The position numbers and the translations under genes are program-made. The notes under the pieces were generated by a model, which was not told the origin of the DNA, ran no database searches, and saw nothing but the letters and a program-made list of their open reading frames with translations. Shown here piece by piece: positions 1 to 64,000 of a DNA stretch of 64,000 nucleotides (within the stretch, counting starts at the first letter, position 1; each line of letters starts with the position of its first letter). This stretch comes from Haliotis cracherodii (lineage: Eukaryota): assembly GCF_022045235.1 (NCBI RefSeq), contig NW_027266286.1, forward strand, positions 42,160,001-42,224,000, given 5' to 3'.

Positions 1-566
1 CTCCAGTAAGAACAACATGAATAGCTGTATTTGTCTATCAAATAAAATGTCAGGCTGGTTCGGCCCATGGCAAGAAATTGAAGACATACAGAACTCAGAG
101 GTCGAAAGTACCAGATTGGCCCATGAGCCACCGCCTTCTGGCGTAAGACTCTAGGCAATGTTTTCAATCCAAAAGTGAGAATTAATTCAAGTAATGCATG
201 GCCAAGTCCAAAATATACATTAAAATACAACACAGGTGTGCATACACAATATTACGCACAGGGCCTGGCGTGACCAGCCGATTGATAAGACCGGGCCCAT
301 CTTACCACCCGTCTAGGCGAAGTAAGGGTCGAAGTAGTGTGTTGGGCAAAGGAACACAGTTCCAGGAACCAGTGCCCTCAACTACCAGACTCCCGTCCTC
401 CGCCGACACAGGGACGCAACCCACGGCAAACAGGTTGCCCATTTTAGTCGCCTCATACGACCAGCAATGGGAGGCTGTGGAAATATTCTGCCCCGGTTCC
501 ACACGGGGGAAGAGCTATTAGCGTTACCCAGCACTCACCACGGGGAGGTTGCTCTTCACGAGTGCC
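1..566 (-). mobile_element. 5' UTR / 5' end of a probable non-LTR retrotransposon (I/Nimb group) inserted into exon 3 of gene copy A; the element continues beyond the left edge
   Basis: Similarity of copy A to copy C stops abruptly at 567 (tcaaaatgttg, cf. 28330). Bases 1-566 are GC-richer and non-coding and carry the gtcgtatgaggcgactaa motif I recall from I/Nimb-type 5' UTRs. No ORF or second TSD is visible in the window. Confidence 0.6.
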
Positions 567-3029
567 TCAAAATGTTGAATTTTGGGTCCGGTTCATTAAT
601 GGGTTCAATGTAGGGTGGCATCTGTCCTTCGGTGAAGTCGTTAACGCCTTGCACCATCAACATCACCAACTCTGCAGCAGCATCGACGTTGTTGGGGAAC
701 TGACCTTCATGTTCAGACTGGTTCATCCAGTTCGGCCAGTTTAGAGCTAAAATTAATAATACAACGGAACAGGACACTGATTGATGAATGAAATATCTCA
801 GTTTCTTCTTCTGAATCACGTCTGTCAGTTTTATGATGCTTATTCCTTCTTAAAAATATATTTTTCCTCCACGAATCATTATCAAGAAAAAATAAATGAG
901 TCCCCTATGCTTTTCGACCGTCTTGTCTCTTATTGTCTCTAGTTTTGCGAAGCACCTAATTTTGGCAATAAATGGTATAAATCATTGGAGAGTATTGTGT
1001 AAGTTAACTTCATTAAACAGTTCCTTTTTACACCTAACGGTGTTAATATTGCATGTTTTAATTCGAAATTTTATGTAATGTCCTTTCTCAACAACATTTA
1101 CTACAAATATATCATATCTCGCCCGGACAAATAGTGCAATATTCATTTGATGTTTTGAAACAAATTTTAATGAAACAGTTATGTGCAACGTTGTATCCTG
1201 GTATAATTTGATAACTAAAATTACATGTAGCATTGTAAGTTTAATGCGTTTGGGTTAGAGTAAAACTTAACTATACATTTATTCGTTTCCAAAGTTGAAG
1301 TGCTTCACAATTCCCCAACAATGATGCACTATTCGTTCTCAACAAGACCAAAGAATTCCTTACAATACTGTGGAAAAATGTTTTGCGTATTGGACTGTTT
1401 TAATCATTGTATTTTTCTATCTTTTCCTCAGTGCATAAATACTGTCGTACCTCTCGAACTCATGATCACGTCGTTTTCGTAACCACTGTTTATGTTAGCA
1501 AGGTACAAGGAAAACAGTTCCTTCTGCTTGGTGGCATTCTTCAAGTAGTTGGGATCTGGATAGCCACTTCTGTTGGGGTCCTCTGGCCACTGAATTTAAT
1601 ATTCCATCAAGAAAACAGTTAGGAGAGAAACATAATGTGTCTTCCAATTTGAAGATGTTATAGAGTATTTACACCTTCAAATAACATTTATCATAATTTT
1701 TTGAGCATCGTGTACACATTACCATCCGCACATCTTTAAAACATGAAATCTACAACATTAAAAATACAACAGCAGTCTATTTCTAAGTATATGCAATGTG
1801 CGAATGGTATGGTGTCAATGCTTCCACGACGAATTTTCCCTTCTTGAAAGGAGAAGGAAACAAATAATGATAGCGGTATTGTAAGTCGGATGCTCAGTGC
1901 CACATTTTCCAAAATCGGATTATGATACCCATCAACAAAGTATCCATTCACTGTGTGAAAAGTTCCGAAGTTCGGGGTTCAAATCCCATTTAACAATGTT
2001 TTTCAACCAATCAGATTGCAGCACATGCTCCCATGCTTTCTTTTACAATGTATAAATTAATTTCAGCAAAATAGCTGAAATCATGAGATGCAGAACTCCT
2101 TACTATGTTTAGTGGTTGTGAAGAGACTGCAGTTGTTTAAGAAGTTAAAAGACTTCATGGATAGACATTGACTGTTTAAATTACTAAGACGACCGAAAAC
2201 AATTAACGTTTACACTGTATTCTCATTTCAAACTATTGTGTCATTAACCTTTTGTTCAATATTACTCAAAAAGAAAAGAAAAGCAAAACGGATATTTTTT
2301 GCCATAAGTAGGTAAGGTGGTAATTAAGGCAACATATGCCTGAACTGTCAACATATTATGAGAAGAGATAACCATGTGAAATGAATAGATTCCATAACTG
2401 TATAATTCTCACGGGATCATCAACATGTTCATGTTCAACAGGTAAGTAAGTGGTATCTGGTATTAAGTATAATATAATAACACATCTTGGAAAAGATTGT
2501 AATATAGCCCATTGTTATTTCAGCGCCCGCCGTCAGTTCGAATGCTCCGACAATTGGGAATAGTATATTCACTTTTATTATCACTGCTAAGGCCTCAATA
2601 TAATGAAATTATCACCATAATTTGCTTTCTCTCAACAGTATTTCTCGTTGTTGAAAATTAATTTATACCAATACATTGTCTCACTGATTTGCTTTCAACT
2701 TGATAGTGCCAAATATATCTTTGAACAATACTAGTGACAACTTTCAATATTAAGTAATATATTCAGTATTATTCAAAGGTTGATCTTACGTCTTGGAAAA
2801 GGCGATCATTATAATCTCTGTTATTCCAGCGTCCACTATCAGTCCGAATGCTCCGGCAGTTTTGAATGAGGGATGTGCTATCCAGACCATTGTGTTTGTT
2901 CCACCTGTTACTGTCATAGCGAGCACTACCTCCCTGTGCCAACCATTGAGGGTGGATCGTTACCGTCGCCTCACTGTATAGACCATCTATTGACAGGCTC
3001 AAAGTGAAACAGACCAGTGTCCATTTCAT
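567..3029 (-). pseudogene. GH86-like beta-porphyranase/agarase copy A, interrupted in exon 3; exons 3029-2790, 1589-1451, 746-567(broken)
   Basis: Near-identical to copy C. Exon 1 MKWTLVCF...RLFQD|gtaaga; exon 2 cag|WPEDPNRSGYPDP...IMSSR-G|gtacga; exon 3 tag|ALNWPNW...YIEPINEPDPKFNIL then foreign sequence and a stop at 556. Confidence 0.85.
2483..2565 (-). pseudogene. dead 3' half of an exon 1 (IPNCRSIRTDGGR*NNNGLYYNLFQD) inside intron 1 of copy A
   Basis: Translates like the exon 1 C-terminus with an in-frame TGA and a lost donor. The same relic occurs at about 31420-31503 in copy C. Confidence 0.8.
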
Positions 3030-4309
3030 TTTCTGTGCAATGTAAAGTGAAGGTTTAATCAAATGAGCACTGGATTGTGACCTTAACGAAAACGACATAT
3101 CTGACTATATTGATATAATGTCAATGAAGCAACAGATACATACAGTTGTTCAAATGATCAAGTATTATCGCAAGTAAAACATAAACCCAGACGAAAGAGA
3201 CGTAATGATATTACAGGTATTTTTGTGGATAACAACTTTCCTATTATTTGCACCAACGTTTCAGGGCTACATCCTGTCTCATCATCAAATAGTATTTGTG
3301 TGTGAGATATTATAAACATGCATACATGCTAATTTGTGTATTCCGGGTAGACTACTGTTCAAAGATAATGTATACGCTTTAACACATTGCACCTGAAGAC
3401 GTCGGGAAACGTGTTACAATATTTGACAATTTGTTGGTTCAGACTCAAAACCCTGCATGTCTTCATATTCTTCCAACATTTAAATTGTTTTTAAAAATAA
3501 CCATGGACGTAGAGTACATGTTAATGATATTGTAAAGAACAAGCTTCCCAAAAAGATGCAAAAATTATGAGTGCAGCCCTTATTTAGAAACCGTAGAGAC
3601 AGGAAATTAAGATCCTGATCGGAAACTAATTCATGACACATCCGGAACGTGAGCTGCAACGAATTATTTATTAAAAAAAACACATAAGCAACTCACGTGT
3701 ATGAAAAAGAGACAGAAAATAGTGGTGCTTTGGGGTCCCAATAGACACACCATCTATTCAAGTATTGCCTTTTCATAATGTCAACTGCCTGTCGATTATT
3801 TCATTTGATTCCTTTTGCCAGGAGTTGTCGGATTTTAAGCCACGCTATTAATTCTTGATACGACCCAAGCTGTTTGACCCCACATTCATATGGCAACACG
3901 GATGTCTCTATACTCACATTAAGCATTTCCCAAATCTACCTGGGTATCAACACACTGCCTTCTTACAAGGTTCTGTCGACACTCAATAGCTGCGTGGCGA
4001 CCAGTTTTATACATTGTCATGATATCTTCTTATCGTATCTGGTCAAGAATTTGAACGTGCGTTCCTTTGGACCAGATGGTTGTTTCAGTCAGTTTTCGAC
4101 TTACCTTATCGCTACATATACTCCCCTTAAAAAGAAACACATATGCCGTTTTCAATAGATTCTTTCTGTGGCGTTTACAAACTTTAACGGATAGTTTTTT
4201 GCATGGTTTCATACAGCATGACAGAAGCAAAGCCTAGTAGCATGTGTATTCGCCATTGTTAAGGACTTCACGACACTTCCTGCTTAACAAACCAAGAAAC
4301 CTGCGGATA

Positions 4310-4872
4310 ATACAGTGTGTAATGGCAGCTCATACTTCTCACTTGCCAAAACAATTAATATGCTTATAAGATTGGTAGAATTGTATTCCACATAGTGTGT
4401 CAATGCATATGATCAAGGACACTTACAGTTAACCTAAATAGCAGACATAAGGTGGCGTCAAGAACTGATATATTCCCTATGTTCGTCAATGGTAAAGATG
4501 CACCACTAAAATATCGAAATGTTTAAATTACGAACATTTAAGAATTCAATTTATTCTCATTTCAAATATTCATTGTTGTCAGTTCATTATTCAGATACAC
4601 ATGAAGTAACACGTCTGTAATGTACTTTAAATATTTTTTGTGAAACGGGATGTGGGGGCAGTAAAGACATACATTGAATTAATTGAATTTGTTTTTTTGA
4701 TATTGATGAATCTGAGCTTGATCTAAATAGCAAAGGGTCACTGAATTCGTGAAATGGTTGTATTAAATGAATATATACCATTAAATAACCATTATGACTT
4801 TTCAATTTAATACTGTCAAATATCTCATTGTTTATTAGATCTCACGTCTTGGAAGAGACGATCATTATTATC
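4310..4872 (-). pseudogene. relic of another family member (intron 1 plus the extreme 3' end of exon 1)
   Basis: tctcacgtcttggaagagacgatcatt at about 4840-4866 is the exon 1/donor junction (DRLFQD|gtgag). Flanking DNA resembles intron 1 of copy D (37600-37800) and of the 18.5-kb pseudogene. Confidence 0.65.
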
Positions 4873-5249
4873 AATTACAACCCTTACTGTTCACATTTGT
4901 TATATTGACCTTATAAATGAGATTAAAATTCAATACTTCACTCTCTGCGTTACGAAAATTCGCAAAGAATGCCTTGCTAATGGTGTTTCTTGTCTCACTG
5001 CTCGGAATACCCAAAATATCAGTCATTTGTACTTTTTTTGTAAACTATATGAAAAACATTTTTAATATGTATGATTATTTTATTGAAATGTGAGCATGAC
5101 ATTCTTATAACACACCCATACATTTCGTCATTATATCTGCATCTCCAAAAATTGTTCACTTGCTTTTGATATTACTATGTGATATAACATTATAAGAGTC
5201 CTATTCAAAAATCATAATTAAGCACTTATGGCTTTTGTCAGTTTCTATC

Positions 5250-5560
5250 TGCCCCGACCACAGCTACCGCCAACGCCAACGTTTACGCCCCCGCCGCATT
5301 TTGTTTTGAGAATAAGTTGTCAACATCAAGGTATATGATTATGATATATCATATATGCGACATATAGGTCTGGGGAATTCGTTTGACGCATGGCATGTTG
5401 AGGTCAAGGTCAAGGTCACTGAAATGTCACTCACATGCTTAAACATCGTTAGTAACTTTCCGAGTGAGCCGTTAGTTCAAATGTGACAAAATGTTGTATA
5501 TTTCATCTCTACACTAAGGTTGCGAGCCAAGTCACTTTTGACGGAAATCGGTCTGATGCT
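5250..5560. repeat. probable non-autonomous Helitron/HINE-like or MITE fragment
   Basis: cgccaacgccaacg microsatellite and ggtcaaggtcaaggtcactg motif, which I recall as typical of mollusc non-autonomous elements. Boundaries are approximate. Confidence 0.35.
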
Positions 5561-5984
5561 CAATGTCCGTCAATGTACGTAGTTCCTGGCATGATTATGG
5601 AAATGGTTTATCAGGATCAAGGTTATGATCAATTGATGAAACACCAAATAACATGAATTTAAATGGTTTTTCAGAAATATGTGAACAAACCTTTTAGATG
5701 CAGCTGTCTAAGAATATATTGGCAGTAGTTATGGTCATTGTTAATTTTGCAAATCAACCGTGTGAGAGTCACCGTTTGAACACTAGGTTTTGCAGTTTCA
5801 ACTTTTGACATTTTTTATCATTACTGACTCTATTTTCCAAAACAAATACTATATTAAAATTGTTTTTCAAAAATACAATAATTGCATTTCTTTATATACA
5901 GAGCTTTTAGATCGATTTAGATAAACGAACACCAGCAATTGCAAATGCAACACCTGGTGTACCGCAGCGTGACTATTCTGTCTC

Positions 5985-6195
5985 AAAAGTGGCGCGATAG
6001 TGGCGTGAAATTCGTGCAATAGTGCCGTGAAATTGTCCCGAAAGTGGCGCGAAGTGCCGCGATCTTGTCAAATGTTATCGCGAAAATGGCGCGAAAGTGT
6101 CTCGAAAGTGGCGCCATAGTTTCGCGATAATGTCTCAACTGGCGCGATAAATCTGCGTTAGTTTCGCAATAGTGGCGAGAAAGTTTCGCGAAAAT
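5985..6195. repeat. degenerate ~11-bp GC-rich minisatellite (agtggcgcgaa/atagtggcgcg)
   Basis: Roughly 18 imperfect units are directly visible. They explain the repetitive SRH ORF at 5983-6264. Confidence 0.75.
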
Positions 6196-6674
6196 AGGTG
6201 AAGTTACTTTTGAAATGTAGTGCATGAACCCAAGGGGTAACGGCTGGTGTTTATTTGCCCACAATTATATGATATCCTTGTATTGAAAGTTATGCATTAT
6301 GTTTGGAAAACCTGTTTAGAAATACACATGTACTATTTGATTTTTGGAAATAAACTAATTACACAATCACAACACTGAGGGTTGATGATGCAATTTGGTG
6401 TTACATTTGCAACTGTTAGTGGTCATTTGTCCCAAATAATCTGATATATCTGTGTATGCAATTGAGATTTTGGGAAGCCTGTTTCAAAATAACATGTGTT
6501 TAATAAAGAAACTAGGTATCATTCATTTCAGGAGTTAACACTAAGGGTTGATAGTGTAACCCCAAATGTCCAAATGGTGACACTAGAGGTTACATTTCCA
6601 CCTGTCAGTGTTCATTCGCCAGAAATGATCTAATATCTGCCTTTAGAAAGTTGTGCAAGTGTGTTTTTGAACAG

Positions 6675-8300
6675 CTGTTAAAATAATAATTACTTCGATT
6701 AAAAGTGCAGAGAAAGACATGTTTTATTAAGCCTGAAGGCAAGAAAGAGCATCTGAAAAAAACTATGAATTGTTTATGTTTAGTTTGGCTGTTGATATAT
6801 GTTAGTGCTGTTAAAATAGCATTTGCTTCTTCTGTGCAAATAGAACAGTTATCAGGTAATGTGGATGAGATAGTCCTGCATCCAATGACAGTGGCGCTGG
6901 CAACAACGTCACCATCCATGGATCATATTTAAATATAGATTTGTAAGTATAGTATGTCCTTCGTAATTCATTATATTCTTGTTGATAAACTATTGTATTT
7001 GTGTCAGATTTCTTCAGTTCAGCTAATGTTAGGTCCACCTCTGTCTTCGCGGGATTGGATTTACTAGAACGTAATTTAGAGATATACTGAAATTTAATGT
7101 GACGTTCTTCAATGTCAGCTTCCACATACAGACTGTAAATAGACGATGTTCTAGAGGCTCCAAGGCAGAGCCTCAGGCTTTCATGATGAACAGTTGTTTA
7201 ATCACGAAGAACACAATGGCCGGTGCTAGTGCAAAAGCGGCTCTCAACAAATCTGTGATACCACATTTATTTCATAGAGTGATTGGAAACATGTAATTGG
7301 GTGTCGAGATCGGACGCAAAAGAAGTGGGACACCCAAGTAGGTATCTTTAAATAACATGAAATTAAACCAAATATCAGTTACCCCTACTTGGGCTGTCAG
7401 TCCAGATTTGAAGAGGTCATTATGCGACGATGTCGTATTAGCCACAACACATATACCCATGAATATATTTTGAAAGGTGAAGATCCTCCGTTTTGTATCC
7501 CTTGTGATGAATGAATCGCAGGCTAACATGTCCTGCTTGACTGCATTGATTTTTCCATCACAAGAGAACAATATTGCAGTGTAAAAACAGTCAAATACCT
7601 TTTCAGTCATGTACACTATCATTTAATATTGTGCTTTTTAAACGAAATAGAATTAATTCATAACTTTGTATGTACAAAGTGTTTTAATTATATATTGGCA
7701 GTGCTAATTAATAACTCAGATTGCTGGTGGCTGTAACCTCGGGCGGAGTTGAAGTAACAATAAAGTATTGTCCCCCCTAAGAGGGCATGTATGTTCAACA
7801 TTCATTCAACATTATGCATGCCAGACTTTTAAATGTAGTATTTTCGTCATTTTAATCTTTGGCTTAACTGGTAAACTATCGCCAGTGACTGAAGGTTGAT
7901 GTATATCCTGCCGGGGTCCATGCAGGAAGCAAAGGTACTGTAAGTCTCCATGGTCCCTAATATTGTGGACCGGTGAAAATCCAGGGTAGAATAGGTCTTC
8001 AGCAACCCATGCTTGCCATATTGGCGACTATGCTTGTCGTAAGAGGCAACCAACGCGATCGAGTGGTAAGGCTCGCTGACTTGGTTGGTGCATGTCATCC
8101 ACCCAATTGCGCGGATCGATGCTCATAATATTAATCACTGGATTGTCTGGTCCAGATTTGTTAATTTACAGACAGCCGTCATATAGCTGGAATATTGCTG
8201 AGTGCGGCGTTAAAAAACCAACCAACCAACCAACTCTAGTATGCTGATCTCCCTTTAATTACTGACGATCTCTAGCCCATTTTTATATTGTGTTGTTAAC
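6675..8300. mobile_element. decayed I-group LINE 3' fragment with a 5' inversion: 6675-7195 minus (connection/RNase H), 7205-8300 plus (ORF2 C-terminus and 3' UTR)
   Basis: Minus part encodes LRLCLGASRTSS..SLYVEAD, DGDVVASATV..LPDNCSICTEEA, FIVF..SCLQA. Plus part encodes AKAALNK, WDTQVG, EYILKGEDPPFC. Both match the LINE at 21151-26280. Confidence 0.85.
7968..8232 (+). mobile_element. short non-autonomous retroelement (family 1, pseudoknot head, (aacc)n tail) nested in the LINE 3' UTR
   Basis: gaccggtgaaaatcc...ttcagcaacccatgcttg...gtcgtaagagg...gctggaatattgctgagtgcggcgttaaaaaaccaaccaacc; multiple copies in the window. Confidence 0.8.
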
Positions 8301-8696
8301 TAATGATGCTTCTTATGACAAGCTTAGGTTACTATGTCCTAAGAATATCAATAACCTGTTGAATCAAGCAAATAAACGTGCCAATACTCCCATAGAGTAT
8401 TACACAAGATCACCCGTGTCTTCAATACACCTGCTTCTTATCAGGCTTGCCCCACAAACTCGTCATGCGTTGGCCAATATTATTATTTTTCAACATATTT
8501 TCTTATCATGTTTGTCTGACATAAAATCGGATGATGGTCACGTGCGTTTCTTTTGTCCTTGATCCTGGTTAGTGTCTTGCTGGACTAGTTGTCAGATTGC
8601 CTATTTTATTATCATCGCGCTTTTTTAAAAGGCAAAGATCCTCCAATAAAAATAACGCGCACGTACAGACCAACCTGTCTCCTTTCATAACGAGGA

Positions 8697-8960
8697 GGGG
8701 TTAGGGGTGGCCCAGACGTCTAAGGCGCCGCGATTCGCTTTGCAGAGTCGCTTGGGCATGCCAGAAACCTATGATTGTGGGTTCGAATCCCGGTTCGTCC
8801 CGATTATGTTTCTAGGTTTGTCAGCACCAGACCCGTGCTCGTGGGGTTCACCGAAGTGTTAAACGTCAAAGACCTGCATCACTTCGGGCTTTCCACCCGC
8901 TTTAAGCTGACACGCCGTGATATAACTGAAATACTTAAACCCAACTTACTAACTCACTCA
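8697..8960 (+). mobile_element. tRNA-derived SINE (family 2)
   Basis: A-box tggcccagacgtctaagg, B-box ggttcgaatcc, actcactca tail. Homologous copies at 31131-31415 and 51849-52072. Confidence 0.8.
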
Positions 8961-9367
8961 TCACGAGGAATTATCCTTATTCGGTATTTATGTCAAACCC
9001 TTCATGAAGTCCGAGTTTGTCAAACCTTTAGGAATGGCATTTGCACAGTGTCAACACTGAAAGCGACTTTGAAGTCTGATACTGTGTTTAGTTCGTGAAA
9101 CTGTATTCTTCATATTGTCGCTGCTTCACATAAACATAATTCACAGGGAAAGGTACACCTGCATATGTATACTGTCGACTGACCTTAATTGTAGAACGAT
9201 AGACACATCTTTATATCCATACCATAGTCGAATGACATTTTTTTGAAATATAGTAATAATGACATGAGACTCAATGACGCCAAATCATATATTTAAACGC
9301 TGGTAACATAGTTTCAGCATACATGTATTTTGAACTTGTTTAACTATGTCAATTATAGTTGTCAAAA

Positions 9368-12300
9368 TTATCCTTCTGATGCATTATCAGATGACACAAG
9401 CTTGGCTGTGACAAGCGCAACTGAAGAAACATACCCCACTGTCATGCTGTCAGAGAAGTGGAACTGTACCAGGTTAGACCCCATGACAAAGAGGGAGGTA
9501 GGGACAGCAAACTCCCAAACTTCCCAATAGGTGGTGCTGTTAAACTTGTCGGAATCATACAGCTTATAGAACGAGTCAAGGGGGTTGAGGTTAAAGGTAA
9601 CATACGATACATTGTTTGTTTCATTGATCGGCCAACTGGTTGAAACTCTTAATCTTGCACTGTGGTATTGGCCATTTGGTAGATTTATGTCAGTCAAAGC
9701 GATTTTTTCTTTGATTGGTACAAGAATATCAGTGCCGTAGTATGTAGTTTCGTTGAGAGTGACAGTAGGTAGTTGGTCTGAGGGGGTCTTGAATGTCAAG
9801 TGACATGTTGCCTCAGGGGGAAGTTCAAACATTCCTTGTGTCTTCTGAATGTTAAAGGGCTCGTTGAAGGTCATGATCGGATACCATTCGTCCTTGATGG
9901 TGATGCAAGTAGCTTCTCCCCTGGCTGGTTTCATCCATTCGTCCTTAAAGTCAAGCTTGACTGTTTGCAACTTCTGAGAATAGCTATGTAAGAGAATGAC
10001 GGTTTCGTTATGCAGGGAACTGGACATTGCTAAGGGAGACACGGTTCGTTCCTGTCCATTATATTGGCTGGTTGTTCTGATAAAAGAATAGTCGGACGAG
10101 AATTTGTACCAAAATTCAAAGACGTCGACAATGCGTGTAGCGTTTCCTTGAAGAGTGAAAAGTGACCAGTTGAGACTATCATGTCCTGGATATTTTTCAT
10201 TGTCTAACCGAAACACCACTGTTCTGTCAATGTATTCCCTTAGACTGAGTTGAGTGAATCGGTGGGCATTGCAATGGTATATTGTTGAGAAGTCTACTAT
10301 ACCTGATGGAGCAAATTTGTCAATTCCTAACACAATATCGCGGCCATATTCACTGATAACAAGGGGGATAATCTTCCCTTTCTTCTGAGAGGCATAACTT
10401 TCAACCAAGTCGACAAATGCTATAAGACGTGCTTCATTCATGCCAGTGAGATTGTGAGATTTGCCTGTCACGATGAGTGAATTGTACGAATGAAAAGAAA
10501 ATGCATCTAAATAGTCTAATGTGACGTCCATGAAATATGCCACTTGTTTCCAGTACGAAAAGTCGTTTCTATCTGCTGACCCCGTTTCGCCGTCAAGTGT
10601 AGGCCCAAACACTTTGATGTTAAATCTGGCATGGAGTTTCTCCGCAACTAATTTGTGGAAGATGGCAACAGTCGTAAAATTCCAGATGTCAAGCTTAGCA
10701 TCCGGTTCATTTATGGGCTCGAAGTAGGGTGGGATCTCTCCTTTAGTATAGTCATATACTCCTTGCATCATCAACACTATGAACTCTGCAGCAGCATCGA
10801 TGTTGTTGGGGAATTGACCTTTATGTTCGGACTGGTTTATCCAACTCGGCCAGTTATGAGCTTAAACCAATGATATGATGGAACATGAAACCAACATACA
10901 AAAGAAATTAAAAACATCTATGTGCTTTCGATAAGAATATGTTCAATTGTGTTTGATGTGTTTCCTTTTTAAGAAACATAATAATTGACCAATCTGATTA
11001 TTATGTACGGTGGAATAGATTGTGTGTGCTAAATTGCTTTTAGGCATTTGCCTCCAAATATACTTCTCCACCTTTGACAGTGGCATTTGTTTGTTTTTCA
11101 TGATATGCAAAACTGTTTCTCATAATGTGTCAAGGATATTTTAAAAAAAAATGACATATCTGATCAAAAGTTGAATAATATACATTAAATGCCTCTGCAA
11201 ATCTCCCATAATTATTTTTTTACAAACAAATGCATCAATGATTATGGAGTGTTGGTCTTTCAATTTACTCGAGTTGTATGATGTGGTAGGACGCGCTCAC
11301 CTGCCCAGTGAATGAGTAGCCTATATTTTGTTCAAACTGTTCTTGTGGTAAAATGTTTGCGACAGAAATACAAATCTGAATACACATAAGATCTTCCGTT
11401 TTAAATATACTTATTAAGCTATTAAATTGTCTTACCTCTCGCCATCAAGATCATTTCATTCTTATAACCACTATTAATGTTAGCAAGGTAGTTTAAGAAG
11501 AGTTCCTGCTGTTTGGTGACATTCTTCAAGTAGTTGGGTGCAGGGTAGCCACTACGGTTTGTGTCCTCTGGCCACTGTATAATTGATAAATGAAAATAAC
11601 GGTTTGTTATGATCTATATATGTCAACGCAAAGACTTGAAACGTTATGGATAACAACTTCTTAATTGTTTGTAACAACGCGCCAGGGTTACGTCTTGTCC
11701 CTTAATCATCAAAGACATGAAGAAACGTTATGGATATTAACAACTTCGGTATTTTTTTCTCCAAACAATATTTTAGAGGTTATAGTTGTTCAACTCAGCA
11801 CTCAGGAGTACTTCAGCTATATATGGCGCCAGCATGTGAATGATCGAGTCTAGACCAGACAATGTAGTTATTAATACTATGAGCAACGATCCACGCCAGA
11901 GGCGTACATTGACACGCCATCCACCAAGACAGCGAGCCTGATCAACCGATCCATTAAGTCGCCTCTAAGCTTACGAACCCCTTAGGTTGTTACGGACTAA
12001 TGCTGACCCAGAATCCACACGTATAGGCTCTTCAAGTAATAATTGTTAATCCTAATACAAAAAGGCATAAACCACTGCCATATGTATTAAGTACAAGGAC
12101 AAAACAAAGAATCGCATTAGAAAGAAAATCTCACATCTTGGAAGAGACGATCACTATCATCTGGGTGTATCCAGCGCCCACTGTCAGTCCGAATGCTCCG
12201 ACAGTTTGCGATAAGGGACTCCTTTTCCAGGCCGTTATGCTTGTTCCACCTGTCACTCTCATAGCGAACTCTACCTCCCTGTGCCAGCCACTGAGGGTAG

Positions 12301-12374
12301 ATCGTCACCGTCGTGTCACTGTTCACACCGCCTATTATCAGGCTCAAAGTGAAATAGACATGTCTCCATGTCAT
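9368..12374 (-). CDS. secreted GH86-like beta-porphyranase/beta-agarase, copy B (623 aa); exons 12374-12135, 11574-11436, 10860-9368
   Basis: Signal peptide MTWRHVYFTLSLIIGGVNS. GT-AG junctions at phase 0 and phase 1 give one open frame of 1872 nt. Clan GH-A motifs YFEPINEP, DAFSFHSY, PLVISEYG; C-terminal beta domain ARLRVS...GSNLVQFHFSD...GYVSSVALV. In-frame upstream ATGs (e.g. 12407) are possible starts. Confidence 0.85.
11800..12022 (-). mobile_element. family 1 short retroelement, diverged, in intron 1 of copy B
   Basis: ctcagcactc..cagctatatggcg..cgagtctagaccagacaat..gcgagcctgatcaaccgatcc..agtcgcctct is the reverse complement of the 7968-8232 family. Confidence 0.7.
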
Positions 12375-12439
12375 TGTTACTGGAATGTAATGTATCATTG
12401 TCTTCATGTAGAATTGAAATGATGTACTGGTGAGCGAGA

Positions 12440-12550
12440 CCTTTTATAGTTAGAATGCATGGAAACTACCTTTGGCCGTGACACTGCAATTCTATAAATG
12501 TGTATACATGATAAGGAATGGCGCTGTCATGTAGGTGTGGTGATAGGGTA
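12440..12550 (-). promoter_or_regulatory. putative core promoter of copy B: TATAAAA (12448-12442) with a GATA site (tgataag 12509-12515)
   Basis: The same block with similar spacing recurs at about 19698-19810, 39463-39570 and 60108-60200, each upstream of a family member. Confidence 0.6.
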
Positions 12551-12727
12551 GCCAAGATTTGTCCCTCTACAACGTCTGTCGTACGAGGAGTTGTATGTAC
12601 GTTCCCAGTTTCACTGAAATGCCAATTCCTAAGAAGAGGATACTTATTTTTGTCTGCCAAGTCCAACTTTTATTTGAAAATACCAACGATGACGATTTTG
12701 AAACTTTAATGTGTTTCTGAGATGTGT

Positions 12728-13115
12728 TGTGTCCGTCACAGATAAGATTTTCTCTTTGTTAGACTGTTTTGGTCCCTTACTCTTGCCTCGACGGCCGAAG
12801 ACGTGCATAGTTAGGCCCTAAACAAGGGGTATGTGAACATGGGGAAAATGGGTAAATAGGCTGGTCGCCGTGCATGGACTGTTTTGGCCAGCTTCGCGCG
12901 GCTTTTCTATTTTCTATTTTCTATTTTTCTACATAATACTATGGTGAACGTGTGATGGAATATTTACCCGGAAATTGTTATTGATGATGCACAAACCATT
13001 TCTCTTTGAAGTTTTGTTTCCATTGCAACGTAATGCAAAAGTTCCTCGTTGCTATTGTTCCCAAGTGTATGCTGAAAATATGGTGAAAAATGCCTAGTGT
13101 GTGATAGGACAAGCT
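12728..13115. repeat. interspersed repeat (possibly a non-autonomous DNA transposon) upstream of copy B
   Basis: Homologous to 40357-41505 (with an internal insertion) and 61011-61361. Starts with (ta)gtccgtcacag. Confidence 0.55.
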
Positions 13116-14339
13116 GTTAACATTATTTTTGCCATCGACTTATTTTGCCCATTTACATCATTTTCACTTAGATGACCCAAACTTTTGTATTTGCTATTTG
13201 CTGTAAATGTGAAATATGGTCGAGTGAAGGTCAAAATTCATTTATCACAACAACCGGAAGATATATATGATCATAATCCCCACATCATAATGACAGATGT
13301 ATAAAACTTTGGAAAAGTGATATATACATACGTTCATACATACAGTCGTCTAAATACCATTTCCATGAATATTCAATTTGTTCTTTCATAGATTCACCAA
13401 GAGTGACTCTCATACAACATATTCTCTAAAAATCCCCCCAAAAGGGTTGCCTGAAATAATTTATTTTATACAATTATTGTGCCTGAAATAATTTATTTTA
13501 TACAATTATTGTACATTTTACTGCCAATACAATTTTTTCTGTATATGTCGGACGCCTGCCCTACCCCTGTCTTATTGTGACATCACAAAGTGAGATTGTA
13601 CTGTGATGTCAAAACAGCGTAAAGGTATAACTGTACTCTTAAAAATCACATTCCTGAAACCGGTTGAGTATATTATACAAGCTACGCCTTGCTATTGTGT
13701 CTCTGAAAAGATAAAATACAAAAGTCCAAAGATGAGCTGATGAAGAAAATAAAAGAATATATAATATGCTGCATATCCAATGTCATACCCCGTGGGTACC
13801 TGGCGTAAGATGTGTCTCCAGCTACCTATTGCTTGTCGCAAAAGGCTAGTAAATTGCGAGAGAGGGATGTGATACAATACAGTCAATATTGTCATCATGA
13901 ATGCAAACTATTGCATTATTAATACCGCCAATGTTTTACGTATATGCCAACTCACGGTCTATCTGTGCTAGACTACTGTGTATACCCTACGAGGCATCAG
14001 ATAACAATACTACCTTTAATGTGGTGAGGCCTAATGAAGGTTTCAATAAGGCTGGTTGTGTGGGTCTTATTAATCCGCAGACTGTTTTATAACTTGATAA
14101 TTCACTGCTCACATGGTCAGTAAACACTGACATTCAGTTCATTAAAAGTGAAAAGAATGCAAGTCAAACCCATGTCAGAGTAAAGTTTGAAACGTCAGCC
14201 ATACCAGACACTTTTATGAGTCGTGTGAACTAGAATAAGCAAATGTGAAAACAAAATGGAATTGACATAGCCTATAATATATTTGTGAATATCGTGTGTG
14301 TGGTGAAATGAGTGACTCATTACAAAGTAAGATAACTCC

Positions 14340-15710
14340 TTAAAATGCCCAAAATAGTAATGAAAAAACGGCGCAGTCGTAAGGAGTGGTGGACAACCGA
14401 ATGATCTGCTTTATGGAATGATCTGTGAAAAGCGGAAACGAAGTTGAGTAAGTGCAAAGAACCCCAGAAGAAAGTTCGCATAAAGCATATCTACAGAGGT
14501 AAACGGAACTGCTTTGACAGACAGGTGCAGAGAGCAAAACGTGGTTTTCAAGGTAAAACTTTGTCGGACTAAGAACACCTGGAGAGTTCTAGGAAATTGG
14601 TGTAGGTTTTGAAGGAAAGAAATTCCAATGGAGGTGAAAAAACAGGAACGGCTACACCAGTGGGAAGGCTGACATTGTGCCAGGTGAATGAAGAGACATT
14701 AATTCAGATTTGCGTCACAGCAGCGTCAGTTACGGTGACGTCATTTAGTGTGACAGTGATCTGAACTTACCTATAACTATGGAAGAGGTGAGGTATGTGC
14801 TAGCGTCTACTAAAAGGGGCAAGTCGACGACAAGCCTGGACGATGTACCTGTGGAAGTGTTAAAAATGTTAACTGTTCATCTTATCTCCATAAAGCTTCC
14901 AACAACTGTTTTAACCAAAGTGTATACTCTCAATGTGGGAGAACGGCATTATTATACCTATCCCGAAAAGTTCAACAGAGGACCCAAGAAATCCCTCAGC
15001 GTACAGAGGATCACACGTGCATGCGCATATTATAAACTTTGCTGTTGATTGTTGAACCATAGACTGAACACTTATGGAAAATCAAACTCCTGTCTCCACG
15101 ACCAACAGAACGGCTCCCGGAAAGGCAGATCTACAACTGAACATGTGTATAATGTTACTTCTATTATTGAAAGCAGGAAAAAAGTATGAACAAAATCTAC
15201 GTTCGTGGTTTTTATTGATTTTAGAAAAACCTATGATTGCGTTACTATAAATAATGTATGGTAAAAACTGTTTTCCAATAACGTGAGAGGCAAAATGTAC
15301 AATGCTGTTGTTTCACTTTATAAACATGTACAGTGATGTGTACGCCTGAATGGTTTACTTAACCCCTGGTTTGACCTCAATTGCGTCCTTAAACAATGCT
15401 GTTTATTGTCTCGTTTGTTATTTAACATGCATAAAGATAATTTGCTACATGAAAAGATAATGTGTCAGTCTTTGTTTGGATTAATAATACTACGGTTGGT
15501 ATGTTAGCTTATGCTGATGATATTGTCTTGATTGCAGAAACAGCTGAAGATCTCATATAAGTGCTTGGTGCAATGTTAACCAAATGTCCATAAATAATGA
15601 TAAATCCAAGGTATTAATTTTATGTCACAATGTGTTATAAAAACAAATGTTTTGTTTATGTGTGGTGAACACATTTTAGAAGTTGTTGATAACTATTGTC
15701 ATTCAGGGTA
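14340..15710 (+). mobile_element. heavily decayed non-LTR reverse transcriptase relic
   Basis: Frame-broken RT motifs: QQNG.RKGRSTTEH, FVVFIDFRKTYDCV, LKQ.CLLS..LFN, GMLAYADDIVLIAE. Confidence 0.75.
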
Positions 15711-17334
15711 TGTTAATATACACAAACATAGATATATAAGAGCACATCACATTATATTCATTCACATCGTCACACCGACGACATCATAGAAATAGATAGA
15801 ACTCTTGCTTTCAACAAATACATTGAAGGGTGTGTTATAACTTACAATAACTATATATACATTTGTATCCCTATACATGTGTAATAATATGATAAATACA
15901 ATTAATTAATTTCATTAATACACAAGAAAATACAAGCATACCCTGTAGGTGAAACTGGGTCGGGAACTGCGTTCACCAACACAACTGACAGGACATATTG
16001 TGCCTGCATCTAAATACAAATACAAAGACAAATATACTTACTTAGGTAAAACGGGTTACCTTAGTTTGAAAACATGAACTATGTGTTACACATAGCATAC
16101 CAATGAATGCCTTACATTATACATAAATAACATTGTCATAAGCAAACACATACATCATAAATACATACCCACTCGCTCATTCATTCTCAAATGAAACATT
16201 TAGGAAAGGTGAAGATATACAGTGCTAACCTAGTTAAAACATTTACATGGCTGCAATTATATGACAATATGTAATGATCTATCTAAATATGTATTTAGAC
16301 TGTAACACTACAGCTGATTACACAAATAGATCCAAGTACATTATAACAATACGTACAGAAACATTACTAACCTATTCGGACGGTCACAGAGCAGATATTT
16401 GTTGTCCGCATGGTCAAGGTGTAACTACTATTATATATAATGGACAATGTTCCTATCAATCTCATAGAACACATACAACTGAAGTCCAAAGAGGTTTGAA
16501 GTCATCAATGACAACCCTAAGTTGAGTTCACTCACTAACAGCTTTGACCGCTTTGGAATGAGCCCAGCGCTTGTATATGCATAGAAACTGTCAGTCCACT
16601 GCAGTTTGGTGGCACATTGAGGATAAACCGGTTTATTTGGGTACCCAAACAGAATGTTTGTCATGAAAAGCTTGTTACAGGTTGTTAACTGTTATTTTAA
16701 CATCACAATGTCTAGTGGCTGTTTCACACATTCAACAATGAATACAATTGTGTTATGCTTGTATAATTAACGCAAACAGCAGAAACAGTATATGTGTACT
16801 GGCTAATTATCACAAGATAGATGAACGCGGAACACATATCAGGAAATGAAAACATTTGTTTATTTCCTCGAAAACCCACCAACAGTGATACATGAACATA
16901 CGTACATGCATTCAATAAATAATACAAGCAAGCAAGGAAATTTATACACTTACGAAAATAGAACACCCTGTTTTTATATATCTGGCCATTCATAGATTAC
17001 TTTGGGAATGTAAATAAAACGTTGTTGGGTGGAGCTTCACATCTAAACAGACAGAGAAAACCAACTCAACAGCAGGAGAGTTACATAGTTACACACTCGA
17101 TCCACTTTCCCAATGTTGTGCCAGCGGTCGGTTTCAACGGGAGAGTTATGGTTATTAGTTCTGAATTTGACAATAGGAAAGTACTCATTCTGGGGCAATA
17201 TGAGATTTCTTTTTCGTTTGATTGAATTGTTTTCACAGCAAACTCAATTTTTTTTACATGACAGAGCCGCGCCAGTTTTGCAGATATCGACTTTAAGATG
17301 TTTCCTCTACTTATTTACATGCTCTTCAACGCCC

Positions 17335-17495
17335 CAGACAGTCAAGTGATTGGCATCATGAGCATCGATCTATGTAACTGGGATACAATGACATGCATCA
17401 ACCAAGTCAGCGAACCTGACCACCCGATCCTGTTACTTTCCTCTTCTGACAGCTGGGTTGCTGAAGATCATATTTAACAAGGATCTTCACGGGTC
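17335..17495 (-). mobile_element. family 1 short retroelement, 5' part
   Basis: Reverse complement begins gacccgtgaagatcc..tgatcttcagcaaccc..ggatcgggtggtcaggttcgctgacttggttg. Confidence 0.75.
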
Positions 17496-17929
17496 AATTA
17501 TGACTAGTTGAGGGACAGGGACAGTTTGGACTAAAACTAACTACGCTGAATCGCAGAACTCTATGTCTAAGAATATGACTGATCTTTGATGTTTTCTTAA
17601 CCTGACAAGACTGATGAGGTTTTGTCGTCAAACTTTATATATGGATGGGTTGATAAATAAAGGAAAGGGAATTGATGTGATATCTGTGACACTCAAGATC
17701 ATATGTTCTAAGGGCTTAAGGAACATATAATGCTAAGTTTGTGGCAAAAGTGGGGAGTGGCTAGGTAGGATGATATTTCCTGGCATTAGTTTTCTTTCTT
17801 TATTTATTCTTCAAAAAAGGCAAAACTACTTCAGACAGAAACGACACTTTAAACAAGATATTTTGCATTTTAGAAATAAGAAACGCTAATATTGCTATTG
17901 TTACGGTGTAAAACATTTTGACTTTATCA

Positions 17930-19810
17930 CGGTTAAACAAACGTTGGTTCACCATTAGGTTCTGCGTGGCAAGTGACGATGAAACGACAGTGGACTCATG
18001 TCGCACCAGTGGGCAGTGCTTGTCATCAATGGAAACCACCAATGGGATCCAAAAGGAAGCAATGGGAACCAATAGACCAACATGATCCTTGCCCAAAGAT
18101 GGCAGCATGCATTCCCCAAATGATGCCTACAACATGAGGTCCAACGAACAAACCGAATAAAACGACCGTGGTTTAAGAGTTTGTATTGGTTTGTTTGGGC
18201 CCAATTAACTAATGTTGAGTTGTTCCGCCATGGCTGCAATGCCATCATATCGAACAATCTTAAACCCTGAATCCATGAGCATGTCATTCTCATAACCACT
18301 GTTGATGTTCTCAACATGCTCGGAGAACAGTTCCTGCTGTCTGGTGACGTTCTTCAGATTGTTGAGGTCTGGGTGGTCTACAGATAATATGCTTATGAAA
18401 TTAGTAGAATTGTTTTCCACTTAGTGTCATTTTGTGAACATTCGTCAATGCATATTTTCACGGATATTTACTCTCAGTCTGAAACCTGTCATGTGGCGTC
18501 AGGAAGTTGATTTTCCTGATATTGATTAATCTGAGTTTGATCTGAATAGCAAAGGGTCACTGCATTCGCGAAATGGTAGTATTAAATGAATATATACCAT
18601 TACATTATCACCATATCTTGCTTTCAACTTGATGTCAAATATAGCTCAGAACAAACCTAATGACAGCTGTCATTTGGAAGTAACATTCAGTATTAGTTGA
18701 TCTCACGTCTTGGAAGAGATGGCCGATATTCCTGTGCCCACAATCAGTCCAAAGGCTCCTGCAGTTGCAAATATGGGACATCGATCAAGACCATTGTTCC
18801 TCCTATTACTGTCATAGCAAGCTTCCCTGTGCCAGCCATTTAGGGTGGATCATGACAGCTGTACATGTGTCACTGTATACACCGGCTACACCGGAAAAAA
18901 GACGTGTGTCCATTTCATTTTCAGGAACAAATATCCTGTTTAATGAGTGAGTGAGTGAGTTGTGTTTTTCACGCCGATTTTAACATCCTGTTTAATGAAA
19001 TTATTTATTTACAAAACGCTGATATGGGTTCATTTCATTGATGAAAACTATTTACGATTAATCATAAAACACCTATCATCATTGTCATACAAATGGATAT
19101 GGTTTAATATGATTTAAATCATATGATCCATACAGTTGTACAGATGTCCATATCAATTACATGTTATTGTAAGTATTTTGTACATGTCATATTTTACAAT
19201 ACTACATTTCTACTATTACAACACTGACATCAAATAGAAGATTTATTAAAGAATTTTAGATATATATATATGCCTTTGCCATAATCACTGGTATCTGAGA
19301 AATGACAGAATTACGGATTCAACAAATATTTGAGATGTGACCCCTGAGTGCTAGGAGTCTTTAATATTGCATTGCGACGCCTCAACGATTCTCACTTTCT
19401 TCACTAGCTTGTTTTAAAAAACCCCAGTAAAACCTGTGAACCTAAACAATATAGTCTGTGCCAAATGGGTTGTTAAATGGCAAAGACTCGGGTTCTATTC
19501 CCCACAATGTGTGAAGCCCCTTTTCCGGTCTCCCCCGCCGTGATATTGCTGGAATATTGCTAAAAGTGGCGTAAAACCATACTCACTCACCGTGCCAAAC
19601 GACATTCAGCCTAACATGAATATTTACAAACAAAAGGAATACTCACGAGATGGTTCAGGTTCAGATGGCCATCTCTACACTCCACACTACGATCGAGTCT
19701 TTATAGTTAGATTTCATAAAAGATTATCGGTGACCTTTGACACTACCGTTTTATCAATATTTGTAAATGATGATAACATGCCTCAGTATGTAGGTGTGGT
19801 GATTGGGTTG
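17930..19810 (-). pseudogene. truncated D-like pseudogene: promoter and non-coding exon (~19650-19810), decayed exon 1 (~18707-18918), partial exon 2 (~18266-18378); exon 3 absent
   Basis: Exon 2 remnant HPDLNNLKNVTRQQELFSEHVENINSGYENDMLM. Exon 1 has many indels. Intron 2 sequence matches copy D 37120-37390. No exon 3 is found between 12.4 and 17.9 kb. Confidence 0.8.
19478..19591 (+). mobile_element. tRNA-derived SINE (family 3), 5' eroded
   Basis: gggttctattccccacaatgtgtgaagccc..ccgccgtgatattgctggaatattgctaaaagtggcgtaaaacc..ctcactcac; copies at 44219-44378 and 61378-61540. Confidence 0.75.
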
Positions 19811-20059
19811 ACTTGAGGTAAGTGCACGTCACCCTCTCACTCGAAAAGTACACGACTACGCTAACACTGAAAAGCCAGATCGTGATTTATGGTTTTACTC
19901 ATTTCACTGTCACATGCATGTCTAAACTGATATTGCAAAAACACCTACGCGGACTAGTGTGTTTTCAGACCACCCTTACTGTTTGATTCAGATGGACTAT
20001 TTTCCTGAAGATCCAAAACAAACTTATCGGTGAACTTGACACTACAGTTTTATAAATGT

Positions 20060-20900
20060 ACCAAATCTATAATGGCTGGTGTCCCTTAAGTGTCCGTTTT
20101 TTAGTGTACGTTAATGATATAGTTGATGGTATTGATAGTAATATTCGCCTTTTTGCTGATGATACCTCTGTATTTATAATGGTAGAAGATCCAAATACCA
20201 CTGCAAATGTTCTCAATAATGACCTAGACAATGTCTCTCAGTGGGATGAAAAATGGCAAGTTACTTTTTATCCCCCAAACCCAGAAACTATTCAGTTCTC
20301 GCTGAAGAAATTTCCTGGTAATGATCCCAGTCTTCAAATAAAAGGAATTGATAGGAAGTTGATATGCATAAACACTTAGGATTAATCATGCTACACTATT
20401 TCTTATTGAATTTCCATATTGATATATTTGTCAGAAAAGTAAGTCCTGAGGTGAAATGTTTCGGTAGTCTCAAATATCGCCTGCCAATCCTTAGAGATTA
20501 TGTACAAGTCTTTGATTATTGCTCTCATTGTACGAATGAACAAGAAATGACAGTTGAAAGTTTACATTTAGTGGACGATTTGCGGAGCAACAAGAGGTAC
20601 ACGTCACAATAAGTTGTATGCTGTGACGAGTTTCCTACCACTCACCCAAAGTCGACAAAATGTAAAAGAAACACTTTTCCAAAAAATGATCACACCTTAG
20701 ACCTAATACCCGGAATTGTCTCTGCTGAGTGTAGCTATAGATTGAGAGACTATGAGATTGAGATATTTTCAAACTATGAGATATCGGACAAATTATTATT
20801 GTAATCGTTTTTACCAGACGCTGTTTACCGCTAACATATTTACAGTTCCACACAGCTTATCAAATTCAAATACCTATACAAAGACAGATATTCATCAAAA
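20060..20900 (+). mobile_element. decayed CR1-like LINE RT fragment
   Basis: FLVYVNDIVDGIDSNIRLFADDT, LNNDLDNVSQW..KWQVTF, HKHLGL motifs with frameshifts. Confidence 0.75.
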
Positions 20901-21677
20901 GATGCTTGAGTTTGAATTGTAGTATGATAGTTTCCCAGGTGTGTTGATCCGATTTCTAAAGGACAAACAGAGCCAAAAGCTTCCTGATTTATGAATAAAA
21001 AAATGATGCCGTTTCATCCTTATTGCGGTGATAGCAATCTATAGTTTTTAACGTCACCCCTGAATTATTGAATCCACTTTTCGTGTAAATGATCAAGTTT
21101 CTAATCATCTCTCTGCAAAAAATAAATAAATAGAATGACAATTTGAATTAGTGAGTGAGTGAGTTAAATTTTACATCGCATCGGCAATATTGCAGCCATA
21201 TCGTGATGAGAACAAGATAATAATTTCGATATTCCTGTCAACAAAGGACAGTAAAACGGTAGGGTATATATCACAATTAAACAATAAGACAAACCATATC
21301 AAATTTAAAACATCAGTAAATACATAGAATAATAATAGCAATTAAAAATAGGCTATACACAACCAGCAACCAAAGTTAGACCACCTCACTGAGGATCATG
21401 GGGACTTACATTACCTTTGCTTCCTGCATGAATCCCCAGCAGGATTTATGTCATCACTTTGGACACCAGTGGTTGACCATATGCTAGCCAATAGTAAAAA
21501 GTCACAACTGAATTTCTAAAACCCTAGTCAATATTATATACTTTGATCGATAATGGATTTATGTGTCACTGGCAGGAGGACGATATTTTTACATTACTTT
21601 AACCCCCGAGTGACACCACCATCTATAATCTCAGTTGATGATAATATTACACTAAATTTAAAACACATAGCAATACT

Positions 21678-23981
21678 TCAAAATTTATCCATTAGTTCTA
21701 TTTCTTTTAAAAAGCCAATAATTAAATGAGCATTTACATTATTAAAAAGATCCTTTAAAGAAGATGAATGATAATAGATATCCCTTGTGAGAGAAAAATC
21801 TACACAGTCAAGCAAAACATGCTTGACTGTGATTCTCTCATCACAAGGGACACAAAACGGAGGATCCTCACCTTTTAATAAGTATTCATGAGTAAAACGT
21901 GTATGGCCAATTCGACATCGACGGAGGACAACTTCATCACGTCTTGAATGACAACCCAAGTAGGTATAACCTAAAGTTTGTTTAATTTCATGAAGTTTGT
22001 TTATACCTACTTGGGTGTTCCACTTTGTTTGCCTCAACTGTCGTATATACATTTTGATTGAAGGTTTAAAATCAGAGTGAGGTATCAGAAGTGGGGAGAT
22101 CTGCTTATCAAGAGCTGCTTTAGCAGCAGCATCAGCCCTAGTGTTACCCACAATGCCGACGTGACTTGGTAACCAACAAAAGACAATGTCGAACTGGCCA
22201 GTAGATAGATCATTGTATAATTCTAAAATAGCAAGTATTAATGGATGATTGGACGATATATTTTTAAGTGCTTGAAGACAGGAAAGAGAATCAGAGAAGA
22301 TAATGAATTGGTTATATTTAGATTGGCGCTGAATGTATTCCAAGGCAACGTGGATAGCCCTGGCTTCGGCAGTGAAAATCGAACTATTATCAGGTATCCT
22401 GGAAGATATGATTTTCGTTCCAACGACAGTGGCACTTGAAACAATGTCACCATCCTTAGATCCATCTGTAAAGATGGAACGATGACGTTCATATTTAGTA
22501 CGTAATTGAACATATTCCTGTTGATATATAATTGGATTCGTGTCAGATTTGTTAAACTTAGTGAGAGAAAGGTCTACTTCAGGCCTGACTAATTGCCAAG
22601 GTGGAGTAGACAGAAGTTCGTATGGAGATATGATATCTAAATCAATAGCAGCAGCCGTAATATGTGGTTTGATCCAAATTCCAAGTGGTGGGATAAGCTT
22701 GGGCTTGTTTTGAAACAGTTCCTCATTAAGAGGATTAAAAACGCAATTATATGCTGGATTAGATGGGTTTGAACGTAATTTTGTTACATACTGAAGAGAT
22801 AATTTCAAGCGACGTTGTGTAAGTGAAGGTTCATCCGCTTCCACATACAAACTATCTACAGGAGAAGTTCTAAATGCTCCAAGGCAGAGCCTGAGTCCTT
22901 GATGGTGTATACTATCCAATTTCTCTAAATTACTTTTAGCAGCTCCGCCATATACTATTGAACCATAATCTAATTTAGATCGAATAAGGGATCTATACAG
23001 GTGAAGTAAGGTTGTCTGATCCCCACCCCATTTAGTATTTGCAACCACTTTCAGTAGGTCCAGAGCCTTCAAGCACTTAGTTTTAAGATATTTTATATGA
23101 GGTAAAAACGTCAGGTGGCGGTCAAATATAAGACCCAAGAACTTGGTCTCCTCTACAACCTTGATGGGAGTACCATTTAATAACAGTTCCGGGTCTTTAT
23201 GCGGTCTATAATTTCTACAAAAATGTACACAATTTGTTTTTGCTTTGGAAAATCTAAAACCATTCTCAAGCGACCATTTTTGAATTTTATTGAGGCAAAG
23301 CTGAAGTTGCCTTTCTATTGTGTTCATATTTTTGCCACGACAAGATATATTAAAGTCATCGACGAATAGTGACCCATCAATTGAGTCATTCAATACCTTG
23401 GACAGACTGTTAATTTTGATGCTGAATAATGTGACTGACAAAATACTTCCTTGTGGGACACCCTGATCCTGATTATAATGATCAGACAGGGATGAACCCA
23501 CGCGGACTTGAAATTGTCTGTCGGATAAAAAACGGGATATAAACTGGGGCAAACGGCCTCTCAGTCCGAAATCATGAAGATCTCTTAAAATGCCATGCTT
23601 CCAAGTTGTATCATAAGCTTTTTCTAAATCGAAAAAGATGGACACGGCATGCTGTTTATGTACAATGGAATTTTTGAGGAACGATTCTAAACGCACAAGA
23701 TGATCAATGGTACTTCTATTTTTACGGAAACCACACTGGATATCTGTAATGAGATGATTGGTTTCCAAATACCAAACTAAGCGATTATTCACCATACGCT
23801 CCATAGTTTTGCAAACGCAGCTAGTTAGTGATATAGGACGGTAATTTGTTGGATCTGTATGATCCCGACCAGGTTTTGGTATAGGGACTACACTCGCATC
23901 ACGCCATGAAGGAGGAAAAGTACCTGATGTCCAAATATCATCAAATATATTTAAAAGCGTCTGGAGACATGATTCAGGCAA
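21678..23981 (-). CDS. LINE ORF2, RT plus RNase H portion (disconnected from the endonuclease by a small frameshifting deletion)
   Basis: NYRPISLTS, QCGFR, FFDLEKAYD, GVPQGSILS, LFVDD; RNase H IFTDGS, FTAEA, FSDSLS, WLPSHVGIVGN; C-terminal CxxC..KHVLLDC. Confidence 0.85.
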   Translation of the reverse strand: MPESCLQTLLNIFDDIWTSGTFPPSWRDASVVPIPKPGRDHTDPTNYRPISLTSCVCKTMERMVNNRLVWYLETNHLITDIQCGFRKNRSTIDHLVRLESFLKNSIVHKQHAVSIFFDLEKAYDTTWKHGILRDLHDFGLRGRLPQFISRFLSDRQFQVRVGSSLSDHYNQDQGVPQGSILSVTLFSIKINSLSKVLNDSIDGSLFVDDFNISCRGKNMNTIERQLQLCLNKIQKWSLENGFRFSKAKTNCVHFCRNYRPHKDPELLLNGTPIKVVEETKFLGLIFDRHLTFLPHIKYLKTKCLKALDLLKVVANTKWGGDQTTLLHLYRSLIRSKLDYGSIVYGGAAKSNLEKLDSIHHQGLRLCLGAFRTSPVDSLYVEADEPSLTQRRLKLSLQYVTKLRSNPSNPAYNCVFNPLNEELFQNKPKLIPPLGIWIKPHITAAAIDLDIISPYELLSTPPWQLVRPEVDLSLTKFNKSDTNPIIYQQEYVQLRTKYERHRSIFTDGSKDGDIVSSATVVGTKIISSRIPDNSSIFTAEARAIHVALEYIQRQSKYNQFIIFSDSLSCLQALKNISSNHPLILAILELYNDLSTGQFDIVFCWLPSHVGIVGNTRADAAAKAALDKQISPLLIPHSDFKPSIKMYIRQLRQTKWNTQVGINKLHEIKQTLGYTYLGCHSRRDEVVLRRCRIGHTRFTHEYLLKGEDPPFCVPCDERITVKHVLLDCVDFSLTRDIYYHSSSLKDLFNNVNAHLIIGFLKEIELMDKF

Positions 23982-23986
23982 GTGTT

Positions 23987-25351
23987 TTAAGTATCAGCTC
24001 CAGTTGCAGTATCATGAGCTTGCCCAAGGGCCGTATTGAGCTCATGGATTGAAAATATTTCATTATAATCTTCACCATTTTCAGAATGAAAATTAATCTT
24101 TTTCTTTTCCTGTTGTTGCTGAAACTTCTGAAATTTAGGATCATAATTGGTTGAAGAAGAATGCTTTGCTAAAGTTTCGCCTAATTTATTTGCGATGTCA
24201 GATTTCTCTGTTAGTATATCATTTCCATCTTTGAGATGTTTTATGCTGGATGTTGAACCCTTGCCTTTAATTCTTTGAATCATATTCCACACCTTTGATA
24301 TAGGTGTACGTGAATTGATTTTGGTTACATAATTTCTCCAAGACAGACGTTTATTTTGTTTGAAAGTTCGTCTAGCCTTTGCACTGTTTATTTTGACAAT
24401 ATTTAAATTATGGACTGTCGGGTGTCGGCGGAAAAACTTTTCTGCCTTTTTTCTACGCTTTCTAGCCTGTTTGCAATCCTCGCTAAACCATGGTTTACGA
24501 ATGTGCGGGTTCACAGAGGACTTAGGAATGGTTTCATCAGCTATGGTTTTCAGTTGTTCAGAGAAGACCTGAATAGGGTCTGGAGTATTTCTAAATGTAT
24601 CAGGTTGCAGTGTTTCATAACAACGGGTTTGAAATAGTGGCCAATTTGCTCTATGAAAATTCCACCTTGTTGAAGGTGGCTCATCAGTTGGGATAATAGA
24701 TTTTAGTAGTGTGGGGAAATGGTCACTTCCACATAGGTCATCATGAACTGACCAGTCAAATTCGTTTAGTAAACTGGCATCTGTAAATGACAGATCCAAT
24801 GCTGAATAAGTTCCTGTTGCCGGATGTAAATACGTGTTTGAGCCATCATTAAATATGCATAAATTGTTATTAGTAATAAAATCTTCAAGGACCGTGCCCT
24901 TAGCGTTGGTATCAACGCTTCCCCATAGAGGGTTATGGCCATTCAGGTCACCCATGATGACGCAGGGCTTCGGGAGTTGGTCAAATAGAGACTGAAGTTC
25001 AGCCTGCTGAAGAGGAGAAGATGGTGGAATATATAAAGAGCAAAGTGTGAAGGCAATGTGAAACGTTAGCCGGACTGCAACGGCTTGAAGATTGGTGGTA
25101 AGAGGAACAGCACTATGAATTATGTCCCGTCTGACTAAGATAGAAGAACCTCCAGTGGCTTTTGCTCCTGGAGGCGAGAATGAGTTGTACATATTATACT
25201 TCCTGATATCACATTTATCTGTGTTCTTAAGATATGTTTCTTGCAAACACATGGCTGATGGTTGAAAATCCTGAATTAAAAGCTGCAAATCATTTAAATT
25301 ATTCCTAAGTCCTCTACAATTCCATTGAATTATGTTGGACGATTGAGTCAT
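23987..25351 (-). CDS. LINE ORF2, apurinic-like endonuclease portion
   Basis: IIQWNCRG, CLQET, IMGDLNGH..WGS, LDLSF, SDHFP. The ATG overlaps the ORF1 stop (ATGA). Confidence 0.85.
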   Translation of the reverse strand: MTQSSNIIQWNCRGLRNNLNDLQLLIQDFQPSAMCLQETYLKNTDKCDIRKYNMYNSFSPPGAKATGGSSILVRRDIIHSAVPLTTNLQAVAVRLTFHIAFTLCSLYIPPSSPLQQAELQSLFDQLPKPCVIMGDLNGHNPLWGSVDTNAKGTVLEDFITNNNLCIFNDGSNTYLHPATGTYSALDLSFTDASLLNEFDWSVHDDLCGSDHFPTLLKSIIPTDEPPSTRWNFHRANWPLFQTRCYETLQPDTFRNTPDPIQVFSEQLKTIADETIPKSSVNPHIRKPWFSEDCKQARKRRKKAEKFFRRHPTVHNLNIVKINSAKARRTFKQNKRLSWRNYVTKINSRTPISKVWNMIQRIKGKGSTSSIKHLKDGNDILTEKSDIANKLGETLAKHSSSTNYDPKFQKFQQQQEKKKINFHSENGEDYNEIFSIHELNTALGQAHDTATGADT

Positions 25352-26280
25352 GGTGGCTCAATCGGTGAACGTTCACGTGCACGTGAGGATGAAGGACTCC
25401 TACTACTGCTCTGTGACGATGGGGTGACATCCATGTCCAGAGCATCAAAGGAGTTATGGACAACTATATCTGAAGATGAGGAGTTCCTAGTTGTCTGTTT
25501 CCTATTTAGTTTTTTCCTTTCTTTTCTGGTCAGAGTAACATCGGTAGATCCAAGTGGTCCTGGTTCAACAGTAGCCTCTGGCTCTTTAGTAGCTGATGCA
25601 ACAGCATCAGGGTTAACAGACAAAGTTTCAGTTTGACTCGAGGATGAATTTGATGTTATCACAGAAGTTATGCTGATAGGTGTATCTGATTTAATCCATG
25701 TCAATTCTGTTTGAACAGAAATTGATACTGTTGGAGGAGTTTGAGGAGCGGAGACAGTAGCAGCAGAGTAGGTTCTGGTAAGTGGAGTAGACGGGGACTG
25801 ACTTTCAATAACCTTCTTAGCCTCGTAAAACGAGATATTTTGTTCATGTTTGAGCTTTATGATTTTTGATTGTTTTTGCCAAACTGGACATAATTTAGAT
25901 GAAGCCAGATGTTTCCCGTTATAGTTTGAACATTTAATGTCAGCTGTGCATCCAGTGCTGTCATGGTGGTCACCACAGCGCTGACAAACTACAGAGTGAA
26001 TACAAGATTTTGATCCATGTCCAAATTTTTGGCACTTGAAACAACGGAGTGGATTGGGGACATACACCTCCACTCCGATGTTTAGATAACCAGCTTTAAC
26101 AGACTTGGGAAGGGCTGACAGGGCAAAAGTAAGCATATAAGTATTTGACGGGATGATGTCACCGTCTCTGGATTTCATGGTGAAACGCTTAACTGCAGTT
26201 ACCCCTTGACTAGCCAATTCATCTGTAATGTCTTGCTCCGACATGTCGGACAGGCAACGAGCTCTGTCTCGAACAATGCC
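25348..26280 (-). CDS. LINE ORF1 (gag-like zinc-knuckle nucleic-acid-binding protein), N-terminally truncated
   Basis: YVPNPLRCFKCQKFGH..C, CQRCGDHH..C and CSNYNGKH..C knuckles followed by a Ser/Thr-rich tail. Confidence 0.85.
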   Translation of the reverse strand, partial: GIVRDRARCLSDMSEQDITDELASQGVTAVKRFTMKSRDGDIIPSNTYMLTFALSALPKSVKAGYLNIGVEVYVPNPLRCFKCQKFGHGSKSCIHSVVCQRCGDHHDSTGCTADIKCSNYNGKHLASSKLCPVWQKQSKIIKLKHEQNISFYEAKKVIESQSPSTPLTRTYSAATVSAPQTPPTVSISVQTELTWIKSDTPISITSVITSNSSSSQTETLSVNPDAVASATKEPEATVEPGPLGSTDVTLTRKERKKLNRKQTTRNSSSSDIVVHNSFDALDMDVTPSSQSSSRSPSSSRARERSPIEPP

Positions 26281-26449
26281 TGAATTAAGCGAATTTCAAT
26301 ACTTGTTGGTGACAAAGCCTCGCAGTCGCAGACACAACGATTGAGATCAATAACATCTATAAACAACAAATGTGTACATTTCCAGTAATAAGTTTTTATT
26401 ATAATGGTTTTAAGTCTTAAAGAGTTAGAGACCATCTAAGTAATCTTGT

Positions 26450-26650
26450 GGACTATGTAGTGGAAGGTCTGTGGTTCGATTCCCTTGCCGGGTCATACCA
26501 AAAGACGTTAAGAAATGGTATATATTATTTCACTGCCTGGTGCTCAGCATTTTGGGATAAAACAAGGATTCGTGCAGTACACGTTGACTTTGGTATCGAT
26601 GTTAAAGTGTGGCATGGTATCTCAGTGGGCCAGCTCTATTTAACTGACAG
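26450..26650 (+). mobile_element. decayed tRNA-derived SINE (family 4)
   Basis: B-box ggttcgattccc followed by gggtcataccaaaagac..ctgcctggtgctcagcatt..aaacaagga; related to 38945-39115 (minus). Confidence 0.55.
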
Positions 26651-27022
26651 CATTTTTCAAAATATGCAGCATATTCAGTAAACGCTTTAATTTCCTTGCT
26701 GCGTCATAGTGCTGAGTTCGGCGTTACGCAACAACCAAACAATCATAGAATGCAACGCACTAGTCAATCGGAGCTATATACCCTTTTACAGCCATGTAAT
26801 AAATTACCAGTTTTTTTCTTGGACAATGAAAGTTGTTTTCAAGATACATTATATGTACATTATGGACAATTAACCTAAATTGATTATTAAGGACATGTTG
26901 CTTAATATATAGCAGCCAAGCTCAGGACAACACCTGACCTGGGAAGATAGAAACAATGAAATATTAATGGAATTTGTTTAATGCTGTCAGATTTGAGGAA
27001 TTTGTCAGATATGTTATCATTA

Positions 27023-30000
27023 TTATGACTTCAAATCAGAAGGGACCAGCTTGGCTGTGACAAGAGCAACTGAAGAAACATGTCCCGCTGTCATGTTGTT
27101 AGAAAAGTGAATCTGTACTTGGTTGGCCCCAGTGACAAACAGGGAGGTTGGGACAGCAAACTCCCAAACCTCCCAAAAGGTGGTACTCTCAATCATGTTG
27201 GCATCATACAGCTTATAGAACGATTCAAGGGGGTGGAGGTTGAAAGTTAGATATGATACACTATTTGTTTCATTGATTGGCCAACTGGCAGAAACTCTCA
27301 ATCTGGCACTGTGATATTGACCAGTTGGTAGAGATATTACTGTTAAGGCGACATTTCCCTTGATTGGTATAAGTGTATCAGCTCCGTAGTATGTGGTTTC
27401 GTTGAGAGTGACTGAAGGCAGTTGGTGTGAAGGTGTTTTAAATGTAAAGTGGCATGTTGCTTCAGGCGGAAGTTCGACCATTCCTTGGCTCTTCTGGATG
27501 TCGAAGGGTTCATTAAAGGTAATGACTGGGTACCATTCGTCCTTGATGGTGATACAAGTAGCTTCTCCAGTGGTTGGCTTGATCCAGTCGTCCACAAAGT
27601 CTAGCTTGACGGATTTTGACTTCGGAGAATAGCTATGCAAGAGAACAACCGTTTCATTATTCGATGGGCTGGACATTGCTAACGGCGATACAGTTCTTTC
27701 GAGTTCATCATATTGGCTGGTAGTTCTGATAAAGTAGTATCCTGATGCGAATTTGTACCAAAATTTGAAGACGTCGACCATACGTGTGGCGTTTCCTTGG
27801 CGAGTGAAAAGTGACCAGTTGAGACTATCATGTCCCGGATATTTTTCATTGGCTAAAAGAAACACCACTGTTCTGTCAATGTATTCCCTGAGACCTAGTT
27901 GGGTAAATCTGTGGGCATTGGCTTGGTATATTGTTGAGAAGTCGACTATACCTGATGGAGCAAATTTGTCAATTCCTAGCACAATATCGCGACCATATTC
28001 ACTGATAACAAGAGGGATAATTTTTCCGGTCTTCTGTGAGGCATAGCTTTCAACCAGGTCAACAAATGCTACCAGACGTGCTTCATTCATACCAGTAAAC
28101 TTGTGAGATTTCCCCGAAACAGTTAGTGAGTTGTACGAATGAAAGGAAAACACGTCTAAAAAGTCCATAGTGATGTCCATGAACTTGGCCACTTTTTTCC
28201 AGTCGGTAAAGTTGTTTCTATCCGAATTTCTGGCAAAACCGTCAAGTGTAGGACCAGCAACTTTGACGTTAAACTTTGTATGGAGTTTCTCCGCGACTGA
28301 TTTGTGGAACATGGCGGCAGTCGTGAGGTTCAAAATGTTGAATTTTGGGTCCGGTTCATTAATGGGTTCAATGTAGGCTGGCATCTGTCCTTCGGTGAAG
28401 TCGTTAACGCCTTGCACCATCAACATCACCAACTCTGCAGCAGCATCGACGTTGTTGGGGAACTGACCTTCATGTTCAGACTGGTTCATCCAGTTCGGCC
28501 AGTTTAGAGCTAAAATTAATAATACAACGGAACAGGACACTAATTGATGAATGAAATATCTCAGTTTCTTCTTCTGAATCACGTCTGTCAGTTTTATGAT
28601 GCTTATTTCTCCTTAAAAAAAAAAATTCCTCCACGAATCATTATCAAGAAAAAATAAATGAGTCCCCTATGCTTTTCGACCGTCTTGTCTCTTATTGTCT
28701 CTAGTTTTGCGAAGCACCTAATTTTGGCAATAAATGGTTTAAATCATTGGAGAGTATTGTGTAAGTTAACTTCATTAAACAGTTCCTTTTTACACCTAAC
28801 GGTGTTACTATTGCATGTTTTAATTCGACATTTTATGTAATGTCCTTTCTCAACAACATTTACTACAAATATATCATATCTCGCCCGGACAATAAGTGCA
28901 ATATTCACTGGATGTTCTGAAACAAATATCAATGAAACAGTTATGTGCAACGTTGTATCCTGGTATAATTTGATAACTAAAAATACATGTAGCATTGTAA
29001 GTTTAATGCATTTGGGTTAGAGTAAAATTTAACTATACGTTTATTCGTTTCCAAAGTTGAAGTGCTTCACAATTCCCCAACAATGATGCACAATTCGTTC
29101 TCAACAAGGCTAAAGAATTCCTTACAATACTCTGCGTATTGGACTGTTTTAATCATTGTATTTTTCTATCTTTGGCTCAGTGCATAAATACTGTCTTACC
29201 TCTCGACATCATGATCACGTCGTTCTCGTAACCACTGTTTATGTTAGCAAGGTACAAGGAAAACAGTTCCTTCTGCTTGGTGGCATTCTTCAAGTAGTTG
29301 GGATCTGGATAGCCACTTCTGTTGGGGTCCTCTGGCCACTGAATGTAATATTCCATCAAGCAAACAGTTAGGAGAGAAACATAATGTTTCTTCCAATTTG
29401 AAGCTGTTATTGAATATTTACACCTGCAAATAACATTTATCATAATTCTCGAGCATCGTGTACACATTACCATCCGCACATCTTTAAAACATGAAATCAA
29501 CAACATTAAAAATACAACAGCAGTCTATTTCTAAGTATATGCAATGTGCGAATGGTATGGTGTCATATGCTTCCACGACGAATTTTCCCTTCTTGAAAGG
29601 AGAAGGGAACAAATAATGAATGCGGTATTGTAAGTCGGATGCTCAGTGCCACATTTTCCAAAATCGGATTATGATACCTATCAAGTATCCATACACTGTG
29701 TGAAAAGTTCCGAAGTTCGGGGTTTAAATCCCATTTAACGATGTTTTTCAACCAATTAGATTGAAGCACATGCTCCCATGCTTGTTTTACAATGTATAAA
29801 TTAATTTCAGCAAAATAGTTGAAATCATGAGATGCAGAACTCCTTACTATGTTTAGTGGTTGTGAAGAGACTGCAGTTGTTTAAGAAGTTAAAAGCTTAA
29901 GGCTTCGTGGATAGACATTAACTGTTTAAATTACTAAGACGACCGAAAACAATTAAAGTTTACTCTGTATTCTCATTTCAAACTATTGTGTCATTAACCT

Positions 30001-32167
30001 TTTGTTTGATATTACTCTTAAAAAAGAAACGCAAGACGGATATTTTTTGCCATAAAAGCAAAATAAGCGGACCAATAAGTGCAACATGACGAGGTTTAAT
30101 GTGTTATTGTGTCAGTAACAAATTTCGCGGATCAAAATGATCACATCAAGGACATGCAAACCATTAGTTTCGACGCGTCATATTGAGTCGACAACACCCA
30201 ACAACGACTGCATTGATTTCTCCTCCGTCGAGGGGATGGAATAGCACGAATCTTCAGACGTCGGGGAGAACGTTACGCCGGAAACTGCGTACAGGAAGTG
30301 GACAGGTTTGGTGGGGGTAACGTCATGATATGGGCGACTATCTCTCATCATGGCAGGACAGGTTTGGTCCATATCCAGGGCAATGATACATCAACGAAAT
30401 CTCCTACCACACGTCTTCCCAATTGCAGTCAACGGCAACGGTATATGCCAGCAGGACAACACTCGACCGCATACATCACGTATCACAAGAGACTGTCTAC
30501 ACAACAACAAAGTTAATGTTCTCCCCTGGCCCTCAAGATCCCCGGATTTCAACCCGATAGAGCACCTGTGGGATGAATTTGATAGAAGGCTACACCGACG
30601 TCAACCACAACCCCAGGCGTTGCAGCAGTTGGATTTTGCGTTGCCGGCCGAGTGTGCTACCATTCCCCGGTATATTATTCGCATACTCGTATCTTCCATA
30701 GATGTCAGGCCGCTTTCGATTCCAACGGGGGACAAACGCGTTATGATGATAGCTGACCTTCACCTTTGACTTTTCCTATGTACCGATAACTGAGATGACT
30801 ACAATCACGAAGTGTTCTCCCCACAACATTTTGGCTCAATACCTTGTACGGCTCCTCGTATAAATGTATTTTTCCTTCCTCACACAAATCTGGCTTTGCG
30901 TTTCGTTTTTTGAAGGGTATATATTTCACTTGATGCTTCTTTGGCAAAGTAGATAAGGTGGTAATTAAGGCAACATATGCCTGAACTGTCAACATATTGT
31001 GAGAAGAGATAACCATGTGAAATTAATAGATTCCATAACTGTATAATCCTCACTGAATTATCAACATGTTAATGTTCAACAGGTAAGTAAGTGGTATCTG
31101 GTATTAAGAATAAAATAATAACACATCTTGGAGTGAGTGAGTGAGTGAGTTGGGTTTAAAGCCGCTTTTAACATTATTCCAGTCATATCGCGGCTTGTCA
31201 GCTTAATTTGAGAGGAAAACCCGAAGTGATGCAGGTTTTAGACGTTTACCACTTCTGTGAAACCCACGAGCACGGGTATGGTGCTGACAAACCTAGAAAC
31301 ATAATTGGGGCGAACAGGGATTCGAACCCACAATCATAGGTTTCTGGCGTGCCCAAGGGACGCAACTCTGCACAGCGAATCGCGGCGCCTTAGACTACTG
31401 GGCCACCCGTCCCCCCAACACATCTTGGAAAAGATTGTAATATAGCGCATTGTTATTTCAGCGCCCGCTGTCAGTTCGAATGCTCCCACATTTGGGAATA
31501 GTATATTCGCTTTCATTATCACTGCCAAGATCTCAATATACTGAAAGGTTGAACATGTAATTTATTTTAATATTAACCGTTTGTTTTGGTTCCTGTTGTA
31601 ACATGTTGGGTAGTGTTTGACCTGTTATTGGCTAGAACACCATTAGTGTCTGTTCAGTAGACAGATATAGCAACACGTGCCTGCTGCAATCAAAATATAT
31701 TTCTCGTAACAGGATTTCTCGTTGCCGTAATGAATATAGCAACTCATTATCACCATAATTTGCTTTCTCGCAACAGGATTTCTCGTTGTTGAAAATTAAT
31801 TTATGCCAATACATTGTCACCATAATTTGCTTTCAACTTTACGGTGCCAAATATATCTTTGAACAATACTAGTGACAACTTTCAATATCAAGTAATATAT
31901 TCAGTATTATTCAAAGGTTGATCTTACGTCTTGGAAAAGGCGATCATTATAATCTCTGTTATTCCAGCGTCCACTATCAGTCCGAATGCTCCGGCAGTTT
32001 GGAATGAGGGATGTGCTATCCAGACCATTGTGCTTGTTCCACCTGTTACTGTCATAGCGAGCACTACCTCCCTGTGCCAACCATTGAGGGTGGATCGTTA
32101 CCGTCGCCTCACTGTATAGACCATCTATTGACAAGCTCAAAGTGAAACAGACCAGTGTCCATTTCAT
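27023..32167 (-). CDS. secreted GH86-like beta-porphyranase/beta-agarase, copy C (621 aa); exons 32167-31928, 29338-29200, 28509-27023
   Basis: Signal peptide, canonical splice sites, open 1866-nt frame; YIEPINEP, DVFSFHSY, PLVISEYG. Confidence 0.87.
30013..30921 (+). mobile_element. internally deleted Tc1/mariner element in intron 1 of copy C
   Basis: TIRs tactcttaaaaaagaaacgcaa / ttgcgtttcgttttttgaagggta; transposase motifs GGGNVMIW, QQDNTRPH, WPSRSPDFNPIEHLW. Confidence 0.85.
31131..31415 (-). mobile_element. tRNA-derived SINE (family 2) in intron 1 of copy C
   Basis: Flanked by the TSD aacacatcttgg(a). Absent at the orthologous site of copy A (about 2479-2491). Confidence 0.85.
31420..31503 (-). 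pseudogene. dead 3' half of an exon 1 inside intron 1 of copy C
   Basis: Homologous to 2483-2565 and to the end of copy E exon 1. Confidence 0.75.
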
Positions 32168-32453
32168 TTTCTGTGCAATGAAAAGTGAAGGTTTAATCAC
32201 ATGAGCACTGGATTGTGACTTTAACGAAAACGACATATCTGACTATATTGATATAATGTCAATGAAGCAACAGATACATACAGTTGTTCAAATGATCAAG
32301 TATTATCGCAAGTAAAACATAAACCCAGACGAAAGAGACGTAATGATATTAAAGGTATTTTTGTGGATAACAGCTTTCCTATTATTTGCACCAACGTTTC
32401 AGGGCTACATCCTGTCTCATCATCAAATAGCATTTGTGTGTGAGATATTATAT

Positions 32454-32630
32454 AGCGTTTTGAGTCTGAACCAACAAATCATCAATTATATATATATATA
32501 TACATGCTAATTTGTGTGTTATGGGTAGGATACTGTACAAATATAATGTATATGCTTTCACACTGCACCTGAAGAAGTACGGAAACGTGTTACAATAATT
32601 GATGATTTGTTGGTTCAGACTCAAAACGCT
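32454..32630. repeat. perfect 36-bp inverted repeat (32454-32489 / 32595-32630)
   Basis: agcgttttgagtctgaaccaacaaatcatcaattat is the exact reverse complement of ataattgatgatttgttggttcagactcaaaacgct. Confidence 0.85.
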
Positions 32631-34419
32631 CCATGGCTTTATGTTCTTCCAACTTCTAAATGGCTTATAAATAACCATGGACGTAGAGTACATGTTAATG
32701 ATATTGTAAAGAAAAAGCTTCCCAAAAAGATGCAAAAATTATGAGTGCAACTCTTACTTAGAAACCGTACAAAAAGAAGATTAAGTTCCTGATCGGTAAC
32801 TAATTCATGACTCATCCGGAACATGAGCTGCAACGAATTATTTATTATGAAAACAACACATGAGCAACTCACATGTATGAAAAAGAGACAGAAAATAGTG
32901 GTGCTTTGGGGTCCCAATAGACACACCATCTATTCAAGTATTGCCTTTCCATAATGTCAACTGCCTGTCGATTATCTCATTTGACTCACTTTGCCAGGAG
33001 TTGTCGGATTTTAAGCCAAGCTATTAATTCTTGATACGAGCCATGCTGTTTGGCCCCACATTCATATGGCAACACGGATGTCTCTATACTCACATTAAAC
33101 ATTTCACAAATCTACCTGGGTATCAACACACTGCCTTCTTACAATGTTCTGTCGACACTCAATAGCTGCGTGGCGGCCAGTTTTATACATTGTCATGATA
33201 TCTTCTTATCGTATCTGGTCAAGAATTTGAACGTGTGTTCTTTTGGACCAGATGGTTGTTTCAGTCAGTTTTCGACTTACCTTATCGCCATATATACTCC
33301 CCTTAAAAAGACACGCACATGCCGTTTTCAATAGATTCTTTCCGTGGCGTTTACAAACTTTAACGGATACTTTTGTGCATGGTTTCATACAGCATGACAG
33401 ACGTAAAGCCTAGTGGCATGTGTGTTCACCATTGTGAAGGACTCCACGACACTTCCTGCCTAACAACCCAAGAAACCTGCGGATGATACAGTGTGTAATG
33501 GCAGCTCATACTTCTCTCTTGCCAAAACAATTAATATGCTTATAAGATTAGTAGAATTGTATTCATTGTATTTCACGTAAAATCCTGCATTCTGATCAAC
33601 TGGTTTGTTTTTCGGAAGTGTGAAGAGTATACGCGCATTCTAATGTAACCTGTAGCGTTAGTAAATCGCCTAAAATATGCGTCACAGTGAAGATAGCATC
33701 CCTTAAACTTCCAAATACGAATTCATAAGACATTAATTTCATATTGAGTTGGATTACTAGGGTACGAACGTTTTGAACTGTAGAGAGCTTTACAGCTAGG
33801 GTTTTTAACTTGCACGGTCAAAATCTTTTCTACTCAAGTAAACCAGCACGTTACAAATTTTAATTACAAATGTATACACCTGTGAGTCTACATCTCACAC
33901 GCAAGCTGTGGTTTAGCTGAACTTCAAAATTATTCTCATAATTATCATAATTCTTGCGATTTTGTGTCCGACAGGAAACCAGATGATGGTCACTTGCGTT
34001 TCTCATATTCTGGCCGGTATATTTCTGGGGTCAGTTGTCAGTTTGACGTATTCTTCAACATCCCAAATTCTGAATACATGTTTCATTTATTGTTTGTTTG
34101 TTGCTAAACGTGGGACTCTGCAACAGTCCATTTATAGACCGCCTTCTGTAAATAATCATGTGTGGACAAGACCAGGCTGAATAAGCATTAGGTCAAGACA
34201 TACAATTTCCGGGTGTGACTGTACATTATACTAGTATATACACACAAGAACAATAACCTCAAGTAATTATTAAGGACTTTGTATTCGAGATCAGAACAAC
34301 ACTCGCTTTTATTAATCATTTATTTGGTCTCATGACCTGGGAATATCTAAACAATGCAACCTTGATCTAATTTGTTTATTGATGTCAAATAGGGGAATTC
34401 GTCAATGTTATCATTATCA

Positions 34420-36929
34420 TTACTTCAAATCAGAAGGGACCAGCTTGGCTGTGACAAGAGCAACTGAAGAAACATATCCTGATGTCATGTCGTTAGAGAA
34501 GTGAACCTGCACCAGGTTAGGCCCCGTGACAAAGATGGGGGTTGGAACAGCAAACTCCCAAACCTCCCAGTAGGTGGTGCTGTTAAACTTGTCGGAATCA
34601 TACAGCTTATAGAAAGAGTCAAGGGGGTGGAGGTTAAAGGTAAGATAGGATACATTGTTTGTTTCATTGATCGGCCAACTGGTTGAAACTCTCAGTCTTG
34701 CACTGTGATATTGGCCATTTGGTAGAGATATTACTGTCAATACCGTATTTCCCTTGATTGGTATAAGTGTATCAGCTCCGTAGTATGTAGTTTCGTTGAG
34801 TGTGACTGAAGGCAGTGTGTTTGAAGGGGTCTTGAATGTGAAATGACATGTTGCTTCAGGGGGAAGTTCAACCATTCCTTGTGTCTTATGGATGTCGAAG
34901 GGTTCGTTGAAGGTAATGACTGGGTACCATTCGTCCTTGATGGTGACGCAAGTAGCTTCTCCAGTGGTTGGCTTGATCCAGTCGTCTTCAAAGTCTAGCT
35001 TGACCGCCTGTGACTTCTGAGAATAGCTATGCAGAAGAATGACAGTTTCGTTATTCAGTGGACTTGACATTGCTAACGGCGACACCGTTCGTTCCTCTCC
35101 ATCATACTGACTGGTAGTTCTGATAAAGGAGTAGCCTGACGTGAATTTGTACCAAAACTTGAAGACGTCAACCATACGCGTGGCGTTTCCTTGAAGAGTG
35201 AAAAGTGACCAGTTGAGACTATCATGTCCTGGATATTTTTCATTGGCTATAAGAAACACCACTGCTCTGTCAATGTATTCTCTGAGACCTAGTTGGGTAA
35301 ATCGGTGGGCATTTGAGTGGTATATTGTTGAAAAGTCTACAATACCCGATGGAGCAAATTTGTCAATTCCTATCACGATGTCACGTCCATATTCACTGAT
35401 AACAAGGGGGATAATCTTTCCAGTCTTCTGGGAGACATAGCTCTCAACCAGGTCGACAAATGCTACCAGACGTGCTTCATTCATGCCAGTAAGATTGTGT
35501 GATTTCCCCGAAACAATGAGTGAGTTGTACGAATGAAACGAAAATACATCTATATAGCCTAAAGTTACGTCAAGGAAATTGGCCACTTTTTGCCAATACA
35601 AAAAGTTGTTTACATCCGCCGCCCCAGTTTCTCCGTCAAGTGTAGGACCGGACACTTTGATGTTAAATCTCGCATGGAGCTTCTCAGCAACTAATTTGTG
35701 AAATTTGGCAACAGTCGTGAAATTTAATATACGCCATTTACCATCCGGTTCATTGATGGACTCAAAGTAGTGTGGTATCTGTCCTTTTGTGAAATCATAA
35801 ACTCCTTGCACCATCAACATCATGAACTCTGCAGCAGCATCGACATTGTTTGGGAATTGACCTTCATGTTCAGATTTGTTTATCCAACTCGGGTAGTAAA
35901 TACCTGTAAATAGCAAAAGAGTAAAATAATGTTGATGGTAAAATGATTGGAAAGGAACATGTGAGAAAACATCTGAAATATACAAATGAAGAATAAATGA
36001 TGCATGAAGGAAAAATAATTGAAGTGGATTTGTTGTGCGACATGCTAGCGAGATGATATATTGCAAGGATCTAAGGACACATGTGTTTTTGAAGTACTTC
36101 GAGAAAAAAATGCTTTGGAGAGAAACATTTTGTCAGTGATACGAAAATGGCTTCGACATAGAAGGATATATTGACTTATGTTATACCTAAACAAAAAGTT
36201 TTAATTTCGTTATATATGAATACCTTTATTGGTCGTTTTAATGCAAATTATCAGAGTTTATTGTTGTGAAATCATGTTATAATATTTATTGTATATGTGT
36301 CTTTAACTATTACACAGCCAAATGTTTTATGATCAAGGAATCACATTTCAACCTAAACATTTATGAATCATACTTCTACATACACATGTTACTATATTGC
36401 AGTAGGGTTGATTTTAGAATCAACCAAGAGTCAGATGTTCGAATGCCTTTGGCGAAGAACACTAACTAGATAGGGTGACTCAAGAAATCTGCTGAAGAAT
36501 GTTGGATTTTTTATATGATGGATAATGTGATAAACCAAACCGATTTACTTGGTACATGCAACAAGAACCCTTCGTCAGAATTACTTTTGATGAGCTCATA
36601 CATCATATCAATTCCTCGATTAACTATTGGCCAAAATTCCCCAAACATGTAGGTAAGGGTAAGGGACATTTTTTTACCCGTATTCCTATCTGATTATTTT
36701 ATGAATGAAGTGATAAAAAGAGATAATTATGCTTGCATGTTCCCGTTAACATATCATATAAGGAGTAGACGTATACGTTTGCTGTTTAACACAGCACTCA
36801 GCAATTCCCAGATATACGACGGCGGCATTTAATAAAATCGAGTTTTGACCAGACAAACCACTGGTTGATATTATGAGTAACGATCCACGCCGTTGCGGTA
36901 CGGTGATACCGACTTTGCAACCCGATCCG

Positions 36930-36981
<52 letters not shown>

Positions 36982-38287
36982 GGGGGGGGGGGGGCTACTT
37001 ATGCACCATATATTTTTTTTCTCCTGTCCTTTGGTATTTAAGAGAGGGAAACAAATTCCGCTTATGGTCTTTGTTCACGGTGCATTCCTTTTTAACATTG
37101 TCTTTATAGAACAATCATCAAACAAACAATTGACGTTGGTTCACTGATGGGCACTACTTCAGAGTGGCAGGGGACGATGAACCGACAGTGGACACATGTC
37201 GCACCAATGGGGGTGATGTTTGCCCAAAGATGGCTGCCAGCGTGGCCCAAACGATGCTTGCTACTAGAGGTCCAGTGAATTAACTGAATACACGGACCTG
37301 ATTTTAAATACTCTCGTTTGTTTTGGCCTTATCCAGTAATGTTCAGTTGTTCCGTCATGGTCAGAGTGACATTTTATCGAACATGTTTACCTTCCGCCAT
37401 CATGATCATGTCGTTCTCATAACCACTGTTGGTGTTCTCAACGTACTTGGAGAACAGTTCCTGCTGTTTGGTGACGTTCTTCAGATGGTTGGGGTCTGGG
37501 TAGCCACTGCGGTTTGGGTCCTCTGGCCACTACAATCAATATGCTTAGAAGATTAGTTGTATTGTATTCAAGTTGCAAATTTCTAAACATTCGTCAATAC
37601 ATATCAGCAAGAAAATTTACTCTCAACCTAAATAGCTGACATACTGTGTCTAAATGTGGCTCAAGAACTAATATAATCGCTTTTATTGTCATTGGGAAAC
37701 CCTTAAATTATTGAAAGGTTGAAACAAATTACGAACAATTGAGAAGTTGATTTATTCTTATTTTAATGGTTTGTTTTGTTTTCTGTTGTAACATGTTGGG
37801 TAGTGTTTGACCTGTTATTGGCTCCACACCATTATTGTTTGTTCAGTAGACAGATATAGCAACACATGCTTGCTGTACTCAAAATATATTTACCGTAACA
37901 GGATTGATCGTTGTGGTAAATGAATATATACCAAAATCACCATAATTTGCTTTCAACTTGATAGTGTCACATATAGCTTTGAACAATAATAGTGACAACT
38001 TTCATTTTCATGTAATATATTCATTATTATTCAAAATTTGTTCTTACGTCTTGGAAAAGGCGATCATTATAATCTCTGTTATTCCAGCGTCCACTATCAG
38101 TCCGAATGCTCCGGCAGTTGGGAATGAGGGATGTGCTATCCAGACTATTGTGCTTATTCCACCTGTTACTGTCATAGCGAGCACTACCTCCCTGTGCCAA
38201 CCACTGAGGGTGGATCGTCACAGTTGTGTCACCGTATACACTGCCTACTGCCAGGCTCAAAGAGAGAAAGACCAGAGTCCATTTCAT
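34420..38287 (-). CDS. secreted GH86-like beta-porphyranase/beta-agarase, copy D (620 aa); exons 38287-38048, 37529-37391, 35903-34420
   Basis: Signal peptide MKWTLVFLSLSLAVGSVYG; splice sites gtaaga/tag and gtaaac/cag; open 1863-nt frame; YFESINEP, DVFSFHSY, PLVISEYG. Confidence 0.87.
36930..36995. repeat. compound microsatellite (AT)n(GT)n(G)n in intron 2 of copy D
   Basis: Directly visible. Confidence 0.9.
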
Positions 38288-38944
38288 TTCCTGTAATAAA
38301 TATCATCTTTAATGTAACGATTACAATATGGTGACCTGGTTTCATTTCACTAATCTATTTACTATTAACCATAAAAGAGGCTCTCAAGTCAATATGATGG
38401 ATAAAGTTATACATGTCCATTTCAATTACGTGTTATTTTAAAAGGCTTTCCACTGAGCTGTGTTATTTATATATTTATTTATTTATTCTTTAAGCAGCTG
38501 ACGTATGGCACCGCCCCCCGGCAACTAAAATATACATTAATGAATCCCATGTACACTTACATACTTCCTATACATGCAGAGTATCTACTACTTAAAATGG
38601 CTCCATTTGGAATAGCAACTTGCATTGTAACAACAGTATATCGTATTCTTTGATTAAACTTAAATTTTCTTTTCAAACAAAGAATTATATTTATCAATTA
38701 AATATTGAATTTAATTTTTCTCTCCACCGTGGGCATTCCGGGTTAGAATAAGCGTGGCAACCTATGTTGGTCATAACATGCGACTTATTGGCTCGGGTAC
38801 TTGGTTGATTGTGTGTCATCGTACAATAAGGCGTGCATCGTTGCGCGCGATATCAGTCACTGAATTGTCTAGTCAAGATTCTAATGTTTACAGGCCGCCG
38901 TCATACAGCTTATACCAGTCCGAATGCCGATTATAAAGTATAAT

Positions 38945-39115
38945 CATTCAGACACCCCATTCAGATACAGTATACTGATTTTGAGCCGGCCAGTCCTTGT
39001 TTTAGCCGCTTAATGCCGAGCGCCAGGCACATTAAGAACAAGTACCACATTTGGTATGAAACGGCCGGGGATCGAACCGCCGACCTTCCGCTCTCCTGGC
39101 ACGGAGGCGGCCCGT
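38945..39115 (-). mobile_element. tRNA-derived SINE (family 4)
   Basis: Reverse complement contains ggttcgatccccggccg and tgcctggcgctcggcatt..aaacaaggactggccggctc. Confidence 0.6.
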
Positions 39116-39409
39116 TATATCCATGAAAAAGTTGTTGCATGCGTGATTTTAGATAACGTAGTGATGTGAACACGCCTTCCAAAGTCTTAATTGGTCCAAG
39201 GTTTGACATAAAATATGGACATTAGGATCTCTAAGTGCAACGCGTCTCGGTAGACCATTGACCGACTATAGTAAGTCCGAGTTGCTAACCTGCCACTGAT
39301 TATCGCTTGGTTGACTACCTTGTTTAGAAAAAAAACCCAAGAGTCCGGTAAAGCCATACATACGTCATTCAGTCTAACATGGATGTTACAATACATGATA
39401 AATACTCAC

Positions 39410-39570
39410 GAGACGGTCCAGGTTTAACTCGTGATCTCTACAACCTGCACTAAGAGCGAGAGTCTTTATAGTTACTTTTCATGGAATTTATGGGTGACCT
39501 TGACACTACTGTTCTAGATGTTTGTAGATGATAAGAAATGGCGCCGGTATGTAGGTGCGGTGATAGGGTA
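39410..39570 (-). promoter_or_regulatory. putative promoter and short non-coding first exon of copy D (TATAAA 39470-39465, GATA 39529-39535, donor gtgagt at 39409; 5' UTR intron 39409-38291)
   Basis: Homologous to the copy B promoter block; strong donor; acceptor ttacag|gaaATG immediately before the start codon. Confidence 0.6.
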
Positions 39571-41547
39571 GACAACATGTTGTGCAAGTCACTTTGTCCC
39601 TCCAACTTTTGTAGAACGACGAGCTGTTATTACATTATCACTGAAACGCCAATTCCTTTAGACGACACGCATTTTATCTGTCAGATCAGCACTGTTTAAA
39701 AAACCTACGCTGACGATTTTGTATTGTTCAAATATTTCTTAATATCATTCTGTTTGTTTGTTGTTTAACGCCGCGATCAGTATCATTGCAGCTATAAGAC
39801 GGCCGACTGTAAATAATGGAATCAGGGCCAGATAATCCAGTGATTGACATCATGAGCATCGGTCCAAGCAATAGGGGTGAGATGCTTTGTGTTCCCGATG
39901 CTCCAAACGAAACAACAAAACTAAATTAAACAATAGAGCTATAAAGCGCTGTAACTCACCTGAATTGTGAAACAATAATTTGATGACTTTTCAATTTTAT
40001 TGTGGTGACACAAATCTGTAGCGCGTAAAAGAAGCAAATATGGTGCCATAGCTTCTTGGAAAAAGAAATCAATGTTTGTAGAAGCATCGATTATGGTATC
40101 GATATTTAATGCAAAAACTTTCTGCGCCTTGTGATTCTTAATTTTAAAAAACCCTAGGTTTAATTGAAGAATTTCTAACCCAACAACTTTTAACGAAGCT
40201 GCAATTATTTGAAATATTCGATGTCTTCATTACCAGGAACATATGTGACAAATTTCATCTTCATTTGTCAAGCAGTAACAGCGGAGAAGTTAAAGAGCAT
40301 GCTAAAACTGCAAGGGTCGTGGTTACTGGGGATAACAGGGTCATGTGCCATATAAATAGTCCGTCACAGAGAAGAGATCTCCACTATTAAGGCCTATATC
40401 GGTCCCTTGCTCTTGATTCGACGTTTTGAGTAGGACTAAAAATCTTGAAGTGTTCGTCATCTATTACATATACTGTTTACTGTAAACTATTTGATACAAA
40501 ATAGGCCCGATTATATTGCATGGATCTGAAAAGTTCGCCCTAGAACATTTGGTATTCATTGAAAGAGTCCACTTCATAAGGATATACAATGTTTTTTAGT
40601 GTAAGATGTAGTACAAAAATGCTATTGTATATGATGAATGTGGAAGGTATAGCTATAGTAGTTTTAGGGATAGTAAAAAGTTCGCGTTAGTCAATGTGCC
40701 ATCTACATGATAACCTAGAAAATTATGTAATACGATGCTTCTCTGTGAAAATAAATTGGGCAACAAAAAGTAAAAACATGTAATATGAATGTGGATATGG
40801 TTATATTTTGCTACAGCAACATTTATGCCATTTGGCACAGACCTTAGAAAGACGTACATAAAAAATGACATGGTTCTTTGTTCAGTTGAAGAAAGGAAAA
40901 ACTAATTACTGCATTAGGAAAAATATAAATTAATTTTAGAATGGCTCCTTTTCGAGTATGTTGCAGTTCTTATGAGTTATGTATTAAAACAACCAGACAT
41001 GTAGGTATTTTAAGAGAACATTGACTTTAAAAAATATATAAAAACGTTTGTGGTGAAGATGAATACCACAATCCACGTGTCAACATAATCTGTAAATTAG
41101 TGTGACGGTACAGAAACTAAAAGAAATTGTATCATGGTATGAAACGAAGAAGTGTAAATTTATATCACACCCCAGACTATGTACTTTTGGCCTTTGGTCT
41201 CATGAGTTTCATGTACAAAGAGTGATGATTTGACTAAGGGGCGACAAATACACTTGTCAAAAGGGCCTAAATGATGGCCCATGTCCGTGGACTGTTTGGG
41301 CCTGTTTGACCATGTTTTGCTATTTTCCACTTCACCACAAGATTAGTATGGTGAAATTTACCGAACAACTTTCCCTTATGTTGCACTATCAATTTCTCTT
41401 TGAAGTTTTGTCTCTATGGTAACCATATCCAAAAATCTATTTGCCATTGTCCCCCAATATATGCATATAATTCTATGAAATAAGGCTAGTGTGCGACGGG
41501 GTCTAAGATCTGCTTTTCCAATTTTGCACCTACTTCGACATATTTTT

Positions 41548-41670
41548 GTCAACCAAGTCAGCGAACCTGATCACCCGATCCCGTTAGTCGCCTCTTACGT
41601 AAAGCATAGTCGCCTTTTACGGCAAGCATGGGTTGCTGAAGACCTATTCTAAACCGGAACGTCATGGGTG
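41548..41670 (-). mobile_element. family 1 short retroelement, 5' part with duplicated hairpin
   Basis: Reverse complement: ...tagaataggtcttcagcaacccatgcttgccgtaaaaggcgactatgctttacgtaagaggcgactaacgggatcggg. Confidence 0.75.
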
Positions 41671-42257
41671 GATTTAGCTACTTCGCATAACTAGCTTAGG
41701 TTAGTATGAATGTGCCCACAAGCTGATTTCACATACATATTCAGAATTATGTACACACAAATATTACACCTATGCGCCATATCACATGCATCTTACCACA
41801 TTTCTCCACATGCAAGCTGAGACATAGCTGATTTTATAACTCTTCGTATTTTTCGAAATATACAGTGAACTATTTTCCATCATTTTCGGGAAAATTCCTT
41901 TCGTGCAAAAACATCCAAGCCACACCAAAGTGTTGACCGGGGGTTAAAAACAAACCAACATAGAATGCAAAGCACTCAAACGGACAGAACCCTTTACAGC
42001 CATCTCGTTAAAAAGTTTACCAGTTTATTTTACTGACAGATGAACATTGTTTTCAGACACATTTTATATACTTTATGGACCGTTCACCTGAAGTAATAAT
42101 AAGTGACATGCTGGTTAATTTAGCATTCATGCTCTGGACAACACTCGCGGTTGTTAAAAATGTATTTCGTCTGATGACCTGGGAATATAAAAACAATGAC
42201 ATAAGACATTTTGATGGAATTTGTTTAATAATGTCAAAATTGAGGAATATATCATTA

Positions 42258-45200
42258 TCATGACTTTAAATCAGTTTGGACAAACTTGGCTGTAACAAGA
42301 GCAACTGAAGAAACATGTCCCGCTGTCATGTTGTTAGAGAAGTGAATCTGTACTTGGTTAGGCCCGGTGGCAAACAGGGAGGTTGGGACAGCAAACTCCC
42401 AGACCTCCCAAAAGGTGGTACTTCCAATCATGTTGGCGTCATACAGCTTATAGAAAGATTCAAGGAGGTGGAGGTTGAAGGTAAGATATGATACACTGTT
42501 TGTTTCATTAATCGGCCAACTGGCAGAAACTCTCAGTCTGGCACTGTGATATTGACCATTTGGTAGAGCTATTACTGTTAAGGCGATATTGCCCTTGATT
42601 GATATAAGTGTATCAGCTCCGTAGTATGTGGTTTCATTGAGTGTGACATTAGGTAGTTGGTCTGAGGGGGTCTTGAATGTGAAGTGACATGTTGCTTCAG
42701 GAGAAAGTTCAACAATTCCCTGGGTTTTCTGGATATCGAAGGTTACATTGAATGTGATGACCGGGTACCATTCGTCCTTGATGGTGACGCAAGTAGCTTC
42801 TCCAATGGTTGGTTTGATCCAGTCGTCTTCAAAGTCTAGCTTGACCACCTGTGACTTCTGAGAATAGCTATGCAAGAGAATGACGGTTTCATTATGTAGG
42901 GAACTAGACATTGCTAACGGCGACACCATTCGTTCCTCTCCATCATACTGGCTGGTAGTTCTGATAAAGGAGTAGTCTGGCGTGAATTTGTACCAGAACT
43001 TGAAGACGTCGATGACACGTTTAGGTCGTCCTTGGTTAGTGAAAAGTTGCGAGTTGGGAAAAGGATATTCATTATTGGCTAAAAGAAACACCACTGTTCT
43101 GTCAATGTATTCCCTAAGACCTAGTTGGGTAAATCGGTGGGCATTTGAGTGGTATATTGTTGCAAAATCTACTATTGCTGATGGAGCAGTTGGGCTTATT
43201 CCTTTCACGATGTCGCGACCATACTCACTGATAACAATGGGGACAATCTTCCCTGTCTTCAGAGAGGCATAATTTTCAACCAGGTCGACAAATGCTACTA
43301 ACCTTGCTTCATTCATCCCAGTGAAATTGTGAGATTTTCCCGAAACTATAAGTGAGTTGTACGAATGAAAGGAAAACAAATCTAAATAGTCTAAAGTGAG
43401 GTCCATGAAATTTGCCACTGTTTTCCAGTCGGTAAAGTTGTTTCTGTCCGAATTTCTGGCGAAACCATCAAGTGTGGGACCAGTAACTTTTATGTTAAAT
43501 CTTGCATGGAGTTTTTCCGCAACTGATTTGTGGAACGTGGCAACTGTTGTGAAATTCAAGATGTTAAATTTGGTGTCCGGTTCATTCATGGGTTCAATGT
43601 AGGGTGGGATCTGTCCTTTGGTGAAATCATAAACTCCTTGCACCATCAACATCATGAACTCTGCAGCAGCATCGACGTTGTTGGGGAATTGACCTGCATG
43701 TTCGGACTGGTTCATCCAACTCGGGAAAAACAAACCTGTAAATAGCATGAGAAAAAACACGTTCGTAAATGAACACAAAAGAAACGGTTTTCAATACTTG
43801 AAGCCTCAAATGTATGGCCTAATTAAGAATGATATATCATTGCCAAAGTCATCATCGCGTCTTGATTTGTTCTTCTGATTTATGTGTTTCAGTTTTATTA
43901 TACTTAGTACTCTCCAAAAGAAATAGATTGTTCTCTTCAGAATTTTTATTATCAAGAAGCATAACATACCACATGCCTCTCGACCTTCTTGATCATAGTG
44001 TCTCCTGTTTTGTAAAGCACTTCATTTAGGCCAAAAATGGTATAAATCATTGGAGCGTGTTTTGTATTTTGAAAGTTCGCATCATCAGATAATTCCTTTC
44101 TACAAGTCACTATGTTACTATTGTATGTTATAATACGACCTTTTCTGCAATATCCTTACTTAAGAAAATCAAAAATAAGAGTTTGAGTTACAGTATTTCA
44201 GCCATATAGCGATTATCGGTGAGTGAGTGGTTTTACGCCGCTTTTGGCAATGTTCAAGGAAAATCACGGCGGAGAACACCAGAAATGGGCTTCACACATT
44301 GTACCCACGTGGGGAATCGAACCCGGCTCTTCGGCGTGACGAGCGAACGCTTCAACCACTGGGCTACCCCACCGCCCCTCGTGACTATCAAATGGTATGC
44401 ATAATATATACATTTAAACAATAAAAGCCTCTCAACAAAGGACAGTAAAATAACTAGAACTTCACAGATTTAAGTTTTAAACTAGCATACAACCATGAAA
44501 AGATAAAACTATATATAACAATATAATATAAAAACGGCCCATAGATCGCCAGCAACGAAAGGTATTTCACCATAATAGGGACAATGGGGACTTACAGTAC
44601 CTTTGATGCCTGTATGGACCCCAGCAGGATTTACATCATCCCTGTTGTCGATTATTGATCAATTTAGCCAAACATTAGGACAACACATGTGACAAAAATA
44701 AAACTACTTTTATAGGGGTGGTCTTACATACCCTCGCAGGGGGACAATACGTTTACACTACTTCAACCTCCTTCGAGGACACAGCCTCTAAGAATCTCAG
44801 TTATCAAATTATAAAAAAATAGTCCTTGATTATATCCAAAACATGTCAATCAAAATGTCTTGACCAATTCTATTTCTTTAAAAAAAACCACCAAGAATTA
44901 AATGAGAACTGATATAATTGTTAAAAATATCATTTAGGGATGAAACTTTTAGTTGTCCCTTGTGATGGAAAATAAACATAAATAAACAATATATTGCCCG
45001 CTCATAAAGGAAGATATTCATTTGATGTTGTGAAACAAATATCAAATGAAACCGTTATGTACAACATTGTATCCTGGTATATTTGATAACACTTGTTTGT
45101 GTATTGGACTATTTCGATATATTTTGGTATTTTTTCCCTTTTTGGCTTTGTGCATTGATACTGTCTTACCTCTCGACATCATGATCATGTCGTTCTCATA

Positions 45201-46615
45201 ACCACTGTTAATGTTAGCAAGGTACAAGGAAAACAGTTCCTTCTGCTTGGTGGCATTCTTCAAGTAGCTGGGATCTGGGTAGCCGCTACGGTTCGGGTCC
45301 TCTGGCCACTGAATTGAATATTTATTTTATCAAGTAAACATCCAGTTAGGAGAAGAACATGATGTGTCTTAAGGAGTTATTAAATATTCACACCAAGAAA
45401 ATACAACCGCAGCCTATTTCTAAGTATGTTCAAACTGCTGTGAGGCTTTGGTGACGTCTCTGCGGAATGGTATGGCGTCATACGCTTCCATGACGACTTT
45501 CACCCAGCTAAATCTGAAAAGCAGTTTTTTCTGACAAGTATTAGTCACGCCCATTAAATAACGAATTCTAGTTCCCATGTCCAATGTCATGTTTCCAAAT
45601 TTGGATATGATACCTATGAACTGAAGTAACCATACGCAATGAAAAGTTCCTTACTACATGTAGTTCAAATCACATTTAACAGCGTGTTGCAACCAATCAT
45701 AACGCGGCACATGCCCCCATTTGTTTTGCAATGTATGTTAGCATAAATATCATGTCGGCAGAATAACTAAAATCACACGATGTCACACTTCTTCTTATGT
45801 TCAGTGGTTGTGAAGAGACTGAAGGTTTTTTTACATGCAATAACGTCCCGTGGATAAACAATTACTGATTACATTACTGACAGGTCTTTAACAATTGCCA
45901 TTTACACTGTATTCTGATTTGTTTGGCTGTATAAAGTTATAAAAAATATTCCACTTAGTGACATTTTGTAAACATTTGTCAGTGCATATTAACAAAAACA
46001 TTTATGTCAACCTGAACAGCAGCGAAACTATGGCATCAAGATTTATTTGGTCATTCTTATTTACAGTTGTATTGACATTATATTTTCATTTCTGCTGTTG
46101 CATGTGGGCTATTGTTTGAAAGTAATTGTCTGTCAGTTCAGTAGCTAGGTTTAGTAACACGTGCCTGCACAGCAGAAAAATATTTTTGCAACACGATATT
46201 TTAAGAAATATTGAAGTTCTTCCTGTTGTTTAGATCTCATTTGAAATGAAAAGATTATAAATAATAAAGTATAATCGTCACTGAACTTTCAATATTAAGG
46301 TCCAATATCTCTATAAACAAATTGAATGTATTATCAAGTAAGTAGTATCTGGTATTATGTATGCGGTGATCTTACATCTTCGAAGAGACGATAACTAAAG
46401 CCATTGTTATTCCAGCGCCCAGCGTCAGTCCGAAGGTTCCGACATTCGGGAATAAGGGACTCCTGATCAAGGCTATTGTGCTTGTTCCACCTGTTACTGT
46501 CATAGCGAGCACTGCCTCCCTGTGCCAACCATTGAGAATGGATCGTCACTGTCGTGTCGCTGCACACACCGCCTATTGACAGGCTCAAAGTGAAATAGGC
46601 CAGCATCCATTTCAT
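42258..46615 (-). CDS. secreted GH86-like beta-porphyranase/beta-agarase, copy E (618 aa); exons 46615-46376, 45308-45170, 43735-42258
   Basis: Signal peptide MKWMLAYFTLSLSIGGVCS; canonical splice sites; open 1857-nt frame; YIEPMNEP, DLFSFHSY, PIVISEYG. Confidence 0.87.
44178..44975 (-). mobile_element. 3' end fragment of an I-group LINE in intron 2 of copy E, with a nested family 3 SINE (44219-44378)
   Basis: Matches 21151-21800 (ggggacttacagtacctttg, aggatttacatcatc, aattctatttctt). Confidence 0.75.
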
Positions 46616-46678
46616 TTTCTGTGAATTGTAAAGTTCACTGGATTGTGACCTTGGCGTAGTGTCGAAGACTATATATCG

Positions 46679-47220
46679 CAATCTTCCCGAGGCAAAGGAG
46701 TTAACTGACTATAAAAGTCCAGTTTCCACCCTTGCCGAACTAGGCTGGTATTATGGAGTTACGTTTTGTCTGGACTAACGAGTCTATGAATAGTCTAATC
46801 AAAATCGCGCACCGAAATCAAAATCAGGTTCGTAAACTGTCGTGCAGATTTCGATCGATTGCAGGGTTTGCAAAGCATGTGCATCGCCAATTCGTTGTCA
46901 GCAGATATTTTCCAAATCCTTTCATGTTTTTAATCAAGGTGCTCACGTGATTTGATGCATTTCGCGATGACCCGTTTTATCACAATACAGATCTTGATTT
47001 TCGATCAGATCGTCCTGACTGGGCGCCACCATTTTGTGTGAAGCAAACGCAAGTGATACGAGAGGTGGAATCTGATTGGTCCATAGGAGAGGCTTAGAAG
47101 GGACATAATTGGTAATAGCCACTGGGGGGCGCAACGATCGAGCCCAGTATTCCAGCCTAGTTCAGCAAGGGAGGAAACTGGACTTTTAAAGTCAGTTAAC
47201 TCCCTTGCCTCAGGAAGATG
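46679..47220. mobile_element. MITE with ~70-bp TIRs and 8-bp TSD (atatatcg), P- or hAT-superfamily-like
   Basis: Left end caatcttcccgaggcaaaggagttaactgactataaaagtccagtttcc..; right end ..ggaaactggacttttaaagtcagttaactcccttgcctcaggaagatg. TSD at 46671-46678 and 47221-47228. Confidence 0.88.
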
Positions 47221-48364
47221 ATATATCGTTAACTTGGACATGGACTAAACGATGCGAGATAGATACTTCTCTCTAATTTTCATTATCACCATCATTATTA
47301 TTATCATCATCATCATCATCAATCTTTTACGGATCTGACTATTGATTTAAGGCCAACAGGCAGCATATGCATACAGTTGTTCAAATAGTCATGTATTTTC
47401 GCAAATACAACATGTAAAACAGTGGACGTAATGATATGAACGTTTTTTATGGATAACAACTTCTCTATTATTTGTAACAACATTTCAGGGCTACATCCTG
47501 TCACCTTATCAGGTGAATATTGAGTATTTGTATGTGAGTTATTATATATACCTTCTGATATGTGCATTTATGTGCATTTATGGTAGGATTAATGTACAAA
47601 GGTAATATATACGCAGTCACAGTGCACCTGAAGTAGTCCTGAAACGTGCTATAGTGAATTCTTTGTTATTTCAGACACAAAAAGGTTCATATCTTTCTGT
47701 TCTTCAAACTTCTAAATGCCTTTTGAAAACCAACATAGACGTAGATTATCAGCAGGTTTCTTGGTTCCAATAGCAGGAGTTGTCAACCACAATGGTCGAC
47801 ACACACGCTACCAGGCTTTACGACTTGGAAGCCTTGTAAACGTAACAAAGGGAATCTCTTGAAAACTGCAGATGCTTTCCTTTTTAATAGGAGTTCATAC
47901 ATGGAGATAAAGCAAGTCTGACTGGAACAACTGCGTTGTCTTAAGGAAAGAACGTGGCAATCTCTGGCATTCTTTTTGTCGGATCACATACGATGAGAAG
48001 ATATCATAGCAATGTATGTAACTGCATGGCTCATTTAAAAAATAAACAGTTCGTCTTACAATCCGACCTATCCTGGTAAATTGAGTCAAAATTAGAAAAT
48101 GGATAGGTAATTAGCATTTTGGAAAGACAACACTTAGAATGATTTGGGGGCCCAAAACCAGAACCATTTTCTTCTTTTATACACGTGAGCTGCTTTGAAC
48201 GCACGATTCGTCAAAGGTCACGTTCCGGGTGGGTCATGATTTAGTTTCCAACCATTATCTTAACTTTCTATCTGTGCAGTTTCTAAATATAGGGATACAT
48301 TTACGCAATTTTCGATCTTTTGGGGAAGCATGTTCTTTACAATGTAACACTATTAACAGGTAAT

Positions 48365-49065
48365 GATACCTTGTGTAATAGCAGCTCATTCTTCCCTCAG
48401 GCCACTGCAATCAATATACCCATTTGTAAATACTCATCAATGCATATTAGAATGGACATATACCGTCAGCCATAATAGCAGCCATAATGTGGCGTCGAGT
48501 TTGGTATATTCTCTATCTTTGTCAATGGTAAAGATGCTGAAATGTTGAAATTAATTACGAACATTACAAAATTCAATATATTCTTATTTAAAAGATTTGC
48601 TTTTATTTTTGTTGTAACATGCTTGGCAATATTCTTCATGTTTTTTCGCACTTCGACATTTCTGTCAGTTCATTAGACATCTAATCATGAAAAAACATGA
48701 CATTGTGTCTAAAGTACTTCAAATATATTTTTTGTAGGCATTCTAAGACAAAAATGGATTTGTTTTTTTTCTTGATATTGATGAATATGATTTTAATCGA
48801 AATAGCAAAGGGTCACCAAGGGTCTTAGCGAGCACTACCTCCCTGTGACAACCATTGGGGGTGGATCGTTACGGTGGTGTCACTGTATACACCGCCTACT
48901 GTCAGGGACAAAGTGTAAAAGACCTGTATATACGGTGACCTGGTTTCATTTCACTGACGAAACTTATTTAACATCAACTATAAAACGGACTTTCAACATT
49001 GTCATTTATGGCTTAATATGATTCAAACAGTTACACTTGTCAATATCAATTACATGTTATTATCC
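48365..49065 (-). pseudogene. relic D-like family member (intron 1, 5' half of exon 1 at ~48826-48922, 5' UTR intron); leftover non-coding exon at ~50140-50205
   Basis: tagcgagcactacctccctgtgacaaccattgggggtggatcgttacggtggtgtcactg encodes SDTTVTIHPQWLSQGGSAR. Flanks match copy D 38325-38440 and 39365-39430. Confidence 0.75.
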
Positions 49066-51825
49066 CCAATCACGAAGTCCGTCCGTCTGTCCTTCCGTCC
49101 GCTTCATAAAGGGGACAAATTTTCTCAAAAACTATTTAAGTTAGAGAAATTAAATCATACACACTGATATTACTGGTCATGATCTTAAATGAGTTCGGAA
49201 ATTGGTGTCTTTAATTAATTTATACAGAGTTATGACCCTTGCTAGTCTTCTCAGGAACTACGGACGTTACATGAATGAAATGCAAGCAAGGTACTTGTCA
49301 AGACTGAGTTCGAAAATTGGTTACGTAAAAGATTTTTTCCAGGGTTAATTGCATCATAGTTTTTAGATATGGAGCATGCAGAGTTACGGCCCTTGATCAC
49401 TGATATTTTACAAATTGTCTTTTGACATAAAACGATCCGAGTGCCTTTAACTTCTTAAGGCTTTATAAGACTTTATTTTCTCTACTACATAAACAAACAA
49501 AATTCCCATCGTGAAAGCGATAACGCTGTTTTCTTGTGGGTTTTTTCACTGAGCTGTTTTTATATATTCTTTAATCAGTATATCAGTATATCCTTTGCAT
49601 TTATATGTAAACCCAATCGATTCAGAAGATATAATAACTTTGACTGCCCAACAGTACTATTTAAATCTGTTTCCTCGTTTACATATTACTTGACACGTGT
49701 GTTGCAATCTGTAAACCGGAGCACGGAGCTGTCAATGAAATCCGACTACAGTAATCAATATCTTCAAGAAAATGTACTGGTATGTAGTTTCAGATACTGT
49801 GATGAAGTGAACAAGCCTTCCAAAATCGTATTTGTTCAAAGGTTTGACATCAAATATGTGAGACAGGATCCTGAAGTGCTACGAGTCTCTTTAAACCATT
49901 GCCCGACAATACTAATTCTGTGTTCCAAACCTCGACGGTCATCTCTCGTTTGACAAGCTTGTAAAGGGATGAAAACCACAAAAAACATTTTTATGATCAT
50001 AAGAAAACTCTGCTAAAAGCAGAGTCGACTTTATGATTTCGACTGTATCATGAGCATGTGTTTATGAATATATATATATATAAATAAGAAACAGATGAGG
50101 CAGTTTCACGTCTTTCAGTAAAGCCAATAATGTTTAGCATACATCATTCAGTCTGACATGTATATAACACACATACTCACGAGACGGCTTAGGTTCAACT
50201 GGTCATTACTAAAGCTTCCGACAAGATTATCAACAACTCTTATCAACAACTTAGTGACGTCAAGTTTTCATATTACTCTTTGCCATTATGGTCGTCGACT
50301 TAGCGTGATAAAGCACATCAGATGTTGTCCATGTGTACTGGTTATGTCCTTAACTCTGACGAGATGGTATGTTCTGGGTCCTTGTTAGGTGATTTTTTCT
50401 GGATCCGCTAAACCTTATCTGTAATATCGTTAGTCTGTCTGCACTGTTTCACATAAATAAAAAGCTACAAAACCATTCAATAAGAAAGCTCTGCATAAAG
50501 CAGAGTCAATTGTACGATTCCGACTATATCATTAGCATGTGTTCATAAAACTCTATCACGTAGTGATGATACCAGGTGTTCGCAAAAACGTACGCGTGTC
50601 CTGCCCACCGATGGCAGCTGTCACAATCAGGCGATTCTGTTTACACTTACACTCTGCACTGACAAGACATCCTAGTTATTGCCTCTGGCTACAACTTAGA
50701 AATTTTCCATTTCAAGATTTCTCGTGAACTCGAATATTACCACAGACCCTTAATCAATTTGTCTTACTATTTCGCTGCACTACTGTGAACTTTGTCAACT
50801 TTTAAACTATATATTGGTATGTTGAAGTGGAATGTATGTATGTACTCGAAGTAGAAAATATTCGTCTTCACGAGTAAGTTCCTTTCCTAAAATGGCCATG
50901 TCTGGAGGCCGTGTCAAGGAGAATGATAAGGCGTCATGTCACGGACTATGTCATGAACAACAGGCCGCCATCTTGACCTTTTATTTAACGGAAGGCGTTT
51001 TCTCAGCTCTTTTTACTCAGCATATTACAACCGTACAAGTACAATCTACTCAACACGTATGCATGAGGAATGTTTATACTTGTTAAAACAAACATGGATC
51101 TATGAATTGTTAAAACAAACATATTGTGAAGTGAAACAAAGTACTCTCATTAAACCTAGGGCCTTCCCGCCGAAAGAAATATAAATCGATAGATGCATCA
51201 AGTTGTCTAAACATACTTATCTTTTGAAAAGTACAGCATATTTTTTCATAAGAGATTGTGTAGGGAGACTTCAAACAATCCATAACTAATTTCTCTTTTC
51301 TACCAAAACAAAGATGCATAATGCTCAAATGCTGTTTAAAGTTTTAGAACTTTTAACGACAACGAGGGCTCCATATCCCGGGCATGTAGCCCTGAAATAG
51401 ATCTAAGACAACCATGTGTGTCGTAGCCAAATAACAGGCAATTATATGCGAATTGGTCACCGAAAACTAACATTTGCAATAGTCTTGTGATGGTATCAAA
51501 TTTGAACGGCTCAAACATGTCAAAACTCAAATAGAAAAGATTGGAACATCCAAGCTTATCCTGTTACGTTGTAAGAAGTAGGTGGATATATATTGGTGGT
51601 CACTTGCCCTGGAAGCGAATGGGTGAGAACAGGAAAGGATGTTATTCGTGTTTCTGAGATATTACCTGCTCCTCATCAACCGCGATATACAATGTGCAAT
51701 TGTATCTAATTGTATTTGCACAGATATTACAGAGGATAGGGATCGACAATTTAATATTAGGGGGAGGGGGTGTAATTTTTTCAGCTTCAGCTACAAACCA
51801 TCACGGACGGTGCTGTGAGGTGAGG

Positions 51826-52260
51826 TGGCACAAGTTTGGATGTGATAATGTGAGTGAGTGAGTTGGGTTTAACGCCGCTTTTAACAGTTTTATTGCGGCG
51901 TGTCAGATTAATGTGGGAGGAAAGCCCGAAGTGATGCAGTTCTCAGAAGAAGTTTACCATTTCTGTGAAACCCACGAGCACGGGTTAAGTGCTGACAAAC
52001 CTAGAAACATAATAGAGGCGAACCGGGATTCGAACTCACAATCAAAGGTTTCTAGTGGGCCACCCGTGCCCCGGATGTGATAAGGGCTACTCGATGTTGG
52101 AGAAGAAAACTCGGACCAGGTTATATGATGTTGTAGCTAACAAATAGTTAGGAATACCAAACCTACAAACTTCCAATCGGTGTCGTCGCAAAACTTGTCA
52201 ACTCAAAAAGCTTATAGAAAGAAGATGTGGAAGATCATAGATTGTTTGTTAGATTGGTTG
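51826..52260 (-). pseudogene. highly diverged relic of the exon 3 C-terminus, split by a family 2 SINE (51849-52072, TSD ggatgtgataa)
   Basis: caagtttggatgtgataagggctac..tgttggagaag..accaggtta..caaacttccaat..aaacttgtc..agcttatagaaaga aligns with the last ~200 nt of exon 3. Confidence 0.6.
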
Positions 52261-52533
52261 ACTTGCTAATCACAGTATTTCATTGAGTTAACAGAAATCA
52301 TAATCATGTTCTAATTTTACATTAGACAGAGAAGAACGACTTTGTAATCAATCCAGTGAGTATTTAAAAACAACAATTACAATTACAAAACAACCTATCG
52401 GAAACTTACACACAGATGGGTATATAGAACGAATTGATCAGACCTGTGTTAAATTAATAGCAGCAATTTGAAATCATTATGTTGTATAACATTTGTTTAG
52501 CTGATGCATCACGAAATGGTGTATCGCTTTATA

Positions 52534-53987
52534 TACTGAGCCGAAAAAGAAACGTCAACCCAAGTAACATTGCATGAAAAGTTGTCATTTAATATCTGGG
52601 TAATTTTTATCAAAGTTTCTAAGATTTAACATTACCTTGTCCGGAAAAATGAAATTTGATGATAAAAAGACGACAATAAACCCGATCGCCCAAACGCATT
52701 ACGGCAAAGGCCATGGTAACCCGATGCACGTGAGTTCCGTGCAAATTGGAATGCACATGCGTTCCCCCATTTCTTGCCCTATAATAGATCGGATAACATT
52801 CATTCGTTATTGAATTGCTACCACATGCCAGGATTGACAAGAAATCAGCAACACCAAGCCCTTGGATGATTGAAACCGCCCGCCAAGCAGCCAATGCATT
52901 TCAAGTTCACGTGAGGATCATATACAGGCCACCAACACTACAGATGACCGACCACGTAGTGGAAGACCAAGGGTCACCAGCTGACATCAGGATTGTCAGA
53001 TTGTGCCGCTGCATCTTCAAGATCGCTTTGTTACTGCTGCGGAAGCTGTTCGACAGACAATGGGAACACATACATGTAATAGCGACACATACATGTAAGT
53101 GCGGACACCGTGCGTCGACGATTGACACCTCCACTGTCACAGGCCACACCGAGGACCTATTCTGACACAACGTCATCGCCGGGACCGTCTTCAGTGGGCA
53201 ACACAGCACCAGCACTGGCGCCAACAGCAGTGGAGAAGAGTCCTCTTCTCAGACGAGAGCCATTACTGTATCTCAACAGCAGATGGCACATAGAGAGTCT
53301 GGCGACGCCGTGGAGAACATTATTCAGATGCTTGTGTTGTTGAGAGACTCGTGGGGTGGTCCGGGCATCATAGTGTGGGGTGGAATTGATCTTGCACAGA
53401 GGATCGGCCCTGTGGTCTTCCAGAACATCGGTCCAGGGAGAGGCAATGGTGTCACAGCAGCTCGGTACATTGATCAAGTCTTGAGACCACACGCCCTCAT
53501 TTGCCACCTCGCCGCAACCAAGAATTTCAGCATGATAACGCCCGTGCCCACACTGCGAGAGCAACAAGAGACTTTCTTCAGAAGAATGGCCTAGAACCAT
53601 GCAATGGCCTGCCCTCAGTCCCGATTTAAATCCCACTGAACACATGTGGGACGAGACGGCTGAATGATGTCCGACCAAGGCAAACAACTGCAGCTGAACT
53701 GCGTCAGGCGTTCCTCAGAGTGTGGGCTCAAGTGCCTATGGCCTTCATCAACCGCCTCATCCATTCCATGTATCGACCTTGCACGGCAGTAATCAATGCA
53801 CATGGCGAACACACGAGATACTGACTAGCGTTGTGTTTAAGAACATTTGACACTTTAATTTCAACCTTGATGATAAGTTTTTCCAAGTTTCATCTTTTTA
53901 ATATGTCTCAAAGGATGTTTACAGTGTTTGGACAAATAAGGTTTCTCATATATCTATCCATGGTGACGTTTCTTTTGCAGTTCAGTA
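52534..53987 (+). mobile_element. full-length but frameshifted Tc1/mariner transposon
   Basis: TIRs tactgagccgaaaaagaaacgtca / tgacgtttcttttgcagttcagta in a TA context; motifs DRPRSGRPRVT, GGPGIIVWGGI, HDNARAH, SPDLNP.EH.W. Confidence 0.87.
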
Positions 53988-54330
53988 TATAACCAGTATG
54001 CTAACAGAATGGATGCAACGGTGATCGTCCCATGTCTTTCCTTAGTACTAAACAAACCTCATCAAGGTTGATTAGAATTGTCTGAAAGCATGTTCCTTGT
54101 CATAAGGAAATACCCTTATTACTTCCAATCAATATCCAGTTATAAAAGGTTTGAAAGCATCAGCACCGAAACGTAACTTGAATCTCCATGCCCCGCGTCA
54201 TGCACGAGGTTACTAAGGCGCTAAGGCGAGCCCCCTGTCACCTTCTAGGAACACAATAACAAATATATGAGGAATGACAAAACAATTTATATCAATTCAA
54301 TGCAAAATTATTTGTCTGTCAGTAATATTA

Positions 54331-57300
54331 TCATTTAATGTCAGATGGGACAAGCTTGGCTGTGACAAGGGCTACCGCAGTCACATATCCTTCCGAATCT
54401 TTGTTGGAAAAGTTAACTTGGACCGTGATTGAAGTGGTGTTCAACAAGGTGAAAGGGACGACAAACTCCCAAACATCCATGTAGTTGAAGATTTTACTGT
54501 TCTGTTTGTCTGAGTCGTACAGCTTGTAACAGGGGTAAAGAGGTTGGTGGTTAAAGGTAACAGATGACAGACTGTTTGTTTCATTGATGGGAAGACTCGC
54601 AGAAACTCGCAGTCTCGCGCTGTCGAATTCATCTTTTGGAAGAGCTATGCTTGTCACAGCGATGCTGTCCTTGATGGGTATAATCATATCAGCTCCGTAG
54701 TATGTTGTTTCATTGAAAGTGTCTCTTGGCAACTGGTTTGAGGGAATTCTGAATGTATAGCGACATGTTGCTTCAGGTGGAAGGTCAACCATTCCTCCAG
54801 TATTACCGATGTCAAAGGGTTCGTTGAAGGTGATAATTGGATACCAGTTGTCCTTGATGGTGATACAAGTAGCTTCTCCTGTGATTGGTGTTATCCAGTC
54901 GTCTTGAAAAATTAACTTGACCATCTGTGATTGTTGAGAATAGCTGTGTAAGAGAATGACCGTTTCATTACGTACAGAACTTGACATTGATAGCGGCGAT
55001 ACCGTTCGTTCCTGACCATCACATTTGCTGGCAGTTCTGATGAAGGAGTACTCTGACGTGAAATTGGACCAAAATTTGAATACATCTGCATTCCTTGAGG
55101 CGTTTCCTTGGCGGGTGAAAAGTGACCAGTTGGAACCATTATTTCCAGGATCTTGTTCACTGCTTAAAAGAAACACCACCGATCTGTCAATGTATTCTCT
55201 GAGACCAAGATGGGTGAACCTATGGGCATTAGACTGGTATATTGTTGAAAAGTCAACTATCCCAGATAGAGCAGTTTTACTAATTCCTATCACTCCATCG
55301 CGACCATATTCACTGATAATGAGTGGGATTTTTTCCCCCTTCTTTTGATGAACATAGCTTTCAATCAGGTCAACAAATGCTACCAGGCGTGCTTCATTTA
55401 TACCAGTAAATCGGTGAGATTTCCCTGAAACAATAAGTGCGTTGTACGAATGAAAGGAAAACACGTCTAAATAGTCTAAAGTGATGTCCATGAACTCTAC
55501 CAGTTTTGTCCAGAACGAAAAGTCGTTCCTGTCTACCACTGTGTTATATCCCGTCATTGTCGGGCCAACCACTTTGATGTTAAACCTGGAATGGAGTTTC
55601 TTGGCAACTGTTTTGTGGAAAATGGCGACAGTGGTGGTGAAATTCATTATATCCCCTTTAACATCTGGTTCGTTGACGACCTCGAAGTATGGCGGAATCC
55701 GACCTTGAGTGTAGTCAAAGACTCCTTGCACCAGCAACAATATAAACTCTGCAGCAGCATCGATGTTGTTGGGGAATTGACCCTTATGATCGGACGTATT
55801 CATCCAGTTTGGCCAGTGAAGACCTAAAATCAATAATACAACATAAAACTGATTGATAAATACATATGCCTTTTCTATAAGAGCTTACGCATATATTTCC
55901 GTTTTAAAGACAAACTTCATCACTGTTTCCTTGACGCGATACAGGACGTCAAGCTGGCGATAATATACGGCTATTAAGTAATTGCTGTGCTGTGTAATTG
56001 CTGCGTACTTGCTGTGCAATCAACCAAATAAGACAAAGGCCGCCTGCTCTTGTATTTCCTTAATACAATCAATGAAGGACTATCTTTATAGTGAATTTCA
56101 CAGAAAGTATTTGAGACAAGTTGATTAATATTATGTTGAATCTTATTTCATTTTCAACTCTGTACACCACTATCCACCACTGACAGACTGAAGGTAAAAC
56201 TCATTCCTTGATCCATGGGACTTTTTTTAATAACGTGGTGACCATAGATATAGTCACATGTCTATTTTAAGAGGTTCAGGTCAATTTGTCAAAAATGAAA
56301 GCAAATGAAATCTGAAGTTTACTGCAAAAATATTATCTGAAATGCTGGACATCTTTATTGATAATATTTATTTAACATTTTGGGAAAAAACATTCAGGCA
56401 AGAAGTAGGCATCACCATAGTCACCGATTCCGCTCCCCTCCTTGCTGATCTGTTTCTTTATTCATATGAATCAAAATTTCTGCTCGGACTGGCAAAGTCA
56501 ATCCAAGTTAATTTGGCCAGGAACTTTAACATAAACTTCAGGTATATAGAAGATCTGATATCGTTCAATAACAGTCAAATTGCCAATTCCCTTACACCTA
56601 TACTAGAAATGTAGGCGACCAGTGAGACCGCCTCATCTGTTTCATATTTGGATCAACACAAAAAGATTCTGAGTGAAAAAAACACTTTCAACAAGACTGT
56701 ATGACAAGAGGTATGACTTCACCTTTTCAAAAGTCAACATATCCTTTATTTCAAAATTTTTGAGGTGCAATCTAGCATACTCTTTCTAGCAAGATTTCAA
56801 AGAGCTATACAACTCTTGCCCACAGGTTGTTTGATCAAGGTTACAACATTCAAGGCCTCTGTAAAACTTTTAGAGGGTTTTATGGAAGGCAGACATGTGG
56901 AGGACATTTCAAAATTTGACAAAAATAAGTGATAACAATTATGTCTGATGCAATGCTCTATTTTGATTTCTACCCTATGTTCACGTTGTTTTTTTCAAAT
57001 GAACAATAGACTTGCCTTTGCATGCGTTTGTGACGGATGCCACCGGTGGCGCAGAATATGTTAACCTCTTCGCAAACACCTTGTATTATCACTATTTGAT
57101 ACTGATTCATAAACACATGGTCATGATATACCAGTAGTCGGAAACGTACAATCGAATATTAGCAGATATTGCTTATGAATATGGAGAGGGTTTTGTCACG
57201 TTAAATTTATAAGTAGATTAATCTTACACCTATCATTTGTAACTACACGTAAAGTACGTCCAGGCGATTTTGGGTTATTTTCTACCATCTGCACATCATT

Positions 57301-60065
57301 TGCTTCTCTCCTTCACAGAGGTCATAACATAAGAAGGCAATCTAATATGTGATCTTGACGTCCATGCATGATGTGTGATAGAGCAACTGCCATATATAGG
57401 TGCAATATCTATCGAACGCCTGACTTCGTTATTGCAGTGATTCGTGAGTGCATCTAATCTTCGAATTTGTCTTTTACTATTGTGACGGGAAAGAAATATG
57501 AATCTCTCTACGTCCGTTTTAATAATATTACCAATCAAATAACAGCATTTGTTTCTGAATATTCTTACCTTTCATCATCATGATCATTTCATTCTTATAA
57601 CCACTGTCAATGTTAGCAAGGTAATCGGAGAACCATTCCTGTTGCATGCTGACGTTCTTTAGGTAGTTGGGGTCGGGGTAGCCACTTCGGTGTGCGTCTT
57701 CTGGCCACTACAATCAATATGCTTATTAGGCAAGGAGAATGTTATTCCAAACAGTGCTACTTTGTGAATATTCGTCAATGCATATTAGCTTAAACATTTA
57801 CTTTCAGTCTAAATAGGGGTCAGGGTACCCTCTTGCCATTGTATAATTAATATATGAAAATTTGGGTTTAGTATAATTAATCGCATATCAATGACAATTC
57901 ACTGTTGTGCAATGTTTCCCAGTAATATCTTGTATCATGCATAAAAGGAAAAGGTTAATTCAATAATTGTCCAGTCATTTGTTACCTGTTCACTGGCAAG
58001 TGTACAAGTCCATATTAGTCTTAAGTAATTACTTCATTTGTATGAGTGGATACGACCATGGGGCATCGAGCAATAATTGTCTATCCCAATTAAAGAAAGA
58101 CAATGACTCTAAAACATAGTGTTTATTTCTTAGCAGGAGAATTGGCCTCAAAACATTCATCCCACCACATTCATGCATTTATCGTATGCAACATCACTGC
58201 AGCTCTATAAATGTTAATTAATGTCTGTTTGCAATATTCATGACATTACTGTCAAAACGAACCCTCGAAGCCATACATTACAGGATGAGCAAATGAAAGA
58301 CACAGAAATGCTTCATGTTTTCTGTCTCAACTGCCGGGCAGAAGACCCTTATCCCCTTGCACCGCAGCTCCATAAAAAGAAACAAAAACAGGTGAAGGTT
58401 ATTTTAATGAAAGGAATCATTTTTAATGTCTGTACATAATGCAATTCTATATCGATAGTGCACTTGCCAAAAGTCCGAGCGAAAGAGACACGGGGTCAAA
58501 ATGAAAAAAATACGTAAAGACGAGTCCACTTAAAAGGTGCTCATAAAGTCAAATCATGTGACAAGACATGTCCCTAGTAGCGTGTGTGACCACCCCCTGC
58601 ATCAATGCGCGCCAAAATAGTCTCCTCATGGATGCCGTTGGTCGCCGGATGACTTCATTAGGAATTCTGCGCTACTCATCCAATAAAACCTGTTCAAGCT
58701 GCTGTCTGTTTGCTGGGGGAGATACGCGTTGTCTCATCTGTCGATCACGATGATCCCAGAGATCCTCTATGGGATCCATGTCTGGAGAACATGCTGGCCA
58801 AGGAAATACGTTGACGTTAACGTTGTGCAGATATTGCTGAACACGTCTGGCGTGCATTGTCCTGCTGCAAAAGGGTACCCCTTGCCCGTCCACGTAAGAA
58901 TGGCACTAGAGGAGATCGAACACCTCATCTCTGTATCTTTGGCCAGTCAGATTCCCACGGATAATGACAAGCCTTGTTGTCCTCTGACCGCAAATACTGC
59001 CCGATACCATAACGCTGCCTCCTCCATACGGCTGCTCATCTTGGATGCAGTGAGGTGCCAGTCGCTCGCCCCTACGTCGATAAACACGGACTCGGCCATC
59101 ATTACAGAACAAGTTAAAGCGACTTTCATCTGGGAACAGCACCCTTTCCAAATCACGCCGCTGCCACCGACGTACAGGTTTTGCCCATTGTAATGCGTTG
59201 ACGTAGAAGATGGATCAATGCCGTTCCACGGAAGGGGCGGTAGGCTCTGATACCACCAATGCAGAGTCATCGTACGGGTGTTCATCTGCTGATGTGGTGT
59301 CCCATTGCCGTCGCTGCCGTTGACGTCGCCGTCACGTATCGGATGTAGCGGTCTTCAACTGGTGTTGTGACTCTTTGTGTCTGGTCTATTTGCTGATACA
59401 GGCTCAACTAGTTGCTCATACTGGTTTGACTGCAGTTAAAGGTTCTTGCAATCTGCCGTTGAGAGGCCCCAATATCGGCTATACCAACAGCTCTATCATG
59501 TTCCTCTTGTGCTAGTATCGGCATTTCTCTGCTGTTCTTTTTGATGCTGCATCCTTCCTCTACCCCACACCGGTATTTATGCAACAATTATGCACGAACA
59601 CTTTTCACAGTTCCCCCAAATCCTGTTTTTCCAATTTATCATGACCGCACTTCACTCACTAAAACGTGACTTTCATTGTGCACATGGTGTGTGTTGGTGA
59701 ATGTTTTCTGATAACATTCTAACTTATCGCTCTTATCGCCTTTTATTCAGTGATACGTTTCTTTTGCCCGGCATTTTACAATGTGACTTATTACGATAAT
59801 ATAAAGGATCGAATTAGAAAGAAAATCTCACCACTCGGAAGAGAGTAAAATCTTCGTGTATCCAGCGCCCGCTGTCAGTCCGAAGGCGGCGACAGTTTGC
59901 AATACGGGACTCCTTTTCCAGGCCATTGTGCTTGTTCCATCTGTCACTCTCATAGCGCACACTACCCCCCTGTGCCAGCAACTGAGGATAGACCGTCACA
60001 GTCGTGTCACTATATACACCACCTATTACCAGGCTCAGGGTGAGAATGACCAGTGTCAATTTCAT
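54331..60065 (-). CDS. secreted GH86-like beta-porphyranase/beta-agarase, copy F (621 aa, most divergent); exons 60065-59832, 57707-57569, 55823-54331
   Basis: Signal peptide MKLTLVILTLSLVIGGVYS; splice sites gtgaga/tag and gtaaga/tag; open 1866-nt frame; YFEVVNEP, DVFSFHSY, PLIISEYG. Confidence 0.85.
56130..57090 (+). mobile_element. decayed Penelope-like retroelement RT fragment in intron 2 of copy F
   Basis: FIDNIYLTF..FRQEVGI....SAPLLADLFLYSYE..FRYIEDL, SVSYLD, LYDKR.DF.F motifs. Confidence 0.7.
58328..59775 (-). mobile_element. decayed Tc1/mariner transposon in intron 1 of copy F
   Basis: TIR-like tgccgggca(g/a)aaga at both ends; VLFPDESRFNL, YGGGSVMV, WPACSPDMDPIEDLW. Confidence 0.85.
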
Positions 60066-61377
60066 TGTCACCGAAATGTAATGTGTCATTACAAAGACAT
60101 GAACAGCTTTTATGCTTAGAATTCGTCAGAATTATCAGTGACCCAATTTTGCAGTTCTATAAATGCTTGTACATGATAAGAAAATGCGTAGGCATGTTGA
60201 TGTGCCGAAAGGATAGCCTTGAGGTTTGTGCATGTCAGCATTGCTCAGCAGATACTTCGTCTTTATCTTCTGTAAAAAAAAAAAAACAATTTGAATGAAA
60301 TTATTTGCAATCAATGTTATATCTTGCCCAGGCTCGATTATTTGCAGGCAGACATATTCACTGAATATTGGAATATTCTGGCGTTAAACGATACGCCACA
60401 GTCTCCCATTAAATACACATTGTTGTACATTTCCAGTAACTGTTTGTTATGGTATTAATAGTGAGTTCACGTCACAGAGCAGAGACCTTCACACAAGGTT
60501 GGGCCTATCTATGATCCTGCAATATAGTGTACAGTTTTTGGAAATGTACATAAAACCAATATACATAGTCGACTACTTGATGTCCAACTTATACTTCAAC
60601 TTGTACATGCATAAAGTCAGGGTTTACCATGATATCAGAGAAGTATTGGAGTTAAGAAGAATCACTTTAAGGTCTTGCCAATTAAGAATTCATTCCCCCG
60701 CCATCTGTGCGGATGTTGTGGGGTGGTCTTTTGCTTGTTTGACACAACAGTACACATTATTACATTTATTTAACGTCCGCCTCCTAATTCAAGATTCTTG
60801 ACCAGACGTCAAACACCGGTAACCTGGTTTGTAACCTGTAACCTCGGTGGCGGAATTCTTCGTTTGGGGGACGATTTTGCCTGTAATTTTTTTTCGTCCG
60901 TTTGACGCGATTTCCCTTTTCCAAATTAAATTTTGGTCAGCCAATTGTGATTAGATATCCTCTCAAGTAGTAAATTCTGCAAAGTTGCTATGTTTACTTT
61001 ACTTGCTAAATAGTCCGTGAAGAGGTACCCTCTTTGAAGGACTGAAGTAGGTTTCTGCTCTTGTCTCGATGGCCGAAGACGTGCCTGTTTAGGCCTCAAC
61101 CAAGGGGTATCTGAACATGCTTGTCAAATGGGCCAAAATACTGGCCCGCTGTCTGTTTTGCTGTTTTCTACTTTACCACAATATTAGAATAGTGAAGGTT
61201 GGACGGAGTGTTTAACAGACAACTTAGCTGGTGTTGCACAAAACATTTCTCTTTGAAGTAAAATTTTGTTTCCATGACAACCCAATGGAAAAAATTCATC
61301 TATCCCATTGGTCACCAATGTGTTCAGATAATTACATGAATATATAGCTTGTGTGTGGCTGCTTTATTTTCGTGGTT

Positions 61378-61540
61378 GGTGCGGTCGGGTAGCATAGTGG
61401 TTAGAGCGTTCGTCATGCCTATAACCTGGGTTCGATTCCCGACAAGGGTACACTGTGTGAAGCCCATTTATGGTGTCCCAAGCCGGGATATTGCTTGAAT
61501 ATTACTAAAAGCGGCGTAAAACCAAACTCCCTCACTCACC
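61378..61540 (+). mobile_element. tRNA-derived SINE (family 3)
   Basis: A-box tagcatagtggttagagcg, B-box ggttcgattccc, ctcactcac tail. Confidence 0.8.
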
Positions 61541-61916
61541 ATTTTCGGGGTCAATTATCAGCTTCACGTATCCTTCAAAGTAGCGACATTGTTTCTTTTA
61601 TTGATTTTTGTTGCCTACATGCACGTCGAACTGATCAACAGTCCTTCTATAGGATGGCAGCCTGTAAATAACCATGTCATACTCAAACAGGTAAGACTAA
61701 CAGTTCTTTGGTGTATGTGTGTACATTATATGTACATTGTAGACAGTTACACAAACATAATTACAACCGACATAGTATTCAAGCTAAGTACAACACCAGC
61801 TGTTCTTAAAAATAAATATGCGACCTGGGAATATAACAACAATGACACTTTGATGTAATTTGTTTAATACTGTCAAATTTGAGGAATTTGTCAGAAATAG
61901 TATTATTTTCATGATT

Positions 61917-63394
61917 TCAAATCGGTTGGGTAAGCTTGGCTGTGACAAGAGCAACTGAAGAAACATATCCTGCTGTCATGTTGTTGGAGAAGTAGACCTG
62001 TACCAGATTAGCCCCCGTTACAAATAGGGAGGTAGGGACAGCAAACTCCCAAACTTCCCAATAGGTGATGCTTTTAAATTTGTCAGAATCATACAGCTTA
62101 TAGAAACAGTCAAGGCGGTGGAGGTTAAAGGTTATATATGATACATTGTTTGTTTCATTGATCGGCCAACTGGTTGAAACTCTCAGTCTTGCACTGTGAT
62201 ATTGGCCATCTGGTAGAGATATGACTGTCAAGACGATATTGCCCTTGATTGGTATCAGTGTATCAGCTCCGTAGTATGTGGTTTCGTTGAGAGTGACTGA
62301 AGGCAGTTTATTTGAAGGGGTCTTGAATGTAAGGTGGCATGTTGCTTCAGGTGGAATTGTCACCATTCCATGGGTCTTCTGGATGTCGAAGGGTTCATTG
62401 AAAGTGATGACTGGGTGCCAGTCGTCCTTGATGGTGATACAAGTAGCTTCTCCAGTAGTTGGCTTGATCCAGCCGCCTTCAAAGTCTAACTTGACCGCCT
62501 GTGGCTTCTGAGAATAGCTATGCAAGAGAATGACAGTTTCGTTATTCAGTGGACTTGACATTGCTAACGGCGACACTGTTCGTTCCTCTCCATCATACTG
62601 GCTGGTAGTTCTGATAAAGGAGTAGCCTGACGTGAATTTGTACCAAAACTTGAAGACGTCGACAATACGCGTGGCGTTTCCTTGAAGAGTGAAAAGTGAC
62701 CAGTTGAGACTATCATGGCCTGGATATTTTTCATTGGCTAAAAGAAACACCACTGCTCTGTCAATGTATTCCCTGAGACCTAGTTGGGTGAATCTGTGGC
62801 CATTGGCTTGGTATATTGTTGAAAAGTCCACTATACCTGATGGAGCATATTTGTCAATTCCTTCCACGGGACCGCGACCATATTCACTGATAACAAGGGG
62901 AATAATCTTTCCAGTCTTCTGGGAGACATAGTTTTCAACCAGGTCGACAAATGCTACCAGACGTGCTGCATTCATACCAGTGAAATTGTGAGATTTTCCC
63001 GAAACAGTCAGCGAGTTGTACGAATGAAAAGAAAATACATCGATATAGCCTAAGGTGACGTCCAGGAAATTGGCCACTCTTCGCCAATACGAAAAGTCTT
63101 TTCTATCCGCCAGCCCAGTTTCTCCATCAAGTGTAGGACCAGAAACTTTGATGTTAAATCTCGCATGGAGTTTCTCAGCAACTAATTTGTGAAATTTGGC
63201 AACAGTCGTGAAATTCAGTATACGCCCTTTACCATCCGGCTCGTTGATGGGCTCAAAGTAGTGTGGCATTTGTCCTTTTGTGTAGTCATAAACTCCTTGC
63301 AGCATCAACATCATGAACTCTGCTGCAGCATCGACATTGTTTGGGAATTGACCTTTGTGTTCAGACGTGTTTATCCAACTCGGGTAATAGAGAC
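61917..63394 (-). CDS. GH86-like beta-porphyranase/beta-agarase copy G, exon 3 only (exons 1-2 lie beyond the right edge)
   Basis: Acceptor tttttcag|gtctctattac (G-LYYPSW); YFEPINEP, DVFSFHSY, PLVISEYG; open to the stop at 61917. Confidence 0.85.
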
Positions 63395-63624
63395 CTGAAA
63401 AATACTATGATAACGGTTACTATGATAGATTTATATTTAATTTTGAAAAAATGAGTGGACATGAAACGGTTTGTAAATATATGAAATATTAAACACTTCG
63501 GTATTATCAAAGAATCCCTGGTGTAGAGAAGAATGAGTTGTGTAGGAAAGAATGAAATACTATGGTTCACTGTTCGGAAAATTCGGAAAATTGCTTGTTT
63601 TTGTCTTTTCCCAATACCCATACG

Positions 63625-63745
63625 CCCCAGTCAATCAAGCGATTGACATCATGAGAATCGATCTTTTCATTTTGGATACGGTGACATGTATCAACCAACT
63701 CAGCGATCCTGACCACCCGATCTCGTTAGTTGCCTCCTTCGACAA
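63625..63745 (-). mobile_element. family 1 short retroelement fragment
   Basis: gattgacatcatgagaatcgatc..gacatgtatcaaccaactcagcgatcctgaccacccgatctcgttagttgcctc. Confidence 0.7.
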
Positions 63746-64000
63746 CACATATGATACTGTTTGTGGCAAGTGGCCAGGTGGGATTACATTTCCTGACATT
63801 AATCAGTTCAGGTCAATTTCCTTAGATTAAATTCTTAGAGAAAATGAAACAAAACACGCTTTGGACAGAAGCAACCTTTTAACAACTGATTTGACTTTTT
63901 AGAAGAAAACAAACACGACATCTTATATTATCTATTTAATATTTGGAGTACAATAACACCATCAAATGTGTAAGGTCAATAAATTGTTAGCTTCATCATA

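Follow-up and report, generated by a model that had tools for sequence, protein, structure and literature searches.

Introduction

Abalone and sea hares digest algae with host-encoded, secreted carbohydrases: alginate lyase, GH9 and GH45 cellulases, mannanase and laminarinase. These enzymes act on brown-algal polysaccharides or common glucans and not on red-algal galactans. Many abalone species eat red algae, and abalone gut extracts are used for making seaweed protoplasts. A host origin has been reported for abalone alginate lyase transcripts (PMC6181387) and for a GH45 cellulase (PMC11025796), whereas degradation of agar and other red-algal polysaccharides in abalone has been credited to gut bacteria (PMC5870069, PMC6181387). 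GH86, agar and porphyran go unmentioned in a 2020 survey of molluscan glycoside hydrolases (PMC7560691). Outside molluscs, GH86 is known as a family of agarases and porphyranases from bacteria of the sea and of the gut. The described GH86 structures closest to the genes analysed here are those of BuGH86, an agarase of Bacteroides uniformis (PDB 5TA1/5TA5/5TA0), the agarase Aga86A_Wa (8H97) and BpGH86A, a beta-porphyranase of Bacteroides plebeius (4AW7).

Here we analyse an array of GH86 genes in the black abalone, Haliotis cracherodii. A preliminary description had read it as a bacterial porphyran or agar hydrolase that was captured, acquired introns and was amplified in an algivorous mollusc. 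We favour a nuclear tandem array of secreted, N-glycosylated GH86 hydrolases that would cut agar or porphyran in the gut and would be of bacterial origin by horizontal transfer, a reading to which we assign a probability of about 0.65.

Results

Organization of the tandem array

The window, the whole 64-kb stretch of H. cracherodii DNA that was analysed (G000:C23:42160001-42224000), lies on a chromosome of 76.75 Mb. Searching it by tblastn with the exons of one copy as query located seven co-oriented GH86 genes, all on the minus strand. They follow a common plan of three coding exons and two introns, phase 0 then phase 1; all introns are GT-AG and the phases are fixed across copies. Exon 1 measures 231-240 nt when counted from an ATG that opens a signal-peptide-like stretch (MKWTLV...G/DTTVTI), and its phase 0 end reads ...GAC/gtaaga. 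All copies share an exon 2 of 139 nt, with borders cag/TGGCC and AG/gtaaga, and exon 3 spans 1478-1493 nt behind a tag/ or cag/ acceptor in phase 1. No internal stop interrupts copies B, C, D, E and F, all of which are complete. The window contains no N stretches and has a host-like G+C of 0.34-0.46. The exon borders thus bear out the seven co-oriented copies, five of them complete, the identical phases and the GT-AG introns first described from the letters alone, and the limits proposed for the array, 567 and 63394, are real landmarks: the LINE border in copy A and the acceptor of copy G exon 3. The signal peptides, also proposed earlier, are called from inspection of the MKWTLV... start and from a low-confidence N-terminal helix in the AF2 model. 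These genes were not unannotated, as RefSeq already names them "beta-porphyranase A-like"; our literature search found no paper on the abalone genes of that name.

Copy A (568..3029) is disrupted. Its exon 1 (3029-2790) and exon 2 (1589-1451, donor GTACGA) are followed in the window by just the initial 179 nt of exon 3 (746-568), ending at window position 568. A full-length LINE of ~6.2 kb has inserted in this exon; its 5' end occupies 1..567 on the minus strand and most of it lies left of the window. The remainder of exon 3 (aa 187-625) is found at G000:C23:42153027-42154343 with 95% identity to P0001, and the LINE between the two exon 3 parts encodes ORF1 (437 aa) and ORF2 (EN-RT, 1215 aa). 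Residues 187-190 of copy A occur on both flanks of the LINE, consistent with a target-site duplication. The element shares 76% DNA identity with the window LINE at 21-27 kb, a non-LTR retrotransposon between copies B and C (21678..26244, minus strand) that consists of an ORF1-like frame (26244-25348), an endonuclease (25351-23987) and a reverse transcriptase with RNase H (23981-21678; RVT_1 1.4e-36, RNase_H 1.4e-7, Exo_endo_phos_2 7.7e-23).

Copy B (9368..12374; exon 1 from 12374, or from an ATG at 12407, to 12135; exon 2 11574-11436; exon 3 10860-9368) matches the RefSeq-derived P0004 at 96-100% per exon. Upstream of it, tblastn detected decayed-copy relics on the minus strand (18268..18889), an exon-1-like piece at 18889-18707 (40% identity) and an exon-2-like piece at 18375-18268 (64% identity). 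In copy C (27023..32167; exons 32167-31928, 29338-29200 and 28509-27023), exon 3 is 99% identical to P0001; its intron 1 contains a second, partial copy of the 3' end of exon 1 at 31514-31422. Copy D (34420..38287; exons 38287-38048, 37529-37391 and 35903-34420) matches P0003 at 99-100% per exon, and P0003 is its product. Copy E (42258..46615; exons 46615-46376, 45308-45170 and 43735-42258) is complete, and a lone exon-1-like fragment lies at 48822..48974 (minus strand, 53% identity, tblastn). The most divergent member, copy F (54331..60065; exon 1 from 60065, or from an ATG at 60089, to 59832; exon 2 57707-57569; exon 3 55823-54331), agrees with P0035 at 99-100% over exons 2 and 3. Copy G (61917..63394) is present as exon 3 only, with its acceptor at 63394; exons 1-2 lie past the window end, and exon-1-like matches sit just right of the window next to this copy. 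Animal transposons within introns, another feature of the preliminary description, were recovered as DDE_3 transposase remnants in intron 1 of copy C (30350-30769, plus strand) and of copy F (58672-58893, minus strand).

The window is part of a tandem array of ~180 kb and ~20 copies, and at least 50 such loci occur in the H. cracherodii genome; the strong amplification proposed earlier is borne out. The abalone paralogues form deep subclades (35-48% identity), orthologue groups are conserved across species, and the duplications are older than the sampled Haliotis species.

Family membership, fold and substrate

By phmmer against the PDB, copy C exon 3 matched 4AW7 (3.8e-9) and 5TA1 (1.5e-8). 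A mollusc-only profile (A2) reached 8H97 at 1.3e-34, 5TA1 at 6.7e-34 and 4AW7 at 1.1e-25, its GH86 matches covering positions 73-610 of 613, and returned nothing outside the GH86 structures below 0.01, with GH39, GH30, GH5, GH79 and GH51 included. Pfam returned weak, partial matches to GH5 and GH39, with the shared NEP strand at their centre. The window-clade proteins P0001, P0003, P0004 and P0035 had no Pfam match to PF18206 (Porphyrn_cat_1) or PF18040 (BPA_C). Among Haliotis paralogues outside the window clade, P0041 reached 33.5 bits for BPA_C (cut-off 26.2) and P0083 26.5 for Porphyrn_cat_1 (cut-off 27); Mytilus P0079 fell just under the GH86 Pfam cut-off.

The AF2 model of P0003 (pLDDT 87.4) has helices alternating with strands to about residue 376 and is then all-beta to residue 616, in agreement with the GH86 plan of a (beta/alpha)8 barrel with two beta-sandwich domains behind it. 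The top seven Foldseek hits were all GH86 (BuGH86, Aga86A_Wa and BpGH86A; TM 0.73-0.80 over 640-665 aligned columns), against TM 0.38-0.50 and rmsd of at least 6.5 for GH30/39/51/79. In an alignment of 23 sequences that spans abalone and bacteria, N177-E178-P179, E297 (S-E-Y-G), H250 and Y252 do not vary, and NEP and SEYG are also present in window copies B-G. The two abalone motifs align onto NEP and ISEY/ISEF of 8H97, 5TA1 and 4AW7, and the Q of the nucleophile mutant 5TA0 (E322Q) aligns with the abalone SEYG Glu. The array proteins are members of GH86 rather than of GH39, GH79 or GH30; the animal clan GH-A families GH39, GH30, GH5, GH79 and GH51 are rejected by the blank profile search below 0.01 and by TM of at most 0.50 versus 0.73-0.80. 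The family assignment made earlier thus withstood structure and profile comparison, and the motifs listed with it (NEP, ISEYG, DAAAE, SFHSY and others) are present, the NEP motif, the SEYG Glu and the H and Y of SFHSY being invariant. Its suggested resemblance to BpGH86A-type porphyranases did not hold up as the closer one: the agarases 8H97 and 5TA1 outscore BpGH86A, and 'porphyranase' is a RefSeq label rather than a finding.

The array could encode real, expressed hydrolases of GH86 fold that act on something other than the agar or porphyran of red algae: a different beta-galactan, or a sulfated glycan, supplied by microalgae, biofilms or detritus or belonging to the matrix of the animal itself. 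We consider this unlikely, if deserving of serious attention. The same family occurs in Mytilus, a filter feeder rather than a grazer of red seaweeds, which weakens a simple link between these sequences and macroalgal herbivory; the window clade is far from the characterised enzymes (17-19% structurally aligned identity) and below threshold for the Pfam GH86 accessory models; and more than 50 paralogues in such deep subclades suggest diversified specificities. Weighing against a different substrate, the GH86 structures recovered are agarases and one porphyranase (8H97, 5TA1, 4AW7), and the overall cleft-forming three-domain architecture is kept in the predicted abalone model. Many abalone eat red algae, and we know of no GH86 activity other than agarase or porphyranase.

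Distribution and origin

An exhaustive phmmer search of 1.84 billion representative proteins returned 11 at E <1e-30, the named ones being from Haliotis and Mytilus. Beyond molluscs and a transcript fragment (P0105) of the choanoflagellate Diaphanoeca grandis, the search brought up no further animal and no fungus or plant. Named non-mollusc relatives (22-33% identity) belong to marine Planctomycetota, Verrucomicrobiota, Kiritimatiellota, Lentisphaerota and Bacteroidota, and the 40 named genome loci are all from marine bacteria. Bacterial ancestry of the mollusc GH86 is plausible, since all remaining named relatives are marine bacteria.

In trees without an established root, Haliotis, five Mytilus species and mollusc-like contigs form one clade (support 100/100) on a long stem of 0.63-1.08. 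No bacterial sequence interrupts this clade. It is not nested inside any named bacterial group, no donor can be named, and it groups with a protist transcript (EukProt, P0103; 100/100) and a metagenome protein (P0118) against all named bacteria. The direction and timing of transfer are therefore inferred, because the clade is un-nested, its nearest kin are these two sequences and the branches are long. Of the bacterial capture proposed in the preliminary description, bacterial ancestry stands as plausible; capture and intron gain within an algivorous mollusc do not, given Mytilus in the same clade and a shared intron 1 site.

The placement of P0103 raises the prospect that no bacterium-to-mollusc transfer took place and that molluscs and some protists are the survivors of an old eukaryotic GH86 lineage, inherited vertically with near-universal loss or passed between eukaryotes. 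P0103 is the closest non-mollusc sequence, its best database match is a Mytilus GH86 (9.5e-26; next relative 3.4e-6), and the choanoflagellate fragment matches too. However, P0103 and P0118 both have long branches and an atypical composition, which drew a warning from the tool, the P0118 cluster consists mostly of metagenome contigs, and the P0118 C-terminus gives a weak, sub-threshold GH3 match. Bacterial sequence is often present in protist transcriptomes and single-cell genomes, and very many losses would be needed to account for the taxa missing from the search. We judge this account quite improbable.

Still less probable to us is that Haliotis and Mytilus acquired GH86 separately from related donors, or that it passed from mollusc to mollusc, rather than by common molluscan descent. 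The distribution in molluscs is very patchy, with no named match outside these two genera, and the inner backbone of the clade is weak (support 51-79). Yet in four independent mytilid-type genomic ORFs homology stops after ...FQN, followed by V (a read-through GTN donor), and this break falls at the abalone intron 1 site and phase; homology in the Logan protein P0098 begins where exon 3 does. Separate transfers from bacteria would not produce a shared intron site, whereas mollusc-to-mollusc transfer of an intron-bearing gene would, and the clade is unbroken by bacterial sequence. Because clade and intron 1 site are shared, either the gene and, at a minimum, its first intron were already in place before Haliotis and Mytilus diverged, or molluscs exchanged a gene that carried introns.

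Expression, selection and host location

In four transcriptome-like runs from three studies (coded runs whose RNA nature is the tool's guess), contigs cover exons only, with zero depth over introns, and connect the exons at the predicted splice sites. The copy D joints, 38048/37529 and 37391/exon 3 start, occur in all four runs; the 38048-37529 joint reads CT..AC on the plus strand, that is GT..AG on the gene strand. Window copies show dN/dS of 0.17-0.28 at dS of 0.29-0.94. Exon 3 is open in all six copies checked, each with 9-11 N-x-S/T sequons. The array genes are live: transcribed, spliced and under purifying selection.

The array is host DNA integrated in an abalone chromosome, as the preliminary description had maintained, because it combines introns, animal transposons, a 76.75-Mb chromosome, spliced RNA contigs and orthologues in four Haliotis species. 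Bacterial contamination, misassembly or dead pseudogenes, to which the LINE-broken copy A and the degenerate exon remnants at 18.3-18.9 kb and 48.8-49.0 kb might point, are ruled out for copies B-G by spliced contigs, spliceosomal introns with exact exon borders, animal transposons, host-like G+C, open frames, dN/dS well under 1 and orthologue groups conserved across species.

Discussion

Under our favoured reading of a horizontally acquired, gut-active GH86 array, each protein is built from a putative signal peptide followed by a clan GH-A (beta/alpha)8 barrel, with two beta-sandwich domains at the C-terminus; NEP supplies the acid/base Glu and SEYG the nucleophile Glu. The enzymes would be retaining endo-beta-1,4-galactanases released into the gut, where they may convert agar/porphyran-type red-algal galactans to oligosaccharides and loosen cell walls. 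Judging from these spliced, expressed genes of secreted type, red-seaweed galactans are probably cut by the abalone itself and not only by its microbes. The gene may have moved from a bacterium to a mollusc and gained its introns before gastropods and mytilid bivalves separated, with massive amplification following later in the abalone lineage. More tentatively, and at slightly less than even odds, we propose a mollusc-owned GH86 galactanase older than the gastropod/mytilid split, possibly within a wider eukaryotic GH86 lineage that includes a protist, which abalone expanded to 50 or more genes that fall into several deep subfamilies.

If true, this would be the first animal-encoded system depolymerising agar/porphyran-type red-algal galactans. 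It would make red-seaweed digestion by abalone independent of gut bacteria, and may account for the ability of abalone gut extracts to break down red-algal cell walls.

Compared with known systems, the abalone proteins share the three-domain fold of BuGH86 and Aga86A_Wa (TM 0.78-0.80), which match the mollusc profile over nearly their full length (E 1e-34) and carry the NEP acid/base and SE(Y)G/S nucleophile at the same positions, at only 17-19% identity. Unlike these two agarases, they are encoded by intron-bearing animal genes with a eukaryotic signal peptide, 9-11 N-glycosylation sequons and more than 50 paralogues, outside any operon (PUL) setting and lacking CBM or extra modules. BpGH86A, the source of the RefSeq name, has the GH86 fold and catalytic motifs in common with them but ranks below the agarases against the mollusc profile (1.1e-25 vs 1e-34; fold TMq 0.73). 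Among the plant-cell-wall hydrolases that animals gained horizontally (beetle GH45/GH5_10, nematode GH5/GH45 and invertebrate GH32), a microbial-type CAZyme has likewise become fixed in its animal host, where it acquired introns, was amplified in tandem and serves the diet. The abalone GH86 differs from those transferred hydrolases in enzyme family and substrate class, and it appears to have been acquired long before the herbivorous lineage in which it was amplified.

Gene structure of the GH86 array

The window, G000:C23:42160001-42224000, contains no N stretches. We searched it with the exons of one copy (tblastn) and recovered seven co-oriented GH86 copies, A to G, all on the minus strand. 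The RefSeq-derived abalone proteins P0001, P0003, P0004 and P0035, which correspond to copies C, D, B and F, were placed back onto the window and exon borders were then read. Exon by exon, their identity to the window copies is 96-100%; each exon was searched individually, and the database proteins served for all full-length analyses. Each gene consists of three coding exons, with an identical structure in every copy read. Exon 1, counted from the ATG, is 231-240 nt long and ends in phase 0 at ...GAC/gtaaga or ...GTG/gtgaga. Exon 2 is always 139 nt, starting with TGGCC after cag/ or tag/ and ending in ...AG/gtaaga, and exon 3 (1478-1493 nt) follows tag/ or cag/ and opens in phase 1. Copies B-F have all three exons in full. 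Of copy G, the window contains exon 3, from its acceptor at 63394, and exon 3 of copy A is broken off at 568, with the remainder located by genome search about 6.2 kb left of the window. Exon mapping and border reading thus bear out the preliminary description of the array, including its end coordinates 567 and 63394. The closest database match to copy C exon 3 is an H. cracherodii RefSeq protein (99% identity, on a 76.75-Mb contig) that NCBI names "beta-porphyranase A-like".

In copies A, C, D and E, an AG acceptor directly precedes ..AAAATG or GAAATG; such acceptors occur just upstream of the start codons at 32170-32173, 38288-38292 and 46619-46623. P0001 carries three extra N-terminal residues without coding sequence adjoining exon 1. 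Together, these observations suggest an upstream exon and an additional intron close to the start codon, the exon holding either 5' UTR or the first coding residues.

Transposons and relics in the array

The two parts of copy A exon 3 are separated by a full-length LINE lying inside the exon (window 1-567 and G000:C23:42154347-42160567; L041:1845-8068), in which both ORF1 (437 aa) and the EN-RT ORF2 (1215 aa) are open. Four residues are repeated at both edges of the element, as expected of a target-site duplication. The element may be young and perhaps active; its DNA identity to a LINE at window 21-27 kb is just 76%. Between copies B and C there is another non-LTR element, and intron 1 of both copy C and copy F contains DDE_3 transposase remnants.

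Decayed exon relics are found at 18.3-18.9 kb and 48.8-49.0 kb, and the 3' end of exon 1 is partially duplicated (58-69% protein-level identity) in intron 1 of copy C (31514-31422) and of copy A (2561-2484). Between copies E and F, window 52600-53700 has a higher G+C content (0.44), and both of its strands carry long overlapping ORFs; these ORFs have no Pfam match, and the stretch is probably another repeat.

The genes belong to GH86

Searched against PDB, exon 3 alone matches the GH86 enzymes BpGH86A (4AW7, 3.8e-9) and BuGH86 (5TA1, 1.5e-8). A first sequence profile, A1, had bacterial members that made its PDB matches partly circular, and we replaced it by A2, built from 18 mollusc sequences only. 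Over nearly its whole length, A2 matches the GH86 agarase Aga86A_Wa (8H97, 1.3e-34), BuGH86 (5TA1/5TA0, ~1e-33) and BpGH86A (4AW7, 1.1e-25), and there is no other PDB match below 0.01. The AlphaFold model of P0003, the copy D product (pLDDT 87.4, pTM 0.88), has a barrel and, C-terminal to it, an all-beta region that fits two sandwich domains. In Foldseek searches of PDB, the seven top matches of this model are all GH86 (TM 0.73-0.80), followed by GH30, GH39, GH51 and GH79 at TM 0.38-0.50. Residues N177-E178-P179 (the NEP motif with the acid/base Glu), E297, H250 and Y252, in P0003 numbering, show no variation across abalone and bacterial sequences. In 5TA0, an E322Q nucleophile mutant, the Q aligns with the Glu of the abalone SEYG motif.

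Profile and structure therefore bear out the proposed GH86 membership. The better match to GH39, GH79 or GH30 that would have spoken against it was not seen, and we reject these families given the exclusive GH86 matches of A2 and their lower TM scores. Pfam searches with exon 3 alone or with full-length proteins of the window clade returned sub-threshold noise only (CBM-like, CUB_2, Cellulase). For two Pfam models of GH86 sandwich domains, the window subfamily stays below the cut-offs, which other Haliotis subfamilies reach.

Constraint and expression of the copies

Exon 3 is open in all six copies B-G, with pairwise dN/dS of 0.17-0.28 at dS 0.29-0.94. Each of these copies keeps both NEP and SEYG and carries 9-11 N-x-S/T sequons. 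By inspection, an N-terminal hydrophobic leader indicates a secreted-type precursor.

Expression was assessed for copy D in four putative RNA runs (their RNA nature is the tool's guess) drawn from three studies and covering four coded organisms. Contigs from these runs cover the three exons and leave the introns uncovered except for one repeat-like bin. They splice from 38048 to 37529, skipping a stretch that reads CT..AC on the plus strand and hence GT..AG on the gene strand, and they also join 37391, the last base of exon 2, to the start of exon 3. At the latter joint eight letters are replaced, as expected of a paralogue or orthologue; several contigs equal copy D exactly across 120-256 nt. 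We read these contigs as spliced transcripts, since DNA runs would cover the introns. A lack of spliced transcripts, which the preliminary description had listed as counting against it, is not what we see: both introns are skipped in these putative RNA contigs. Contamination can be dismissed given the spliced putative-RNA contigs, the open exon 3 copies and the low dN/dS.

Run depth within introns is confined to one bin in intron 2 of copy D, at window 36766-36902, where every one of the four runs shows it (16-364). Its contigs continue for 255 letters unlike the window, and it looks like a dispersed repeat transcribed elsewhere. Beside it, a (GT)n/G-run microsatellite occupies 36925-37003 and is skipped in read mapping.

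Size and age of the family

The array around the window extends from about 42.07 to 42.26 Mb. A six-frame search of the genome assembly gave 71 scored matches among 205 candidates; roughly 50 of the 71 match exon 3 over its full length and lie on contigs C23 (that of the window), C80, C4, C25, C1 and C12. The proposed amplification in abalone is thereby upheld, and amplification is the only abalone-specific step. In nearly all of the full-length matches, the alignment begins between query residues 120 and 133; all subfamilies therefore have the intron 2 site in common.

A FastTree phylogeny of the window subfamily places B, E, F and D/G in separate groups (local support 0.85-0.99), each of which includes proteins of H. 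rufescens, H. rubra or H. asinina. On these groupings the main duplications are therefore older than the divergence of the sampled Haliotis species. Copies A and C, including their 3' flanks, are ~95-99% identical, suggesting that this segment was duplicated recently. Three Mytilus galloprovincialis GH86 models (P0095, P0231, P0235) lie on one 134-kb contig, so mussel GH86 is also tandem, amplified far less than in abalone.

Origin of the mollusc genes

A HMMER search of 1.84 billion representative proteins gave 139 matches at E <= 1e-3, 11 of them below 1e-30; the named proteins among these 11 come exclusively from Haliotis and five Mytilus species, the remainder being Logan/ENA contig proteins. 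All 40 of the 40 named genome loci belong to marine bacteria (Planctomycetota, Verrucomicrobiota, Kiritimatiellota, Lentisphaerota and Bacteroidota), at 22-33% identity. A metagenome scan with the Mytilus GH86 P0079 gave no match.

Two trees were built, an 86-row mixture-model tree with a quick search and a 44-row LG+G4 tree with a careful search. Both recover one mollusc clade on a long stem (SH-aLRT 100 and UFBoot/SH-aLRT 100/100, respectively), and neither resolves the branching order among Mytilus and the Haliotis subfamilies within it. Four short ORFs on ENA/Logan genomic contigs are homologous through ...FQN, after which come V and unrelated residues, the pattern expected from reading through a GTN donor at the site and phase of abalone intron 1. 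One of these, P0120, shares 89% identity with exon 1 of M. californianus. In another protein, P0098, homology begins at the start of exon 3. The single clade that includes Mytilus and the common intron 1 site thus argue for an intron-bearing GH86 gene that predates abalone. The earlier proposal that the gene was captured and acquired its introns in an algivorous mollusc fails on the same two points, Mytilus lying in the clade and mytilid-type ORFs carrying the intron 1 site.

We favour a bacterial ancestry, because all other family diversity found is bacterial and no other animal was found with GH86. Mollusc GH86 could conceivably be part of an older eukaryotic lineage instead: the nearest non-mollusc sequences are the protist (EukProt) transcript P0103, whose best database relative is a Mytilus GH86 (9.5e-26; next 3.4e-6), and the metagenome-type protein P0118. 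However, both were flagged in the tree analysis for long branches and odd composition. P0103 is full-length and has LNECD instead of NEP, and the P0118 cluster consists mostly of metagenome contigs plus one Picozoa single-cell assembly. Another EukProt transcript, P0105, from the choanoflagellate Diaphanoeca grandis, resembles mollusc GH86.

Proposed function and comparison with known systems

GH86 enzymes belong to clan GH-A and are retaining, endo-acting hydrolases of beta-1,4 bonds in agarans. From this known chemistry, we infer that the abalone enzymes would be released into the gut and would cut agar- or porphyran-type galactans there. We give this substrate class a probability of roughly 0.6; the chief doubts arise because identity to characterised enzymes is low and mussels have the family too. 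The likeness to BpGH86A-type porphyranases put forward earlier survives as a GH86 profile and fold, but in both respects the abalone proteins resemble agarases no less than they do the porphyranase BpGH86A. The "beta-porphyranase" RefSeq label is therefore no evidence of substrate.

We found no paper on animal GH86 in the full-text literature, a coverage that excludes subscription journals. A survey of molluscan glycoside hydrolases makes no mention of GH86, agar or porphyran (PMC7560691), and abalone microbiome papers credit bacteria, including the gut flora, with the breakdown of agar and red-algal polysaccharides or galactans (PMC5870069, PMC6181387). If the host GH86 family is large, expressed and selectively maintained, part of galactan breakdown would shift from bacteria to the animal, and aquaculture nutrition would gain a concrete gene set. 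Since an intron is common to mussels, the timing of transfer is directly testable. With the abalone enzymes, GH86, a family valued for the production of agaro- and porphyran-oligosaccharides, would also gain a branch that is eukaryotic and glycosylated. The genes already carry automatic RefSeq names and belong to known kinds, namely GH86 and microbial-type carbohydrases fixed in animal genomes; as a case of the latter, they would be unusually old and heavily amplified.

Follow-up and report, generated by a model that had tools for sequence, protein, structure and literature searches.

Divergent cleft-face loops in an array of GH86-like genes of the abalone Haliotis cracherodii

A window of 64,000 nucleotides from the abalone Haliotis cracherodii (contig NW_027266286.1, positions 42,160,001 to 42,224,000) holds a tandem row of GH86-like genes, of which B-G are six intact copies with three exons each and A is a copy broken by a LINE. 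We consider it fairly probable that the array arose by duplication and encodes GH86 enzymes, likely secreted, for agar-type galactans, in which selection likely keeps distinct cleft loops for each copy. Their predicted activity is cleavage of agar-type galactans from red seaweeds; selection on distinct loop sets would make the copies differ in the polymer stretches bound or the products released. Tandem enzyme arrays that combine a conserved catalytic core with diversified substrate loops, gene conversion, mosaic copies, and birth and death are a general pattern, and the loop pattern by itself is a familiar result of enzyme duplication. With a large family of spliced GH86 genes in the host genome, digestion of red-algal galactans by the abalone itself can be put to a direct test, and such a family bears on abalone feed.

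Gene models, fold and family

The genes have GT-AG introns and exon sizes of 240, 139, and about 1490 nt. The gene models are as follows, with the acid/base Glu codon given before the nucleophile Glu codon.

9368..12374 (-), gene B, intact GH86-like; exons 12374-12135, 11574-11436, 10860-9368; 623 aa; Glu codons 10708 and 10351
27023..32167 (-), gene C, intact; exons 32167-31928, 29338-29200, 28509-27023; 621 aa; Glu codons 28357 and 28000
34420..38287 (-), gene D, intact; exons 38287-38048, 37529-37391, 35903-34420; 620 aa; Glu codons 35751 and 35394
42258..46615 (-), gene E, intact; exons 46615-46376, 45308-45170, 43735-42258; 618 aa; Glu codons 43583 and 43226
54331..60065 (-), gene F, intact; exons 60065-59832, 57707-57569, 55823-54331; 621 aa; Glu codons 55671 and 55311
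61917..63394 (-), gene G, exon 3
571..3029 (-), gene A, broken; exons 3029-2790 and 1589-1451 and the start of exon 3

Exons 1 and 2 of gene G lie 1.5-2.3 kb past the window end, and the complete gene is intact (618 aa). Exon 3 of gene A is interrupted near 571 by the LINE, with its remainder about 5.7-7.0 kb before the window; gene A differs from gene C by 3% of nucleotides and is best read as its recent duplicate. Many other copies in the array are also broken. Gene F is the most divergent copy in the window, with 64-74% identity to the other 16 genes analyzed. The RefSeq H. cracherodii proteins P0001, P0008, P0002, and P0034 include the exact sequences of the B, C, D, and F models, respectively. 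In contigs from runs of related organisms, presumed to be RNA, the gene B intron 2 joint (10860/11436) is present in X1, X3, and X5 and absent in X15, and one X9 contig has both gene F introns spliced out. An earlier sequence-only reading had quoted a series of motifs from genes B-G; all are found where it placed them, including a three-residue deletion in loop 8 of gene E and the tetrapeptides at the exon 2/3 junction, whose first residue is encoded by a split codon (phase-1 intron) and so reads as given.

The AlphaFold model (pLDDT 89.6) consists of a (beta/alpha)8 barrel and two beta-sandwich domains. The top seven Foldseek matches are GH86 structures (5TA0/1/5, 8H97, and 4AW7; TM 0.71-0.78, E<=1.5e-34), and the next family follows at E 1.7e-21 and TM 0.43. 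A profile of 65 mollusc proteins matches only 5TA1, 8H97, 5TA0, and 4AW7 (E 2e-38 to 4e-27). These results support the assignment of the window genes as GH86-like barrel enzymes. As had been claimed from the sequence, both catalytic glutamates are invariant: the acid/base E178, after strand 4, and the nucleophile E297, after strand 7 (B numbering), are Glu in all 17 genes of the clade. E297 aligns with E322 of BuGH86, where the E322Q mutant 5TA0 has Gln. By GH86 homology, the enzymes would follow a retaining two-step mechanism in which E178 acts as the acid/base and E297 as the nucleophile, and would cut beta-1,4 galactoside bonds.

Identity to characterised GH86 enzymes is only 16-19%, and transfer of the substrate by homology is therefore weak. 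In some or all copies the loops may be tuned to substrates other than agars, such as other algal glycans (carrageenan, xylan, or mixed galactans) or host or microbial glycans, which we regard as unlikely. Besides the low identity, this alternative draws on the Pfam result, in which none of the four whole window proteins scanned reaches any family cut-off (BPA_C / Porphyrn_cat_1), on the presence of relatives in filter-feeding bivalves, and on residue 350 in loop 8, which aligns with a Trp common in library relatives and is non-aromatic in F, m074, m107, I240, and J249. However, every solved full-length match is an agar or porphyran enzyme, and R67, N177, H250, Y252, and F343 are invariant in 17/17 genes and almost so throughout the mixed alignment. 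The Pfam cut-off is reached by three of four more distant mollusc relatives (P0050, P0065, and P0079), and a scan of exon 3 alone returned no family for B or F.

The genome has at least 41 full-length exon-3 frames. In a FastTree phylogeny with a midpoint root and long branches, built with every second library match, the GH86-like family forms one mollusc clade whose sister group comprises two EukProt proteins and one further protein. Direct transfer from a bacterium to abalone is not shown, given the EukProt proteins in the sister group. In the literature searched, no paper was found on a mollusc GH86 clade, nor was a divergent-loop tandem array found described for an animal GH86; the main text of a survey of molluscan glycoside hydrolases makes no mention of GH86, agarase, or porphyran (PMC7560691). 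An abalone gut-microbiota paper treats agar and porphyran breakdown, including GH86, as a property of gut bacteria (PMC5870069). More tentatively, abalone may digest red-seaweed agars with at least 40 GH86 enzymes of their own. These would form an old lineage within molluscs, the nearest relatives found for it including proteins of protists and not named bacterial ones, and the range of the family would be widened as gene conversion swaps active-site loop cassettes between tandem copies, giving a combinatorial library in which each set is fixed by selection.

Variation and selection in the cleft-face loops

Each of the eight cleft loops was defined as the ten residues that follow its barrel strand, a mechanical rule set after the alignment had been seen, and the loops were assigned from secondary structure and sequence alignment. 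The segments quoted earlier do follow barrel strands, being the loops after strands 3, 4, 5, 7, and 8 of the AlphaFold model; that list omitted loops 1 and 2, which lie in exon 1. The variable loops of gene B located here are listed with the dN/dS of each loop where given.

12144..12173 (-), loop 2, WIHPDDSDRL, in exon 1; residue 69 at 12170
10838..11442 (-), loop 3, ARAHNWPSWI, split by intron 2; the fastest loop, dN/dS 1.03 (0.77-1.34)
10676..10705 (-), loop 4, PDAKLDIWNF, after NE; dN/dS 0.51
10565..10594 (-), loop 5, DGETGSADRN, after GPTL; dN/dS 0.75
10319..10348 (-), loop 7, YGRDIVLGID, after the nucleophile; dN/dS 0.49
10181..10210 (-), loop 8, RLDNEKYPGH; dN/dS 0.57; residue 345 at 10207

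Loop 6 is conserved (dN/dS 0.21). Loops 2, 3, and 8 would shape the -2/-3 subsites, and loops 4, 5, and 7 other subsites.

In genes B-G, 88 of 421 extra residue states (21%) fall in cleft loops that make up 80 of 593 sites (13.5%), an excess that is significant by circular shift (p=0.007) and against other loops (p=0.016). The proposed concentration of divergence in binding loops is thus real but moderate, since, of 287 variable columns, 235 are found outside the cleft loops and the enrichment is about 1.6-2-fold. The charged and aromatic swaps emphasized in that reading are not significantly commoner in cleft loops than in other loops (p=0.10).

Codon site models with recombination control, the check suggested alongside the original claim, were run with fixed site classes on 17 genes and five segment trees. 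They returned a higher dN/dS in cleft loops (0.457) than elsewhere (0.254; p=2.4e-7) or in other loops (0.297; p=0.002), with the mean well below 1 (p=3e-13). The nonsynonymous rate in cleft loops is raised about 2.2-fold and the synonymous rate 1.23-fold (p=0.015). Under M8, 10 sites have a posterior >0.5, seven of them in cleft loops. Without double-base changes, M8 is favored over M8a across the whole gene (p=3e-5) and weakly within cleft loops (p=0.03); when double-base changes are included, the cleft-loop signal is lost (p=0.17-0.38) and the whole-gene signal rests on one helix site, residue 108. The M1a/M2a comparison (p=2e-5) was rejected as support for the loops because its signal comes from residue 108 alone. 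A dN/dS above 1 at cleft sites is not robust.

Recombination among the copies is detected (PHI p=0.001), and in the AU test each of the five segments rejects the trees of the four other segments, bar one. A scan for longest identical runs returned six tracts that reach significance, and each of them extends beyond any one loop; the longest conversion tracts (residues 518-539, 431-505, and 156-367) are not loop-specific. Two likely gene-conversion tracts overlap loops of gene C.

27953..28000 (-), loop-7 tract of gene C, likely gene-conversion tract
31928..31987 (-), loop-2 tract of gene C, likely gene-conversion tract

In the loop-7 tract, gene C differs from its near twin A at 10 of 48 nt, against 2/138 and 3/84 in the flanks; C resembles B (2/48 differ) and A resembles m074 (3/48) and G (4/48). 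The loop-2 tract of gene C is identical to D over 60 nt, against a gene-wide difference between C and D of 14% of sites. A donor check of 17 divergent clusters, with p-values uncorrected for the choice among 16 genes, gave three clear loop cases (A/C loop 7, m118 loop 2, and C/D loop 2); b302 at residues 39-53 and m097 at residues 70-84 give suggestive cases, and most clusters are without a close third gene. Judged from these tracts, some loops look to have been copied between copies by gene conversion, a process that the earlier account of paralog divergence missed while correctly recognizing the loop divergence. After duplication, a copy may acquire new loops through a brief series of substitutions or by conversion from a different copy, after which purifying selection would hold them.

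The strongest contrast comes from the sister species H. rufescens, in which each copy keeps its own loops. Across 15 H. cracherodii/H. rufescens orthologue pairs, 36 of 285 differences fall in cleft loops (rate ratio 0.92, flattened by the polymorphism that the differences include), compared with 65 of 249 across five independent pairs of close paralogues (Fisher p=9.4e-5). The contrast is stable for loop widths of 5-15 (p<=6.5e-4), is also seen with seven deeper putative orthologue pairs (96/615; p=5e-4), and weakens to p=0.057 when restricted to the 37 positions of the sequence-only reading. Other loops hold the same share in orthologues and paralogues (p=0.69). The excess between paralogues with none between orthologues supports loop divergence that goes with the identity of the paralogue and is not a sign of loops being loose in general, and indicates that the copies are likely a panel of differently tuned enzymes.

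Relaxed constraint with neutral conversion, in which copies are kept for dose, surface loops are tolerant, and divergent loops resist evening-out, would account for the mean loop dN/dS below 1, the fragile signal above 1, the raised synonymous rate, the long conversion tracts that are not loop-specific, and the many broken copies. Loose loops, however, should also drift faster between orthologues, which they do not; other loops show no such shift between the two comparisons, and the nonsynonymous rise exceeds the synonymous one. Relaxed constraint is therefore quite unlikely as the explanation, and selection for distinct loops in each copy is preferred.

Determinants of substrate binding

Published determinants were matched by sequence alignment rather than superposed coordinates. 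In BpGH86A, F77 and S326 form the -2 subsite signature for L6S (PMC5849685). Residue 69 in loop 2 aligns with F77 of the porphyranase and T82 of the agarase; it is I or N in the window and takes five states (I/N/M/G/S) in the 17 genes, Phe in none. Residue 125 or 126 in loop 3 is the likely equivalent of H114/Q138, and the positions of both published determinant pairs vary among copies. Residue 345 in loop 8 aligns with the sulfate-pocket S326 and is Leu or Ile in all six window genes and Leu, Ile, or Val in 16/17; Ser occurs only in m118, a neighbor outside the window, in both species. The sulfate pocket in the six window genes is, as far as alignment can place it, in a filled, agarase-like state, which leaves tuning to sulfation unproven and makes an agarase-type -2 subsite likelier than porphyran binding of the BpGH86A type. 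The agarase likeness is itself partial, as the T82 position holds I or N but not Thr. The F77 + S326 pair is present in 0/17 aligned genes, and the RefSeq label 'beta-porphyranase A-like' is accordingly not supported by the known determinants.

The narrower proposal of the sequence-only reading, a porphyranase panel whose loops read sulfate or methyl groups directly under ongoing positive selection, could be linked to residue 126, where basic and acidic states are swapped (R/E/K/G/S) next to the -3/-2 subsites, to the Ser of m118, and to the M8 result without double-base changes. The filled pocket, the missing Phe at residue 69, the charge and aromatic swaps no commoner than in other loops, and the fragile dN/dS above 1 nevertheless make it unlikely. 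Agar-type enzymes with selected loop sets remain the favored reading.

Comparison with known systems

As natural loop variants on one scaffold, the copies could reveal what makes a GH86 subsite choose one agar decoration over another, and they could be a source of enzymes for defined agar oligosaccharides. The beta-agarase BuGH86 of Bacteroides uniformis NP1 (5TA0/5TA1/5TA5; PMC5849685) shares the barrel and two beta-sandwich domains (TM 0.75-0.78), both aligned Glu residues, and, at the sulfate-pocket position, a bulky hydrophobic side chain (Met in BuGH86, Leu/Ile in abalone). It is, however, a single bacterial enzyme with 16-17% identity and Thr at the loop-2 determinant, whereas the abalone genes have two introns, 10-13 N-glycan sequons, and I/N/M/G/S at that position. 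The beta-porphyranase BpGH86A of Bacteroides plebeius (4AW7), the source of the RefSeq label, has the same fold (TM 0.71) and the NEP and SE motifs but differs in its -2 subsite signature. The GH86 agarase Aga86A_Wa (8H97) is similar in structure (TM 0.78) and profile (E 4e-38), although it is a bacterial protein of 742 aa with 19% identity. The molluscan GH9, GH10, GH18, and GH20 enzymes (PMC7560691) belong to other families; like the abalone GH86-like genes, they are hydrolases encoded by the host, expanded within the lineage and linked to feeding on algae.

Gene models and mobile elements in the array

Besides five complete GH86-like genes on the minus strand, B to F, the window (G000:C23:42160001-42224000) holds the third exon of G and a disrupted copy, A. 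The exons of each gene measure 240 (234 in F), 139 and about 1490 nt, and the introns are GT-AG. The models of B, C, D and F lie wholly within H. cracherodii RefSeq proteins named beta-porphyranase A-like, an automatic label already in place for these genes, and the N-termini of the encoded proteins, judged by eye, look like signal peptides. In putative RNA contigs from related organisms, intron 2 of B is spliced out in three of four runs, the large run X15 being the exception, and both introns of F are spliced out in one of four. Contigs from runs X1 and X3 read through intron 1 of a B-like gene (window 11575-12134) with intron 2 removed, possibly representing an intron-retaining form. Between and inside the genes lie degenerate remnants of exons 1/2 and short echoes of exon 1 (window 18889-18274, 48932-48828, 4854, 2495 and 31433). 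Mobile elements are also present.

Mobile elements of the array
Window 1-575 plus 5.66 kb before the window (stretch L009): non-LTR retrotransposon, 6.2 kb, inserted in exon 3 of A
Window 21678-26295, minus strand: another LINE of that type, sharing 76% identity with the A insertion
Window 30329-30769, 53166-53594 and 58675-59214: fragments of Tc1-like transposase, with DDE_3 matches in two

The retrotransposon in A has two open frames (437 and 1215 aa), a tail of CTCA repeats and a target-site duplication that is short, and its site is treated like an intron in the annotation of RefSeq protein P0232. The second LINE codes for a gag-like frame, an endonuclease, a reverse transcriptase and an RNase H, with the second frame broken near 23990. 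The Tc1-like fragments sit within C and F introns and in the E-F interval.

Fold, catalytic residues and subsites

On contig C23, 20 models were built and 17 genes with full frames were analysed; early stops excluded H231, b292 and c813, and the insertion excluded A. J249 was retained despite ACT in place of the ATG start, which is either real loss or an assembly error. The same choice applies to H231 and b292, which are frameshifted, and c813, which stops early (stretches L010, L016, L018 and L012). A profile from 65 mollusc proteins gave four matches among PDB sequences, every one GH86, and the model of B (pLDDT 89.6) is structurally closest to the agarases 5TA0/1/5 and 8H97 and the porphyranase 4AW7 (TM 0.71-0.78). 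The acid/base E178 and nucleophile E297 (gene B numbering) are present in 17/17 genes, for which we presume a retaining mechanism by analogy with GH86.

PMC5849685 attributes the -2 subsite to F77 and S326 in porphyranase as against T82 and a Met in agarase, and the -3 subsite to H114/Q138 plus a Trp; the Met opposite S326 is printed there as M396, and its chain position counted from the alignment is 369. In sequence alignments F77/T82 falls on residue 69 of B, S326 on 345 and H114/Q138 on either 125 or 126. Residue 350 lies opposite a Trp that is frequent among library relatives and that we infer to be the -3 Trp. Residue 69 is I/N among the window genes and I, N, M, G or S across the 17, residue 126 is R/E/K/G/S and residue 350 is Y/D/S/N/W; the known determinants therefore vary between copies. 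At residue 345 every one of the six window genes has L/I, Ser being confined to m118, and with this L/I the sulfate pocket of the window genes looks filled, as in agarase.

Variation in the cleft loops

The sequence-only reading held that paralogue divergence is concentrated in predicted substrate loops while the catalytic glutamates are invariant, and both points were confirmed. Cleft loops, defined after the alignment had been seen as the ten residues following each of eight barrel strands (80/593 sites), hold 21% of the extra states among genes B-G (circular shift p=0.007; versus other loops p=0.016). Charge and aromatic swaps in B-G did not separate cleft from other loops (p=0.10). Because recombination is strong in the family (PHI p=0.001, plus AU tests), codon models were fitted on five segment trees with purpose-written GY94 code (F3x4, kappa fixed at 2, naive empirical Bayes). 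The dN/dS is 0.457 in cleft loops, 0.297 in other loops and 0.254 elsewhere, the synonymous rate within cleft loops being raised 1.23-fold; with that rate fixed, loops 1-8 give 0.38, 0.65, 1.03, 0.51, 0.75, 0.21, 0.49 and 0.57. Cleft loops make up six of the top seven ranked 8-codon windows.

M8 was preferred over M8a (p=3e-5) when double-base changes were excluded, but the fit gained about 45 log units when they were allowed, and significance was then lost both within loops (p=0.17-0.38) and with residue 108 removed (p=0.10-0.31), so a loop dN/dS greater than 1 is not established. The fastest codon of the family is residue 108, which lies in barrel helix 2 (exon 2, window ~11466) and takes seven states across 17 genes. 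Lying outside the cleft loops, it is the sole site with dN/dS above 1 under every model and is unchanged in 13/15 orthologue pairs.

Orthologues behave differently. Among 23 H. rufescens proteins, reciprocal best matches exceeding 93% identity exist for 15 of the 17 genes, all but m091 and m141. In these pairs cleft loops hold 36/285 differences (12.6%), a rate ratio of 0.92 that is flattened by included polymorphism. Nine close paralogue pairs give ratios of 1.9-3.5, even at equal overall identity, and five independent ones place 65/249 differences in cleft loops (p=9.4e-5 versus orthologues). The contrast is stable over loop widths 5-15, absent in other loops and gives p=0.057 at the 37 positions of the sequence-only reading; the six window genes alone show 12/128 orthologue differences in cleft loops, and seven deeper putative orthologue pairs, hand-picked from ten, show 96/615. 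This argues against plain looseness of the loops. The functional reading of a tuned enzyme panel stands in part: the cleft loops behave like copy-specific specificity elements with raised dN/dS, short of demonstrated positive selection. Galactans are the putative substrates, and tuning to their sulfation would be hypothetical.

In the nine close pairs, 10 of 15 difference clusters centre on cleft loops, versus 14-22% expected. The clearest exchange lies inside the window, where overall A-C divergence is 3% of sites but loop 7 differs at 10/48 nt; there C-B mismatches are 2/48, A-m074 3/48 and A-G 4/48, and H. rufescens also has both loop-7 types (P0233, P0234). In loop 2, C is identical to D across 60 nt and m118-m074 mismatch at 1/60. 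For most of the remaining clusters no close donor exists, and loops are not the only places with long tracts, so conversion is shown and loop-directed conversion is not. Loop 2 and the exon-2 end tend to co-vary in the distant copies m118, m107, m074 (L006-L003), B and F (M69 with V124; IH[PE]D with M..AHNW). The exon 1-2 tree is the most unlike the other segment trees, as if exons 1-2 moved as a module.

Family size, relatives and origin

A genome search with a 169-residue B query gave 65 matches on seven contigs. Outside C23, 37 stretches hold 24 distinct full-length exon-3 frames, and the whole genome holds at least 41, those on C25 perhaps representing another haplotype of C4. Copies in L050, L053 and L054 (contigs C4 and C1) have Ala for the nucleophile Glu, as do H. 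rubra P0079 and H. asinina P0080, and from this shared replacement are likely conserved non-catalytic glycan binders. Named relatives come from four Haliotis species, Liolophura, Mytilus and Pinctada. The mollusc relatives form a single clade (FastTree support 1.0), whose sister group (0.95) has three members: an unnamed protein and two from EukProt, of which one belongs to Bolivina.

Agarase activity in molluscs may already have been described in older papers. Literature searches over listings and the openings of abstracts, reaching few subscription journals, found no paper on animal GH86. The main text of the molluscan GH survey PMC7560691 returned no GH86, agarase or porphyran on a term search, and its supplements could list the family. 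In the available text of PMC5870069, GH86 is mentioned for Polaribacter genomes only; the host-encoded expansion of GH86 in molluscs is itself the larger point of interest.
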